Part shown: one piece after another, positions 1-64,000 of the stretch | Layout of the letters: each line of letters begins with the position of its first letter | How positions within the stretch are numbered: position 1 is the first letter of the stretch | Assembly: GCF_000315625.1 (NCBI RefSeq) | Contig: NW_005434641.1 | Span: forward strand, 604,918 to 668,917 | Direction of reading: 5' to 3' | DNA: 64,000 nucleotides | Origin: Guillardia theta CCMP2712 | Lineage: Eukaryota; Protista; Cryptophyta | Position numbers and translations under genes: made by a program | Notes under the pieces: model-generated | What the model was told of the DNA's origin: nothing | The model's input: only the letters and a program-made list of their open reading frames with translations | The model's database searches: none

Positions 1-110
1 GACGACGACGAAGATGATGATGATGATCATGATGATGATGACGCCTCCTCCTCCTCCTCCTCCTCCTCCTCCTCCTCCTCCTCCTCCTCCTCCTCCTCCT
101 CCTCCTCCTT
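1..110. repeat. (GAC)/(GAT)n followed by (CCT)n microsatellite
   Basis: Direct reading. Confidence 0.95.
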
Positions 111-747
111 ACGCTTCTCCTTGCAGCGGCGACCTCACGATGTCATATCCTGAGCTCCCCCGTGCAGGGGGAGCGGAGGGGAGCGACGGGAGATCTGCAG
201 GTCCGAAGGAGGAGGAGAAGCCCTGGGACTCGTGCGGAGGATGAGGATGAAGAGGAGGAGGATGAGGAGGATAGAGGAAATCGTGAGGATGGAGGACAGG
301 AGGCGTTAAGTCTCTCCAGTGCATCCTCATTACTTCCTTCATCGCCTCCCTCCCTCTCTTCCTCAGCGCCTCCTGAACTCCTCCTTTCAGGCTTCAGAGG
401 ACCGGTCTTGCATCCTCTTACCTGCAGCGACTCCTCTGCGCACAGCTTCTCGATCGTCTTGAGAACGATCGCATGCTCCAAAAAGATGCTGCGGAATCAG
501 CCATCAGCGAGTTGTCAAGATTTCTTCACATCCTCCCCTCCCTCCCTTTCATCCTCCTGCTCCCTCCCTCCCGACCTTATCGTCCCTCGCCTACTTCAAT
601 CCTCCTGCCCCCGTCGTCTGCTCCCCTTCACTTCAACCTTCTCATAAAAATGCTCTTGAAGCTCTTCAACTTGAAGCTCTCCACGTGTTCGTCCCTGATC
701 CTCCTCTTCCTTCGTTTATCTCTTCCTCATTCCTCCCCTCCCCTCCC

Positions 748-1573
748 NNNNNNNNNNNNNNNNNNNNNNNNNNNNNNNNNNNNNNNNNNNNNNNNNNNNN
801 NNNNNNNNNNNNNNNNNNNNNNNNNNNNNNNNNNNNNNNNNNNNNNNNNNNNNNNNNNNNNNNNNNNNNNNNNNNNNNNNNNNNNNNNNNNNNNNNNNNN
901 NNNNNNNNNNNNNNNNNNNNNNNNNNNNNNNNNNNNNNNNNNNNNNNNNNNNNNNNNNNNNNNNNNNNNNNNNNNNNNNNNNNNNNNNNNNNNNNNNNNN
1001 NNNNNNNNNNNNNNNNNNNNNNNNNNNNNNNNNNNNNNNNNNNNNNNNNNNNNNNNNNNNNNNNNNNNNNNNNNNNNNNNNNNNNNNNNNNNNNNNNNNN
1101 NNNNNNNNNNNNNNNNNNNNNNNNNNNNNNNNNNNNNNNNNNNNNNNNNNNNNNNNNNNNNNNNNNNNNNNNNNNNNNNNNNNNNNNNNNNNNNNNNNNN
1201 NNNNNNNNNNNNNNNNNNNNNNNNNNNNNNNNNNNNNNNNNNNNNNNNNNNNNNNNNNNNNNNNNNNNNNNNNNNNNNNNNNNNNNNNNNNNNNNNNNNN
1301 NNNNNNNNNNNNNNNNNNNNNNNNNNNNNNNNNNNNNNNNNNNNNNNNNNNNNNNNNNNNNNNNNNNNNNNNNNNNNNNNNNNNNNNNNNNNNNNNNNNN
1401 NNNNNNNNNNNNNNNNNNNNNNNNNNNNNNNNNNNNNNNNNNNNNNNNNNNNNNNNNNNNNNNNNNNNNNNNNNNNNNNNNNNNNNNNNNNNNNNNNNNN
1501 NNNNNNNNNNNNNNNNNNNNNNNNNNNNNNNNNNNNNNNNNNNNNNNNNNNNNNNNNNNNNNNNNNNNNNNNN
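748..1573. other. Assembly gap (N run)
   Basis: Run of N; further gaps at 31055-31210 and 40569-40668. Confidence 0.99.
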
Positions 1574-2891
1574 CAGCGGCGGTCGTGATGACGATGAGCG
1601 CGAGGAATGCGAAGGAGGAGGAGAGAAGAGAGAGCATGGCGACTGTACTGAGCGAGAAGAGCCTGATGCGCATCCTCCACGAGCGGGAGAGGGTCAGGAA
1701 GCAGCTCAAGTCAACTCTAGGCAGCATCTTTGACGGTGAAGGAGCACGGGGAGGGGACAGAGAGGAGAGGGCGAAGAATGTGCATCCTGTTATGCCAGAG
1801 GAAACGAGCGGAGGAAGAGGCAGGGGCAGGGGAACAACGGCGCAAGACATCCCTCGCTTCATGAGGAAGGCATACAGTGACGTGGAAAGGCGAGGGAAAG
1901 GAAGGGAAGAGCCGAGAGCTAGAGAGACTTGGCAGGGGATGAGGAAGGACTGGAAACCCTTCGATCCTTCCAAGAGTCTCGCAGAGCAACAGAATCTGTC
2001 AGGGAACCAAGTCATCAGCAGCATGATGAAAGCTCCATCTGCCAGCGGCAGCACGCCGGTAAGAGGCATACAAGGCAGCAAGGGAGCCAAAGAGGGAGCA
2101 CATGAGAAGGTGTGCCTCTCTCTTGCGATCTTTCACCTTCTGCTCAAACTGCATGCACAACTGTCGTCTTCGCCTTCTGTAACATTCCTCTTCCTCTTCT
2201 CCTACAGAGTGCCAACGCTGCTAGCGACGGGTGTTCCTCGGACTGGTTCGCCCACCCTCTCGATTGTATCCGCAAGGCCTACCATGGAAGGATGAAGGGG
2301 ACGAAGTTTGAGCGTGTGGGAAGGTGAGGAGGAGCATGCATCCTGTTTGTGCTGAGACTGTGCCAGTGCCCCCTCCTCCTCGACCTCAGCTGAAGGCCTG
2401 ACACAGGAGAGAGAAAAGGTAGCGCGTGAAGTAGCCCAGGGCATGTTGAGGTGAGAGGAGGAGAGGAGCAGGGCAGTAGAGCGCGTGATATCTGTGTGCC
2501 AGCGGCACCATCCGAGTCCCAGAGCACAGCAAACTCGCTGCTTCCATCCAGCGAGCACGCGAGGCGCTGGACGAGAAGCTAGCGGCTGAGGCCAAGGACG
2601 TGAAACCTCCTGAGGTAGCGTCGGTCACGACGAGGAGGAAGGAGGCACACGGCAAGAAAGCTTCCTCCTCCCCTCGGAACCACGGAGGCTCCAGGGAGAC
2701 GGCCGATCCTCTTCAAGATGCTGCTGTGGCTACTCCAACGTCCTCTCGGGCCCCTCCCCGTCGGAAACTATCGGCAGGGCAGCTGCTGAGCATCGTGCGT
2801 TCAAGGGAGAGGAGAAGGCGCATGGTCAGCATGTTCAAGGAAAAGAAGGACATTGAAGATGCTGAGCAAGCATACAAGGAGGGAGAGGTCC

Positions 2892-2956
<65 letters not shown>

Positions 2957-4065
2957 CGCTCTTCTCTCGCTCGTTCTTACCGAAAGTGTGTCAGCTCGCC
3001 GCGCAGGCCTACCAGAAGGGTCAGCTCGATGCGAGAGAATATGAGGCTGGGTTACAAGGTGCCCCTTCTAACCCTCCCCCTTGTCCAGCTGCTCTTCTGA
3101 TCTCCATCCTCAACTTTCCTCCGCTCCTTCCTCCCTTCCAGTGTCATCCTCCTCGTCTGCTCGCTCCCTTCGTCCCTTGCCAACCAAACATGGATTCTTG
3201 ACACGGATTGGTAGCGGGAAGGAAGTACGGCAAGCTTGCATCGGGGAACGACAACTCCTACGTAGTGCTGCCCCTGAAGCCGAGTGAGCACGAGCACGAG
3301 CACGAGCACGAGGAATTGATGGTGTGCAGGCGAAGCAGCGACAGCAAAGTTCATCCCTTCCCTCCTAACGCTGGCGGTTGCGGAGCAGCGGAGGATGCAG
3401 GTGAGAGAGATTGATGGGCAGCGACAGAGGGCTGAAGTCCGAGAGCAGCAGGAGAAGAAGCAGTGGGACGAAGAGAAGAAGCTAGCAACCTTGCACCAGG
3501 TCTGCCTCCTCCCAGCACTCAAACGCTGAAACTTGTCCAGCTTGCTTCCGCCGCACGCGAGAAGAGGATGGCGCTTGAGGAGGAGGTGCGGCCATCTCCT
3601 GATTCTCGTACGATTCTATCTCATCGCTTCCTGCCACCAGGCAGAAGCACAGCAGAAAGTAATCCGCGAGCTCCAAGCAGCAGCTGCGATGCGGAACAAG
3701 GGGATGCCGGCTAGTGTGCCGATGAAAGCAGAGGCTGAGCAGGACAGTGGGGCGAGCAGAAGGACCCGTTGGAGGTGACTGCGTCTCCCTCCTGATCCGC
3801 GCGTTGACAGACCGGGCAGGCTCTTCTGAAGGACAACACCTTCACTCCCCAGGGCTCCCTCCAGTTAGTTGCCAAGGTGACCGCCCATGCTCCCGATGTT
3901 TCTCATGCCCGAGTAGAACGCAGAGAGGATAGCCTTCGCCACGGCAGCCAGCAAGCTCTATCGGCAGAAGCTGTCGGTAAAGGACCGCTGCACTCCAGGC
4001 CTCTGACATTGAGCAGGAAAAAAGACCTCGCAAAGCTCCATGAAGACGAGAAGGGCGTTCACTGA
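1574..4065 (+). CDS. Multi-exon hypothetical charged/coiled-coil protein, 5' end in gap
   Basis: Open exons (e.g. SEKSLMRILHERERVRKQLK, RRRMVSMFKEKKDIEDAEQAYKEG, AQQKVIRELQ) separated by GT..AG introns; stop after DEKGVH. Confidence 0.55.
2892..2956. repeat. (CTGCTC)n microsatellite, intronic
   Basis: Direct reading. Confidence 0.9.
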
Positions 4066-4302
4066 TATCGGCTTGAAAGCTTCGTAATAGTGAAAGAGAA
4101 GCACAAGGGCGAAACGAAAGCTCAGAGGGAAGAGGTGGCGGGGGTCGAGGGAAAGGGGAAGAGGATGCACAGGACAGGCCGAACGGAGAAGGAACAGGAG
4201 CAAAGTAGCAAGATTGTTGACATCTCAGTAAAGGATTACGAGCATCGCGTTACACACGACATGACATGGAGCATGTTGATCTTGACGCAATCTCCGAAGC
4301 AT

Positions 4303-5416
4303 TTAGCTTCTCTCACGCGACTTCCTTTCACGATTCTCGGTGCGGCCACCTGGAGGGACTAGGATCAGTCGACAACACCCCGAAGGCAGCAGCCTTACCT
4401 GAGGCGCTCCGGCTTCTCTCCCTCCTCTCCCGATCCTGGCGCTGGAATCACTCTCCTCCTTCTCTTGGCTCCTTCCTCACCTTAGGGGGTGACCTTCTCT
4501 CCTTGGAACGGCTGCGAGATCGAGAGCGTCCTCGACGAGGGGACGGCGACCTGCCGTACCGTTTTGGGGACTCGTCGTATCTTCCGCCGTACCCTCCTCC
4601 TCCCCCTCCTCCTCCTCCTCCTCCACGTCGTCCTCCTCCTCCTCCTCCTCCTCGCCCGTTGCTGATCTCAACTCTGATCCACGGTCAAGGGAAGCAAAGA
4701 CAATCCTGATATTCATCACCTTACTCGGTTTCCGAGGAGGTCCCTTCCGTCTTGATCACGGCAGGCATCCTTCTACGAGAAGGAGGATCAGATTTGTAGT
4801 CAAGCACATCTGTCATCTTCCATCGCGCTGTTGGCGCGTCCAGTACGGACGGAGCAGGCGATGGAACGCTAGACAACGATGGGCAGCATAATCGCAGACA
4901 TAGAAGGCAGGATGGACGGAAGGGAGTGCAGCAGGAGGGAGTCGTCGCTGTGTTGAGCGGCTCGATGGGTGGCGATGAAGAGCAACAAGAAGTCGCAGCT
5001 CAAGGCGATCGAACGGACATGTGTCTTTCTCTCAGGCTCCTTGCAGGAGCACGAGGACAGATGGGAGAAAGTACCGCGTCTCTCTCATCCTCGAACCAAA
5101 CAAAGCCGAAGCCAGGAGGCTTGCGCGCCACCCAGGCATCGTTGAGCTGCCCGAACCCACGGAAGAAATCGCGAAGATCTCTGCTCTCGGCGTGGGCAGG
5201 GAGATTCCCGACAAACACCTGCACCGTTGGTAAGCCACCAACATGTCAAGCCTGTGCGCTATCATGAGGCCGTTCCCTCCCTGCCTCCCTCCTAAAGCTC
5301 CCAGCCTCCAGCCAACTCACTCCATCCTCTTCAAGAAACTCCTTCTTGCTCCTCCTCCTGCTGCTGCCGCCCCCTCCTCGACATACCTTTGTGCCCTTGT
5401 TGTAGTCAGACGGCAT
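4303..5416 (-). CDS. SR splicing factor, SRSF3/SRp20-like (RRM, Gly-rich linker, RS domain)
   Basis: Spliced: MPSDYNKGTK|VFVGNLPAHAESRDLRDFFRGFGQLNDAWVARKPPGFGFVWFEDERDA|KDACRDQDGRDLLGNRVR|VEISNGRGGG...RSPSPRRGRSRSRSRSKERRSPPK. The RNP2/RNP1 motifs and WVARKPPGF match the SRSF3/7 type; no zinc knuckle seen. Confidence 0.9.
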
Positions 5417-5579
5417 TGCGGCAGTGGCCTCGCTAAAGTTCTGCCTCTGCAGGGTTCCGCGTCCTTGACTTGGGAATGTTCCAAAAAATCACACTAAAAG
5501 TTCCTGATATCGACACGAGAAGTTCTCAGAATGGACCCAATTTGGAACTTTAGCCATCCGTTTCTTGAAAGTTCAGCCC

Positions 5580-6160
5580 TGCCCCTCGAGCGGCGGCGGC
5601 AAGAAGCCGCGGCCCGCCTCAGGTATTTTATTGAAATTTCCTAGTTTAAATTCAACTTTTCACTGCAAATGTTCTCGATATAAATAAGTTTGATATTGGG
5701 CCTTCCCGGTGCGTGCGCGGCGGCCCACGAGTCACAGTGCGGCGACGCCGCCCGGCGGGCCGGGCGGGGCGGGCGGGGCGGCCCGGCCCGGTTTTTGTCA
5801 CTGAAGTCAAAATTTACGGCCCGATCCGCCGTGACCCCAGGCTGACCCACCCACCGGCCCGGCCCGGCCGGGCCGTGACGATCCGATCGGTCAGCCACCG
5901 TGGCACCGGCGCCGGTGCCAAAGTTGAAACTTCAGTATTCACTGAAGCACCGGCGGCCCGGCCCGCCGCGAACTTGAATTTAGGCGTCTGGCAAAAGTTT
6001 CAAACTTTTCAGCGTTGAACCGTCCCGGCCCGGCAAGCCCGCCTGTTGAATCGGACTCCGAATGTGGCACACCGGCGGTGGCTCCTTTAACTTAACTCAA
6101 GTAACTTTGCCGAGTAACACTGACTGGTACTGATTTTTAACTTAACTTTGAGTAAAGAAG
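5580..6160. promoter_or_regulatory. GC-rich palindromic intergenic block ending in the conserved ACTCAAAGTTAAGTTAAA core (minus strand, 6136-6153)
   Basis: CCGG/GGCC/GAGTCAC-rich; perfect 20-bp palindrome at 5901-5920; lies in a divergent intergenic region. Confidence 0.5.
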
Positions 6161-6379
6161 GCTAGCCGCGCAGTAGGAACCCATCGCCATGTCCTTTGGG
6201 CGCAGGAAACGGCGTCGGGTAACCATTTCGTTCGTATTTATATAGTCTAGAGACAATTTCAAAATTGAATGCAATCAAATCAAAAGTTCAAAGTGAACTT
6301 GAAGTTCCCTTCTAGGCTTGCCGCCGACCCCGAACTGTATTCCTGAGATTCTGATTTATAAAGTGTAGTAAAGAAGCAT

Positions 6380-8170
6380 TGCGGGGGTGCATTTGACCAG
6401 GGCAAAGGGGGTGGTACAAGTCTGTTCTGTAGATATGTTTTAGAGAGTCGCAGGCGGAACAGTTTCTGTAGCCCTGGAAGAAGTTCTAGGGCCGTCAAGG
6501 GGGTGGGGGTCCTCCAAAGTCTCAAGGTTGCTGGTAGGGGCATCCGAGTCTTGCGATAGTAAAGAGGGTACCTGATATTCATTATGACTTTACTTAAGGA
6601 AAGTGAGAGGAAGGACATTGTATGTGGGATGGGGTTGAACCGACTTCAAGGGTTCTAGATTCATGGGTAGGGGTAGTCTCTCGACCTCACTCCGACGGTG
6701 GATTTTCAAGCCATGCCAGGACGCGCGTGCTCAACGTTGGGGTAGGGGGGCACTTAGTGTTGGAGGGTAGTCAATAGTGTCGGAAAACACGGGTTCTTTC
6801 TGCTGTTAAAAGACCGGTATCGAACCATTTTTGTAGGTAGGGGTAGTATTGTGGGTGGGTAGCCACACGTGCAGGGCACGTCAACACGTGACCCCCGAAC
6901 CGAAACGTGACTCGTGCGACACCCCCGTAATAAAAAAGATTTTTAGAACACCCAGTAAATCACAGGACCGGTGGGGTACTCGAAACAAGTAAAATGGACA
7001 GAAAACTGGCAGGGAAATTAGGGGTGGGGGTGGTAACAGAAGGGGTAGTGGGAAGGCGCCCCAGTTACAAGCAGAGGAGATTTGTTTTTTGGGCTCAAAA
7101 AGACAGACAGGAACACTGAGGGCCATGGGGGGTGGGGTGATGAGAGCCAAGCAGGGACAAAGGTTGTACATGAGAGCGTTTTAGGGGTGGGGGGTGATAA
7201 GGTCCAATGAATTTAGCTATAGATGGAAGGTAAGTCCTTATCGTCTAATACTAGACTTAAATAAAAGATGTTTATCAAATAGAAGGGAGATGGAGAGAAG
7301 CAGATTGCGGGGGTAGGGGTGGGATAATTCGTAGATTGACATGATTATTATTTCATTACCATGGGGTGGGTAGTGAGTGTGTGATTTTATTGGATGTTTG
7401 GGAGATTTTGAGATCTTGAGCGAAGGGGTTTTAGGGGGTGGGGGTGATCATGGTCACGAGACGAAAAATACAAGGTAGGGTGGCGAACGGTGGGGGTGAA
7501 GAAATGAGAATGCTGGTCCTGTCGCTCTCAAAGGGGTGGGGTACATACTTTGAAGGCAAGGCAGGGGTCTTTTTCGCCATAAGTCTTTCTATAACGTGAA
7601 CAGTTCTTCATTTTTCTTTCTTACATAACAAGAATTTGTACGATAGACATCATTGACTGTATTCTGTTAGTACTAGAATAAAAATAATAGTATATCGTTC
7701 TCCTTTATGTCCGCGAATGGGTTCTGAGCGAGTCAACAGAGGGTAGTCCATGTAGATTTGTAAAGCAGGGTGGGTAGACCTGTTGAAACACGGGTTACCC
7801 AGACCCCTACCCATGCAGTGAAGGGAAAGTCGGAGGTGGGGTAGGGTAATCTTGAAGCTCGAAGGGGGTTGGTTCTGTTTGAGCCACGAATGATGCCAGA
7901 AGTCCGAAGACTGGACGGAGGGGGGGTGGGTGGGTCAAGACTACCCCTACTCACAAATAGATTTCCGGTAGTTTATGGGCCACCGACAGGGGGTACTGAC
8001 TGAGGGGTGGGTACTTTAGGAAAGGTTCATGGGAAGAAAAGAAGGTCACTGGTGGCGTCCATGGGGTGGGGGTGAGGAGGGGGTGGGGTGGTATGAAAGG
8101 GACAGAGGGGGGTGGAGCTTACACGGGGGGGCAATAAGAACGGGGGCGGGAGGGTACACGAGGAACTGCC
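6380..8170 (+). promoter_or_regulatory. GGGGT(G/A)GGGGT-rich intergenic block with AT-rich patches
   Basis: Many GGGGTGGGG/GGGTAGGG runs; no credible coding frame. Confidence 0.45.
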
Positions 8171-8511
8171 AGGAGGCTGCGACACACGGCAGGCTACAAC
8201 TGAGGACAGGAGGAACGAAAGGGCGAGAGAGGAAGAGCACTGACGAGGAGAAGGAGAAGCAGAGAGACAGCAGGAACACGCCCAGATCCTTCAACACAGC
8301 TGCGAGAGAGTTGCCTTTGATCGGAGCTGAAGCGAGGCAGGAACAGCTGTAAGAGTACTTTCAGCACAACCCAGCGCAGAGGGAGTATTGTTCGGTGTGA
8401 GGACAGGAAGAGAGCGAGTCTTCTTCGTCTGCTACACTTGCTGGCACAGCAGAAGCTCGTTTCCTTCGGATTCTGTTTCCTGCCCCAGCATTTCTGTGTA
8501 TATTCACCAAA

Positions 8512-9366
8512 ATGTGCCAAAAAGTCGAAACCAGATGCGACGAGGGTTCGCCGTTGGTCACCCTCAGGAAGATCTTGAGCCAGCGGACTCCGCTGAATGC
8601 ATCCGAAGCTACATGGATCCTCAGGCCTCTCCTGATCGCGGTCGCTGAGCTGCATGAGAGGAAGGAGGTACACGGCAAGATTGATTTGGACAGCATTGCG
8701 ATCGAGTTCTTGCATGACCGCTCAGGGCACCTTCACTTAACTCAGCCGGACCATCAGCCATCAGCGAGATGCTCCTCTAACGTCGTACCTCCCGAAGTCG
8801 CAGGAGGAGGAGACTGGACGGCAGCAGGCGACATCTGGCGAGTAGGGTGCATTGCCCTTCACTTGGTGCTCGGGCATGATTACGACCTCGCTGGGGTTGG
8901 GTCTCAACTTCCGATGCTTCCTACCGGCGTTTCCTTTGACTTTGTGGACTTTCTCATGGACTGCATGAGCCCGGATCCCGAGGAGAGGCTGTCTGCAGAG
9001 GAGCTCCTTGAGCACGCTTACCTCATGGACGAGGTGGACGAACTGATTGATTCCATCGACAATGCCCTCCTCCTCTCTTCTGAGGGCAAGCAGGAGGAGG
9101 GAGCGTGCAGGCCGCAGATTGTTCCTGCTCTTCCCTCCAGGGGTCACTTGCTGTTCTCCATGCCTTCCCACACAGCGAGATGTCGAAGGTGCACCTGCCA
9201 TACCGAAGAGTGTGGGGAGGACAAGGCGGCTGCTGACTGCGACTGCGAGTCAGACAGCAGTGATCTCTCACCCAAGTCTGCAGCTCCAACCAAGAGGAGG
9301 CACTTCGAAGGGATGGGCATGCCCGACCTGGCGGCCAAACGCCCTCGCAGCTGCCTGTGTGCGTGA
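8512..9366 (+). CDS. Intronless protein-kinase-like C-lobe, probable pseudokinase
   Basis: LLIAVAELHERKEVHGKID (catalytic loop region), PPEV (APE), GDIWRVGCI (subdomain IX), DFLMDCMSPDPEERLSAEELLEHAYL (XI). No Gly loop, VAIK, HRD or DFG seen. Confidence 0.75.
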   Translation: MCQKVETRCDEGSPLVTLRKILSQRTPLNASEATWILRPLLIAVAELHERKEVHGKIDLDSIAIEFLHDRSGHLHLTQPDHQPSARCSSNVVPPEVAGGGDWTAAGDIWRVGCIALHLVLGHDYDLAGVGSQLPMLPTGVSFDFVDFLMDCMSPDPEERLSAEELLEHAYLMDEVDELIDSIDNALLLSSEGKQEEGACRPQIVPALPSRGHLLFSMPSHTARCRRCTCHTEECGEDKAAADCDCESDSSDLSPKSAAPTKRRHFEGMGMPDLAAKRPRSCLCA

Positions 9367-9529
9367 AGGGCAACTATGCTTTGCCTGATTTTGTTTTTTT
9401 TCCATGTTCATTTCAATATTGTAGAGATATGATGTGTGCTATGTAATATTACGTCACTTTGGCTGTCAATAAAGTGATGACTTCGTATCAAAAACTTTGA
9501 CTTGAGTGCGGAAAAAACAACAGGCACTC

Positions 9530-11711
9530 ACAGGATCTCTTCACATGTGGTTGGTTGGGATGATGGGGAAACTTCGGCTCGAGTCTGAGATGGTCCAGGA
9601 CGTCGGGAGCAGAGGTGACTTTGCCCCGTCTTCAGGAGACATTCCTCTCTCCCCCCCCTTCCTCCTTATGCTCCTCTGCAAGCACATATGAGACGTCACC
9701 AGCCTCGCTCTGCCCCTCTCCTCCTCCACCTTTCTCGTCTTTTGCTCGAATCCTCTCGCTTGCTTCGGATCAGCCGCCAGTTCACCACGCACGCCCTCGT
9801 CCTCCTCGACGCGGTTGCGCACAGTCTTAGTAGTCCCCAAGAACACTGGCGGCACGTCAGACTGAGAGCACATCCTCGCAAGCACAGCAGGCGCACTCAT
9901 GCTCATGTCCTGCACGCGGATGGCTCTCTGTCCTGGCATGTCAGACGCGAGCAGAGGGAGCAGAAGCTGTGCCTGAGGTGTCTTGGAGCGAGAGAAGACA
10001 GCTGGAGTCCTGCCGGTCGGGCCGAAGACGCTGGGAAGTTTGTACTGTCCTGCGTGCAGCAGTTGAGCGGCGGCAGGAGGTGCCGGGCAGTTACCGATGG
10101 GGATCATGCTGGAGTCGGAGTAGAGAGTGCCCGAGGTGAATCTGCATTACGTGAAGGTGACGAGGAGAGGAGAGGAGAACAACGAGGGGCAGAAGGAGGA
10201 GGAAGAGCACAGAAAGAGTAACAAAGGGCACAGCAGGTGGGCAGGAGAGGAAGGAGGAGAAATCAGGGGCAGGGAGGAGCAAGGAGGAGAAGGGGAGGAA
10301 GGCGGAAGGGAATGACAGAGAAGGACCTGCACTGCGGGTCGAAGTTCGAGTTCGAGTGGAGGCCGAGGCGTTGCCTCCTGCTGCCTGCAAACGCCGGCTT
10401 CTCGTCAAGCAGCACGCGGGAGACGTATCCTGACGTCCATCCGGCCCTCCGAGAGACCTCGGCCGCGAGTCTTCTTGGCTGTAGCTGCTCCGTCGGTTTG
10501 TGGACCTGCGAGGACTTGGGCTTGTTCTTCCACCAGCAGCTCGCGGTGGACAGGGTGCTCTAGAGCAGAGTCACGAGCTACCAGGACAGCAAGCAGGAGC
10601 TCGTACGTAGAGTCTGGTGGTTGAGAACCGTTCCCCGTGCAGCTGCTCCAGCAGGGTGTCGTCGAGCGTCGCATGCGAGGAGGCGGCGTCTTCATGCTCC
10701 TGTCGCTGACGGCCTCGCTGAGCTTCCTCCTGCTTCAGGAAGGCAAACGTCTCCCTCTCCATCCTCGGCAGCGCCCCTGAGCTCTGCTCCTCGGGTGATG
10801 GCAGCGAGCAGATGAAGTCTAAGGGGACAGTCAGACGGTCGCCACCAACACTCCGACCTTCCTTCATCCGGTGAGTCCAGCAGGAGGTGCTGCAAGGAAA
10901 CTTCCTGCAGCTCTTGGCCTCTCTCTAGAGATTCTTGGGAGAAAGATGAAAATCTGGGCATGCGCACCTCCATCTCCCTCCTCCCTTCTTGTTCCAGCAT
11001 CTAAGACAGGCAGGAGATGGCGATCAAACCAGTCTCTTCATGTCTCTCTTCATGTCCCTGTTCATGTCCCTGTTCATGTCTCTCTTCATGTCTCTCTTCA
11101 TGTCTCTCTTCATGTCTCTCTTCATGTCTCTCTTCATGTCCCTGTTCATGTCTTCTTTCTTCCCCTTGGCTCCCCGCTGCTGTCATGTTGCACCTTGTGG
11201 CCCCACGACATTCCAGCAGCGTCAAGGAGGGAGAGCAGGTTTTACCTTGTTCGATCGCATGTTCACCTCATTCATGCTCAAAAAACGTTCACGTCATTGA
11301 TGGATGAGATTCAGCTCCTAGCAAGCACCGTGTTGGTCATCTCAGCTCTCCCCCTGCTGAACAGAGCGTCACTAACTTCACCTCGTTGTCACGGCATCTT
11401 CTCAGATTCACTGTGATCCTAACTTGATGACTAATCAAGTTGTTATGCTACTGCTGAAAAGAGTCTCACAGTCTCTCTAATTGCTGCATGCTAGGCTGAC
11501 CCTCCCGCTATCACCCCGCTGCGCCATGCAGCGGTCTGCCTGGCTGTAGCTGCGGCCCCCGGGTTAGGGGCCCGACTCGGACCAACGTAGGGTGCAGTGC
11601 TACCGCCGCGAGACGGAGAGGCGGCCCCCCGTACGGTAGCACTCACTGACTCTCAGCAGCTCTCAGTCTTCGCGCTCGCCCTTCATCGCCCTCGGTCGCC
11701 ATCATCGCCAT
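9530..11711 (-). CDS. Multi-exon hypothetical protein
   Basis: Candidate start MAMMATEGDEGRARRLRAAES followed by a gtgagt donor; further open segments between GT-AG introns; no recognisable domain; boundaries approximate. Confidence 0.4.
11034..11152. repeat. 12-bp tandem repeat (TCTTCATGTCTC / TGTTCATGTCCC variants)
   Basis: About 10 copies read directly; HEER/HEQG in one minus-strand frame. Confidence 0.9.
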
Positions 11712-12353
11712 GAGGTGCCAGGGCGGTCGGGCGCTACCGTTGGTCGTTTGTTACTGAGAGGGATGGTGACTTGTATGACTGATAGATAACAGGGTATGAT
11801 TGATAGATAGCCACGTATACTTATAGATATAATGTTTAAGGCTCCAAGGCTTTTCATCGAAGCCTCTAAAAAGAGAGTAGATGATCGTAAAGCGAGTTCA
11901 CCTCAATAAAACAATATTGACTACAAGAAGACAGAGAGTAGCTATTATACATAAATAGTCCTGCCTTAGTGGGGAATTTGTCATCCACGTGGAGGCGGAC
12001 TCGACGGTTGGCCCACAGCTACGGGGGATATGGAGGCAGAGCAAGGAGAGGGCGAGAGAGGGAGAGAGGGAGAGAGGGAGAGAGGAAAGCAGAGCAGAGG
12101 AGCTACACGACCATAGCACAACCAGGCATCAACAGGAAGAGGAGAAACATGTGTGGATAACGTGGCGGATGCTTGCGATGCGGGGGAAGGCGAATGCGAA
12201 CAAGTTCAGGGACGTGGACAAGTCAACGCTCTCGGCGACCACTCAGCGGGCCGTGACAAAGTCGTCGGGCATGGCAATCACATAAGCAAGACGCCTGACT
12301 GAGACTGACCGTCGTCGGCATTCTGCGGGAGCAAGTCTAACCCCGTGAAGTAG

Positions 12354-15309
<2,956 letters not shown>

Positions 15310-15601
15310 GCATCGCAAACCTCACCAGGACTCGAATGTCTCATTGCTCGGAATGTGATGCTCCTGCGCTCATGTTATTGTTTATCTGCCATAGTTACGG
15401 TCACGTTTCAGACCAACTTGAGATTCATTTCTAGATGTCAAACTGTCAATAGCAAGCATGATGTATGTACATGAACCTCCTCCCCCACCTACCCCCCTTT
15501 ACTACTATCCTTATAAGTATCCTACCACCCCCTGCACCATTTCCCCGCCAAAAAAAGTTTGTGGCTCGGCATCAGTTGACCATGGCCATAGCCGGGAATT
15601 C

Positions 15602-16899
15602 ATGAGGAAGAAGATGCGCATGATGAGCTTGTGAGACTGAAGGCTAGTCGTACATCAGTGCGAGATTTCATATCACTTGAGTATTCAGACTTTCACTGTG
15701 TTTATCCTTTCTCTCTTGAATCTTTACATCCCGAAATGCTTTCTTTCGGATCTTTTGCTGCTGTTTCGGGGAAGTGTGATGAAGAGACAAGTCAGCGCTC
15801 GTTCAATCTATTCGCACAGAGCAATGAGCAAACGGAATCTAAAGATGCAAACTCAATCAATCCAATGAACTTTTCACTAGCTCCTGATCGCATATTCAAT
15901 TCTAGCAGTCCAAAGAAGGAAGGGGACGAAAAGCAGCTCGATTTTTCGTTCGCTTCGCTCCAGCAAAAATCAGTTTGCAGCAATCCATCCAATCTGCATT
16001 CAAACATATTCAATTCACCAATCCCTGTCTCCGAGAAGCCTCCCAGATATCCTGGCAATCCTGGAAAAACGCAACAGAGCCATATAAAGAGGACTCTGTT
16101 GGACACTTCTTCTGGAGTAGATGATGATGGTGGTAACAGATCTGAGATCAATATGTCAGAAAATAGTCTAGAAACCATCGAGGAAAATAGTGCCGATCCG
16201 ATTCCAGAGCTTCCATGCCCTGGCCCTTCTGTATCACAAGACTTTTCATGTTTACTGAAGCTCAATCTCGCAGCTCCCAAAGTAATGATTTATTCCTGAT
16301 TTATTTATTCTTTATTCCTTCCTCGAAAAATAGAAAATTGACATCGTCTTCAGACCAGCAATCAGAATGCAAAAGAGGATCTGATGACTGAATTTGCTTT
16401 CAAAAGCTCTGAAGATCGAGAAGACGTCTCCAAAAATTATCTTATTAGCCAATCTAAATCAGCACCAAAGCTGAAGGATCAAGATTCGACAATGGATGAA
16501 TGCGAAGACTGTTCTGAGAGGTAATGATCAAACTGGTTTCTTATGTTTTCATTCAACTGCATTATCTAGTGCTGAAAGCTGGGATAAGAAAATCGAAGAA
16601 ATGTTGGTATCAACTTCAAAGTCAGAGAATTCCTTGAAGGAATTGCACGCATCGATCGATGAAGCGAACGAACAAGCCGAAATGCTTCTGCTTAGAGTCT
16701 CAGCGCACACAGCTGAAATCTGTTTCATGACTGGACCACACATGCGAGACATGATCGAACGTCGTTTGGATGAGCTAGACAGCCTTGTGAATGAGAAAGA
16801 GGTTAATTTGGGTCCTTGTGATATCTTGCACTGATTGCACTCCATCAGCAAGAAGGGATTAAGCTGGAGTGTTCGGCATTGGTAGATATGCAAGAGTAG
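15602..16899 (+). CDS. Hypothetical protein with Ser-rich N-terminus and C-terminal coiled coil
   Basis: Long open exon to 16281 plus short exons (SLKELHASIDEANEQAEMLLLR, MRDMIERRLDELDSLVNEKE). Confidence 0.55.
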
Positions 16900-17025
16900 A
16901 CGACATTGTATGCTTTGGGCTTTTCTCGGGTTCCAGACTCTTGTTTGGATTCATCAAGAGCTAGAGCGAAATAAACTTTAGTGGCTGACTGGAATGCTGC
17001 TCCAACCAAGCAAAATTCAAAGTTC

Positions 17026-18970
17026 TCAGTTCTCATTGTCGCTGTCTGAATCAGCTTCCGAATCGGAATCATGCCAAGCGTCGGAGGAGAAGTTTCCACG
17101 CTGCAGACGCTTCCATGAACCCAAAGCAAGTCTATCTTTCTCTTCGCTACTCAACCCGACCGGGATGGACCAAACATCGTCAAGCGTCACCTCCTGCTTG
17201 CAAGTGAGCCAAGAAGATGTCTGGGCTCGCTCACCTTCTCTTTGTTGTTCTCTGACTTCTCCTCTCGAACGCCTCCGAACATAAAGATTTGCCCCAATTT
17301 CGAATGCACAATCTACGCAAGGATGACCCAAGATGAGAAGACCAAGGGTATTTCAAACCTGGGCGTTTCTCCTTCCCATTGGCTTCGGCTCCTCAGCAGG
17401 GTTTCCTTGGGACGTTCTCTCGGCCTTCGGGATGCTCCATTGCCTCGCGTCCATGTTGAAGCAGAAGAAGTCGGCATGGAAGGAAGAGGTCGGCTTGGAA
17501 CCTGCTCATCACTCAGCCAGTCATGGGCGCGGCCACAACCCTCTTGACCTTGCGGGGCGACTTGATCGGAAACGCCTCCAAACAGCACGGCGTCTCTCTT
17601 CGCCTCTCCCACCAGAGTCACGGCAAGCCCACTGTGGGCAGACTCAGCACTGAACAACCAACGTGGCAAGGCACCACCTCCTCTGACCCGGATGCTGTCC
17701 TTTGGCATCCGTCACGCGCTCCCAAGTGTAACTAGAGGCGTCGAGTCTCCAAAGGTCTTCGAGAGTTTCTGCCCGTAAGATCAGCGAGGAGAGGACGAGG
17801 GAGGATCGATTGCTCTCGGGCCACCTGTATCGTTCCTCCCCCGAGCTCTCGTCCCTCCGTAAATGAAGATTCCCTGATGGATGTAAGATGCTTCCTCTCT
17901 CCCTCATAGCATCATCACGTCTTCCTTGTCGTTCCACATCACATACCCGCTGGAGTTGGACATCAGTGACTGATTGACCACCGGGACCTCACTCTCACCT
18001 GCGAGGACCAGGAGTCGGGCTGTTGTTCTTCTTCTGCAGGATCTGAACGGTTCGACTGATCCACTTTTTCTGGTCCACGTCGAACACCTTGAAAGTTATG
18101 GTCAGCAGCAGCAGATCAAGAGCAGGAGGAGACAATGTTGGAGTACATGGAGATCTTGAAAGTACTTGTCGTCGCCCATCCCACCATAGATGAAGATCTT
18201 CCCCTCGATCGCTGTCATTCTCGCCCCGCTCCGCGGCCCAGGCGCATCCTTGTCCTCCGAGATTTTCTGCCATTTCCCCGTCGAATGGGCTGAGAGGTCC
18301 AACCTCCAAAGGTCGTTGTACAACTTGAACTTGGAGCCGTTGGGCGACGAGCTCTCACCCCCGAAGACGAAGAGAGAGTCTCTGCAGATGCAAGCTTGAT
18401 GAGCCGACCTCGCACTCGGGGTGTTGCCCTCCGGGAAGTTCTGCCTTGACCAAGAGTTGAGGAGGAGGTCGTAGAGGTACAGCTGGTTGTAGAAGAGGTT
18501 CTTCTTGCCGTCATAGTGCTCTCCCCCAAACATGGCAGCCTTTGACCCCTCGACTTGGCCAACGTTCTCCAAGAGCGTCACACTGGCATAGGACCTTGCG
18601 CTCGGTTCTTCTACCACGCAGTTTGCAAAGAGCTTTGCGGGGGCTTCTGAAACTGCAGATTCCTCCCCCGGGGCGTTCTCACCCGACGCAACATGTGCAG
18701 ACGAACAAGGGTCCTGCTGCAGGTCTGCCATGGCCTGTAGGACACCACTTTGATCAGTCTGAAAGCTGAATGCTGGTCATTCACCTTCTTGACTCGCTTC
18801 TCCGAGAGCTCCCACCCCCTCTCTTCCTTCAAGGTGTTGCGTATCCGCGCGATGCCGAAGTCCGGGTGCTCTTCCTTCAGCTTCGATACATGAGCGCATG
18901 AAGGCAGGTAGTCCCAACGCCTCACCTTCCTCACAGCGGCAAGAAGGTCTTCATGGCTGGGTGTTGACAT
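17026..18970 (-). CDS. Kelch-repeat protein (KLHDC4-like) with small N-terminal helical domain
   Basis: Repeated P.ARS/PRSG...FGGE...YNDLWRLD units (PSARSYAS..MFGGEHYDGKKNLFYNQLYLYD; PSARSAHQA..FVFGGE..LYNDLWRLD; PGPRSGARM..IYGG); acidic C-terminus. Confidence 0.88.
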
Positions 18971-19049
18971 CTCCTTTCCTGACAAACATTGTGAGCTATC
19001 GTCGGGTCCCGCCATCCTGTCTGCTCGCAGATCTGATCTCAGTGGAGCC

Positions 19050-21460
19050 CCTCTCATCGACTCGTTGCTCAGAATCAGACCCTCCCTTCCTAATCTCTTC
19101 ACTTACAAAGAACCATCCCCAGGGGTCGTTCAGACCTTCACACCCGTGCTACTTGCATGACGTCAACTCCGCTGACTGGCTTCCTGCACCATGTACTCTC
19201 GATTGCAGCCCCCCCCTCATCTTTCCTGGGCCTCAACCCTCATGGTCCTCCGATGCACATTCCGGCCTCCGGTCTCCCAGCTTCCGTCGGTTCACACATT
19301 CCAAACCGTGAGTGCTGCCTCGAGTCACCACGGGCCGGCCGGTGCGGCCTGGAACATACAAAAAGGTGGGGTGGGGGTACGGACAAAATCTCTATTTCCA
19401 GAGGAGTAGGGTGGTAGTTGTTTGCTTATGGGTCCTAGGAGTGAGAAAACTTGCCCCTACCCTTTGCAGGTATTCTACTTACCCCACCCTACCTACTCAA
19501 AATACATTTCAAATGACCCCCTACCCACTGCGAATACTACAATACGGACCCTACCTCCAACGGTGAACCCTTCAAAATCCCTCAGTACCGCTCAGGAGAT
19601 CTCGTGAGCATAGATCACAATGTTTCAAGGGAGATTTGTACCGGAGTTATCACTATAATGAAATCTCAAGCGAGATTGGGTATCCCGTCGGAATTCAGTG
19701 GGTCGTATATCGAACCATTGTAGAATTGAAACTTTTCAAGGTACATTCAATTAGCGAAAAGGATCAAGTTTGAGAACATCTAAAATCGAGATCTGTCAGC
19801 ATCGATCTCGCAAAGGTTCAGATTTATTTCCGTCGAATGGCCGCACCCACATGCTATCAAAAGTTCGTATTCCGCCCCTTTTGATCAGTTTTCTCAAGGA
19901 TTTGACGAACTTTGTGAGGGTTGTAGATAAATTGTTCACGAAAAGTACGGTATAATATCGCCAACCAGGGTTGTCCATAGCTGATCGCCCGACCAACCCA
20001 CTCGGCCACCTCGTGAAATCCCTTTCAAAGTAACAAAACCCCACCCCTACCCCCATGTGAATCTCGAAGTCTACCCGTAACTTTCCCAGGACCCCCCTCA
20101 ACATTGCTACCCAAACAAACCGTATCTTGGTTTCCTTGACCCCACCCCTACAGGGAACATTACGACCAAAAAACAAAGGTCGCTTCCTCTGCACGAACGG
20201 GTACTGACATGGTAAAGTGATGGGGTACAATAGGTCGGGTGGTGGGGTCGCAGCAGGAGTCATAAGTGGGACATACAAGGATGTGGGGGCGACAAATCTC
20301 AACTAAAATACTTTTCTTATTCTTAAATATACTTTTAGAATCAAAAGGATTTAATAGATTTTTTTAAAAAAAAAGATATAGTTGGTTTAAAACTATACAA
20401 TGGGCTTCAAAACGTTCTAGCAATAAATGTAGTACCAAGTATATATTAGTTTTAGTTCTGAGAATAAGATTCGAAACGTTCCTTTTTCGGCTCTCTAAAA
20501 CAGTTGTTAGGTCGCGAGACTCAAGGCTGTCGCCAGACCCGCGTGACCACCCACCCTTCAGTCATCCTTGACCCCCACCCCCCTCTCCGACAGCTTTCTA
20601 CACCTGCTGTATGGACAGACACCCGTTCTTTTGTCAATTCAGATTAGAGCACCCCTACCATTTCTCATCCACCCGTACGACTTACAAACTCCATGAAAGC
20701 CTACCCACCCCTACAGCCAGAGGAACATGTTCAACCCACAGCGGTTCTATCTGCCTTCTGCCGAATTCGTTCCTTGTGACCCCTATCATCTGGTGACTTG
20801 ATGTGTTTGGGGAATGTTCCCTCCATACCGCCTCTCTTGTCACTTCACAACTTTGTCCCCACCCCTACCTGATCCCCTGAAATTCCTACCCCCTTTTTCT
20901 GAAATCTGCCCCCTTTTCACCCCTGGTGAGTCACCCCCACCCCTTAGTTTCTAAATACATCATCGGCTACCCGTCAATCTATTTCCAACTTGTCAGGCAC
21001 CCCCGTTTCTTGGCTGGTCCCCAATTGCCTTTCGACGGGGTGGTTTTGTGAAGGTGGGGTGATCTCCAATATCACCAAATTGGCTCCTATACCCCGTCAA
21101 ATGCTCTGAATTGGTACAAATATATCAGTCACTTTTCTCATGAAATCAATAAATAGTAATGGAATCTGAGGGCGCATTCAGAGTTGTGTAAAATATTTCA
21201 AATTTGTACCTAAAGTTTTGTAGTTTACTCAATAAAGAGTAAATTTAGTACTGTACAATCAATGGGTCATGGTGGGTCTTTTCTGTGGGTCATGCAGCAG
21301 ATTGAAATGCAATAATGGGGTATATTTTTAAGAGAGCCGACAAGATTTTTGAGAGTGGGGGGGGGGAGGGGGGGTGGTTGACGAAGGGTAAGGGTACAGG
21401 GTGGGAAAGATGCAAAAGATGGCAATGGAAAGCGAGACATTGGAGTGGGGGAAGACGTGG
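19050..21460. promoter_or_regulatory. ACCCC/CCTACCC-rich intergenic block (G-rich on minus strand) with AT-rich cores
   Basis: Between divergent Kelch and MYB genes; same vocabulary as 6380-8170, mostly on the opposite strand. Confidence 0.45.
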
Positions 21461-21885
21461 AAAGAGGGAGAGATTAGACCAAGTGTGTTCACATTGAGTT
21501 GGTTTTTTATTTCGTATCAGTTTGTTGAAGTGTACTGGTATTGAGATATGGAGAAACATGGGAGTTTGGACTCATAGTTGTAACTAGGAACAACCTATTT
21601 TGATTTGGCAAGGTTTCCTTGTATACAGAGTCTGTTGATGTTGCCGGGTTGAAAAATAGTTCTTGTTAGATAGTATTACAGAATTCGAGTTGTCAGGAAT
21701 AGTTTACCGAGAAAACGGTGACTTGTGGCTGAATGATTCTCGCAGGTTTACAGCAGCGGTCAACTGGAATGTGTTTTGCTGAAGCGATTCAGCCAGACTT
21801 ATTCAAAATCCCCTAATCTCCTTCTTGAGACAATCTTTCATCCGACAATACAGCAGGAACATCTCACAAATACTCTTTAGTCTAG

Positions 21886-23832
21886 ATGGAGAGCGGATGG
21901 CATGTAGGCATCGGCATTATGCCTGATGCTGCAGCAGCTAATCACATTGCTTCTAACCACGCGCATAGGGCTTCTCGGTTTGGGGATGTTGGTGGCCAGT
22001 TGGATGGCGTCCAGGCATCTCTAAAACCTCCTCATCCAGTGAGCAGATCAAAGATTCCTGAGCATGAGTTTCCGGCTGTTCCGGCGCAACTCAACACCCC
22101 TCATTCTGCAGCTATGGCATCGATGGCTTCAGTGGCTCATCAGCCGGGATATGATCTAGGTCCGTTCAAAGCTCCTCCCAACCCACATGGCATTCCATAT
22201 TATTACCCCGGGGGCTTTGGCCATTTCGATGCAGCAGCGGCAGCAGCGCTCCCTTCGGAAAGCGCAATGCAGGGGGCAGGCCCGATGGGGTATCACATGC
22301 TGCCGAATGGCAAGCGACCGAGAGAGGCTATTGAAGGAATCAATGTACCTGCTGGTGCCCACCAAGATGCTTTGATGGAACTTGCAAGAGAGAATTTGCT
22401 TCTGAAGCATCAGTTGCACGTTGCCTCGCTTGAGGTCAACAGGCTGAAGCAAGTGTGTGAGAACTACGAGCTTCTCCAGCAGGACAAGAAAGATGCGAAT
22501 TGCAAGTCTCAGAGTCGATACTGGACAGACGAGGAGCATCAAAGATTTCTTGATGCTATTCAGAAATTTGGGTAATGATTGTTTGGCATCTGATTATGAC
22601 GGCTGACGAAGGGAGTGCAGGCACAAAGACGTGAAGGCTATTTCGCAGGTTGTGGGCACAAGGAGCGCAACGCAGGTACCCTGCCTACTGGGAGATGGAA
22701 GGACCAAGCCTTATATTTGTAATCAGGTTCGGACTCACGCTCAAAAGTACTTCATGAGGCTTGCTCGCTCGAGCAAACAAGAATCGAACAGTCTGGACAA
22801 CTCGAATCCTGACCAAGGTCTTGGCTCATTTTTCAGAGGGAAAAAGCTGACGGGGGACACACAGACCCGTCGGAGGTTACTGAAGATCAGGCGAACACAT
22901 CTATGGAGGCGGCAGCGGCTGCTGCAGCTGCGGCTGGTTCGCAAAATGATTGTGGTTGTTATGAAATTGACGATTTACATAGGTGAGGCAGGAACTTCTG
23001 CTGCTGCTGCCGCGGCTTTCGTTGCAGCAACAAACAGTAAACAGGTAAGAAGGGCATGATGCATGCTACTGGTGTGATGATTTGGTGCAGGGAAGTACGA
23101 TTTCCAAGCAACGATCACAAAGCAAGGTGATATTTCACGATACTCCGTTAAATGCGTTGTTTGACTCTTATGAAACAGCCACATGTACAGATTGAGTTGG
23201 ATGGGAATGAAGAAGTCAGTATTCCTAATCACATGCAAGTGGAAAGACCATTCAAAGCCACTCGAAAGGTTTTGATACCAACTTCCTGCTTGCTCGAAGC
23301 TAACTGTTGGACAGGGTCCTGGTTCCCCTGGGTCCATGGACAGTAGGTAAAGACAAAATTTTTCCTCATAGACCCTCCGCTCACTCTTTCGTTGCAGTGG
23401 CTCTGTTGGGAGCTCTGATGGCACTTCCAACGGCAATGGGTCGCAGGGCAAGCAGTCGTCCGATACGACCAACGGGAACGGCTCGGCTAGATCGAGCAAC
23501 AGCAACGGGCACAGCAACGTGGTGAGGCTTCTGCCATTGCTTTCACTTGTTCTGACCCTAGGAACGAACAGGGGAGCTCTTCCGACAGAGGGGACAGGTG
23601 TGCCCACATCTCGTGCAATCATGCGTACTCACGAACATGTGCAGCAACAACGGGGCGTCGTCTAACGAGGGATCGGACCCAGGCTTCTTCGATCCTGTGA
23701 GGCAGAATGTGAGTGATGAGGCCTGTTATGACTTTTTGTTCTACCCAGGGGGCCGAAGACGAGGACAACTTTGCGGATGAGCTTGCAGGTGAAAGCAGCT
23801 CATTCTGTATGCTGGCTCCTGATGGTGTTTGA
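21886..23832 (+). CDS. MYB-related (SHAQKYF class) transcription factor
   Basis: RYWTDEEHQRFLDAIQKFG|HKDVKAISQVVGTRSATQ|VRTHAQKYF; preceded by a heptad-like helix; Ser/Gly/Asn-rich tail. Confidence 0.93.
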
Positions 23833-24164
23833 CCAGATCAAGGACTTTGATATCAACAAAGTCTGCCCTCAACTTGACAAGCTGAATGGATCTTTGGATG
23901 TAAATGAGACTGCAAGAGGAGCAGACCTCGACGAAGTCTGCATTGTACAAACTTGTTCTCAAGTATTGTTGTTTTGTAGAAATATAATGAAAGCATGTTT
24001 CGCCCACGAACACCTCGCAAGAGGCTCGTGGGGAACAACAGAAGTAATAATACCACTGAACAAAACCTTCACTCTACAATCAGACTAGAAAGAGCTATGA
24101 GTGTAGCATGCATCGAAATCTGCATGAGCCGAGAAACGGGTTGAATCTGGGTGTGGGAAGGAGA

Positions 24165-24947
24165 TCAGGGGTCGCTATGTAGCTGTGCATCCTGTTCTAT
24201 CTTCTTCACCGTCATCGTCTTGACGATCTTCTTCCGTCTCATTATCGGCGCTTCAGCTTGTGGAGGACCGGCTAGAGCGGTGGATCCTTCACCGTCGCTG
24301 CCTTCCCCCCCCTCGCCGCACTCCTTTTGCTTCCAAGTGGATCTGCAAATCTTACAGTTCCTCCAGTACACCTTGTGCAGGCAGATATGTCTCCCTCCGC
24401 ACATCGCGCATGTCGACTTGAACGTGTTGTGCATGCAGATCGACGACCCTCCGCACTCCTTGCACGTTATCCTCAGCCTCGAGTGCTCGCATATGGACGA
24501 GCCCCTGCATTCTCTGCATCTGCTCCTCCTCCTGTCGTGCTCACATATCGAGGATCCTTTGCACTGCCTGCAGCTGGTCCTCTGTCTCTGATGCTCACAG
24601 ATGGCCTTGCCCCCGCACAATTTGCACCTCCTCCTCTCGCGGTCGTGCTCGCAGTATGTGATGGAGCTCTTTGGTTTTATCAAATGACATTGTCTGCACC
24701 TGTACTTTTGTTTGCCGTGCTCGCAAATGTGTTGCTTCTTTGGCTTCTTCTCACTCTGTCCCAGAACCTTTCCCTCGCCTCCTGCTTGCCGACTCCTTCT
24801 CGGCTTTTTCTTTTCCTCTACCTGCTCTACCTCTCCCTCCTCTCCCGCTCCCTCCTCTCCCTTCCTCCTCCCCCTCTTTCTCTTCCCTTCTTCTGCATCT
24901 GTCTGACTCGAACCCTCCATGTTCTTCCATACCCCTTCATCCTTCAT
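24165..24947 (-). CDS. Intronless Cys/His-repeat (CEHxRxRxxCxxCxGxxIC) putative zinc-binding protein
   Basis: About seven tandem ~18-aa units plus basic NLS-like segments in a 260-aa ORF. Confidence 0.8.
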   Translation of the reverse strand: MKDEGVWKNMEGSSQTDAEEGKRKRGRRKGEEGAGEEGEVEQVEEKKKPRRSRQAGGEGKVLGQSEKKPKKQHICEHGKQKYRCRQCHLIKPKSSITYCEHDRERRRCKLCGGKAICEHQRQRTSCRQCKGSSICEHDRRRSRCRECRGSSICEHSRLRITCKECGGSSICMHNTFKSTCAMCGGRHICLHKVYWRNCKICRSTWKQKECGEGGEGSDGEGSTALAGPPQAEAPIMRRKKIVKTMTVKKIEQDAQLHSDP

Positions 24948-25183
24948 CGCCGTCCCTCGTTCCGCCCTCTCACTTGTTCAACCATCGAGCGTCCTTCCTA
25001 CCTTGGTCCGTTGTCGTTCCTGAAGGTGATGAATAAAACATTTTGTAACGTTCTCAACGGTCGTCCGAAAATAGCTCCATGGCGCCATTCCAAATAGGAG
25101 GGTAGGAGGAGGGGCGATTGTAGTGGTTAACGAGGAGAGGAGAGAGGACAAGGAGGGAAGAAGCTCAGAACGAGCTGAATATC

Positions 25184-26625
25184 TTGACCAACACACATCA
25201 GGGAGCAGAAGGCTTTGACTGGGGCTTGTTGATGAATATGCACAACAATTCAAGCACGAGCTCTGGTGAAGAACGGCAGGTCTATGACGATACTGCAAGC
25301 TGTATTGCCGTATCGTCTCAGCGTGAAGATGGTCATGAACACGATATACAGCTTTCTTCGACAGCTGCCAGCACACAATGGTTTTCTAGCATGCGATCAC
25401 GAAGCGTCTGCGTGCTAGCAGTAGCCCTTGTTGCTCTTGTTCTCTCGTTCCACGTGTCCTCTAAGACTGACTCCCGTCCTTCTGCGCTCTCCTCTGTCAT
25501 TCTCTTCCTGTCGCCCAAGATCGCTCGGGACCTTGAGTTGGCAAAGAGATCCTCGGAGTCCAACGAGGGGGTGAGGAGGAGGATCGATGACGAGGTGAGG
25601 AACAGCGAGGAATGGGGGAAGCGGAAGCTGAGGGACATGGTGGCGAGACTGTTCAGGGCGATCACTGCCATGGACGAGAAAGTGAGTAGACAGCACGACT
25701 CGCTGAAGCAGGAGCTCGACACTGTGCGGGCACAAGGGTACACGAAGAAGGAGGTCCAAAACCTGATTCAAAGCACTCAGAAGGAGGTGGAAGGAAGGAT
25801 CATGGACGCTTCGAAGGAGCTCAACACGGTTATATCAGGGGAGAACAACATCAGGAACATCATCAACGGGCAGGAGAGCCTCGACGACAAGCAGCACTCG
25901 CACGTGCTGACGGAGGTTGAAAGGATGGAGGCCAAGGAGAAGCTCTTGGGAGAGGAGATGGCGGGCATCAAGGACCGGGAGAGGAAGTGGATGATCAAGA
26001 AGAGCGACGGAGCTGCGGAGCTTTCGGCAACCGAGGGATCAGCAGCAAGCAAAGAAATGCTGCTGATCCTTACAGGGCTCGGAGTACAGGAGAAGCTTGA
26101 CGGCTGGTGCAATACGGGTAAGGAGGAGGAGGAGGAGGAGGAGGAGGAGGAGGATGCTGACAAGCACGCAGAGTCCAAGTGTGAGATCAAGACAGAAAAG
26201 GACGTGAAGCTGCTGGCCAGGTCTGACGGGAGTGGATGAGGCGTTTGATCCCGCGGAGCGAAGGAGAGGGGGAAGGAAAGATGATGAGGAAGATTGGGAG
26301 GAGACGGAAGGGAAAGAGGACGAGGAGCCTGATACGTTGCTGCAGGTTCGCTGCTGGCAGTGACGACAGCACGTTCAAGTGGAGATGTTATGCTCCGTCA
26401 AGCCTCACGCCTGATCTGGTTAGAGGAGGAGGAGGAGGAGGAGGAGGAGGCTGACAGAGAAGGACAGGGCTCGTATTCTAAGGGCAAGGATTACTGCACC
26501 AAGGATAAGGAGCTGCAGGCACAAATGGAGCAGGTGAAGCCACAAGAAAGGAAGAGGATGGGGAGAGTGGAGGGGGAAGGGGACGCAGAGGAAGAGGAGG
26601 TAGCGAGGAGGATGAAAGAGGTGTA
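25184..26625 (+). CDS. Hypothetical single-pass membrane protein with coiled coil and Cys-containing C-terminus
   Basis: Hydrophobic VCVLAVALVALVLSF; long coiled-coil-like ORF; short downstream exons (FKWRCYAPSSLTPD, SYSKGKDYCTKD). Confidence 0.55.
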
Positions 26626-26675
26626 ACCTGTTTGTGTTGACTCCGCTAGGCTCTCAAAGCTGTCAGCGCGAGGGA

Positions 26676-28703
26676 TGTGCAGGAGCAAAACCTTCCTGCG
26701 GTAGGGCCTGCGAGGTTGGTCGTTGGGATGGTTGATGAGGATGCAGGTGGTCGACCGTCTGCAGAAGAAATCTTCGATGCTGGAGCAGAAGCAGGTGAGG
26801 GGGAGCGGGGGATGAGGAGAGGGAAGGAGATAGTGGAGAAGAGGGCCAGAACGAGGTGGGGCAAGGAGCGCAAGGGGATGAGGAGTGGAAGAGATGGGAG
26901 TGGAGAATGGAAAGCAGGCATCTCCTAATCATGTTGGTGGTAGAAATCTTTCGCCGGGAAGCTGAAGATCGTAGGGGAGGATCTGAACTTCTTCGAGACC
27001 AAGTCCTCCAAGCTCAAGGAGGAGGAGAAACAATCGACGACGAGCCTGGTCAGACCTTGATGCTGCTGCTCCCAACCCTGAAAGTCCTTCCAGGACCTCA
27101 ACAATCATGCCATCGCCACCATCGACAGGAGCGTGGAGGCGCTCAGAGGCAAACTTGCTCAGGTTTGCCTTTCTCCCCTCTCCCTCTCCTCCTCTGCCTT
27201 CCTTCCTCCTCTCCTCGTCCTGCCTTCTCTCTCCTGCTACTTTCCTCCTCTTCCCAAGTGTTTGGCTCTGAGACTGAGGAGATTGTTTGTTCTGGTAGCT
27301 CCAAGCCCAGCTGAAGTCAACAAGCAGCAATCTCAAAGAGGAAGAAAAGAACAACAAGAAGGTGAGAAGACAGCAATGGCTACTGACACGTCGACAACTC
27401 TTTACGTTGCAATGCAGCAAACGATCAGCCTCTTGTCCTCACGGGTCAAGAAAGTTTTCAACTCAGCAGAGGTGAGTGGGACGTATAAACGAGTGAAGGC
27501 AGAGAAGGAAATGTCTTACTGCCGACAATGCTCGGAAACAACCTTGTGTGGGCAAGGAGAGGAGGGTCAGGATACGAAGATAAGAGGAGGAGGGTAGTGA
27601 GCCAACATAGCTGGACATGGAGGCTGTAGCAGGAAGAGGAGCTTGTTCATGCTTGACTTAAACATCGCAGAAGGACCTCTCGCGCGTTCGGCTCAGCGTC
27701 GACCAACTCCAGCAGCATCTGGTCAGCTGTAACTGTCCTGCTCTGCTCCAGCTGATGTTCAGCTAGCTCAACTCAACTCAATCGCTGGAGCGCAAGATCG
27801 ACAAGATACAGCAAGGAGGCAAACCAAGCGAGGTGAACCGACACCGTCAAATACGACACCCTAAACCCTCTATCCTCCTCCCTTCCTCCCTCCCTTCCTC
27901 GTCTGTTTCTCTCTCCTCTCTTCCTCCCTCCCTCCCTCGTCTGTTTCTCTTTCCTCCCTCTTTCTGCATCAGATTCCTGATGAACCAAGCTGCTGCTCCT
28001 CGTCACTCCTCACTTGCCTGGCAGATCCTCTTGAAGCTGTTCCCGCACGGAGCAGGAAAGTTCTCCGTCTCCGGCATGCAGGTGCTTGCTGCTGCCTCTC
28101 CCCCTATACCCTCAAACGTCCAGCAGGTGGAGGAAGCGACTTCGTTGAAGGACACGGCCGCTGCTCCTCCTCCCTCTCAACCTGATCATCAGCCTCATCC
28201 ACCTGCCACAGCTCGAGCAGCGTCTGCTGCTGCTGCTGCTGTTCATCCTTCCTCTCCCCGTCGAGCGTCATACAATGGAAGCAAGCGCGATGCTGAGAAG
28301 CCTCACTCGGTAGGAGCACTCACGACTGTACCTCCCTGCCCTCCCCCATGCCCCGTTCTTGCTCCTTCTGCTACCCCCTCCTCGATCTGCTCCCTCCTTC
28401 TCCTCCCTCTCTTCTGCTACCCCTTCCTCTCTCTTCTCCTGTCTATCCTTGTTTCTCATAAGCTCTCAGGTTGTGCAGCATGCTGCTGTCAAGCAGGAGC
28501 CCAAGGCTTCAACTTACCACCGTCCCAAGGTAAGCAGTCTTGCGTGAAGGACGGAGGGAAGGAGAGCGAGGGGGGGCGGAAGGGAGGGGAGGGCAAGAAG
28601 GGTTGGAAGGAGCAGGAATGGAGCTAACGTTTGTTCAGGGCTGTCTTATTCATCTCTCCGGGGTTGTCCATGGACTGGAGGCTGGGAATAGTATCGAGTG
28701 TTG
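26676..28703 (+). CDS. Multi-exon hypothetical coiled-coil protein
   Basis: Exons flanked by GT/AG (SVEALRGKLAQ, MQQTISLLSSRVKK, ARSTRYSKE region); boundaries approximate. Confidence 0.4.
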
Positions 28704-29331
28704 AAGAAGAGCTGAAGGAAAACAATGAGGAGCAGGAGGAGCAGGAGGTGTAGGAGGAGGTGCGAAGGTTTCTATTGAATGAAGATTAAACTGTCGGAAG
28801 CAAACTTGATCGGACAGCCTGGCAGCCTCGTCGTCACCTTGTCGGAACCCCGTGAGGTGACGGGCGGCCCAAGTCAGTCACTTCGAGTCCGTGGGTCCGA
28901 TCAGCCTGATCCGACGACTCAGTGACTCAGTCCGGGCCCGGGGCCCGGGGGCTACTCAGTGTGAGCAAATGGCCGGGGGGAGGCCCGCTGGTCTATTTCG
29001 GGGTTCCAGGGCAATGGAGAGGGTCAGACCGCACAGGTGAGACCATGAGAGACTCGGGCGACAGGAGAAGGAGGAGGAGGAGGAGGAGGAGGCAGACTGG
29101 GAGGAGCAGCATCATGAAACGTAGGAGCCTCAGGAGCAGGAGTAGAAGGGGGGAGCGAGAGGAGGAGGAGGAGGAGGGGAAGGAGAAGGAGAGGGAGAAG
29201 GGGAGGGAGAAGGGGAGAGCGAGAGGAAGAGGAGGAGGAGGAGGAGGAGGAGGAGGAGGACGAGGAAATTGTGATAGTAGAGCAGGAGGGGAGGAGGAGG
29301 AGAAATGCGTTGAGAATTAGGATCAACAAGC

Positions 29332-29531
29332 AGCAGGTACAGTGGAGGGTCTTCAATGTTTCATCAGCTAGAGCAGGTACAGTGGAGGGTCTTCAATGTT
29401 TCATCAGCTAGAGCAGGTACAGTGGAGGGTCTTCAATGTTTCATCAGCTAGAGCAGGTACAGTGGAGGGTCTTCAATGTTTCATCAGCTAGAGCAGGTAC
29501 AGTGGAGGGTCTTCAATGTTTCATCAGCTAG
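29332..29531. repeat. Perfect 40-bp minisatellite, 5 copies (AGCAGGTACAGTGGAGGGTCTTCAATGTTTCATCAGCTAG)
   Basis: Head-to-tail identical copies without spacers. Confidence 0.97.
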
Positions 29532-29722
29532 TCGCGTTGCGGGCTCGCGGGCTCACAGTGAATTCAAAGCAATAGAGATAGATTGTATTGTAATTCTGCG
29601 ACAACCCACACCTTCCCACTTGAACATCGGCCAGTGCCAGCAGAGAGAAAGAAGAGGATGAGAATATGAGGACAAGAGAAGACGAGGAGCAAATGAAATG
29701 GTCCTTTCCAACAGGCCGAGCG

Positions 29723-30498
29723 ATGTCGATCGCAACGAGCAACTCAGGAGATTTGTTGTCGGAGCTTTGGGTTTGCTAGGGTTGATTGCTGTCGTTATGC
29801 GCGTCTCACATCAGCAGCATCCACAGGTATCGTAAACTTCTATCTTCTACCTTCTACCTTCTATCTTTCATCTTCTATCTTTCATCTTCTATCTTCTACT
29901 TTCTACCTCTCGTCTCTCATTCCCATCTCTTCCTTCCCTCAGGCGCTTCAAGCTCGTGCTGCCTCTTTTCAGCAGTGGCCCAGCAGCAACATCCCGAATA
30001 TCCCGAACTCCCAGCAGCTGCTGTCGGCCTACCAGTCAGCTGCGATGCCTCAAGTGAGGAACGTGCCCCTCCAAGTGGCTCCCAAGTATCCGGCGCTCGC
30101 CGAGGCCACAGCGAGCAGCGCGGGAGGGCAGCAGCAGATCGAAGTCACCTCCTCAGGGCATCGGCACCCGACCATAGAAGATGTTCAGAAAGTCGAGGTG
30201 AGCTTGGGAGGGCAAGCGAGGGGAGGGGTGGGGGCGGTGACAGGAGGGGGCCGGGAGGTGTTGGGAGGGAAGGGCAAGGGATACGAGAGGTGGGGGAAGG
30301 CGATGGGAGGACAGAAGGGCCAAGGGCAGGAGGGGAGGGGAACAAAGTGCGGCAGAGGTTGGGCGAGTGAGCCAGTTCTGATGGCATGGGTGCAAGTTTG
30401 AGCGCAGGCAGACGATGGACTTCTGTCAGAGCAAGTTCAGCTCCTGGGTGAATATCCAGAAATGCATCGAGAATCTGCTCAAGAACGCGCGCTACTAG
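29723..30498 (+). CDS. Small hypothetical protein with N-terminal hydrophobic segment and C-terminal Cys pair
   Basis: Three exons: MSIATS..LLSGALGLLGLIAVVMR..|..MPQVRNVPLQVAPKYPALAE..|AQTMDFCQSKFSSWVNIQKCIENLLKNARY*. Confidence 0.55.
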
Positions 30499-30541
30499 AT
30501 TGTCTTTTTATGTATTGATTACAAATTTACTTGCTCCCCTT

Positions 30542-33500
30542 TCAATGACCTCTGGACTGATTCCCCATGTACTTGCCGCTGAAGTTGTAGCTGTAAGATT
30601 GAGAGCTGGGGAGGAAGCATTGCTCACCGAGTCTCGGAGCACTTGAACATCTCCCATCCTCCGACGCTGTCGCCCTTGTAGTGGAGCTCCCTGTCACCGA
30701 GATCAGCAAGACGAGAGCGGAAGATGCTGGGTTACCAGTCGTGAAACTCCTTGAGCTCGATCTTGTGCGAGATCGAGAAGATCCCCAGATTCATCTGAGT
30801 GCAGCGATCGTAGATCTCCTGCTCGACATCTGCTGGGGAGGTGAGCTGCTGGAGGTGGAAAGGACACGTGCCTGGAGATATTCCGTTGGTGCATTCGTCG
30901 AGGACGACGAAGGAGGGCCGATGGTAGAACAACCTTGCGAAAGCTGTAGGAGAGCAAAGACGTGAGGGATTAGAGGTGAGGGACACCCAGACAAGGAAGA
31001 GATCTAGTGGAGGAGGAGGAGGAGGAGGAGGAGGAGGAGGAGGAGGAGGAGGAGTNNNNNNNNNNNNNNNNNNNNNNNNNNNNNNNNNNNNNNNNNNNNN
31101 NNNNNNNNNNNNNNNNNNNNNNNNNNNNNNNNNNNNNNNNNNNNNNNNNNNNNNNNNNNNNNNNNNNNNNNNNNNNNNNNNNNNNNNNNNNNNNNNNNNN
31201 NNNNNNNNNNTCCCAAAGCAATGAAGCTGTCATGGCGCACCAGTACAATCAGAAAGTCCCGGCAGCGTTTGCCTTGCTGCTCCACCCCATCCCACCTGAA
31301 TCGACGTCGACATGGCCTCCATGTTTTTCCATGTGCTTGAGAAGTACTGAAAGGTGACAGTCAAGCGCGCAAAGGAAGGAGAGTCAGGGCAAGAGGAGAC
31401 CAGCAACAGGAAAGAGTGGGAGGGGAAGAGTGGGAGGGGGGAGGAGAAAGAAGGAGGGGAGGAGAGGGGGGAGGGGGGAAGAGTGGGAGAAAGGGGGCGA
31501 GAGGGGCAAGGAGTTGGGGATGGGGGCAGGGCGAAACGTTCAACTGCTTGCCTGTGCTATCATGTCTGGCGTATACTTGTCGATTCCATTCAGACCTAGT
31601 CTCACCTGTTGCATCAAGATGCGTAAAAGACTCTCAAGCTGCCCTCCCCTGCCTTGCTCACCGGTCTGCTGACCAGAAACAAACCGATGACAGTGACGAA
31701 GTATTTGTTGAGGTACTGCCGGTGAGAGTTTAGAGGGGAGTTGAGGGGATGACGGTGTAAGTTGTTTTCTGTGATAGCAGCATCTGAGTTTGCTCTGACC
31801 TGCCGCAAGATCTCCGAGTTGAAGTTCATCGCAGTTGTTTTCGAAAGATGTCTCAACACTCGAGCAAACCTGTTGGGTGCTCTCAGACCTCCGTCATCGC
31901 TTCCCCTCCTCCCTCACGATTCGTTGAGCCTGTCCTTCTCGGGTACTTCTCCTCCCAGAAACGCAACCTGCCGTTGTGCTTAGGATCGAGCCGAGACTTG
32001 AAGCCAACCTGCTCGCAATTTGTGATGAGCTCGCTATGGACGCCTCTGAGGTTGAAATCAGATTGAAATCAGATTGAAATCAGATTGAAATCAGATTGAA
32101 ATCAGATTGAAATCAGATTGAAATCAGAGTAGAATGGAATGAAAGTCGTCGCACGGACCGGAACATTCCCTCCAGTCTCTGCTCTTGTGCTGCGAGCTCG
32201 CCGTAGGGAGGCTGCCAAGTCTTGAGTTGCCTCGTCGCTGGTGGCCAAGTGAAACTCACGAGAGAGACGGTGGAGATGCAGGAGGCGATGGCGAACCAGC
32301 CGTAGAGGGTGAGAGGAGTGGTTAGTCCCTGAACTCGACTGGCAGGAGAGCTCATGAGTCGCTACCAAAAGGAAGACACAAGGAAGAGGAGGGGGAGGAG
32401 GAGAGGGGGAGGGAGTGAAAGAGGTCAAGAAAGAGAGGAGAGGTGGAGGGGAATAGAATTGACCTCAAGTCAACACTGTAGACGATGAAGTCGACAATCG
32501 GCTTGAGAGATTGCGACAACACCTGAAACCGGATGTGAGTTGGGTTATGGTGTGAAACAAGCATGCGCATCCGTATCAGTAATGGTATGAGTATCAGAGA
32601 GGGTCAAAAATTGAAAGATCAGCAAGGAAAAACCTGAGAAAACATCTCTGAGAACTTGTCGACGTCTGATGTAATCTAGTATTGCAGCAGTGTCATAGAA
32701 TCATCTGAAAGTAGCGCCGATCTTACCTGATGGTCGCAATGCTCAATCTTATCATCTCCAACCTTGTTTGCTTTGTAGAAGATCATATCATTCTGCATCA
32801 TCGTCATCGTCATCCTCATTATCATCATCTCATCGAATATCTTTCACTGTCCTGTCCCTCACCTTCCTCATGTACTTGTCGTGACACCATAAAGTAATTT
32901 TCTCGCGCACCTGACAGCAGAGATGACTAGAAGTCAACAGAACAAGACCTCAAAACCTCCTCACGCAGCTTGGCGATGTAATATTTCAACAGAGCGTTCA
33001 AGATCTGTTCGCATGAGCTCAAAACCAAAACAAGACACCAGCAAGGTCACCGATAGGAAGACAGATGTTCCCGCAAACTGAACGACCAAACGCTGATGTC
33101 GCGTCAGACTCAGCGCGGATTCATGTCATTGTGAGACACCTGCATATCTCGAAAGTTCCTCGTGACCTGTCACATCGTTCAGCATCTTCTCGCTCTCATC
33201 CTCCTTCTCTCACCAGCATTTTGACCATCTTTCCCCAGTGCCGAGCGACCCAGACCTGATGCGGTTCAACTCAGCAGAAAGACAGAACATGACATGCGCG
33301 AGACTCACGGATCCCATAGTTCGCAAAAGAAGACTGGTGCAGAGCATAATCACTGGTAGAGGTTACAAAGATGTCTGACATGACGCTGGCTGCTACCTGT
33401 CCCGACCTCCCGCTTGCTGCAGGCCTGCCATTCTCACTCAACATGTCTCAGGCCTTGTAAACATGTTCGACCTTCTTGAAGATCCTCATCAACGTGCGAT

Positions 33501-33721
33501 GCAGCCCTGGCTCTGTACAACCCATTAAAATGCAGGTTTAGCCGAGGCTGAAGAAGCACCGACGACGATGTTCTTCCGTATTCGCTTCCTGGCCTTGTAC
33601 TCCTACAACATGTGAGAAGGAGATTAGATATCGCAAGTTTGTCACCTGCACAATCTCGTTGAACTTGAAGACGAAAAGAAGAAACCCGAGGGAACAGCCG
33701 AACCCCAACGCCGCTGCTCAT
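30542..33721 (-). CDS. ABC transporter, subfamily D (peroxisomal-type half transporter), interrupted by gap
   Basis: VLSQSLKPIVDFIVYSVDL, PPYGELAAQEQRLEG.FR (EAA region), QYLNKYF, FARLFYHRPSFVVLDECTNGIS (Walker B), GIFSISHK (H-loop). Confidence 0.9.
32052..32128. repeat. 11-bp tandem repeat (GATTGAAATCA)n, intronic
   Basis: About 7 copies read directly. Confidence 0.92.
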
Positions 33722-34326
33722 GCAACTCAATGGCGTGACCTCAAGAACCTTGGAGGGGATGGAGGAGGTGTACAAGGAGAGGCGAAGGTATTCAGATGTG
33801 GAATGCTCAAGGTAAGGAAGCGGAGATGAGAAGCAGAGGAGCGGTATTGGATGTGATGGTATGTATGAGGATGGCAACATTGAGGGAGAGATGAGGGGAC
33901 AACTGGAGGAGAGGGCATGGCAAGTGAGGGGAGAAGAGGGAGGGAGGGGAGCAGAAGGGAGGGGAGATGTTCAAAGTAGTAGTAGAGAGAGGAGGAGGCA
34001 GGAGGCAGGAGGAGGCAGGAGCAAGTTTGTTGGATATCTCACTGACCATCGCGAGTTTTCTTGCCCAGCATTGCGCCTCAATCTTTAGTTAGACCCTCTG
34101 CTAATCACCCGTACTATTCACAAATTTTGGTACCGGTGGTCCTTGCTCGGCAATGCTTGACTACCCTATCACCCCCTTAATACATGTGAATTGAACCGGT
34201 CATGGCCCTTGCAAGATTTTCAAAAAGATGATGCCGCGAAAACTGGTAGACCGAACAAAAAACTCTTCCGTTACTGGACGTTACAAATATTTCTCAAGTC
34301 CCCTTTCCTCACCCTGCATAACTGGG

Positions 34327-37300
34327 ATGGCGGCGCAGGAAGGTGAGGGCGCGGGGTTGCGAGGAGAAGAGAAGAATGGAGGAGGAAGGAGGACGGCAGA
34401 CATGCAGGATAGAAGAACGATGGGAGGAGGGAGAAGAGTTGAGGCAGGAAGGCTGCCGAGAGTCAGCAGACCAGCTATTGTAATCCACCAGGCGGAGCAA
34501 ATGGCTAGAGTTCAAGACTGAAATCCGATTTTCCTTGCAGGCCAACAGGCAGGAGGAGAAAGCAAAGGTCTGTCAAGCTGTTGAATGATGGTTGTGGTTG
34601 AGCTGCTCCATCAGGGATCTCCCTGAGCTTGTCTTCGAACAAGAAGCGCCTTGCTCAGGACTCTGGTTGGTCGTGTGTTGCCATGGACGGGAGTTGAACT
34701 TGTCTTCAGCTATCTTCCAGGTCGACGACGATGGGGACAAGAATGAAAAGTCTTCCAAGACAGACATTAGGTGGCAGTCGATGACTCTATCCTCAGCATT
34801 CGTTGACGTTGTTGAGCAGAGAGCTGGAGGATGGTAAGGATAAGAAGGCGAAGGTATAGAACATGAAGCCACGGCAAGGCGTGACGAGTGAGCATCAAGG
34901 TCATCCCGATGAAGGAAGGAAAGGCCTGGCACCGTGGAAGGCTCGGGAAGGTGGGAAGATGGACGAGAATTGTTGGAGGATGAGAAAGTTTGGCAGGAGT
35001 CGAACGCGGAGCTAATCATGGATGTTTACAAGAAGGGAGGAAGCATTGCGACCCTTCCTCAGGGGGAGACCGTTGTTAAGCAAGAGGAGCAAGAGAACTG
35101 TGAGTGTTTGATAGAGTTGGTGGTGGTCAGGAGGGGGTGGAAGGGTTCTGCATGCAAGAGAAGTAGGACGAGGTCAAGGAACCGTGTGCAGGACGAAAGG
35201 ATGGGGGAAAGGAGGACAGGGGGACTGGATCGTTGAATTCAGGATAGAGAGGGCTTGAGACGAGGAGAAGTGGTGAATGCGTTCAGGGGAAGCAGTGGCA
35301 GCAGCAGAGGAGGAGGAGAGTGGTAGAGGAGGAGAAAATTATGTGTGCGGCTTCTCATCACTTCATCAGTTTCGATCAACGACGAGAATCTTAGCACAGA
35401 AGAGAAGGCGAAACGAGCGCTGCTGAAGGAAGCGGTGGATATGAAGAAGGTGGATGGAACGGGAGAGCGGTGGAACATGACGCTGCTGCAGGAGAACCCA
35501 GAGGAGGAGATGACTCTTGGCCTGACAATCCCAACGGTCCTCTGTTCCTTCCTTCGCCTCTCTCTATCCATTCTTACTTTCTCCTCTCCTTTCCCTCCCC
35601 ACCGCTGATCTTCTCCCTTCCTCCTTCCTCCCTCCGCCTTCTTCCTTCCTCCTTCCTCCTCCCTCCTCTCCCTGCCTTCTGCTGAAAACCCGCCATCGCT
35701 CATGAAGCGCACAGGGGAATCGTTCTAGTCGTGTCGTGTCTGAGGACGCGGTAAGTGTATGAGACAGGAGCCTCTCTATGACACGCCTCCCTTCCCTTGA
35801 CTCTTTTCTGATTTTTCTCCTTCTCCCCTGCAGGCGTTGAAAGAAGATCTCACGCAATGCGGGGAGGAGGTCAAGGTAGGTCGTGCGTCTCTTTCTCGGA
35901 TCCCAACACTTGCTCTCCCTCCTCTCTCCCTCCTTCCTACTTTTCTCTCTGCTCTCCCTCTACCTTCCATTATTGACGAGCTTGCAGCTGGACGACTATG
36001 AAAGTATGCCCATCTCTGAGTTTGGTATGGCTTTGATGCGCGGCATGGGATGGAAGGTATCTCCTTCTTGTACACTCCTGCTCCTCCTCCTCCTCCTCCT
36101 CCTCCTCCTCCTCCTCCTCCTCCTCCCCCTGCTCCTGCCCCTGCCCCTGCCCCTGCTCCACCGCCACCATCTCCTTAGCAAATTCGTATAGGATGGAGAC
36201 GCCCTAGGAGGGAGCCGGAAAGGGATCATCGAACCTATCGAGATTCGTGCCCAGGTGAAACTCTCTCGTCCTTATTCACCCGCTCTTCTTCTGCCTCCGC
36301 CTCCTCCCCCTCCTCTGCTCTCTCTGACAAGCATCAGCCCGACGGGCTTGGACTCGGAGCCGTTCCAAAGGAAAAGAGCCCAGAGAGAGACCGTGGAAGT
36401 CGCAGGTGCGGCTGAGGAGAAGAGGAACAAGGAGCAGGTGCGCTGATGGTAGTCAAGGTACATCCCGAAGCCAGGAGAAGAGAAGGATTACCGAGAAGTT
36501 GAAAGAGGTTTCCTATCCTCTTGCTCCTCCCTTCTCTCATCTCCTCCCCTGTCCTCTCCTTCCCTCTCGTTCTTCCTCGCTGCCTCCTACAAGTTGAGAT
36601 TCTTGTCAGAGCGCATTCGCAAAGAGGCGGCGGAGAGGATGGGTACTCTTACAGTAGGAACCAAGGTGAATTTCAGTCTCAGATCATGCGCAGGGCAGGG
36701 AAGGAGAGGAAGGTGGAGGGTCAATTATTGGAGGAGGAAGAATGAATTCGTTAGCTGACTTGTCTTCATCGACAGGTTGGGATCATAGGAGGAAGACACA
36801 GGTGAGATGCAGAATGCGAAGAACAGGAAGACGAGCTCTAAGTGGGACGTGGACAAGGATGGAAGGAGGGGAGGGGAGGGGGAAGAACTGAAGGTGACTG
36901 GCAGGGGGATGGTCGGCAAGATATCCTACATGTATGCACATGAGATCATGGTCCGGCTGGAGGTCAGGCCGGAGGAGACGGTCAATCGAGAGCCTCATAA
37001 CCAATGATGGCAGGCTAGCGAGGAGGAGGTGACTGTGGACAAGAAAGATCTGGATCGAGACATCTCAAAGGTGAGGAGGGGGAGAAAAGCTCAAGTCCAA
37101 GTGACTTTATTTGATGCTCTTGTGACTAGGCCGTCGAGATCCGAAAGCAAGAGCAGGAGAAGGTGGGGAACGAGCTCCGTCCCTCTCATGCCCCCCGCGA
37201 TACTATGCTCCTTTGTCGTGTCTCTTTCAACTCTGCGGTACTGCCATACTCTGCTGAGACAGTGAGGTCAGGCTGCCCAAAGAGAGAAGGAGAGGAAGGA

Positions 37301-38418
37301 AAAGGAGAAACAAAAGGGCCAGAGGGAGGAGGAAAGAAGGTGAAGGAGGAGGAGAAGTGAGCGAAGCTGACACGGAGTGAAGACACAAGCCCTCGGGTCA
37401 TCATGATCGCCGTAAGAGCGACGAGCATCATCACGGCAAGACGGAGGATGTTGACTGGCTGAGGCCTCATATCAGAGTGCGAGTTATTGACAAGAAAGTC
37501 AAGGTTTCTGCTCCTACAATCGTCCTATGCCAATCCCCATCCTCCCACTCTTTCCAGTTTCCTCGCTGCCTATCCAGCTTCTTGACGTCTCTCCCTCCTC
37601 CTTTTTGCCTATCCTGACCTCTTGATTCTTCCTTCAGGCTGGCAAGTACTATCTCAAGAAAGCTACGTGTGTCTGGTCTTATCCCTCTCTTGCTCTCACC
37701 TTGTCTGCAGTGTACTCGACGTTGTATCCAGGGGAGTCTGCACAATCATGATGGATGACGACAGGTCAGGCTCTTTTCCTTTCTTGCCACAAGATTCTTT
37801 CGATACTCGTGCTTTCCTCGCATAGCAATCTTCCATATCTCTATTCCCTGTCCTCCTCCCTTTGTTGGTGCTCCTCGTGAAGGCATCCTCCCTCAATTCC
37901 TCCCTTTCTCGTCTCTTTTCTTGCCCTCGGTCTATCTCTCTTGCCTTTGGATGGAACATCGCTAACGAGCATGAAGACGGATGGTGGAAGACGTGACCTA
38001 CAAGGTGCTTGTGGTTGGCGTGCTCCCTTGCCTGAGAGGACGTGGCAGATGCTTGAGACGGTGCTTCCCAAGACCGGAGGTTACGTCCTGTTCGTCAGCG
38101 GGTGCGAGGCGTTGGGGCTATCTCGGAGCTGATCCCCAGTGTCTTGTGTCACAGGAAGTTCAAGGGACAACGAGGAAAGCTTCTCGCCAAGGACAAGGAC
38201 CGAGAGGTCGCAGCTCTCGCTCTTACCTCTCAGCTGACCATCAGCTGGCATGACAGATCGCAAATGTCCAGCTAATGAGCAGCATGCAGGCAAGCTCATA
38301 ATCATCCAAAAGTTAACACCGTGATTGTATTGTGACGCCTGCTGGGCTGTAGGTGGAGGCCGTACCCATGGACTCCATTGCCGAGTATGTTGGGCGGGAG
38401 GGCGACATGCTCGAGTAG
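34327..38418 (+). CDS. GPKOW: G-patch and KOW domain splicing factor (GPKOW/Spp2/MOS2-like)
   Basis: DDYESMPISEFGMALMRGMGWK, RPDGLGLGA (G-patch 2), IRVRVIDKK/GKYYLKK and LETVLPKTGGYVLFV (KOW region), AVPMDSIAEYVG. Confidence 0.85.
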
Positions 38419-38469
38419 TGCGAAAGGAAGGAATACATTACATTAAAACTTCGACGCTCCTTGCCCTTG

Positions 38470-40400
38470 CTAGCCATCCAAATCTCCGTGGGCTCTTGGG
38501 GTAGAGATGGCGGACATGGCGGAAGCAGGAGTCGAGGCGTCGCTTCTTAGGACAAATTTGGATGACCAGGCCTGCTCAAGGCCCTGGCTAGAGCTGACTG
38601 TAGTGGAGGTGGATTTGGCATCCGAGGAGCAGGGGCTGCGGCTAGAGGTCAGAGATGAGGAGGGTAGAACCTGATGGTACCTGTCCACTCGGCGAGGTGT
38701 GATGCCTTCACTGATAGACTCCTCCGTATCTTCGTCTATCACCGACGCAGTTTCTTCCGTGATTTCCTGCCACGGGGTTAGAAAGCAAGCAAACGTCCTT
38801 AGGAAACCTCCACCTGGCTTATGTCAAACTTGTAATAGGGATCCAGACAGGGCGAAGGTGAAAGGAAGGTAAAGGATCGCAGGCTTGACGGGATGAACAG
38901 GTCTTCCTCCACTTCATACTTAGAGGAAGGGCTCGGAGTCTCGCGTCTCGCTTCTCTCCTCTTGACTCTGGTTCCGGTTGAGGACTACTTTGTGACAACA
39001 AGCATTCACTTACCTCTGAACCCTGACTTCTTCTCCTGAAGCAAGGGTATGGCTCTGAACGTATTCGTTCGGGCCTGACATCTCACATCCCACTGTGAGG
39101 TGGATCGTTGTTCCAGCTTTCCCTTTAGTCAATGCAAGCAGCTTTTCACTTGGCTGCGTTGTTGTTGTTAGAGCTCCCTGAAAAACAGCCGTTTGCATAC
39201 CAGATTGCGAACCGGCGTATCTGATATGGCGTACAAAATATCTCCAGCCAAGATTGCTCGAGAGTTGTCGGCAGGACCTGTCGCACTCGATCAAAACAAG
39301 CTTTTCAACAGAATCATGTCACTGCACCTCCTTCAATAATCCTGGAGATGACCAGATAACCATCTTTCCGGTTCTTGAACTCAATCCCAAGCCAGCCTTC
39401 GTCTTTTCCATTTTCTGCTTCCTCGAGGTTGGCTGGTCTCCAGTTTGGCAAGTATTGTCGAGTTCTGCAGAGACGTCACACTTCAAGGAAATTCAGCACA
39501 GAATGGGCGTACAAATCTTTGCTCCAAAGCATCAGATGTCTTTGATTCGTGTCAACGTTCGCTTTCGATTCAGGTTGCTGCACATTCCCGATAGGTGTCT
39601 CTGGAGATGTTGACGGACAGGAGGCAGGGGTTGCTGGAGGGTAGGAGGCACGAGATGCAGGAGAGTAGGAGGCGGAGAATGATTCCTGTAAGTTTCGAGA
39701 AGAGGGATGGTCGACAGCAGCAACGATTTCAGAGGCATCGCTTCTGCTCGATCTTGGTGCTTGAGGGACGTCAATTGGCCACACGTCTACATAGTCAACA
39801 GCGTCGTCCTCATTGCCGACATTCTCCTTTTGCTTGTGAAATTCCTCGACTGTAATAGTTGAATGGTGCGCAGTACGCTTGCTCCTCTTGTGGTGAGTGT
39901 GGCAGTCGATGCAGAAGAAGCTCTCGCAGTCCAAACAGTAATGCTCCGCCGGGTCTTGGTCTGCACACTCGTTGCACAACATGTTGCTGGAAGCAGATAC
40001 GACCATCACAAGATCTGCCAGACTATCTTGAATTCGATTGTTGTCTCGATCAAGACTGTTTCGTTGGGCCAACACGCCTGTATTAAAATACTTCAGCTTC
40101 CATATATCAGTGTTGGATATAGTGAGAAGGCGGCAAGGCCTAAGACTCGTTCACTGTGGGGTTATCTAAGCTTGTCCTATACTGCAAGTGCAGCTCTATT
40201 GAGCAATCAAACGATTGAAGGAAGGCGCAGAAAACCTGGGGGTATGTACTACAACTACAAGATCTGGTTATCAAGAAGCTTGAATGCAACACACGTCAAG
40301 GAGGTCAAAGGATGTCATCACAGACCAGAAGAGCCAAATTCACAACAGAAAGGCGGGGACAGCATCAGCCAAACAACAAAATTGACGAAAAAGAAGAAGA
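38470..40400 (-). CDS. B-box zinc finger plus PDZ domain protein; 5' end uncertain
   Basis: CNECADQDPAEHYCLDCESFFCIDCHTHHKRSKRTAHH (B-box); WLGIEFKNRKDGYLVISRIIEGG|PADNSRAILAGDILYAISDTPVRNL|PSEKLLALTKGKAGTTIHLTV (PDZ). Confidence 0.8.
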
Positions 40401-40809
40401 CGCTGGGGTAGCGCAATGGAATCTGAAGGAGAAAGGGGGTACTGAGAGGAGTCAGGCAGCACGTGCTGAGAGAAGAAGGGGAAGGGGAGCAACTCACTGT
40501 TGAGAGAGGGGGGAGGGAGAGGGAGAGAGGGAGAGAGGGAGAGGGAGACGGAGAGGGAGAGGGAGAGANNNNNNNNNNNNNNNNNNNNNNNNNNNNNNNN
40601 NNNNNNNNNNNNNNNNNNNNNNNNNNNNNNNNNNNNNNNNNNNNNNNNNNNNNNNNNNNNNNNNNNNNGGAAGAGATGGAGGAGATGGAGGAGATAGAGG
40701 AGATAGAGGAGATAGAGGAGGAGCATGTCACTGCTGAGAGAAGGCTGGCGGACATTACAACGGCCCAAGCGTCTCTGCCATGCTCAGAGCGGCAGGTCGC
40801 GAGAGGATT

Positions 40810-42590
40810 AAATCAGGGTACTCTCCCAACCCCCAGGTTTGACTGAACCAGTACCCACCGTATTGACCTAGATCCTTATTATTTCGATTTGGAAGGGGTG
40901 GATAGACAGCATGGGGTGGACAGACAGTACTTGAAATCGGGTGGGTGGGTGGGTGGGTGGGTGGCCGTGGGTGGGTTGGAGACCCTATAAGGGGTACTTG
41001 AGTGGGAATCGTGAGGGGTACTTCGGTGACATAAACGAGGCATAGCGTGTTCTGGCTATCCCAAGAGTCGTCGAGGAGGAAATGGGGGGTGGGGTAAGTG
41101 AGGGCTGCATGGAGAACCGGTCATTGTCCTGACTGCAAAGGGGGTAGGGAAGTGACCACTGATGAGTGGAGACGGCGCAGGTTTGGATCAAGGAGGCTTT
41201 GATTGACTGAGGGGTACTCCATATGATGGGGTAGGGGTCATGCGTATATTGTCTGGGGTACCGGGTAGGTGTGGGGTACGAAATCTTCAGCCTGGCGTCT
41301 CCATCTGAAGAAATGTACCTCGCAAGGACCGGTCTCTTCTACGTCCTAGAACCCTTTGAATTTCAGAGGGGTAGAGGGTACTACCTAGGACCCTGCACGG
41401 TCTCCGAGCGGTTGGCCCATAGATACGGTACCACTTTCGGGTTGAAGCCTCGGAGGGCGCTTGGGGGGGGGGGGGGTCCGGGGGGTCACTGGTAGGGTGG
41501 TGACTGGGCCGCCCTCCGCCGTTACTAGGCTTTGCCAGTTGAGTAAACCGTGCCTGGTACAGAGTGGTGCATCCGATCGGATCGGGGCCGCTAAATCTTT
41601 ACTCAAAGTTAAGTTAAACACTACTGAGTAGGCCCCGGGCCTAATACCGTGCCGGCCGCCGCGCCGCCTTGCCGGCGGGCCTCTGCCAGGAGTGGCGCAA
41701 CTTGTGACTTAGGCAAATGGTGCCGCGCGGCTTTGCGCAAGTTGGCCCTGCGTCAAGTCAGCAACTTCCGGCGGGCGGGGCGACTCGGCCGAAAGTTTCC
41801 GAATCGAGTCGACGTCGCCGGCCGCCCGGCCGCGCGCCCTCCGAGTCACTGAACGGTCGAGTACTGCGGTCCGGCCGCCCCCGCGGCGGCCTCTTCCGAG
41901 CGCCGTTACACTTCCGTAGTTCAGACTCAGCCACTGTCGGCGGCAGGCTACTGTCTGTACGTTTACCGTTCAACTTGGCAACGGTTGAAAACGGTTGTAG
42001 TGAAATCAGTCACTGTGATAGTACTGTATCATGATCGCCGCCCGGAACTGTCGACGGTGAGATTTGTACGCCAGGAAACTTAATACTGACAGTAGCGTAC
42101 CGGACACACCTACTGAGTCCGCCGCGGATACGGTCATAAAGCGGCGGCCTTCACTCAGTGAAGTTAACACAGTGTAATCGGACCGTACGGCGGGGGCAGT
42201 CACTCGGAGGAGTCCGGCTCGGAACTTGTCACCGAATGCCGGGCGAACCCCGAGGCTCGACGCCGGCACTCTGCGGCGCGGCCCGGCCACTCCGAGGCTC
42301 ACTGCCCTGGCGGCCACCGTGACCCGGAGTGACGGTGGCAGCGGCGGCGGTCCGGCCGCGGCGCGTCTGCCGGGCCGGGCCCGTGATGAGTCACTGACTT
42401 TGAGTAAAGGCCGGAGTACGGTACCGTACTACACTGACAGGCTGAGCCTCGGAGGCCGCGGCGAGTCAGTGACAGTGACCGCCGGGGTGTCCCGGGCCTG
42501 ACCCGGGCACTGCGGCAGTACTACGGTACACTTGAGTAAACACCGTGACATCGCCTTTTCCAGTGACCGTGAGTCAGCCGGAACTTGAAA
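40810..42590 (+). promoter_or_regulatory. Bipartite intergenic module: GGGGT block (40810-41500), ACTCAAAGTTAAGTTAAA core (41601-41618), GC-palindromic block (to 42590)
   Basis: Same vocabulary and order as 5580-8170 (inverted) and 50890-52100. Confidence 0.55.
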
Positions 42591-42601
42591 CAGAGCAAAA
42601 G

Positions 42602-44041
42602 ATGCGCCTACAGGATATGCGGTAATGCAACAAACATGCGAACGACGCGAATGGTCGAGGGACTTGGGGAGGATGAATGGTGTGCGAGTAGATGCAGAAT
42701 CAGAGTTGTGAATCTCGCTAGAACATGGAGCAAGTAGTGGAGAAAGGCACAGCACAATGGAGATTTAGAGCATCGAGGTTTGGATACAATTTGGGCCATA
42801 GCTCGAACGATTCAAACTCAGAATGCAACGGGAGGGAGGCAGGGAGGCAGGGAGCGAGGGAGGGAGAGAGGGAGGGAAACTGGAGTATATTTGATGCACT
42901 TCCATGTTCGTTGACCGGTCGCATACATCATGGTTGTAACTTTGCTTTGTCCTTAAGTTGTGTATTTTATCTGCTCCTCACCTCTGCCTTGTGGAATGCA
43001 TGGAGCGTGCATTGCACAGTCACGGGAGATATTCGAGTCAACCCTCAACTAAGAACTACCGCCAAGAAAGATGATTTCGGTCTCGTTGCATGCTCATGTT
43101 CAAAGGTTGTCTCACTATTGGTGGTGCAGCATTGTGCAAGCTCAAAAAAGCTGGGATGCACTTTGAAGTCATCTGCCATCCAGGCATGATTCTCAAGGTA
43201 TCTCGTTAGCCTGCCAGCTGCTGTTGATGCGCTGAGACCTGCTGTTGATGCTCTTAGTTCCGAGAAGGACTTGTCTCAGACGTCATGGACGTGGTTGTGT
43301 CCAGTGACATCTTTAAGGTGTCCACTGGGGCGGGAGGAACCTAACGAGATTCTAAGATTTCCTGTCAGGACGCGAAGACAAGGATGCATCGAAGTCATGT
43401 GGACATCGTGAGTGCCTTCGGGAAGGAGTAGGAGACTCCGTTCCTCACCCTCTTGGAGTGACATGACGGCTGCAGGGACATTACATCTTGTATCAAAGAG
43501 ATCTTGATGGAAGGAGAGTATCAGGTTGCAAGGAGGGAGGAAAGGAGAGCCGGAGACTAATCGTCTGACAGCACACTGCTGAGGAGAGGAAGCGACAGAT
43601 GGAGGAGAAGATGGAGGAAGTTGCCGCCTTCATCTGCCAGTGAGAAGCGTCCCTCTGCAGTCAACCTGCTCTGATTGTCTTCACCCTCTCTTCCTTCTTC
43701 CTCTCCTTTCAGAAACTTTGTCGAAACTCCATCGCATCGTGCGTACAGCATGGAAGAGATGATGGTAATTTGTTCTTGATCTGTTCCTCTCGCCCTCCCC
43801 CTCCACGCTCATGCGTCTTTTACAGGAGATTTTAGAGAGTCATCCTAACTTGAAGTTCAACCCGATGAGGTTTGCAGCGGCACGTCCAACTTGGTTTGAC
43901 AAGCTGCAGGTCAACCGAGTATCAAGCGATGGAAGTTGTGAAGCAGCTGCAGGAGGACGTTCCTATCGTCCCCTCCTACAAGTCCGTCGCATGCACAGAG
44001 AAATTCAAAGATTTTTGTCACGCGTATGTAGAGGATTGTAA
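42602..44041 (+). CDS. Multi-exon hypothetical protein
   Basis: Short exons with GT-AG introns (ETPSHRAYSMEEMM|EILESHPNLKFNPMRFAAARPTWFDKLQ). Confidence 0.4.
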
Positions 44042-44269
44042 GTGAATGAATTGGGACGAGGGAGTGAATAGACGGTTAGAGACGGTTAGAGACGAGGATG
44101 TAATGGTTTGCATGAGTGTGCGCGGTGACTGCTCGAGAAGAACAAGAGCAGAGAAGTCAACAGAGAGGAAGAAGAAGAGCAGAGAAGTCAACAGAGAGGA
44201 AGAAGAAGAGCAGAGGAAGAGACATGAAAGACAAACGAGAGGGCGGGCAGGGGCATAAAAAGCGAGGAG

Positions 44270-46759
44270 AAGTTCTCAGGATTTTCATACGAAAATTCAT
44301 CAAGACATTACGAACTGCTTGCTCCTTTCCATGTGGAGTATCTCAACGTTAAGGGCCGTTACTTACTTTTCTGCTCTCCGCTCGACTCCGACCACTTGCA
44401 GCCAATGCCAGTCAGCGACAAAGAGAGGAGGATGGAGAAAGTAGAGAGAGGGGAGGGAAGGAAAGCGAGCTGGTGAGAGCTACCGAGGGAACAAGCTGGT
44501 CCTTGAGAAACGCTTCGCCAAAGAACACAGAGTCTCCGAAGAAGTTAATCTCTATCCATATGTCATCAACAGCCTCCTCCGCACTCTTTCCTCACTCTTA
44601 TCATTCTTCTCCGGTAGATCCGGTGACGACGGGGAGGCCTCTACAACTCGAAGAGAGGAGGAAGGGGAGGAAGGTGGGGAAGAGCGGGGGGGAGATGATT
44701 TCGCTATTGCAGCCGTCTGCCGTAGTTGCTTCACTTGCAATTCTTGGCGACAGGTTTCAAGTCACCGTATAGGAAAGAAAATCAGCTGCTGTAGCTCCGT
44801 CCTGTTTGTCTTCATCGTCAATTTAACATTCCCGACCCGGCCCCTTCCTTCCCATCATTCAAGTTTTCATATTCCATCGGGTTCGCTCGTCCTCCCTGTC
44901 TCACCTTCTCAGCTATCAGGACGTCTCCTCGCGAATCTCGTTGGATCCCTCAAGGGGCATCAGAAATTAGAAGGACAAGAAGCAGGACAAGAAGCAGGAC
45001 AAGAAGCAGGACAAGAAGCAGGACAAGAAGCAGGACAAGAGGCAGGGGCAGGGGCAGGGGCAGGGGCAGGGGCAGGACGAAGTTGGTTATCTTACTCATC
45101 GTCTCATCCAAAAACACCTAAAATAAAAAACTTGGTCAAGGTCCAACTCAACCTCCGCCTCGATCACCTGCTGGCCCCAGCCTTGACCCACAGGAGGGAG
45201 AGGAACATTGAACTAGCGAGATGAAGGTGACGAAAGGAGGAGAACAATGCCAGAAATCTCACTGAGTTCCACTTGAGGCTACAAGATTGAAACTTGAAAG
45301 CAAACTTGTCGCCATCTAACAAATGTATCAACGAAGTTTAAAAGATGCAGAAGGGACATGCAAAAGAAAGAAAGGACGTGAAGAGATTAACTCGAAGGAC
45401 AGAGGTGGGAAGGGGAGGAAAAGGAAAACGCGAAGAACAAGAGGGGGAGGAAGATACCTGGCATAAAGCTCGATCCAACTCTGATGTTTGATGAAAGTCA
45501 ATACACCAGTGCAATCAAATCACTTTCTCTTACTTGAGCATTCCTTTCCCCATCTGCATGGAATGCGTCACTCTTTTCGAATACAATCTTGATCTGTACC
45601 TCGAAATCGATTATGTTGGTCAAGCTGGCTTCTTGCAAGTTGATGTCTTGCCATACGCCTGTGCCTGGTGGGAGCGTCAGATTGTTCTTGTTCTCAACCG
45701 TCCTATCTCTCGCCATCTCCTCTTTCGTCTGTGTGCCACTCACATTGAAGTCCAAACAACCCTTTCTCAACGAGGAAGAGAATTTCCTTCTCTGTCGTCC
45801 ACAGCATGTTCCATCGACCTTGCATGAAGAGGCTGTACATTCTTCAGCTCTGTGAGTCACTTCACCCAGTCCACCTCTCAGCAGGCTTCTCGATGCTGAA
45901 CTTCGACTCGAGCTCTTCCTGCACGTGTAGACATCAGCAAAGAACATCGGGCAGCGACTGACTTGCCATGATCTCTTGCATTCTCTGCGAGTCTTCAGTT
46001 GTCAGCTCGCTCAGCCCCTTCCTTGCTCTCTGGCAGATTGCTCTCAGCTCAGCCTTCAGCTCCTCCTTCCCTGCGAGCGAGTCAGCTTTTCTTCTCAGCC
46101 TCCTCCTAAGCAATCACGAGAAACTTTCACGGGCAGCTGTTTCTCGGGCACGCTTGCGAAGTTGCCAAGGAGGGCAGAGAAGGATTTCTGAAGGTCGAAG
46201 GGGTTCACAGCGTAGCAAGCAGCTTTTCTGCTGCTCCTTCCTTTCAAGACGTTCGAATATGAAGACGAAGCAAACGACTCGACCGTGGCGACGTACAGGT
46301 GAAGGAGGAAGAAGACGTACTAAAAACAGAATCATTGCTTCGATTGTAGCTTTCCACTCTTTCACGCTATCCCCCATCCAAGAGTGCCCATCTGTCCCTC
46401 GCCTCCCTACCCTCTCTCCTCTCCCTGCGTCTCACCTCGCCGTCCCTACCTTCTCCCTTCGCCTCCTTCGCCTCGCCTGCCTTCCCCATCCCTATCCCTC
46501 TCATCTTCCCTTCCCCATCCCATCCCATCCCTCGCTTCCCTCTCCCCTCCCCTCCCCATCCCTCGCTTCCCTCTCCCCTCCCCTTCCCTTCCCTCCTTAT
46601 CCCTCTCTTCCCCTTCCCTACCCTCTTTCTCTCCCCGTCCCTCCATGCTCCATTTCCCCGCACTTGTTCGTGTACCTTCTTCGCCATAGCTTGTATGTCT
46701 CCGACTGAGGCGGGCTTGGTGTAGGCAGAGACATGAATGATACAACAAGGCAGGAACAT
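44270..46759 (-). CDS. Multi-exon hypothetical protein
   Basis: Open exons (MFFADVYTCRKSSSR...IIDFEVQIKIVFEKSD; INFFGDSVFFGEAFLKDQ) and polypurine introns; boundaries approximate. Confidence 0.4.
44972..45077. repeat. (AGGACAAGAAGC)n converting to (AGGGGC)n
   Basis: Direct reading. Confidence 0.9.
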
Positions 46760-46989
46760 GAGCTGGAGCAGGTTCAGCTGCAGGAGGAGCAGGAGGAGAG
46801 TACAAGTCAAAAGAGCATTGTGAAGTCAAGAGAGCGTTAGGAGATCATTCTTGTACAAAACAATTTTGTTGAAGAAACACGGCCTGCTTACGAAAATGAG
46901 GAATTCAAGAGTTTAATTGTTTTCATCGTTGACGGTGTACGCTTGCAATGTTGCTAGTGCATGAAGCTGCTATGAAATTCTCATCGTCT

Positions 46990-47930
46990 CTGACTGAAAG
47001 CTCTACGCAGAAGACTGTTGAGATTTCATATGTCGGAGGCCTTCCATCCTTCTGTCAAGCGAGATGGTAGAGGACTGAGAGTTTGGAAGACACCAGAATT
47101 TCAGTCACACAAACCAAATTTGCGTGAGTGGAGCAAGACAGAGTCGCACTACTGACAAGGGTGACTGAACAGATGGTTCGGCATTGCAAGTCAGAAGCCA
47201 TACGGCCAAGAAGGGCAGCGAGATCTGTAAAATCGGTCACACACATTAGAAAGACAGACAATAATTGTTGAGTCTGTTGGTTGCAGAGATTGAGCCAAGG
47301 CAGCGAAGCGACTGCGGTGATGGTCGACAGAGATACATGCAACCAGCATTCGGTGCTCGAGCACGAGATGCGATGGATTGGAGAAACATGAAAGTCGCAG
47401 AGCCGGCACCAAGAAACCTCGAAGTCCGCAAACTTTCATCAACTTGTCTCGTCCTGATGTGTAGCAAGCTAGGCCCCGCCATGGCTCAAATGCAGTTACG
47501 ACCATCCCTTCTACGTGCGCAATGTCGGGAAGCCTGTTCTACAAAAGAGGTGTCTCATGGTGGGAGCGTGAGGGGTCGCAAGGTGACCTGCGCAAGGCCA
47601 TGGCCATCCAACAAGGTCATCTACGGGGCTGTGCGAGAGTGGAATGGGAACCCCAACGCTCCTGATCGAGTGGAGAAAGGTGAGCAATACAAGAGGCTGG
47701 GGGTGTGTGATCTGGCGTATGCAGCTGCTCGTCCCGCCTACGGAGGGCAGTGCGATCTCTGCGTCGAAGACTCCATAGGAAGAGTGGGCCATGTGCGAGC
47801 AGCGCCGCGCAAGGTTGATGATGCAGGCAAGTGCCTCGTGCTGAGATTGTGGGCATAGGAAGCGCACATACTACAACCTCCATGGCACAAACCAGCTGAG
47901 AAAGATCCGTAATTTCCTCATGTCCCATTT
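46990..47930 (-). CDS. Hypothetical protein with possible WD40-like segment
   Basis: AHVEGMVVTAFEPWRGLACYTSGRDKLMKV resembles a WD40 blade; exon structure unclear. Confidence 0.35.
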
Positions 47931-49546
47931 CAACCGTATCAAACTTTCTTGCCAGGGTTGCCGTTTCCCCGAACGACAAAGGCAGAAGGAAAGGAAGAGC
48001 TGAGAAAACTCATGACGTTCTTGCTCAATAACATGCCGGCCGCTTGTTCTCTTGAAGGATGAATGATCAGCTTGAGCAGAACCTGATATTGATATGATCT
48101 GAGTCACGACACCAAAAAAAAAAAAAAATTGAAAGCTGCATTGTTCTTCAGTTAGGATTGCAGTAAGTTGGCAAGTGCGTTGAGTTTAAATAGCTCCTGT
48201 CTTCCTCTGCACCCGCTCCTTTATTACGACTAGAGCTTGGTGATTAGTCTATCCATCCTCATTCATTTAACAAATCCTTCAAGAAAACAACTGACGCCAT
48301 CGCAGTTCAGTTACTGCTGCGAAAAGTTCTTAGGCCGGAGAGTGCTGGAGGTACCAGAGGGTAGAATGCATTTTCTTCCCAGTGATCTGCCAGACAAATA
48401 AGTCACGACAAGTTTCTCCATGCTGACTCCATGGCGTAATCAGTCTTGATTCGCTCATTTTACAGATTTCAACATGCAAGTTTGAATTTCTTCTCAGTTT
48501 TCCATCATGTGAAACACAACAAGCCATGGTACACAGGCGCACAACACAGTTCACAATTCAAGGCAGATGTTCTGCAATGTGGGACGAAAGAATCAAGAGG
48601 ACGTGAGGTAAAAGAGCAGCGTGAGGATGAAGGATGATGGAGGTCGATAGCGATGGTTGACTGACCGGGTCAGGGACCCCCGACAGGAGGACGACAGGCT
48701 TCGGTGCAGCAGCAACAGAGGGCTTGAGAGAGAACATGGCGGTAAAGCTAGGGCAGGCGGTGATTCAGACAAGCACAAAGCTAGGGGTGGGTAGTTGAAG
48801 AAGACTGGATTTGGTACTGAGTAGAGCACACAATGTCTGAATTGTTTTTAAGCGATTTCCCGAATTTATTTCCCGCCATGCTTAGTTATGCACGCATATT
48901 TCAATTATATTTTGAAAATTAATCTATAGTAACGAAATATTAAACATGAGTTTACAAATTTAATAACAAATTTCATAATCTTATCACCCCACAGCAATAC
49001 ATTCATCTTTAATCTTTTGCGAAGGGTCATCTACTTCCGTTGGATGGGTAGGTGGTAACTTGAAGAGGGATTGGTAACTTGAAGAGACAACCAACAAGGA
49101 TAGCCTGATCCCGCCGCGGGTGATCGTACCGGGCCGGGCCGCTCCGCCGGCTTGCGGGCCGCCGCGGCTCCGACTGGCGGCCGGGCGGCGTGACTGCCAG
49201 TCGCGGGCCGTCCTCCGCAAGGTTGGACTCGCCGATGAACTCGTGAGCAGTACTGGCACAGTCAGGCCGAGTTTCCACAAAGTTTATTGAAGTTACAGGG
49301 TGAAAAAACTTGAACACAAATCAATTTTCGCCGCAGTGTGTTCATCAGCGGCGGAATCTCTCCGAGATCATTTGTGCAGTTCGATCCCGTTTGCCGTTTG
49401 TATCGCAACTAACAGCCCGGTGACGGGCAGGCCAGCTGGACGGTGTCCAGGTGGCCTCGCCACTCAAAACTTTGAAGAAATTCCTGTTTTGGTTCCCACA
49501 AACGAAAGCTCCTGTCCGACCAGACAGCTTACTTGCAGAGTGATGT

Positions 49547-50885
49547 TTACTTCTTCTTCTTTTCGGGCTCGGGCATCTTCATCTCAGTCAAGGCTGGAGG
49601 GCCCTCTTTCAGGTTGGTATACTGCAAACAAATCAGCGGAGGCAATTTGATCGCATCCTACTCCACACACCTGAACATCCGAATTGAGGACGCGTTCCAG
49701 GAATCGCTCCAAGGAGCTCTGAGACAATGCAGTATCATCCTTAGCAAATCGAGTTCTCTTGCCAGTACGAAGAACAGCAACCTAAAAAGAATAATGAATA
49801 GAAGTATGAGATCATCGTATTTTCCAACCTTGGCCCCATCAGTGGCCTCAATGTCCAGAGCTTTTACAAAAGCGCTCTCGCGATCCGAGTTGATCCACAT
49901 GAAGGCGAGTTTCACTTTCTCTCCAGAATGCTTGCTTTTTGTCGCCATCACAATGTCATAAACATTCTTGTCGAGCTTTCCATCTGCAGTTGCTTTGCTT
50001 GACACAATCACACACCAGGCATCGGCTCCGTAGCAAACGTCCTGAGCAGATAGAGAGGTAAGCTCAGGAATAGCCTCTGCAAGCCAAGGTTTCTTGAGAG
50101 CAAGCTCCTCATCAGCTGCATTGTTCTCCAGGGCAAAAGTTTCCTGATATTTGTTCAAGAATTCGAAAATCTCCCTCACTTCAAACTTGTCATCATACTT
50201 GATAGGTTTCTTCTGGCCAGGTTTGACAACAAGGATGGTGGGGAACTTAGAAACTTTGTATCTGCTCACAACTCCCTTCTCGTCCTTGTTCACAATGCCG
50301 AGAGTCATCTTGCCCTTGAGATCCACGCTCAATCCTCTCCACATGAGGGGAGTCTTGGGTTTGTCGGTGAACAAGAGGGCCTTGAACTTGCCAGCCTCCT
50401 TGTTGAGGAATGCATCAATGTTGTCAGCTGTGATCTTTTCAACAAAGTGGGTCATAAACTTCAATGCCCATGTGTACACAGCCTTGTCGTTTCTCTCTCC
50501 TGTGTACTCCGTGACACCAAACCCTCCAGGCGGGATCACTTTCAATGTAGGGAACGAAGTAACTGAATATTCATCGCAAATCTTCTTCTGCTTGCCGCAA
50601 TTGATGGCAGTAACCTTGATAATTCCACGAAGCTGTTTTGCGAGGCTGCAATAGTCCTTAGTGAAAGATTTCGCGTTGGCAGCGTCATCCTTGTAGAACT
50701 CGATGAGCTTGACATGATTCATCGAGTCGGGCTTCTTGATGTGAGTGTGAAAGTTGAGATTGTTCAGCTCCTCAACCAGGCATTCCTTGTCCTTGCCTTC
50801 TCTCCCGTACAGATCGGCAGAAGCCGGCATTGCTGCCGCAAGCAGCGCCGCCGCCAGGAGCAGATGAGTCGATCTCGCAGCCATG
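49547..50885 (-). CDS. Secretory thioredoxin-fold (PDI/PDIA6-like) protein lacking CxxC
   Basis: Signal peptide MAARSTHLLLAAALLAAAMPASA; LIEFYKDDAANAK..LRGIIKVTAINC..CDEYSVTSFPTLKV..YTGER; second domain KALLFTDK..YKVSKFPTILV; ends EPEKKKK*. Confidence 0.85.
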
Positions 50886-50889
50886 ACGC

Positions 50890-52100
50890 CTACCCTACCC
50901 AGACCCACGTGCGTTAAGTGGGGTTCGACAGACCCTTACACCCCTGAATCTACTATGCAAAAGACGGGTGCTCTTTCACTTAAACCCCGGACCCCTTCAG
51001 TTCCCTCGAACAGTTACAAGTGTGGAGGTAGCCCTGCAAGGCTCTCTGATTTATTAAGTGAGCTACTAGTAATAAGGACACATCCTTCAAGATCAGGATT
51101 CACAGCTGAGGCTCCCGACACTCCATCATGGGTGACGTCATAAAATAACGGTGATAACGGTCTTCTCGATCTTCTAGGACTGTGATTTTACCCTCATAAG
51201 TTCACTCAAAGTTAAGTTAAAAATAAGTACGAAGGCCGCCGGGCCTGAGCGACCCGGCCCGGTGAGTCACTGCCCGTGTGACATCCGCCGGACCGCCCCG
51301 GCGCGGCCGCCCGGGTTCAGAGGCCGACCGTCACAGAGTCACCGGTCACGGGGTGACGGTCCAAGCCGACTCCGGCGGCCCGGGTGGCGAGGTCTGATCA
51401 CTGAGAATCAGAAACTAAAAGCTGTGATTGCCGAACTTCGGAACTTCGGACTGAGTGCAATGCGACAATCATGGCAGTTTCTGGACGAGCAGAGAAGCAT
51501 ACTGATATCGAATGTTGCCCGGCCTGATTCGCTCCCAAAGCATAGTCACCAATCAGGTTGCTAAACTTCAGGCGGCAAGCCTCCAAAGTTCCGATTCAAC
51601 TTGGCAATGCACGCCGGTGTAGCGAAGTGGCACAACTTGATGATCAGGGAGGTTTATCAGGATGCCATGGCAAAGGACGGTACTAAACTGAAGAAGGGAA
51701 GATCTTGAACCCTCGGATGATCATCGTAATAGACTCCCGGGGCGGTCCGAGCCGCTCGGCCCGCGTTTCACGGTCACCGGGTGATCGGCCCCCGACTGTC
51801 CGATCCGGGACTCCGACGCCGTGGAGCCTCGGAGTCCAGTGAATGCGGCCCGGTAGCCCGGCCGCCGCGCACTGCACAGTGAGTCCGCTTGTCCGATCTC
51901 ACAGAGACGGTGAGTCACCGGGGCGGCCCGCGGCCAGGCCGGGCGGCCGGCGCGCCGTTCCCGGAAAGTCACCGTGGCGGCGTGACTCACGACGATCGGA
52001 CGGTGCAGGCTGATGAGCCTCCGCCTGACAAACTTGAAACTTGGCAACCGAAGTAATTGCCAAGCCTCGCGGCAGTGATTGTGATTAGTGAGGGTTGGCA
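50890..52100 (+). promoter_or_regulatory. Bipartite intergenic module with core ACTCAAAGTTAAGTTAAA at 51204-51221
   Basis: Short ACCC-rich stretch, then the core, then a CCGG/GAGTCAC-rich block. Confidence 0.55.
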
Positions 52101-52359
52101 CGCTATATAACGAGCATTGTTACATCAACGGTACAGTAATCGAACTGATCACTTCGAGGCTAGTCTGCAGAGGCAAACAAACTCTGAAAGTCGCTGTGTC
52201 AACAATGAAGCAGGATGTTGATTAACCAACAGGAGCTGAACAGATCTGAGGCATCCTCGTCTCCCGGCAAGGTGCATATTTTACAAGGTTTTTGTCATCT
52301 TGCATATGATCTTCGGTGGTAACGTATCGAGGACAATAAAGAAGATTTCAGACGAAGCC

Positions 52360-53918
52360 TCACGAGGTAGCCACACGCATCGCCCACGATCGTGAGGAAG
52401 GAGCATTTCTCACAGGATTGGCCTGCTTGCGATTGTTGGACTGCAAAAATGTTAAGTTACTGCAAAAGCAGCGGCTGCTGCACCTTAGGCTGGGGATGCG
52501 GGGAGAAGTCAGCGGAGATGGGAGGGAAGGACTTGAAGTCGATCTTCTGCAGCCCAGCAAACTCATAGAGCTTGCGCTTCCACATGCGGAGGTATCTAGA
52601 AGCTCTAATCAGTCTCATCCAGTTGCCAAAGTGAGGACATCACCCATCATATCTCCTCTTGCCACAGATCAGCGTGAGCTCGAGTACTCCTTCCTCCGTG
52701 ATGTATGGGAGCCCGATGATGTCCTGGAGCTGACGCCCAGAGAAACCTTGATCCATGAGGCGCTTGTAACCCTCCGTGTTCTTCCCTATGTCGATTTGCT
52801 TTTGGCGAGCTCGCAGCTTTGTTTCATCAATTTCGCCAAGTGGAAGGGCCTGCAAGTCTTCAGCAGTCTTGTCTCTGGTCCCAACTTTGCCTCCAGGGAT
52901 CTACGAAACAGCTTAAGAAACAAAGAAACGTGCTAGTCATCGCGTACCACATCTCTTCCACCAGTCGGCACGTACATCTTATTGGTCACATCATACTTGC
53001 AAGGAACTCTAGTTCTTTTGCCGGTGTCATCAACAATCTCTGCAAAGAAAGGGCTGATCCTGGCCTTCTTCCCGTTGTACGGATATTGGGAAGCTCCACC
53101 TCTCGGGTGATTCCTCTTCAAACCAGTCATCTGCAAAAAGGGTCAACGGCCTCGTCTTGAAAGCACCTATTCCTCTTGACCTCTCGCTCCGAGGGGGAGG
53201 AAGGCGTCCTTGCTTCCGTCTTCTTCTCAGAAGAGGGGCTGACCACTTCAGTGTCGGAAGGTGAAGGTTGTGCGGAATTCAGCACAGAAAGAGCTTGAGA
53301 GAGGTGGAGCTGCAGGGCACCCGGGGAGAAGATGAGGAATGATAGTCTATCAAGATCCTCGGTTGCCTCGAGAAACATCCCGGTGAGTTTGCCAGCAAGT
53401 TCGGGTTGCATGCGATAGATTTCTTGGTAGCTGAGAAATGTTGTCGTCATTTGTGTGGACAAACGTACAGCAAAATCTTACAGCGCATTTCCCACTCTCG
53501 ATTTCTTTTCGGTTTCCCCGCAGTTCTTTCATGCAATCAAGTCAGACAGTCATAGAAAAAGACGAACCAAGACGAACCAATACCTTCAGCTCTGATAGAA
53601 ATTGATTTAGCTTGCGATTTACGACATCACTGTCATCATCCCCTTCGTCACCGGATGATTCAAGCTTCTTTTCATTGCAAACTTTTTCCTGTTTCAGATG
53701 TCATTGAAACAATTGTAGAGAACCATGCGCATACTTTGTTGGGCGTTGGCTGTGCAGATGCAGTATCATTGTTCTGCTCGTCTCTGTCAAAGAAAGCTAG
53801 TCTTCCGGCAACCTAGCACAACTCAAATCCGAGTTTGACATGTACAAAGTCATTTCACCTCATTGGTAAGGCCCGAGGAGGCACTTTGATCCGGATCAAT
53901 TGCCACGATGCTGGACAT
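52360..53918 (-). CDS. SLBP: Histone-mRNA stem-loop binding protein (SLBP) homolog carrying an MLLE/PABC domain
   Basis: RBD: EIDETKLRARQKQIDIGKNTEGYKRL...GKRRYDG|YLRMWKRKLYEF. MLLE: KKSRVGNAL|YQEIYRMQPELAGKLTGMFLE...LQLHLSQALSVL. Introns 53431-53481, 53131-53180, 52901-52947 and 52596-52643 keep the frame. Confidence 0.85.
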
Positions 53919-54644
53919 TCTGACTAGTAGGAAGTTAGGGACGTATGTACAACCAAGGCATTTTTCTTGGTTTGAGCGAAGGAAGAGAAGACGATCTGAG
54001 GTGGTTGCATGGCAGTAAAGGGGGATAAAGGTACGAGCGGGGAGGATGCAAGTAAAACTACAAGGTAAAGAGTTGGATAAATGGTGAAGACAAGGTGGAA
54101 TGAGGAGGTGAGGGGATGAGGAGATGAAGGAGAGCTGCAGTAAGGAATGAAAAACAACGACAAAGAAATAGAGCAAATCAAGACCCAACATAGGACCACG
54201 CGAAGGGCAGAGGTTAAGTCAGAAGGTGAAGTGTGAAGAGCAGAGTTTCAGAAGACAGGAAAAGTTGCAGGGTTAAGGAAAGAGAGAAGATGAAGCTCGA
54301 GCAGCAGAGAGGACAATCAGGGAGGAGCTTACAGGGGACGGCAGGGGAAGGCAGGAGAGCAGGAGAAAGGGGAAGGCAGGAGAAAGCAAGGAAGGGGGAA
54401 ATCGTATGAGTACGGTACAGTACGGTACTATATTTGATATGGGAGCAGGAAAAGGTTTGTGGGATGATTCACGGGAGTGGAGACGGAGGACAAGAGGGGT
54501 GAGACAAATCGAGACATAACACCAATGATGAAAAGAAGAGGAAAAGAGGAGGGGCGGGGGCGGGGGAAGACGGTATGGGAAAGAAAATTGAGGGGAAGGG
54601 ACGAGAGGGGAAGGGAAGAGATGGGAAAAGAAGGGAAGGAAAGG

Positions 54645-54795
54645 AAAGAGATGGGATGGGATGGGATGGGATTTGAAGGAAGAGATGGGAAGCGAAGCGA
54701 AGCGGAGGGATGGGGTGGGGTGGAATGGGATGGGATGGCATGGTATGGTATGGTATGGGATGGGGTGGGATGGAATGGGATGGGATGGGACGGGA
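54645..54795. repeat. Degenerate (ATGGG)n pentamer repeat
   Basis: Direct reading. Confidence 0.85.
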
Positions 54796-55699
54796 AGAGG
54801 ATAAGAGAGGACATCAGAGGACCTGATATGAAATAAGGGGGTAGGGAAGAGGCAGGGGAGGCAGGGAAAGAAGACACTGTGGTGGCGGGGAAGGGAGGAG
54901 AGGAGTGGCGATGGGACGGGAGGGGCAGAAAGGCGGGAGGTTCAAACTTCCAATTGCAATAGCTAACTGGCATGGTGATGCCCGCTACCACCGCCGGGCC
55001 CGGCGCGCCAGCGCCTTTATTATTAATTTTTTTATTTTTCAAGTTTAGTAAACTTTCACTAGTATATGATAGTCCGACGCACCTGAGAGCTAGTACCGTA
55101 CTCGGACGCCGGGCCGGGGGCGCGTCCGCGGTGATCGGACCGGGTTTACCATATCATATATAGCCACGGTACCGTACCGTGCCGTCACGGTGCCGTGGCC
55201 GGCGCCGCCGGAAGTCACCGTGGCCCAACAGTGGCGCGCGGATCGGATCATCCGATGATCGCGGCGGTCCGCGGCCGGGCGGCCGGTGCCACCGACGGTC
55301 TCGGCGGACCGTCACTGTCACCGTACGGTACCGTACGGGGGCCGGACTCTCGCTGACTCACTGTAGTGCCGGGGCCGCCCGGCACCGTCACGGTGCCAGT
55401 GATGGTCAGTGGCCCATGATGCCAGTAGGCTGCGTGACGGCGATGATACGTTTGATTTACAACAAGCCTAAGTATCATACTCGTACAACTTGCCAAATAA
55501 AGTACATAAATCAACTGTGATTCGGAAGTTTCTTTGAAGGAGTTAACGGTAGATCGTGGAAAAAATAATGTCACGCATGAAAGCAGCATGCTCTCTCTGC
55601 TCAAAACTTCAGAAAAATCCTCCAACAAGAATGAAAACCTTCTTGTTGAGATTTGCATGTCCTCCATGAACATGTACAGCAGGTTCCCTCCTACGGTTT

Positions 55700-56520
55700 A
55701 CAATCAACACGATCCCCCACAGACACCAGTCAAAAACCCGTTAGAGTGTTCCAGCTTTGCTTTCGTAGCATTTGCTAGGACGGGAGGATTCTTGATCTAA
55801 ACATTTCTCAATGTGGCAATGAAGCAAAAGGATAATTACCTTCAAACTTGGCTTGAGCCCAACTCCTTTGACTTCTTTCATATTCAGGCCTGAGGAACAG
55901 AAACCATCAGAATCCCTTGTTTCACCATCTATCAGTTGCTGAAATACCAGGATGATAATTGTCCAAAACTTCACAATGTTTGGACTCCACGAGAAATAAA
56001 TCATCCATTTCGTTTGAGTCTGAAGACTGTGCAATCATTTTAAGTAACAAGCAGAAATTATCCGTGATTATCCAACCGAGAAGGAAGACCGCTTGCCCGT
56101 TTTGACAAGCATCACATTCCGGTCATGTTGACCTGCTGAAGAGCCCACAGAAATCCGAGAGTGGAACGCTGAGGAATCTGGAATAAAATCCCTTGCAACA
56201 AAACAGGGGACAGGTCTCACCGGTTTTGCATTTCTCAAGGCACTCATCGTCTGCAAGAGACCTGCAAAACAATTGAACATACACTTCTCATGATTGGGAC
56301 ATACGACCAACCGTGTTTTTCCAGCTGCCTCATTGTAATGGCGAGAACAGTCTGCCAAATCCATCAACCAAAATGGCACAACAAAAATGATTACCTTTGT
56401 TCTCATGGCAGAATAATTGTTCCATAATGAAATCAACTACATCAATTACATAATTAAAAAAGAATATCATCCCCGATGTCTTTCAGGAACGGCTTCCAGC
56501 ACAAAATTTCGCGATCTGTA
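55700..56520 (-). CDS. Multi-exon hypothetical protein (AT-richer)
   Basis: Short exons separated by ~50-nt introns (LISLWNNYSAMRTK, LLQTMSALRNAKP, QLIDGETRDSDGFCSSG); low certainty. Confidence 0.3.
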
Positions 56521-57408
56521 GAACAAACAACATAGAGGCTGAAATGTGGTGAATCAAGACGCAAAAACAACCGCTAGAGAACATGAAAATGAACAGCATA
56601 GAAAAACGGGGCAAACAAACCAAGAAAACAGAGGGCCAGAACATCATTTCCTATCCTCTCTCCCTAGCCCGCCCCTCGTCCCTTTCCATCCGCCCCTTCC
56701 CCGTATCAACCGCTATGCTGGCATCTGGTCGCAGCGAACCGCGCTAAATTCTGCCTTGGTGGGGTATAACAAGATACGTCGGGTGGTTTAACTGCAGACA
56801 AGGACTGCCATGAGTTGGGTGGTGGTCCTTCCAAAAAAGAATTAAGGGGTGATAAACTGGGGATTTGCAGGGGTGAAGTAAAGCATCTGAAAAGCTTTTA
56901 GGGTGGGGTCATCTCCTTGCAGGGGTAGTATTCAATACCACCCAAGAAAGTAGCACCACCCACCCCTTCTCCACTCATTTTTTTTTTTATCTCATGGGTG
57001 AGTACCCCACCCTCTGGTTGTACCCCTCTAAAACCCCTATCCTCAACCCCTTCCTGAACTCGTAATCCGGATCGGATACACCTGGTTCCGGCCCGAGCCC
57101 GAGTATGGCCCGGACGAACTTTTAACTAAAATGGGCTGAGATTACCAATGATTAACTCAAACTTAGTACCTAATATAGTGGGTAGTTGAGCAGCACACAT
57201 AAGGACGGGTGGATAATTTTTCGTGACGAGGGAGGTAGGGATTCACCGGGGTATGCGAATGGAATTGGAGGGGTGTGGGGTACAATGATTGGTATCAGAT
57301 TGAAGGAGGTGGGGTGGACGTGGGTAGGAGTCGTTCAGAAGATTGCGAATGCTGCCGCTCCTCGCTCGCCGTGCATGCACGTCTTCGTCTTCCTCGCTAC
57401 CGAAGCGC

Positions 57409-57994
57409 ATGGTGCTTATCCACAAGACAGGTATCTTCCTATTGTCTCCAATACATGATGCCTCCACTGAGAATCTCCCCACAACCCCATTGTTTTTCAT
57501 TTGTGAATTGGTGATTTTTTTATTTCTTCTCTGTATGTTCGAGGTGCGCCCACCCTCTCGCTTCTGTTTACTTGATGCCAATCTTGATGACCATCGTATG
57601 TATAAACCCCTCGACTCCGTTCCCCCTCCCGATCGAGCATCTCTCTCATGCTTCTTCCACCTTGTTCATTGCCCTGAACAACATGTAATGTGGCCTTGTC
57701 CTATCTTTTCTTTGTTATGTTACTGTTGTCACTGTCCATGAACTCTGAACCCAACTTGATGCAAGATTCAAACTTGTTTCAGGATTGACGGATGCTTGGC
57801 GCAAACATCCTATTTGCAGTCGTGAATCGAATCTCAAGAAGATGTTCCCTGGACTGGGAACAGCTGCAGGTACTGTTTTTTGTTGATTTGAACTGTTTTT
57901 AAATTGCTATTGGCCAGCATTATTTGCAGTGTACGTCGTTGTTGACCAAAGCATGTCGGCAATGGCGCCAAAGAAGGACAAGCACCATCATTGA
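57409..57994 (+). CDS. NDUFB3: Mitochondrial complex I accessory subunit B12
   Basis: Three exons: MVLIHKTG|LTDAWRKHPICSRESNLKKMFPGLGTAA|ALFAVYVVVDQSMSAMAPKKDKHHH*. The WRKHP..FPGLG plus TM helix pattern is typical of B12; missed by the ORF track. Confidence 0.85.
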
Positions 57995-58197
57995 GTTATG
58001 ATTGTTGTTGTTAGTGAAAGCGTGGGTTTCTTTTGTCGTTTTAGTTTTTACGAATGAATGCTCGTGGAGCTCCACAGTCATCTAAATCGGTTACATCGAA
58101 TCAGTTTGTAGCGGTCCAGGATCAGTCTTAAAAAGCCCGAACAAAAGTTTCCGGACACATGAAGCTGCCTCCTACATGTATGCGATATCTGTGTACC

Positions 58198-60060
58198 TTA
58201 TTGCTTCACCGCCGTCAGAAGACCAAGGCGAATTAGTCCCTGCCATGCAAGAAGTTGGAGATGGATGCCGGTCAAGACGTAGGAAGATTCAAGGATGGAG
58301 ACTCAGCATCGAACGCATGAGAAAAGAAAGGAAGAGCAACCTTATTGAAGCCTCGAATCATAAGAAGAACAGCACGAGCTCCTCGGAGAGTCTCAATTCC
58401 TTTCCGCAGCGTCTTGATCAGTCCTTTGAACCCTGTAGAGCATTACGAGGCCATTTTCTTCCATCCGTCCTCATCACTGCGCTACCTTGCCATGAAAGAG
58501 CAGATCGCCATACAGCTGGCCAGAACGGACGAACTGCATCCTGAGAAGGAAAACATCAAGGAATGGCGGAGGTTTAGGAGAAGATAAGAGGTATAGAAGG
58601 TTGGGGAAGAATGGGTATGAGGAACGTGCAAAGCACCGTCCAGTCATCTGTGCGGATGTCTGTGAAGCTTAATTCTTGTGCGATCATCTTGCTCATGGGT
58701 GACCTCGAGGTACAAGCCTTCTCTCTAAACCTTGTAGTCGCTGCATGAGACCCATTCAGGAAGGTAATAATACTTGGAGATCTGGAAAACGAGTCAGCGG
58801 ATTCATTTCCTTTCTCCATTTTTACCTTGGACAACAAGCGCTTCTCCTTGGCCTGCCCAATATATTCAGACTAGCATCAAGCATTTTCACAATGTCACGT
58901 CAAGGTTCTCATTGCTTAAATGTCCACAAGACAGCATCTCGGTGTCGCGATGAGTCCACTGGGACTTGTCAGCAGGAAAGGTATACATTCGTTTACTTAC
59001 TGTTGCCATCAAAAATCGACCACCCGGCTAAGACAACATCAAGAGTTGTTAATCATCAAGTTGTACGGACCTTAAGGACTCTTTTACATTCCTCGAGCCA
59101 TTCCTTCTTTCCTGTACCCAACTATTTGTTACCTTTGACGTATTGGATCGTTTCTTCACCAGGCATGTGCTCGCCGGACTCCATCGACCTGCAAATCAGA
59201 TCAGCTTAGCGCCGGAGGCAAAGTTTTTCCTTACCAGATGAGATCAAAACTTTCGTCTTCAAAAGGAAGTTTAAGAGCATCTGCTACCTTCAGACGTACC
59301 GTATCAAAACATCGATTTCAACTTGATATCTCCACCATAAATTGTGTCTGATCAGCCAACCCTGCCAGTCGAGAACGCTCTTTGGCATGTTCACATTGCA
59401 GAGGACTGTCATGATTTTGTGAATGGTGTGCATTTTATCGTCAAGCGTTCATAGAAAATAATGGACTTTCACCTCAATGTGATGCCTGTTACTTTGCACC
59501 CGTAGCGACGAGCAATGTGTCTCGAGCTTCCCCCCACACCACATCCGACATCGAGAACGTGAGTTGGAGCGGAGACCTGTCCCCAGTCCAACAGTCTGTC
59601 CACCATGTCAATTTGTGCTTGCACATCTGATTTCTTTTCGTCTCCTTTTTGTCCATAATGCCCTAAACAAGCATAAGCTGTTCAACTTACTAAAGAATAA
59701 ACACGACGGTACCCATATGCATGTGTTCCCCCCACACTTCTTCCCACAGGGGCGAGGACTGATCATAGAAGTTTGCAATGCCGTTCTTCAGCTCAGTATC
59801 TGAAGCAGCTGCTAAGAAAATTCAGGTCAGGTCTCAGCCTTGCACGTCAAGTTACCCAGGACGATTCGTGAGACTGCAGGGTGTTGGGTCCTTCGGCAAA
59901 TCCTTGAGGAGAAGATATTCTTCAGATGAGATGCCTAAAAGTAATTTATTCGACATGAACCAAGCCAGCAACACTCAACCTTGTGCGACGAAAATTGAAA
60001 TGTAACGCATTGTTGGAGCAACGAGCAATAAAACGTCGCCAATAAAAATTTTCTCAACAT
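58198..60060 (-). CDS. VTE4: Gamma-tocopherol methyltransferase with bipartite plastid-targeting leader
   Basis: LKNGIANFYDQSSPLWEEVWGEHMHMG; VLDVGCGVGGSSRHIARRYGCKVTGITL; SMESGEHMP; DIRTDDWT; GLIRLGLLTAVKQ*; N-terminal signal-like MLRKFLLATFYCSLLQQCVTF. Confidence 0.93.
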
Positions 60061-60179
60061 GATCAGACTCCTATCTAAAAAAAAAACATCATTTGTGTTT
60101 TCAATACCGTAATTCAAAGATTAATGTGGAGCTGATACGGGATTTTGTTACAAATGAGAGACAGTTGGATAGCAGTAGA

Positions 60180-60518
60180 ATGAACTCGGAAGAAGAGAGT
60201 GTCGACCAAATTCTACTGTCCTCTGCCTCACACAAACTATGTCAGCAAGACATCTGGCAGTAAAGCCCAGGGTTCTCTCCAAGCAAGAAGCAAAGCTACT
60301 TGGTCGGATCTTTCAATGGTTATGTTCTATTTTCTTGTAAGCACTTTTTCCTTTCTCATGCAACCCATGAAAATCACCGGATCCTCCCCACCGCATTTGA
60401 GGAGCTTATGCGCAGCTTATGGCGAGGATCACCGAACTCTGAGGCGAACCCGAATCACCCACTTGGAGACGAAGTGGGCGAACAGCAGGACGTAAGAGAA
60501 GGGGAGGGGGAAGCTTGA
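60180..60518 (+). CDS. Small hypothetical protein
   Basis: Open segment ...ILPTAFEELMRSLWRGSPNSEANPNHPLGDEVGEQQDVREGEGEA*; weak support. Confidence 0.25.
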
Positions 60519-62077
60519 ATGGGGATGCATCGATTGTTGTGCATCACAGTGCCTAGTCTTCAGCAAGGGTCTCAAAAGTTTCGGGAGGACAGACATTGAA
60601 ACAGTGTCTCGGAGATCACTGTTGCTGTGCCCAGTTTCTTCTCGACTGGGTATGTATGGCGAGAGTGAGGGACTACAACGCTCATCTAAAGGTTACTCAT
60701 CCCAGCGTCATCTTCGAGAGTATCAAGGGCTCTTTTATTTCAGTCAATAAAGGGGAGCATTAAATCTTTCTTTTTCTCTTTGACTGATTGGAGCCAGAGA
60801 AAAATAGCTACGATTCTGATTGGTAAACTCTGCTTCAGGCGTTCATTTTCCGGGGAGGTATTTTGGCAGCCTACATCCAATGGCAGACGAGGACTTGAGT
60901 CTGCTTGTCTCCTTGTGACCGACCAACCGATTCTGGTCTTGATTTGGTTCAGAGCTCAACTAGCTTGCCTCAGCTGCACTGGGATAACGTCAATCTCACC
61001 GAAATTCCATGTGTACGAACTTATTGAGAAGGAGGGTTCTTGTTGTAGCCGAAATTTGCTACTGAAAGCGCACTTTCGAACTTTTCCTGCAAGGATGACA
61101 AAGCTGTCTTCTTTGGTGAAGATCTACAGTCAGAAGACTACTTGTGGTGGCATAGGAATCAATCTACTTAATAACTGCGATGTCATGCCATTTCTGCATA
61201 GGTAGTCTGCCCAGACTACCTAGGCAGAATTGAAGGCAATTACGAGCAGTGAGCCTGCCACAAAGACAGGAGCAAGTGCTTGTTTTCAGACAATCATTGT
61301 GTCTGTTCAGAGTGAAATGGATAGAGCCAAGAGTTCCTGTTCCAGGTATGGAGGGTTTATGGCTCACACTCGGGATGGACAAAACGAGGACAAGATCGTT
61401 TTCGTCAGGATCTGGCAGACAAGGTCTGCGAAGTCGAGGATGAGATAGAAAGCACGTTGAAATAACAAGTAGATTTCTGACTGAGACTCAGAGTGAGACT
61501 CAGGGTTCGGGCATTTCAATGATTTGCTGAATTGACACCTGATTGTAAGTACCCTGACCTTCTGAGAAAAACATAATTCTTGGAATGATTCTGCTGTTTG
61601 AGATACGTACATGTCTCCACGACATCAAATGTGTATTTTTGATACATGTCATATGTTGAAGGAAACTTTCAATATCCATACTTAATAATCTGACTTCATT
61701 CTTTTTCCAAAAGCGTCTGTCCCCAGGCCCTGAACTCTAAACCTTCAATTCTGTTTCCTCGCCATAACTTGGAATTCTCTTGCATCTAGTCTTCAAAAAT
61801 GAATTTAAATTATATCATTTCTTCGAGAATGTGTTCGGTGGCATATCGTATTCTAAGATCCTTTCGAACGTGATTTTAAGTCAAAGATGTTGTTTTTTCT
61901 TGCATATTTCCGTAGAGGTAAAACATGTCAAGTAGAAATTTGTGTTTGTGCTAATATGCAGTTCAAACCTACTGCTCATTGACAGAGGCATTTTGACGTT
62001 GAAAGATTCGTGCCATAGGAGAAGATGAAGTTTGAAGGGGATAGAATATCATGTTGATTCACTCTCCTATCTTGTCG

Positions 62078-62788
62078 TCATCTAAGCTCCCTGAACATGT
62101 CGTAAGGCTTCTTCAAAAAGCTCCTCCAAGCCAGAGTAATGATCCGATGGGAGTGAGTCTTTATTTTTGTTGCCTTGTGATGCAGTTTTCTGTAAGCTGC
62201 TGTCAGTTCGATATCTTGTTGTGAAGTGAAAATATTCGCAAATCTCTTACCTGTAAGCAAGAGTCGTTTTCTTCAGAAGAAAACAAAAACAATACCTGGT
62301 CAAGAGGGGCACACTCTGCCAGTATGGTACATGACGATTCTTGCTTTATGCCTTGTATCTTCACATCTTTCACCACAGAATCTCTCGAACTTGTTTGAGA
62401 TTTACAACTTTCTTCGTCATTGAAGATATTCTTGTCAGAGACTCGGCTTTGCGATCGGTACGGCCATCGAACGATCCCTAATTTTCGACAGACATTCTTG
62501 AGAGTTGTTGTGGCAATGCCCTGTAGGTCACTCAGAAATCCTTCAATGCGCACTGAATTTCTACAAAGACTGTGAATATCTTACCAACTTTCTTGCTGCC
62601 TCAGTCTCTTGCATGCAAAAATAACCGGATATCTTGTCCAAGCTCAATTGAAGAAGTTTTGGTTTGCATCGGAAGGAGCAATTGCGTCGAGCTTTTACCA
62701 TGACGAAGCCCAGTACAGTCGGCGAGGTGGGAGGCAAAGCCACGGCCCCGACCGCTGGTGAAAACGAAGATGCATTTCCGTCTTGCAT
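62078..62788 (-). CDS. RWP-RK transcription factor; 3' end uncertain
   Basis: LSLDKISGYFCMQETEAARKL|GIATTTLKNVCRKLGIVRWPYRS. Confidence 0.9.
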
Positions 62789-63446
62789 GTCGAGCAATTT
62801 GAATCAGATACTTTTGTTGAGCCCAGGAAGGGTAACCAGGTTTGAGAGGAGCGGGGGAAGAAATCGTGTTTCTTGCGAGGTGTCAGCGACGATTGCAAAG
62901 GCCGAGCGGGGGCAAATTGTTTTGTTTGTCCCTTTGTTTGTCATCCGTCATGCACGTCGGTAACGTGACTTTACAATTTAGAGAAGTTTAGATCTTCATT
63001 CTCATTTCAATTTCAAATTTGATAGGGCGTCTCCGTAACGTCTGGTTCGCTCTTTGAGTCACGGCCGCAAGTCATCACAAAGGGCTTGCAGACCTTTTGC
63101 AAAATCAATACGGCAACGGTTGGAGATAGAATCCGGACTCACAGGCTCGCACGGTACCAGAAAATGTTTTAGGGAGAATCCAGCAGGTAGCGAAAAAAAA
63201 AAGGCTTGCAAGTTGGTACAAATGCTTAGTCAACAATCATGCCGTGTTCTGAGGTGCGAACGGAGTTAGGCCCCGGGAGACTAATAGTGCACTGAGCTGA
63301 TTTGCCACGGTCGTGAGGGGAGAAGGGTGCGACAGAGAAAGGTAGTCGGGCCGAACTGCCAGGTCACGAGATCCCTGTTAGACTAGAATAGAGCACGGTG
63401 ATATGATAACAAGCCATGCAACCTACCTAGCATTCTAATAAACTCA

Positions 63447-63526
63447 ACTACTACTACTACTACTACTACTAGGGTTTAGGGTTTAGGGTTTAGGGTTTAG
63501 GGTTTAGGGTTTAGGGTTTAGGGTTT
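63447..63526 (+). repeat. (ACT)8 fused to interstitial telomeric-type (AGGGTTT)8
   Basis: Direct reading; TTTAGGG-type unit at 63471-63526. Confidence 0.95.
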
Positions 63527-63651
63527 AGGAGCGCCGGTTATTTCAGGCACCATGGCTGCACGCGTGGTGTAGGGGAAGCCGCCAGGGCGCCAAGGAAGCT
63601 GCAAGCGAGAGGTTTGTATAGTTTATCAGCTTTCTAAGTATGGTTCTTCAG

Positions 63652-63996
63652 TATGATGAAAATGTTCGCAACCTGCTGTATCGGAGATCATGCCAATACA
63701 CGCAGGGCGAGCTTGTGGATGCCGCGGTCCTCGAAGCTGATCTTGTCGAGAAAGTGAAGAGCTTCGCGAAACGTTTTCCTAACAGTAGGACAGCTCAGGC
63801 TTGCAAGGCTGTGGAGGGATGCACCCCCGACGCTATCGCAGAAGCCATCCGCTCGACATGTCAGCAGGCACGACGTGAGCTTCTACAAGAAGCGATGACT
63901 GGATGGAGTGACGCATCCAGAGAGTGGTTTATGCAGCAGATTGAAGAAGCCAAGAAGGAGAAGGTCGAGACATACACCGCCTCAGCAGGCAACGAG
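63652..63996 (+). CDS. Exon of a hypothetical gene running off the window
   Basis: Open frame YDENVRNLLYRRSCQYTQGELVDAAVLEADLVEKVKSFAKRFP...AGNE between a ttcag acceptor and a gtga donor. Confidence 0.5.
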
Positions 63997-64000
63997 GTGA

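Follow-up and report, generated by a model that had tools for sequence, protein, structure and literature searches.

A short, oriented, invariant motif at the junctions between two kinds of intergenic DNA in Guillardia theta

INTRODUCTION

What could hold an 18-bp sequence identical at widely separated intergenic positions of a compact genome, each time at the border between two kinds of noncoding DNA? This question is raised by a stretch of 64,000 nucleotides of Guillardia theta nuclear DNA (scaffold JH992997.1), which we call the window. An earlier sequence-only reading had taken the 18-mer for a conserved, oriented cis-element and not for the product of recent duplication, and had named a replication-origin consensus, a boundary or insulator site, and the end of an old nonautonomous mobile element as candidates. 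Cryptophyte promoters, insulators, and intergenic organization are areas in which almost nothing is known, and our literature search found no description of the motif or of the two-block intergenic architecture in which it lies.

RESULTS

Copies of the motif and their conservation

The 18-mer ACTCAAAGTTAAGTTAAA was recovered by a search of the window at the three places claimed for it, 6136-6153 (minus strand), 41601-41618 (plus), and 51204-51221 (plus); its expected count is 0, with 0 matches across 100 dinucleotide-preserving shuffles. No further match was present in the 64-kb window at up to 2 mismatches, nor any additional, decayed copy of the motif at up to 4, a scan in which its distribution is all-or-none. 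Self-BLAST reproduced the extended identities reported earlier, pairing 6127-6156 with 51201-51230 over 30 nt at 93% (copies 1 and 3, claimed as 26/27) and 6136-6158 with 41596-41618 at 23/23 (copies 1 and 2). These searches establish the motif as a real, nonrandom feature of the window, conserved in an all-or-none manner.

The 31-nt consensus is CTTTACTCAAAGTTAAGTTAAAAATNAGTAC, of which about 27 bp are invariant. Its left half, CTTTACTCAAAGT, contains the bZIP-like word TTACTCA, and its right half reads (AAGTT)2-AAA. Copy 1 (6127-6157, minus) has 0 mismatches to the consensus. Copy 2 (41597-41627, plus) is identical to copy 1 over the left 22 nt and differs in its 3' tail (CACTACTGA), while copy 3 (51200-51230, plus) departs from the consensus at 2 positions of its outer left end (GTTC for CTTT) and, from the 18-mer on, agrees with copy 1 at 26/27 nt. 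The 12-nt partial copy described at 6086-6097 is real and extends to 13 nt with 1 mismatch. It belongs to a degenerate tandem second copy (6086-6117, minus) 50 nt from copy 1, in which the right half, GAGTTAAGTTAAA at 6086-6098, is preceded by a left half split by small insertions (ACTC-ggc-AAAGTTA-cttgagtta-AGTTAAA). Furthermore, our analysis revealed a fourth, inverted copy, an exact left half alone (CTTTACTCAAAGT) at 42397-42409 (minus). It stands where the GC block of copy 2 ends, 787 nt away from that copy, and points at the SBDS gene. The sample described here is three full copies and one half copy from one 64-kb window.

None of the assembly gaps (748-1573, 31056-31210, and 40569-40668) touches a motif copy, the nearest being about 930 nt from copy 2. 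The assembly is sound at 41540-41700, since the DNA runs contain 100% of the words sampled there. The gap at 40569-40668 leaves the 5' end of the gene to the left of copy 2 uncertain.

Two kinds of intergenic blocks meet at the motif

The intergenic DNA around the copies is of two kinds: A blocks, which are G/C-skewed and rich in GGGT/ACCC, and B blocks, which are CpG-island-like and made of short palindromic words. The 64 kb contain no more than four sharp A/B junctions, and the motif lies within 50 nt of three of them. When 300 nt on each side were read in the direction of the motif, the preceding flank had a GC content of 0.45 to 0.59, with 1 to 6 CCGG/GGCC/GCGC/CGCG words and 6 to 8 GGGT/ACCC-type words, whereas the following flank had a GC content of 0.60 to 0.70 and a CpG observed/expected ratio of 1.07 to 1.24, with 17 to 30 and 0 to 3 such words, respectively. 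Over whole blocks, this ratio was 1.1 to 1.25 in B blocks versus 0.62 to 0.80 in genes and 0.63 to 0.68 in A blocks. The flank polarity described earlier, GGGT/ACCC before the motif and GC-rich DNA after it, therefore holds for composition but not for strand, as on the motif strand the preceding block is C-rich at copies 1 and 3 and G-rich at copy 2 only. An "upstream G-rich element" is accordingly found on the motif strand at copy 2 alone; relative to the genes, the G-rich strand is sense for copies 1 and 3 and antisense for copy 2.

At copy 1, the B block (5480-6126; GC of about 0.60, CpG observed/expected of 1.16, short palindromic words, and no strand skew) is followed by the motif and then by an A block on the plus strand (6158-8178; rich in GGGGTGGGG/GGGTAGGG, G skew of +0.37, CpG observed/expected of 0.63), which stops exactly at the start of the kinase transcript (8179). 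At copy 2, the A block (40880-41596; GGGGTAC/GGGT-rich on the plus strand) separates the motif from a minus-strand gene that contains a B-box zinc-finger open reading frame (ORF) (39476-40075), and the B block (41628-42396; GC of 0.65, CpG observed/expected of 1.20) has inverted left halves at both ends. A short promoter-side stretch containing GTACGGTACCGTAC words (42410-42601, plus) then separates the half-motif from the SBDS start. At copy 3, the A block (50885-51199, GGGT-rich on the minus strand) fills the interval between the motif and an ATG (50884), and the B block (51231-52100), composed of two GC-rich parts with a more AT-rich center between them, stops where the minus-strand gene upstream, which encodes an MLLE-SLBP protein, has its 3' end (about 52102).

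The flanks had been described as impossible to align by eye, and BLAST likewise found no alignment beyond 23 to 46 nt. With gaps allowed, local alignment extended the similarity of copies 2 and 3 into the GC side by about another 60 nt, through a shared stretch that includes an AGGCC...GGCCT palindrome.

Polarity relative to genes

In all four cases, the 5' side of the motif faces an A block and then the 5' end of a gene, and the 3' side faces a B block, an agreement of orientation that is statistically weak at this sample size (about 1 in 8). The genes are the kinase, whose mRNA start at 8179 is given by JGI transcript contigs (copy 1), the minus-strand B-box ORF (copy 2), SBDS, with a model start at 42602 (half-motif), and a minus-strand thioredoxin/protein disulfide isomerase (PDI)-like gene with its ATG at 50884 (copy 3). 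The divergent region of copy 2 has one outward-facing motif copy per gene. Because the motif stands anywhere between 193 and about 2,000 nt from the 5' end of the gene, it is not a core promoter element of fixed position. In the covered parts of the window, about 9 of the 13 annotated or inferred gene 5' ends have no motif.

The 9-mer TTGAGTAAA, the core of the left half, occurs 6 times against 0.49 expected, and each occurrence is intergenic and lies 5' of a gene. Occurrences outside the motif copies include one at 41539-41547 (plus), which pairs with copy 2 in inverted orientation over a distance of about 50 nt, one at 42532, between the half-motif and the SBDS start, and one at 21224-21232 (minus), within a small palindrome (TTTACTC...TGAGTAAA) in the A block between the divergent Kelch and Myb genes. 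In addition, B blocks are about 24-fold enriched for TGAGTCA and AACTT-type words, as would be expected of binding-site clusters.

DISCUSSION

The explanation that we favor, at a probability of roughly 0.4, is that the motif would be under selection as an oriented site for protein binding, with the role of a boundary or distal promoter element. The view that it is a conserved cis-element and not a recent duplication gains support from our results, because 18 to 27 nt are exact beside flanks that cannot be aligned, the copies are all-or-none, and their position at the A/B junction and their polarity are fixed. Neutral decay would not spare 18 to 27 nt in three copies, and their identity counts in favor of purifying selection, which would act on the motif. 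A long asymmetric motif in consistent orientation at domain borders, the pattern looked for in an oriented boundary, was found at three of the four sharp junctions, with the same polarity in four of four cases. Among the candidates first put forward, the boundary or insulator type fits best, as all four copies stand between CpG-island-like and promoter-side blocks; the mobile-element end is its live rival. A sequence-specific protein, or a pair of proteins, would bind the putative site, and the bound site would separate the promoter side of the gene from the GC block upstream. The 3' flank of the upstream gene, or a divergent neighbor, would thereby be kept apart from that promoter side, and the motif would work as an oriented boundary or distal promoter element.

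Comparable arrangements are known elsewhere. The vertebrate CTCF motif, of about 20 bp, is an oriented insulator or boundary element, and the yeast Reb1, Abf1, and Rap1 sites lie at the upstream edge of promoters. The G. theta motif resembles these sites in being long and nonpalindromic, in its fixed orientation at a domain border upstream of promoters, and in its dispersed, invariant copies with unconserved flanks. However, its sequence is unrelated to theirs, and the likeness is one of functional analogy only; we know of no boundary factor of the CTCF or general-regulatory-factor type described in cryptophytes. A second likeness, in sequence, is to the sites of bZIP proteins (AP-1/GCN4/Yap type), as TTACTCA in the left half is one base from TGACTCA and the adjoining B blocks show the 24-fold enrichment in perfect TGAGTCA. 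In contrast to bZIP sites, the conserved unit is far longer and includes the tandem AAGTT pentamers.

Another explanation, which we consider possible but doubtful, is that a nonautonomous element, or an insertion process that builds B blocks, has the motif as its conserved end, made up of a terminal inverted repeat and subterminal sequence, with the B blocks as the bodies. A perfect 13-bp inverted repeat of the left half brackets the B block of copy 2 (41597-42409, 813 bp), but the flanks of this unit (...GCTAAAT | element | GCCGGAG...) contain no direct repeat, hence no target-site duplication, and at copies 1 and 3 the B-block ends away from the motif offer only weak motif-like words. The B block of copy 3 does contain 37-nt arms, 76% complementary and 609 nt apart. 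Self-inverted alignment scores (18 to 20), however, are modestly above those of shuffles and near those between islands, which indicates weak self-palindromy. The degenerate tandem duplicate with small insertions at copy 1 and the likeness of copies 2 and 3 for about 60 nt into the B side also count in its favor, and recent activity would likewise give an all-or-none distribution of copies. On the other hand, apart from the motif and those 60 nt, the B interiors did not align between copies in self-BLAST or local alignments, and elements old enough for this would still need selection or gene conversion to keep an exact core. No transposase was found. With MITE or foldback elements, the B blocks share the 13-bp inverted repeats of one block, a size of 0.65 to 0.85 kb, noncoding content, and richness in internal palindromes; unlike them, they lack target-site duplications, alignable interiors, and decayed termini, and in two of three the second terminus is missing or very weak. 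As for Helitron ends, copies 2 and 3 have a short GC palindrome 9 to 12 nt from the motif, and copy 1 differs; no conserved CTRR at a fixed distance from the motif was seen among the copies, and no Rep/helicase was found among the window ORFs scanned. Unalignable B blocks with weak self-palindromy and no target-site duplications do not support an ordinary transposon family.

It is distinctly improbable that the motif acts at the RNA level. Such a signal might be a region where transcription starts, a short first exon whose splice donor would read TTTGA|GTAAAG in the direction of the gene, or either end of a small or promoter-associated RNA. All four copies have TTTGA followed by GT on the gene-facing strand, and G. 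theta splice donors are loosely conserved. At copy 3, contigs from two RNA-type runs (X1 and X6) cover part of the bin 51161-51311, where depth is far above that of the neighboring SLBP-like gene, and adjacent bins are uncovered; no splice joint connecting the motif with an exon downstream of it was reported there. Of the words sampled from copy 2, a fraction of 0.00 is present in RNA assemblies, while the DNA runs contain all of them, and kinase transcripts begin 2 kb downstream of copy 1 without a leader; these two observations led us to reject an abundant mRNA 5' leader. In a collection of metagenomes and transcriptomes, which may or may not include the G. theta transcriptome, none of 59 exact 18-mer matches stood in a G. 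theta-like context. A structured noncoding RNA of the Rfam families was ruled out, as no covariance model matched at gathering scores across the window (near copy 3, matches were at chance level only) and fold signal was absent (z-scores of -1.5 to 0). The short RNA-run contig overlapping the bin at copy 3 is unexplained, and it counts against the boundary or promoter reading.

Cryptomonad spliced-leader RNA genes also present a short invariant sequence, on either strand and dispersed in the G. theta genome, followed by GT. Their leader is CTCGGCGGCTGGTCAAG, and after the GT come about 23 conserved nucleotides and a U-rich Sm site (Roy 2017, PMC5619915). The motif differs from this leader (PMC5619915), its copies have neither the conserved 23-nt downstream region nor the Sm site, and the sequence after GT is not conserved among them; we therefore rejected it as a spliced leader. 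The true leader CTCGGCGGCTGGTCAAG does occur in the window, where the SLBP-like mRNA carries it as a loose end at 53925.

Finally, a sequence-defined replication origin consensus with a neighboring G-rich, quadruplex-prone element is scarcely credible: the motif is AT-rich and oriented and adjoins blocks rich in G-quadruplex-type runs and CpG-island-like DNA, both of which are associated with origins in animals, but the G-rich strand differs between copies, the gene-facing strand TTTAACTTAACTTTG, read directly, has no match to the ARS consensus WTTTAYRTTTW, which is that of yeast, and only some budding yeasts are known to have origins defined by sequence.

A broader version of the boundary reading, which we regard as unlikely, is that a long, oriented boundary element, defined by its sequence and read by a dedicated factor, partitions the compact intergenic DNA of G. 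theta into a CpG-island-like module and a G-quadruplex-prone promoter module. Such an element would be a CTCF-like or general-regulatory-factor-like insulator of independent cryptophyte origin; in an alternative form of this proposal, the motif would mark replication origins that are defined by sequence. Should the motif instead prove to be where an island-building element terminates, the way in which the GC palindrome islands of the G. theta genome arise would be explained. A 27-bp element that is invariant, oriented, and placed at a sharp change of composition is a concrete experimental handle, which may serve for finding the factor that reads it, for setting promoter limits in the design of G. 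theta transgenes, and for testing how a compact, partly trans-spliced genome separates neighboring transcription units.

Motif copies and their conservation

The 18-mer ACTCAAAGTTAAGTTAAA has three exact matches in the window, at 6136-6153 (minus), 41601-41618 (plus) and 51204-51221 (plus), where the sequence-only reading had placed them, and none in 100 dinucleotide-preserving shuffles. Self-BLAST and the sequences themselves also bore out the longer identities reported for these sites, with 23/23 nt between copies 1 and 2 and 26/27 nt between copies 1 and 3. Together they define an oriented motif of about 27 bp (copy 1, about 6127-6157, minus; copy 2, about 41597-41627, plus; copy 3, about 51200-51230, plus), whose 31-nt consensus, CTTTACTCAAAGTTAAGTTAAAAATNAGTAC, has zero, five and two mismatches in copies 1, 2 and 3, respectively. 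Furthermore, no additional match to the 18-mer was found in the window with up to 4 mismatches, so there are perfect copies and no decayed ones. In a k-mer survey of the window, no other word of 18 nt or more was repeated outside low-complexity sequence.

The motif comprises a 13-mer left half and a right half of tandem AAGTT type. The partial copy noticed at 6086-6097 proved to belong to a further motif copy in tandem with copy 1, of which it is the right half; the left half of that copy is interrupted by small insertions. The left half alone, CTTTACTCAAAGT, recurs as an exact inverted copy at 42397-42409 (minus), 787 nt from copy 2, and its core, TTGAGTAAA, occurs six times in the window against 0.49 expected, always in an intergenic position 5' of a gene. 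None of the motif copies is touched by the assembly gaps (748-1573, 31056-31210 and 40569-40668), and the words sampled around copy 2 were all present in DNA runs. A lake-water metagenome run (2024) contains 56% of the sampled 31-mers of the G. theta intergenic interval 41540-41700, which indicates near-identical G. theta DNA in that sample.

Other repeats in the window include perfect tandem arrays with 100% identical units at 29332-29531 (40-nt unit, 5.0 copies) and 32052-32128 (11-nt unit TTGAAATCAGA, 7.0 copies). A perfect telomere-like array of the TTTAGGG type (plant/alveolate-type), with 8.6 units, lies at 63470-63529, with the end of scaffold JH992997.1 some 7 kb away.

Compositional junctions

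Two kinds of intergenic DNA meet at the motif. B blocks are CpG-island-like, GC-rich (GC 0.60-0.76) and made up of short palindromic words, with CpG observed/expected ratios of 1.09-1.25 and no strand skew, and are enriched in the words AACTTGA, GAAACTT, GTACCGT, TGAGTCA, GTCACTG and CGGGCCG. A blocks are GGGT/ACCC-rich, with CpG observed/expected ratios of 0.63-0.68, a G/C skew of up to 0.37 and enrichment in GGGTGGG, GGTAGGG and GGGGTAC; the ratio in genes is 0.62-0.80. A sliding 300/300-nt contrast detected just four sharp A/B junctions in the window, near 6150, 41600, 51200 and 54950, and three of them carry the motif. At the fourth, near 54950, there is a different, AT-rich element, GAAAGTTTACTAAACTTGAAAAATAAAAAAATTAATAATAAAGG (55020-55075, minus), which is loosely motif-like, having the words TTTACT, AAACTT and AAAAAT in common with the motif and the opposite orientation.

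A small CpG-rich island at 49040-49310, bordered on one side by two copies of GGTAACTTGAAGAG and on the other by AAAGTTTATTGAAGTTAC, occupies the DNA between the PDI-like gene and its plus-strand neighbour, which meet tail to tail; thus, B-type islands are not confined to places where a promoter would be expected.

Gene context and polarity

Gene context was established from gene look-ups, spliced contigs of RNA-type runs and JGI transcript contigs. The tubulin-tyrosine-ligase-like ORF of the window (96% identity to a Guillardia theta protein) and the thioredoxin/PDI-like protein (100% identity to GUITHDRAFT_94570) are encoded by genes that map to scaffold JH992997.1 of GCA_000315625.1, where the record coordinate is the window coordinate plus 604917.

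Copy 3 lies between two minus-strand genes, whose introns all appear as CT..AC in the plus-strand sequence. The MLLE-SLBP gene, upstream, ends near 52102 and is followed by the GC-rich B block (51231-52100), the motif and about 320 nt of GGGT-rich DNA before the ATG of the PDI-like gene at 50884. At copy 1, a plus-strand gene with its stop at 4043 precedes the B block (about 5480-6126) and the motif, beyond which 2 kb of GGGGTGGGG/GGGTAGGG-rich DNA lead to kinase transcripts, all five isoforms of which start at 8179. This kinase gene (plus strand, 8179-11378, several short introns; five JGI isoforms, L071-L075) is represented in the NCBI model merely by an 83-aa fragment (window 8791-9039), and a search with the kinase protein by word index yielded no paralogue from G. 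theta that has a genomic record.

Copy 2 sits within a region of divergent genes. Its 5' side is separated by 700 nt of GGGGTAC-rich DNA from a minus-strand ORF at 39476-40075, whose weak match to a B-box zinc finger (E = 5e-5) does not reach the Pfam cutoff; the NCBI annotation examined nearby ends at window position 39547 and does not cover 39476-40075. On its 3' side, a GC block terminates at the inverted half-motif, which is 193 nt from the start of SBDS (42602), so that each gene of this region has one outward-facing copy.

In all four instances, the 5' side of the motif (ACTCAAAG...) faces the skewed A block and then the 5' end of a gene, and the 3' side faces the B block. The distance from motif to gene spans a tenfold range among these four instances from one 64-kb window, and most genes of the window have no motif.

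Transposon, RNA-level and origin explanations

The flanks had been judged unalignable by eye, and alignment agreed: the motif copies share no long flanks, apart from about 60 nt of B block in copies 2 and 3 that include an AGGCC...GGCCT palindrome. An ordinary transposon family is not supported, as the B blocks cannot be aligned with one another outside the motif, self-inversion is weak and no target-site duplication was found beside the one unit with perfect inverted termini, the B block of copy 2. Long-range foldback of the B blocks was discarded; their self-inverted local alignments score modestly above shuffles and about the same as cross-island alignments. The main rival explanation is that the motif is the conserved terminus of an island-building element. 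The inverted termini at copy 2 speak for this possibility and the otherwise unalignable islands against it; we consider it unlikely.

An RNA-level signal is less probable still. At copy 3, the bin 51161-51311 is partly covered by a short contig seen in two RNA-type runs (bin depths of 19.5 and 204.9), with zero depth in the bins on either side in the same runs. Copy 2 is not evidently transcribed, and none of its sampled words occurred in the RNA assemblies that contain the neighbouring exons. Small structured RNAs were dismissed after Rfam (gathering and E-value thresholds), a tRNA search and folding yielded nothing. A spliced leader was suspected since the motif is followed by GT whichever strand is read, and was rejected because the published cryptomonad leader, CTCGGCGGCTGGTCAAG, differs (PMC5619915). 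The 3' part of that leader (GGCTGGTCA) is the reverse complement of a loose end, TGACCAGCC, just past 53925 on an RNA-run contig of the SLBP-like mRNA (window 53895-53960), which indicates that transcripts of the minus-strand MLLE-SLBP gene receive the leader by trans-splicing at an AG acceptor there.

A replication origin, proposed together with a G-rich element upstream of the motif, is very improbable; the G-rich strand of the A block is opposite to the motif in copies 1 and 3 and the motif's own in copy 2, so the upstream element is not strand-specific.

Relatives elsewhere

Metagenome and viral scans returned the exact 18-mer at 59 loci and at one locus, respectively. They all lie in AT-rich DNA (mostly 23-48% GC) of unrelated context, do not extend to the consensus, and were therefore set aside as chance matches or unrelated repeats. 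At least 13 AT-rich metagenome contigs of one project series, Ga01573xx (L003, L007, L008, L013, L014, L023, L024, L028, L034, L042, L051, L053 and L059), share the repeat ...TTACAACTTAAG-18mer-AGAAGAA..., an unrelated repeat family of another organism. Freshwater cryptophyte contigs with a PDI homologue (73% amino-acid identity) lack the A/B architecture as well as the motif, and this organism is too distant for the absence of the motif to be informative. The PDI protein of Hanusia phi shares at least 90% identity with that of G. theta. The literature searched does not mention the motif sequence or the two-block architecture.

Interpretation

Three perfect copies of 18 to 27 nt, with unalignable flanks and no decayed copies, would require either purifying selection or a continuing process that converts or copies that segment alone. 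The same is suggested by the exact placement at a compositional switch with a fixed polarity toward the 5' end of a gene, and by the divergent pair, whose two genes have one outward-facing copy apiece. Considering the four motif instances of this 64-kb window, the best fit is that the motif acts in G. theta as an oriented protein-binding boundary or distal promoter element, a tentative reading to which we assign a probability of roughly 0.4.

Follow-up and report, generated by a model that had tools for sequence, protein, structure and literature searches.

Gene structure and expression

The window analysed here (the whole stretch of DNA, 64 kb) comes from the cryptophyte Guillardia theta CCMP2712. 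At 52360..53918 on its reverse strand, as for all features of this gene given below, lies the coding region GUITHDRAFT_108389, which runs from an ATG at 53918 to a TGA at 52362-52360. It is divided into nine exons (53918-53859, 53812-53735, 53688-53584, 53525-53482, 53430-53181, 53130-52948, 52900-52644, 52595-52484 and 52440-52360), with the stop codon inside the last exon. Exon 6 opens with an ATG. Removal of all eight GT-AG introns with a splicing script leaves a 389-aa ORF, the product of which is identical letter for letter to XP_005832918.1 (UniProt L1JBM7, "PABC domain-containing protein").

All eight joints are supported by transcript contigs from two different studies, namely one 1286-nt contig in run X2 and one 1119-nt contig in run X1. 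Intron 1 (53813..53858, 46 nt) is the sole frame-preserving choice, and its joint is present in both runs. The joints of intron 2 (53689..53734, 46 nt), intron 3 (53526..53583, 58 nt; retained in one X6 contig), intron 4 (53431..53481, 51 nt; within the MLLE domain), intron 6 (52901..52947, 47 nt) and intron 7 (52596..52643, 48 nt; within the SLBP RNA-binding domain) are found in X1, X2 and X6. The junction intron (53131..53180, 50 nt, GTCAAG..TGCAG) separates the MLLE exon from the first exon of the SLBP half, and the joint 53181/53130 is crossed by both the X1 and the X2 contig. For the last intron (52441..52483, 43 nt), the joint 52484/52440 is present in X2, and X1 shows it only as a loose end that matches the next exon; if this intron is kept in, the frame stops early at ..LLLQ*. 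At its 5' end, the X1 contig has nine unaligned letters, for which the 64-kb window contains no match. Two raw RNA reads of run X17 were found at the gene. The 3' untranslated region covers at least 52251..52359, as the X2 contig reaches 52251, and separate X1 contigs covering 52102-52442 take it down to approximately 52102.

A first-pass annotation of this DNA had named four introns (51, 50, 47 and 48 nt) and had proposed that they join an MLLE and an SLBP domain in one frame. Those four are all GT..AG and are joined as proposed in the transcripts, including at 53180/53131, the junction for which confirmation had been particularly advised. The list was incomplete, as 53858-53813, 53734-53689, 53583-53526 and 52483-52441 were missing from it. 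An alternative donor at AATAG|gtgc, use of which was regarded as evidence against a fusion, is unused in X1 and X2, and the MLLE and SLBP peptides quoted in that annotation are encoded at the locus. Pfam detects a complete MLLE domain and an SLBP_RNA_bind domain in the spliced protein. The two domains thus lie on one expressed mRNA and in one protein, a full MLLE/PABC domain being on the N-terminal side of the SLBP RNA-binding domain.

The MLLE/PABC domain

The MLLE/PABC domain (aa 80-146; 53280..53589) is encoded by the end of exon 3 together with exons 4 and 5, and is split by introns 53583-53526 and 53481-53431. The whole protein matches PF00658 at profile positions 2-66 of 66 (46.5 bits, cut-off 27), and the match from a single exon (E-value: 4e-9) is also above the Pfam gathering score. 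Among PDB sequences searched with phmmer, the domain matches the MLLE chains of PABPC1 and PABPC3 (E-value: ~1e-6). Its signature, KLTGMFLE, corresponds to the KITGMLLE that lines the PAM2 groove, and an aromatic Y aligns with the F of PABPC1 ..ERLF... The AF2 model of the domain (pLDDT ~87-93) contains helices at residues 85-103, 108-118, 122-129 and 132-148 and an N-terminal helix at 65-81. In Foldseek comparisons, this model superimposes on PABP MLLE structures with TM 0.74-0.87 and rmsd 1.1-1.5 Å.

The four RRMs with which a PABP binds poly(A) are absent from the protein, with Pfam finding just MLLE and SLBP_RNA_bind at E-values up to 1. A true G. theta PABP is encoded elsewhere (G000:C10), where an MLLE domain scoring 91 bits lies in a 631-aa open frame; the MLLE of the SLBP fusion is 37% identical to it. 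Because the fusion lacks RRM domains and a true PABP is present at another locus, the protein is not a PABP. It shares the domain family and five-helix fold of PABPC1 MLLE/PABC (PDB 3KUS, 3KUI, 3KTP and others), but it has an SLBP domain in place of the RRMs, and its MLLE is N-terminal rather than C-terminal to the RNA-binding module.

To our knowledge, the other MLLE-bearing proteins that are not PABPs are Rrm4 and UBR5/HYD, and both are among the fold matches. Ustilago maydis Rrm4 (PDB 8S6N/8S6O) likewise combines MLLE domains with a module for RNA binding, but this module consists of RRMs, the protein functions in endosomal mRNA transport and an SLBP domain is absent. UBR5/HYD (PDB 1I2T, 3NTW) also carries an MLLE, but it is an E3 ligase and has no SLBP domain. 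The best structural match to the model is the MLLE of Leishmania PABP1 in complex with the PAM2 of eIF4E4 (PDB 6H7A/6H7B; TM 0.83-0.86). In some protists, such an MLLE-PAM2 contact is a direct link between the protein on the 3' end and a cap-binding factor, although the Leishmania MLLE, unlike that of the fusion, is part of a true PABP on poly(A).

The SLBP RNA-binding domain and the C-terminal half

The SLBP RNA-binding domain (aa 263-338; 52559..52834) is split by intron 52643-52596. On the whole protein, PF15247 scores 34.5 bits (cut-off 27) in two stretches; on exon 7 alone, it scores 30.9 bits (E-value: 2.8e-7), above the Pfam gathering score; and in orthologues of the protein, positions 2-69 of 70 are matched in one stretch. 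Both domain matches, MLLE and SLBP, are far above chance. The gene is the sole PF15247 match in the 87-Mb G. theta genome.

Helix A of the domain is ARQKQIDIGKNTEGYKRL and the C-terminal helix is KRRYDGYLRMWKRKLYEF. The motifs RRQKQI.YGKNT..Y and SRR..D....W...L are present, with ARQKQIDIGKNTEGYKRL and GKRRYDGYLRMWKRKLYE aligning to residues 6-72 of Drosophila 4tux_A. In an alignment of ten family members, the helix A and C-terminal helix motif columns are invariant. The PDB sequences matched are the Drosophila and human SLBP RNA-binding domains, and the alignment to Drosophila 4tux/4tuw spans chain residues 6-72. The AF2 model of aa 263-340 is of moderate confidence (pLDDT 62-82). Foldseek matches it to 4l8r_C and 4tuw_A (TM 0.74 for each, probability 0.98-1.00), and the ESM Atlas structure row for the domain is an SLBP cluster (TM 0.60). 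When the whole protein was used, ESM Atlas returned no usable feature match and structure rows with TM <0.26.

Compared with metazoan SLBPs (human 4L8R/4QOZ; Drosophila 4TUX/4TUW), the G. theta protein has the same Pfam family, the helix A and C-terminal helix motifs and a similar predicted fold, but it differs in its N-terminal MLLE and in its RNA-binding domain, where 8 aa are inserted and the TPNK phospho-loop is missing. In place of this loop stands GLPYITEEGVLELTL, with an insertion of ~8 aa (6-8 residues); the region opposite HPRTPNK reads GLPYITEEG and the TP dipeptide is absent. In animal SLBPs, the phospho-threonine of TPNK raises RNA affinity; it is a feature of the animal proteins and not a requirement of the Pfam family. 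It is fairly probable that this gene is the one for the stem-loop binding protein of cryptophytes.

Two other parts of the C-terminal half are conserved. The region directly before the RNA-binding domain (aa 195-262; 52835..53085; QYPYNGKKAR..PFFAEIVDD.GKRTRVPC.YD..KMYVPTGGRD..GKVGTRDKT.EDLQAL) contains intron 52947-52901 and is highly conserved in the ten family members. It has no Pfam match, and AF2 models it as short strands with low confidence (pLDDT ~49-59). PFFAEIVDD, within this region, was considered as an internal PAM2-like motif and was dropped on spacing alone, as it does not have the Leu..Ala..Phe.Pro spacing. The C-terminal tail (aa 367-389; 52363..52431) has a family-conserved RKQ..P.R and a terminal S/T-W-A in the alignment.

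Conservation of the fusion

The MLLE-SLBP fusion is conserved in related organisms. One metagenome contig (P0029/L031) has a single uninterrupted ORF with both domains, and in a second (L032) the end of the MLLE and the SLBP part share one exon. The same order, with an SLBP ORF downstream of an MLLE ORF on one strand, is seen in Baffinella frigidus and in ENA contigs. A profile search retrieved close relatives only. With the 85-aa SLBP exon as query, a search of a representative library retrieved 22 proteins, nearly all of them fragments of one narrow family, a result that says nothing of absence elsewhere. No publication describing the MLLE-SLBP architecture was found in a literature search.

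Some of the evidence could instead be read as indicating two products, an MLLE-only protein and an SLBP-only protein starting at the exon 6 ATG, with the fused ORF minor or non-functional. A low-depth X6 contig (organism label B) leaves 53138-53180 and 53526-53583 unspliced, and translation with the junction intron retained runs on for 17 codons before a stop, so that the product has 196 aa and the MLLE alone. The Hanusia phi EukProt model begins precisely at the exon 6 ATG, and the Baffinella record has the locus annotated as two genes; judging from the position of that ATG, an SLBP-only product may conceivably arise by internal initiation. Against this, the full-length X1 and X2 contigs, from separate studies, contain the splice junction at a depth above that of X6. 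The single ORF of L031 and the shared exon of L032 mean that splicing cannot part the domains in those relatives. In addition, the junction intron lies in phase 0, and among ten aligned family members the linker between the domains keeps its length and type. The two-product explanation is very unlikely. The Hanusia and Baffinella records, in which the gene is truncated or split, need correcting. The first-pass annotation had called the fusion easy to miss, which is true of these two records; for G. theta itself, GenBank already has the exact 389-aa model.

The histone 3' hairpin and tRNA-like element

A search of the histone 3' regions for a stem-loop, which had been suggested along with the fusion, was productive. 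Thirteen G. theta histone genes (H1-like, H2A, H2B, H3 and H4) are followed by a conserved 3' hairpin and then by a miniature tRNA-like element. The hairpin has the consensus ACU-GGUGU(U)-4 nt-(A)ACACC-A/C-rich and lies 25-112 nt past the histone stop codon. A genome scan for the pattern of hairpin plus T-arm gives 11 matches, each immediately 3' of a histone gene, and a reversed-pattern control gives one; two further H4 genes have the hairpin with a variant T-loop. Of 80 metagenome loci retrieved with the pattern, 26 are immediately preceded by a histone ORF, and both the hairpin and the tRNA-like element are present in all ten of the loci fetched purely by H3 protein identity (10/10). A compensatory change from G-C to A-U occurs in the hairpin among the latter.

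As in metazoans, SLBP is accompanied here by a hairpin directly behind the replication-type histone genes of every class. Two basal G-C pairs, a U-rich loop of 4 nt and flanks rich in A and C are shared with the animal element, but the stem is GGUGU/ACACC rather than GGCUCU/AGAGCC and is missed by RF00032 (Histone3). This model had no match at E-values up to 10 in a genome screen, at 14 histone loci or in a 106-nt hairpin stretch, and the hairpin was recognised by eye and script, Rfam having given nothing. The element resembles the histone hairpin in position and shape but falls outside the Rfam RF00032 family.

The tRNA-like element comprises an acceptor stem and a T-arm with a TTCRANT loop. 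Lacking an anticodon arm, it is not called as a tRNA by ARAGORN at the histone loci. Pairing in the T-stem is 97.2%, four of its five pairs show double changes, and covariation is 0.786 versus 0.209 in shuffles (0 of 500 as high). RNAalifold, run on a MAFFT alignment, recovered the hairpin and the T-arm but missed the acceptor stem because MAFFT had set the 5' strands out of register; this stem was therefore tested by script against shuffles, with summed best pairs of 186 versus 164.5 +/- 3.7.

In animals, the hairpin is followed by a purine-rich element that binds U7, whereas in G. theta it is followed by the tRNA-like element. The best U7 (RF00066) candidate scored 21.1 bits (E-value: 1.15), no better than bacterial controls, with 65 of ~10,000 candidates scored. 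The arrangement at the histone genes is reminiscent of vertebrate MALAT1/MEN-beta and mascRNA, in which a Pol II transcript is cut by RNase P before a tRNA-like structure (a step that is putative in G. theta), leaving a non-polyadenylated end with a protecting structure upstream. The differences are that the G. theta element follows protein-coding histone genes and has no anticodon arm, and that an SLBP-type hairpin, and not a triple helix, would be the protecting structure upstream. Cleavage by RNase P 5' of the tRNA-like element seems a reasonably probable origin of the histone 3' end.

The SLBP-like domain might have been re-purposed, binding another RNA or none while a different factor reads the histone hairpin. 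Re-purposing has reportedly been proposed for divergent SLBP paralogues of other protists. The G. theta RNA-binding domain is divergent, with TPNK absent, an insertion and a split Pfam match of just 34.5 bits, and its supposed target is not recognised by RF00032. However, the genome has no second PF15247 match, and both RNA-contacting helices are kept, one with RQKQI.GKNT..Y and the other with basic KRR plus WK..L..F. The hairpin itself retains the animal-like features of basal G-C pairs, loop and flanks, and the MLLE-SLBP protein family and the hairpin occur in the same lineage. Re-purposing is accordingly rather unlikely. The SLBP domain of the fusion is likely to bind the GGUGU/ACACC hairpin of the histone mRNAs.

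Candidate partners of the MLLE domain

The G. theta genome contains genes with PAM2 motifs, among them ones in which a Pfam-confirmed MIF4G domain (PAIP1-like) or BTG domain (Tob-like) neighbours the motif. The PAIP1-like gene lies on G000:C123 near 79.6 kb and the Tob-like gene on C115 near 217.1 kb; C244 and C89 have further candidate PAM2 genes. Complex prediction for MLLE residues 60-152 and a G. theta PAM2 40-mer gave weak support, with a score of 0.38 versus 0.01 for the best control, though memory of the many solved MLLE-PAM2 complexes may contribute to this value. Among solved complexes, 51 of 78 attain the pass mark of the method, as do 2 of 108 mismatched pairs; passing scores of 0.60 or lower came from 5 of the 78 solved complexes and from all 4 passing mismatches of 180. 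The prediction runs agreed in at least 71% of contacts, with a partner pLDDT of at least 54. Docking of PAM2 proteins by the MLLE of the fusion is, on the whole, probable.

Proposed model for histone mRNA 3' ends

The proposed model is as follows. The SLBP domain would bind the conserved hairpin 3' of the H1-like, H2A, H2B, H3 and H4 genes. RNase P would cut at the 5' side of the tRNA-like element, probably leaving a non-polyadenylated 3' end a few nucleotides past the hairpin. The MLLE would then dock PAM2 proteins on the histone 3' end, the same class of partner that PABP docks on poly(A). Candidate partners are the PAIP1-like PAM2+MIF4G protein and the Tob-like PAM2+BTG protein. Through this docking, the histone 3' end would be linked to translation, termination and/or decay with no need of poly(A), PABP or an adaptor of the SLIP1 type. 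The functional inference is plausible because this is the sole SLBP gene, the hairpin is present on five histone classes, and the MLLE signature is kept in a genome with PAM2 genes. As a whole, a fused SLBP that reads the hairpin while its MLLE recruits PABP-type partners is the best explanation of the data and is somewhat more probable than not.

The outcome of recruitment is less clear. The fusion could bind the hairpin and use its MLLE mainly to recruit decay factors (Tob-like/CCR4-NOT, PAN3 or similar) once DNA synthesis ends. A PAM2+BTG (Tob-like) gene is available in the genome for such a role, and in animals SLBP is required for regulated histone mRNA decay. A PAM2+MIF4G (PAIP1-like) gene is likewise present, however, and a tail-less mRNA offers deadenylases no obvious substrate. 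A role mainly in decay is improbable, although it and a platform for translation or termination are not mutually exclusive. That the fusion serves as a PABP surrogate in translation rather than in decay is put forward tentatively, at somewhat less than even likelihood.

Animal SLBP contacts the translation machinery through SLIP1. The SLIP1-binding motif has been found in no non-metazoan SLBP (2026 preprint; 10.64898/2026.10.14.759114), so a different kind of adaptor mechanism is to be expected outside Metazoa. In its most extended form, the model describes a self-contained, U7-independent cryptophyte pathway: RNase P would make the 3' end, one protein would both read the hairpin and mimic PABP, and PAM2 factors, the PAIP1-like MIF4G protein among them, would close the loop for translation, in convergence with the animal link between SLBP and SLIP1 (MIF4G). 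This extended version is speculative and, taken in full, doubtful.

As to how SLBP promotes translation outside animals, a natural fusion of SLBP with the PABP docking domain is a direct hint. Together with the hairpin and tRNA-like element on every histone class, the fusion points to a 3'-end pathway assembled from general parts (RNase P and PAM2 proteins) and not from the U7 snRNP. The fusion suggests that a 3' hairpin and SLBP can replace poly(A) and PABP by recruiting the same PAM2 partners, and the presumably tail-less histone mRNAs of G. theta may recruit the partners of PABP in this way, via MLLE-SLBP.

Structure and expression of the MLLE-SLBP gene

The fused gene (GUITHDRAFT_108389) begins with an ATG at 53918 on the minus strand of the window and is interrupted by GT-AG introns of 43-58 nt. 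All four introns listed in the first-pass annotation are real and in frame, but that structure was incomplete: with only these four removed, stops occur throughout the 5' part and an early stop is found at the 3' end. Four more introns (53858-53813, 53734-53689, 53583-53526 and 52483-52441, minus strand) are needed for an open frame. With all eight removed, the ORF is 1170 nt long (389 codons) and ends with a TGA at 52362-52360.

Transcript evidence was taken from contigs of public sequencing runs aligned to window positions 51700-54600. Two runs from different studies, X2 (one 1286-nt contig) and X1 (one 1119-nt contig at the gene), lack exactly the eight introns, including that at the critical junction 53181/53130 which joins the MLLE exon (the partner-docking domain of poly(A)-binding protein, PABP) to the SLBP (stem-loop binding protein) half. 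The last joint is seen in X1 only as a loose end matching the next exon. The RNA label of the runs is only a guess, and the contigs are assigned to spliced RNA because the eight GT-AG introns are precisely removed. Most of the joints are also present in a third run of low depth, X6 (organism label B). One X6 contig, in which intron 4 is spliced, retains 53138-53180 of the junction intron and 53526-53583 (intron 3); this could be either pre-mRNA or an intron-retaining isoform, whose translation would terminate as a 196-aa MLLE-only product. The raw-read run X17 has just two reads at the locus. At its 5' end (approximately 53925; 53923-53925), the X1 contig carries nine letters, TGACCAGCC (plus strand), with no match anywhere in the window. 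An AG and a CTAAC-like branch site lie directly upstream of the ATG, which would allow for a 5'-UTR intron or leader. Another X2 contig is found at 54318-54473. Ordinary neighbours of the gene are long ORFs at 12360-13691 (plus strand) and 49658-50908 (minus strand), with domains of the tubulin-tyrosine ligase family (220.6 bits) and of thioredoxin/thioredoxin-like type.

Domains and predicted structure

Both domains of the fusion are recovered by Pfam in the whole protein: MLLE (PF00658; 46.5 bits, aa 80-146, entire profile covered) and SLBP_RNA_bind (PF15247; 34.5 bits, in two stretches), each with a cut-off of 27. Single exons alone already exceed these cut-offs. The MLLE aligns with those of PABPC1 and PABPC3 and has the signature KLTGMFLE (KITGMLLE in PABPC1). 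The alignment of the C-terminal part with Drosophila SLBP spans the whole RNA-binding domain (RBD), with ARQKQIDIGKNTEGYKRL as helix A and KRRYDGYLRMWKRKLYE as the last helix; the loop that reads HPRTPNK in animal SLBP is replaced by GLPYITEEG and an insertion. As it has no RRM, the protein is not a PABP.

In an AlphaFold2 model derived from ten members of the family, the MLLE is predicted confidently (pLDDT approximately 87-93) and the RBD moderately (62-82), with disorder in the N-terminus, linker and tail. Foldseek matches the MLLE to PABP MLLE structures (TM 0.74-0.87, rmsd 1.1-1.5 Å) and the RBD to human and fly SLBP (TM 0.66-0.74). Two family-wide conserved stretches match no known domain: ..PFFAEIVDD.GKRTRVPC.YD.. 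before the RBD (52835-53085, minus strand), and RKQ..P.R with a terminal S/T-W-A in the C-terminal tail (52363-52431, minus strand). The tail motif is repeated beside an acidic run in one relative.

Database records and conservation

An exon-7 search of a representative library, followed by cluster look-up, showed that the spliced protein is identical to XP_005832918.1/EKX45938.1 (P0023; UniProt L1JBM7, "PABC domain-containing protein"). The fused gene model is already public, deposited as a hypothetical protein. The earlier suggestion that the fusion is easily missed does not apply to G. theta, for which the full model is deposited, but it does apply to the relatives Hanusia phi and Baffinella frigidus. 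The H. phi EukProt model (P0001) begins with the Met (ATG) that opens exon 6, and its last intron is left in. In B. frigidus (GCA_026770585.1, MU646553.1:267833-277641), two genes are annotated on one strand, encoding an MLLE protein of 198 aa and a "partial" SLBP of 157 aa. Both public orthologue models are probably wrong.

Word-seeded and profile searches found approximately 30 relatives, nearly all of them fragments of exons in metagenomes or run assemblies. One relative (P0029, 58% identity) has both Pfam domains, and one unbroken reading frame in its contig (L031) spans the MLLE and the RBD. In another locus (L032), the MLLE is interrupted by an intron, and the last MLLE helix (..SQAVAVL..) is in the same exon as the SLBP half. 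In Baffinella and two ENA contigs, the MLLE and SLBP ORFs share a strand, with the MLLE ORF 0.5-1.7 kb upstream. Because intron positions vary among taxa, the fusion cannot be explained as an artefact of a single gene model. The architecture is established and conserved, in a family that looks narrow, with Guillardia, Hanusia and Baffinella as its named members.

Histone mRNA 3' ends

The Rfam Histone3 model has no match in the G. theta genome or its histone loci. The histone 3' UTRs, in which the first-pass annotation had proposed looking for a stem-loop, do carry one. In the nine H3, H2A and H2B genes that have the element, a conserved hairpin, (A)ACU-GGUGU(U)-NUUC-(R)ACACC and then an AAAC-like sequence, is found 25-112 nt past the stop codon. 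It has in common with the animal element two basal G-C pairs, a top U-A pair, a 4-nt U-rich loop and A/C-rich flanks. After a further 1-11 nt comes a miniature tRNA-like element. It lacks an anticodon arm and has an acceptor stem of 7 bp, a hairpin resembling a D-arm (often ..TGGTG..) and a T-arm whose loop is TTCRANT.

Across 87 Mb, the composite hairpin and T-arm pattern has 11 copies (reversed control: one), each of them directly 3' of a histone gene, including H4 and a lysine/alanine-rich H1-like gene. A hairpin-only pattern adds two H4 genes with a variant T-loop, its remaining five matches being at the control rate. In total, thirteen histone genes (H1-like, H2A, H2B, H3 and H4; loci L020-L030, L183 and L188) have the GGUGU/ACACC hairpin and tRNA-like element, located on genome contigs C4 (579421-579483 and 604889-604941), C14 (four copies, near 380.6, 395.5, 396.4 and 438.6 kb), C16 (144676-144725), C32 (131587-131640 and 218870), C39 (335674-335728), C49 (261131-261185), C79 (400038-400093) and C89 (232776). 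The exception is one H2A gene with a TAG stop (L018, C1:746745-749993), which has neither and may be a replication-independent, polyadenylated variant.

In metagenomes, an H2A, H2B, H3 or H4 ORF lies immediately upstream in 26 of the 80 loci listed for the composite pattern. As an unbiased check, loci were fetched by H3 protein identity only, and all ten have the hairpin and T-arm element; a variant among them, AGUGU..ACACU, is a compensatory change in the first hairpin pair. The T-stem is 97.2% paired, with covariation of 0.786 versus 0.209 in shuffles (none of 500 reaching this value), and the score falls clearly in slid controls. The acceptor stem score of 186 is above all 500 shuffles (maximum 175). 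Taken together, the hairpin and tRNA-like element resemble a histone mRNA 3' end produced by RNase P and independent of U7.

The Pfam SLBP profile matches the G. theta genome exactly once, in the MLLE-SLBP gene, whose RBD keeps both RNA-contacting helices. On these grounds, and because protein and hairpin co-occur in the lineage, the MLLE-SLBP protein is the prime candidate for reader of the histone hairpin.

Putative MLLE partners

G. theta's own PABP has a canonical MLLE (91 bits), of which the MLLE of the fused protein is a diverged paralogue (37% identity). A third MLLE-like exon (L004, C86:117624-120743; match at 119124-119243, 32 bits, profile positions 19-57) is part of neither gene.

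The genome contains classic PAM2 motifs, the peptides docked by MLLE (e.g. KLLNVDAKEFVPSF, KLSVEAREFVPSF and FNPAAAEFVPSF). A PAIP1-like gene (L034, C123:78129-81173) has two PAM2 motifs (C123:79629-79673) followed by MIF4G (45.8 and 66.3 bits; ORFs at L034:1585-2508 and 2372-3043), the domain order of PAIP1. A Tob-like gene (L037, C115:215632-218676) has the PAM2 motif TLNGLAPEFTPT (C115:217132-217176) with a BTG domain (55.5 bits) downstream in the same open frame, and another PAM2 motif lies upstream of a protein kinase domain. The PAIP1-like gene is of note because SLIP1, the SLBP adaptor of animals, is also a MIF4G protein. Its product is a candidate MLLE partner that would parallel the animal SLBP-SLIP1 link.

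Complex prediction for MLLE residues 60-152 with a 40-residue PAM2 fragment gave weak support, with a score of 0.38 (best control 0.01), which speaks for likeness rather than binding, as many MLLE-PAM2 complexes have been solved. Among solved complexes, 51 of 78 reach the mark used, as do 2 of 108 mismatched pairs; at scores of 0.60 or below, only 5 of those 78 and all 4 passing mismatches (of 180) reach it. At least 71% of contacts are shared between runs, and partner pLDDT is at least 54.

Proposed model

A full-text literature search, with most subscription journals outside its coverage, found neither the MLLE-SLBP architecture nor the tRNA-like element of histone genes described in any publication. 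Cryptophytes, MLLE, tRNA and RNase P are all absent from the most recent survey of SLBP evolution (10.64898/2026.10.14.759114), which finds no SLIP1 motif outside Metazoa.

The mechanism judged most likely is as follows. Pol II would transcribe past the hairpin and tRNA-like element. By analogy with MALAT1/mascRNA, RNase P would then cleave on the 5' side of the acceptor stem, and the resulting mRNA would lack a tail and stop a few nucleotides past the hairpin. The hairpin would be bound by the SLBP domain, and PAM2 proteins would be docked by the MLLE on the histone 3' end. The histone 3' end would thereby gain a set of partners equal to that of a PABP-coated poly(A) tail. This putative function is well motivated, and its consequence may be coupling to translation or termination, regulated decay or both.
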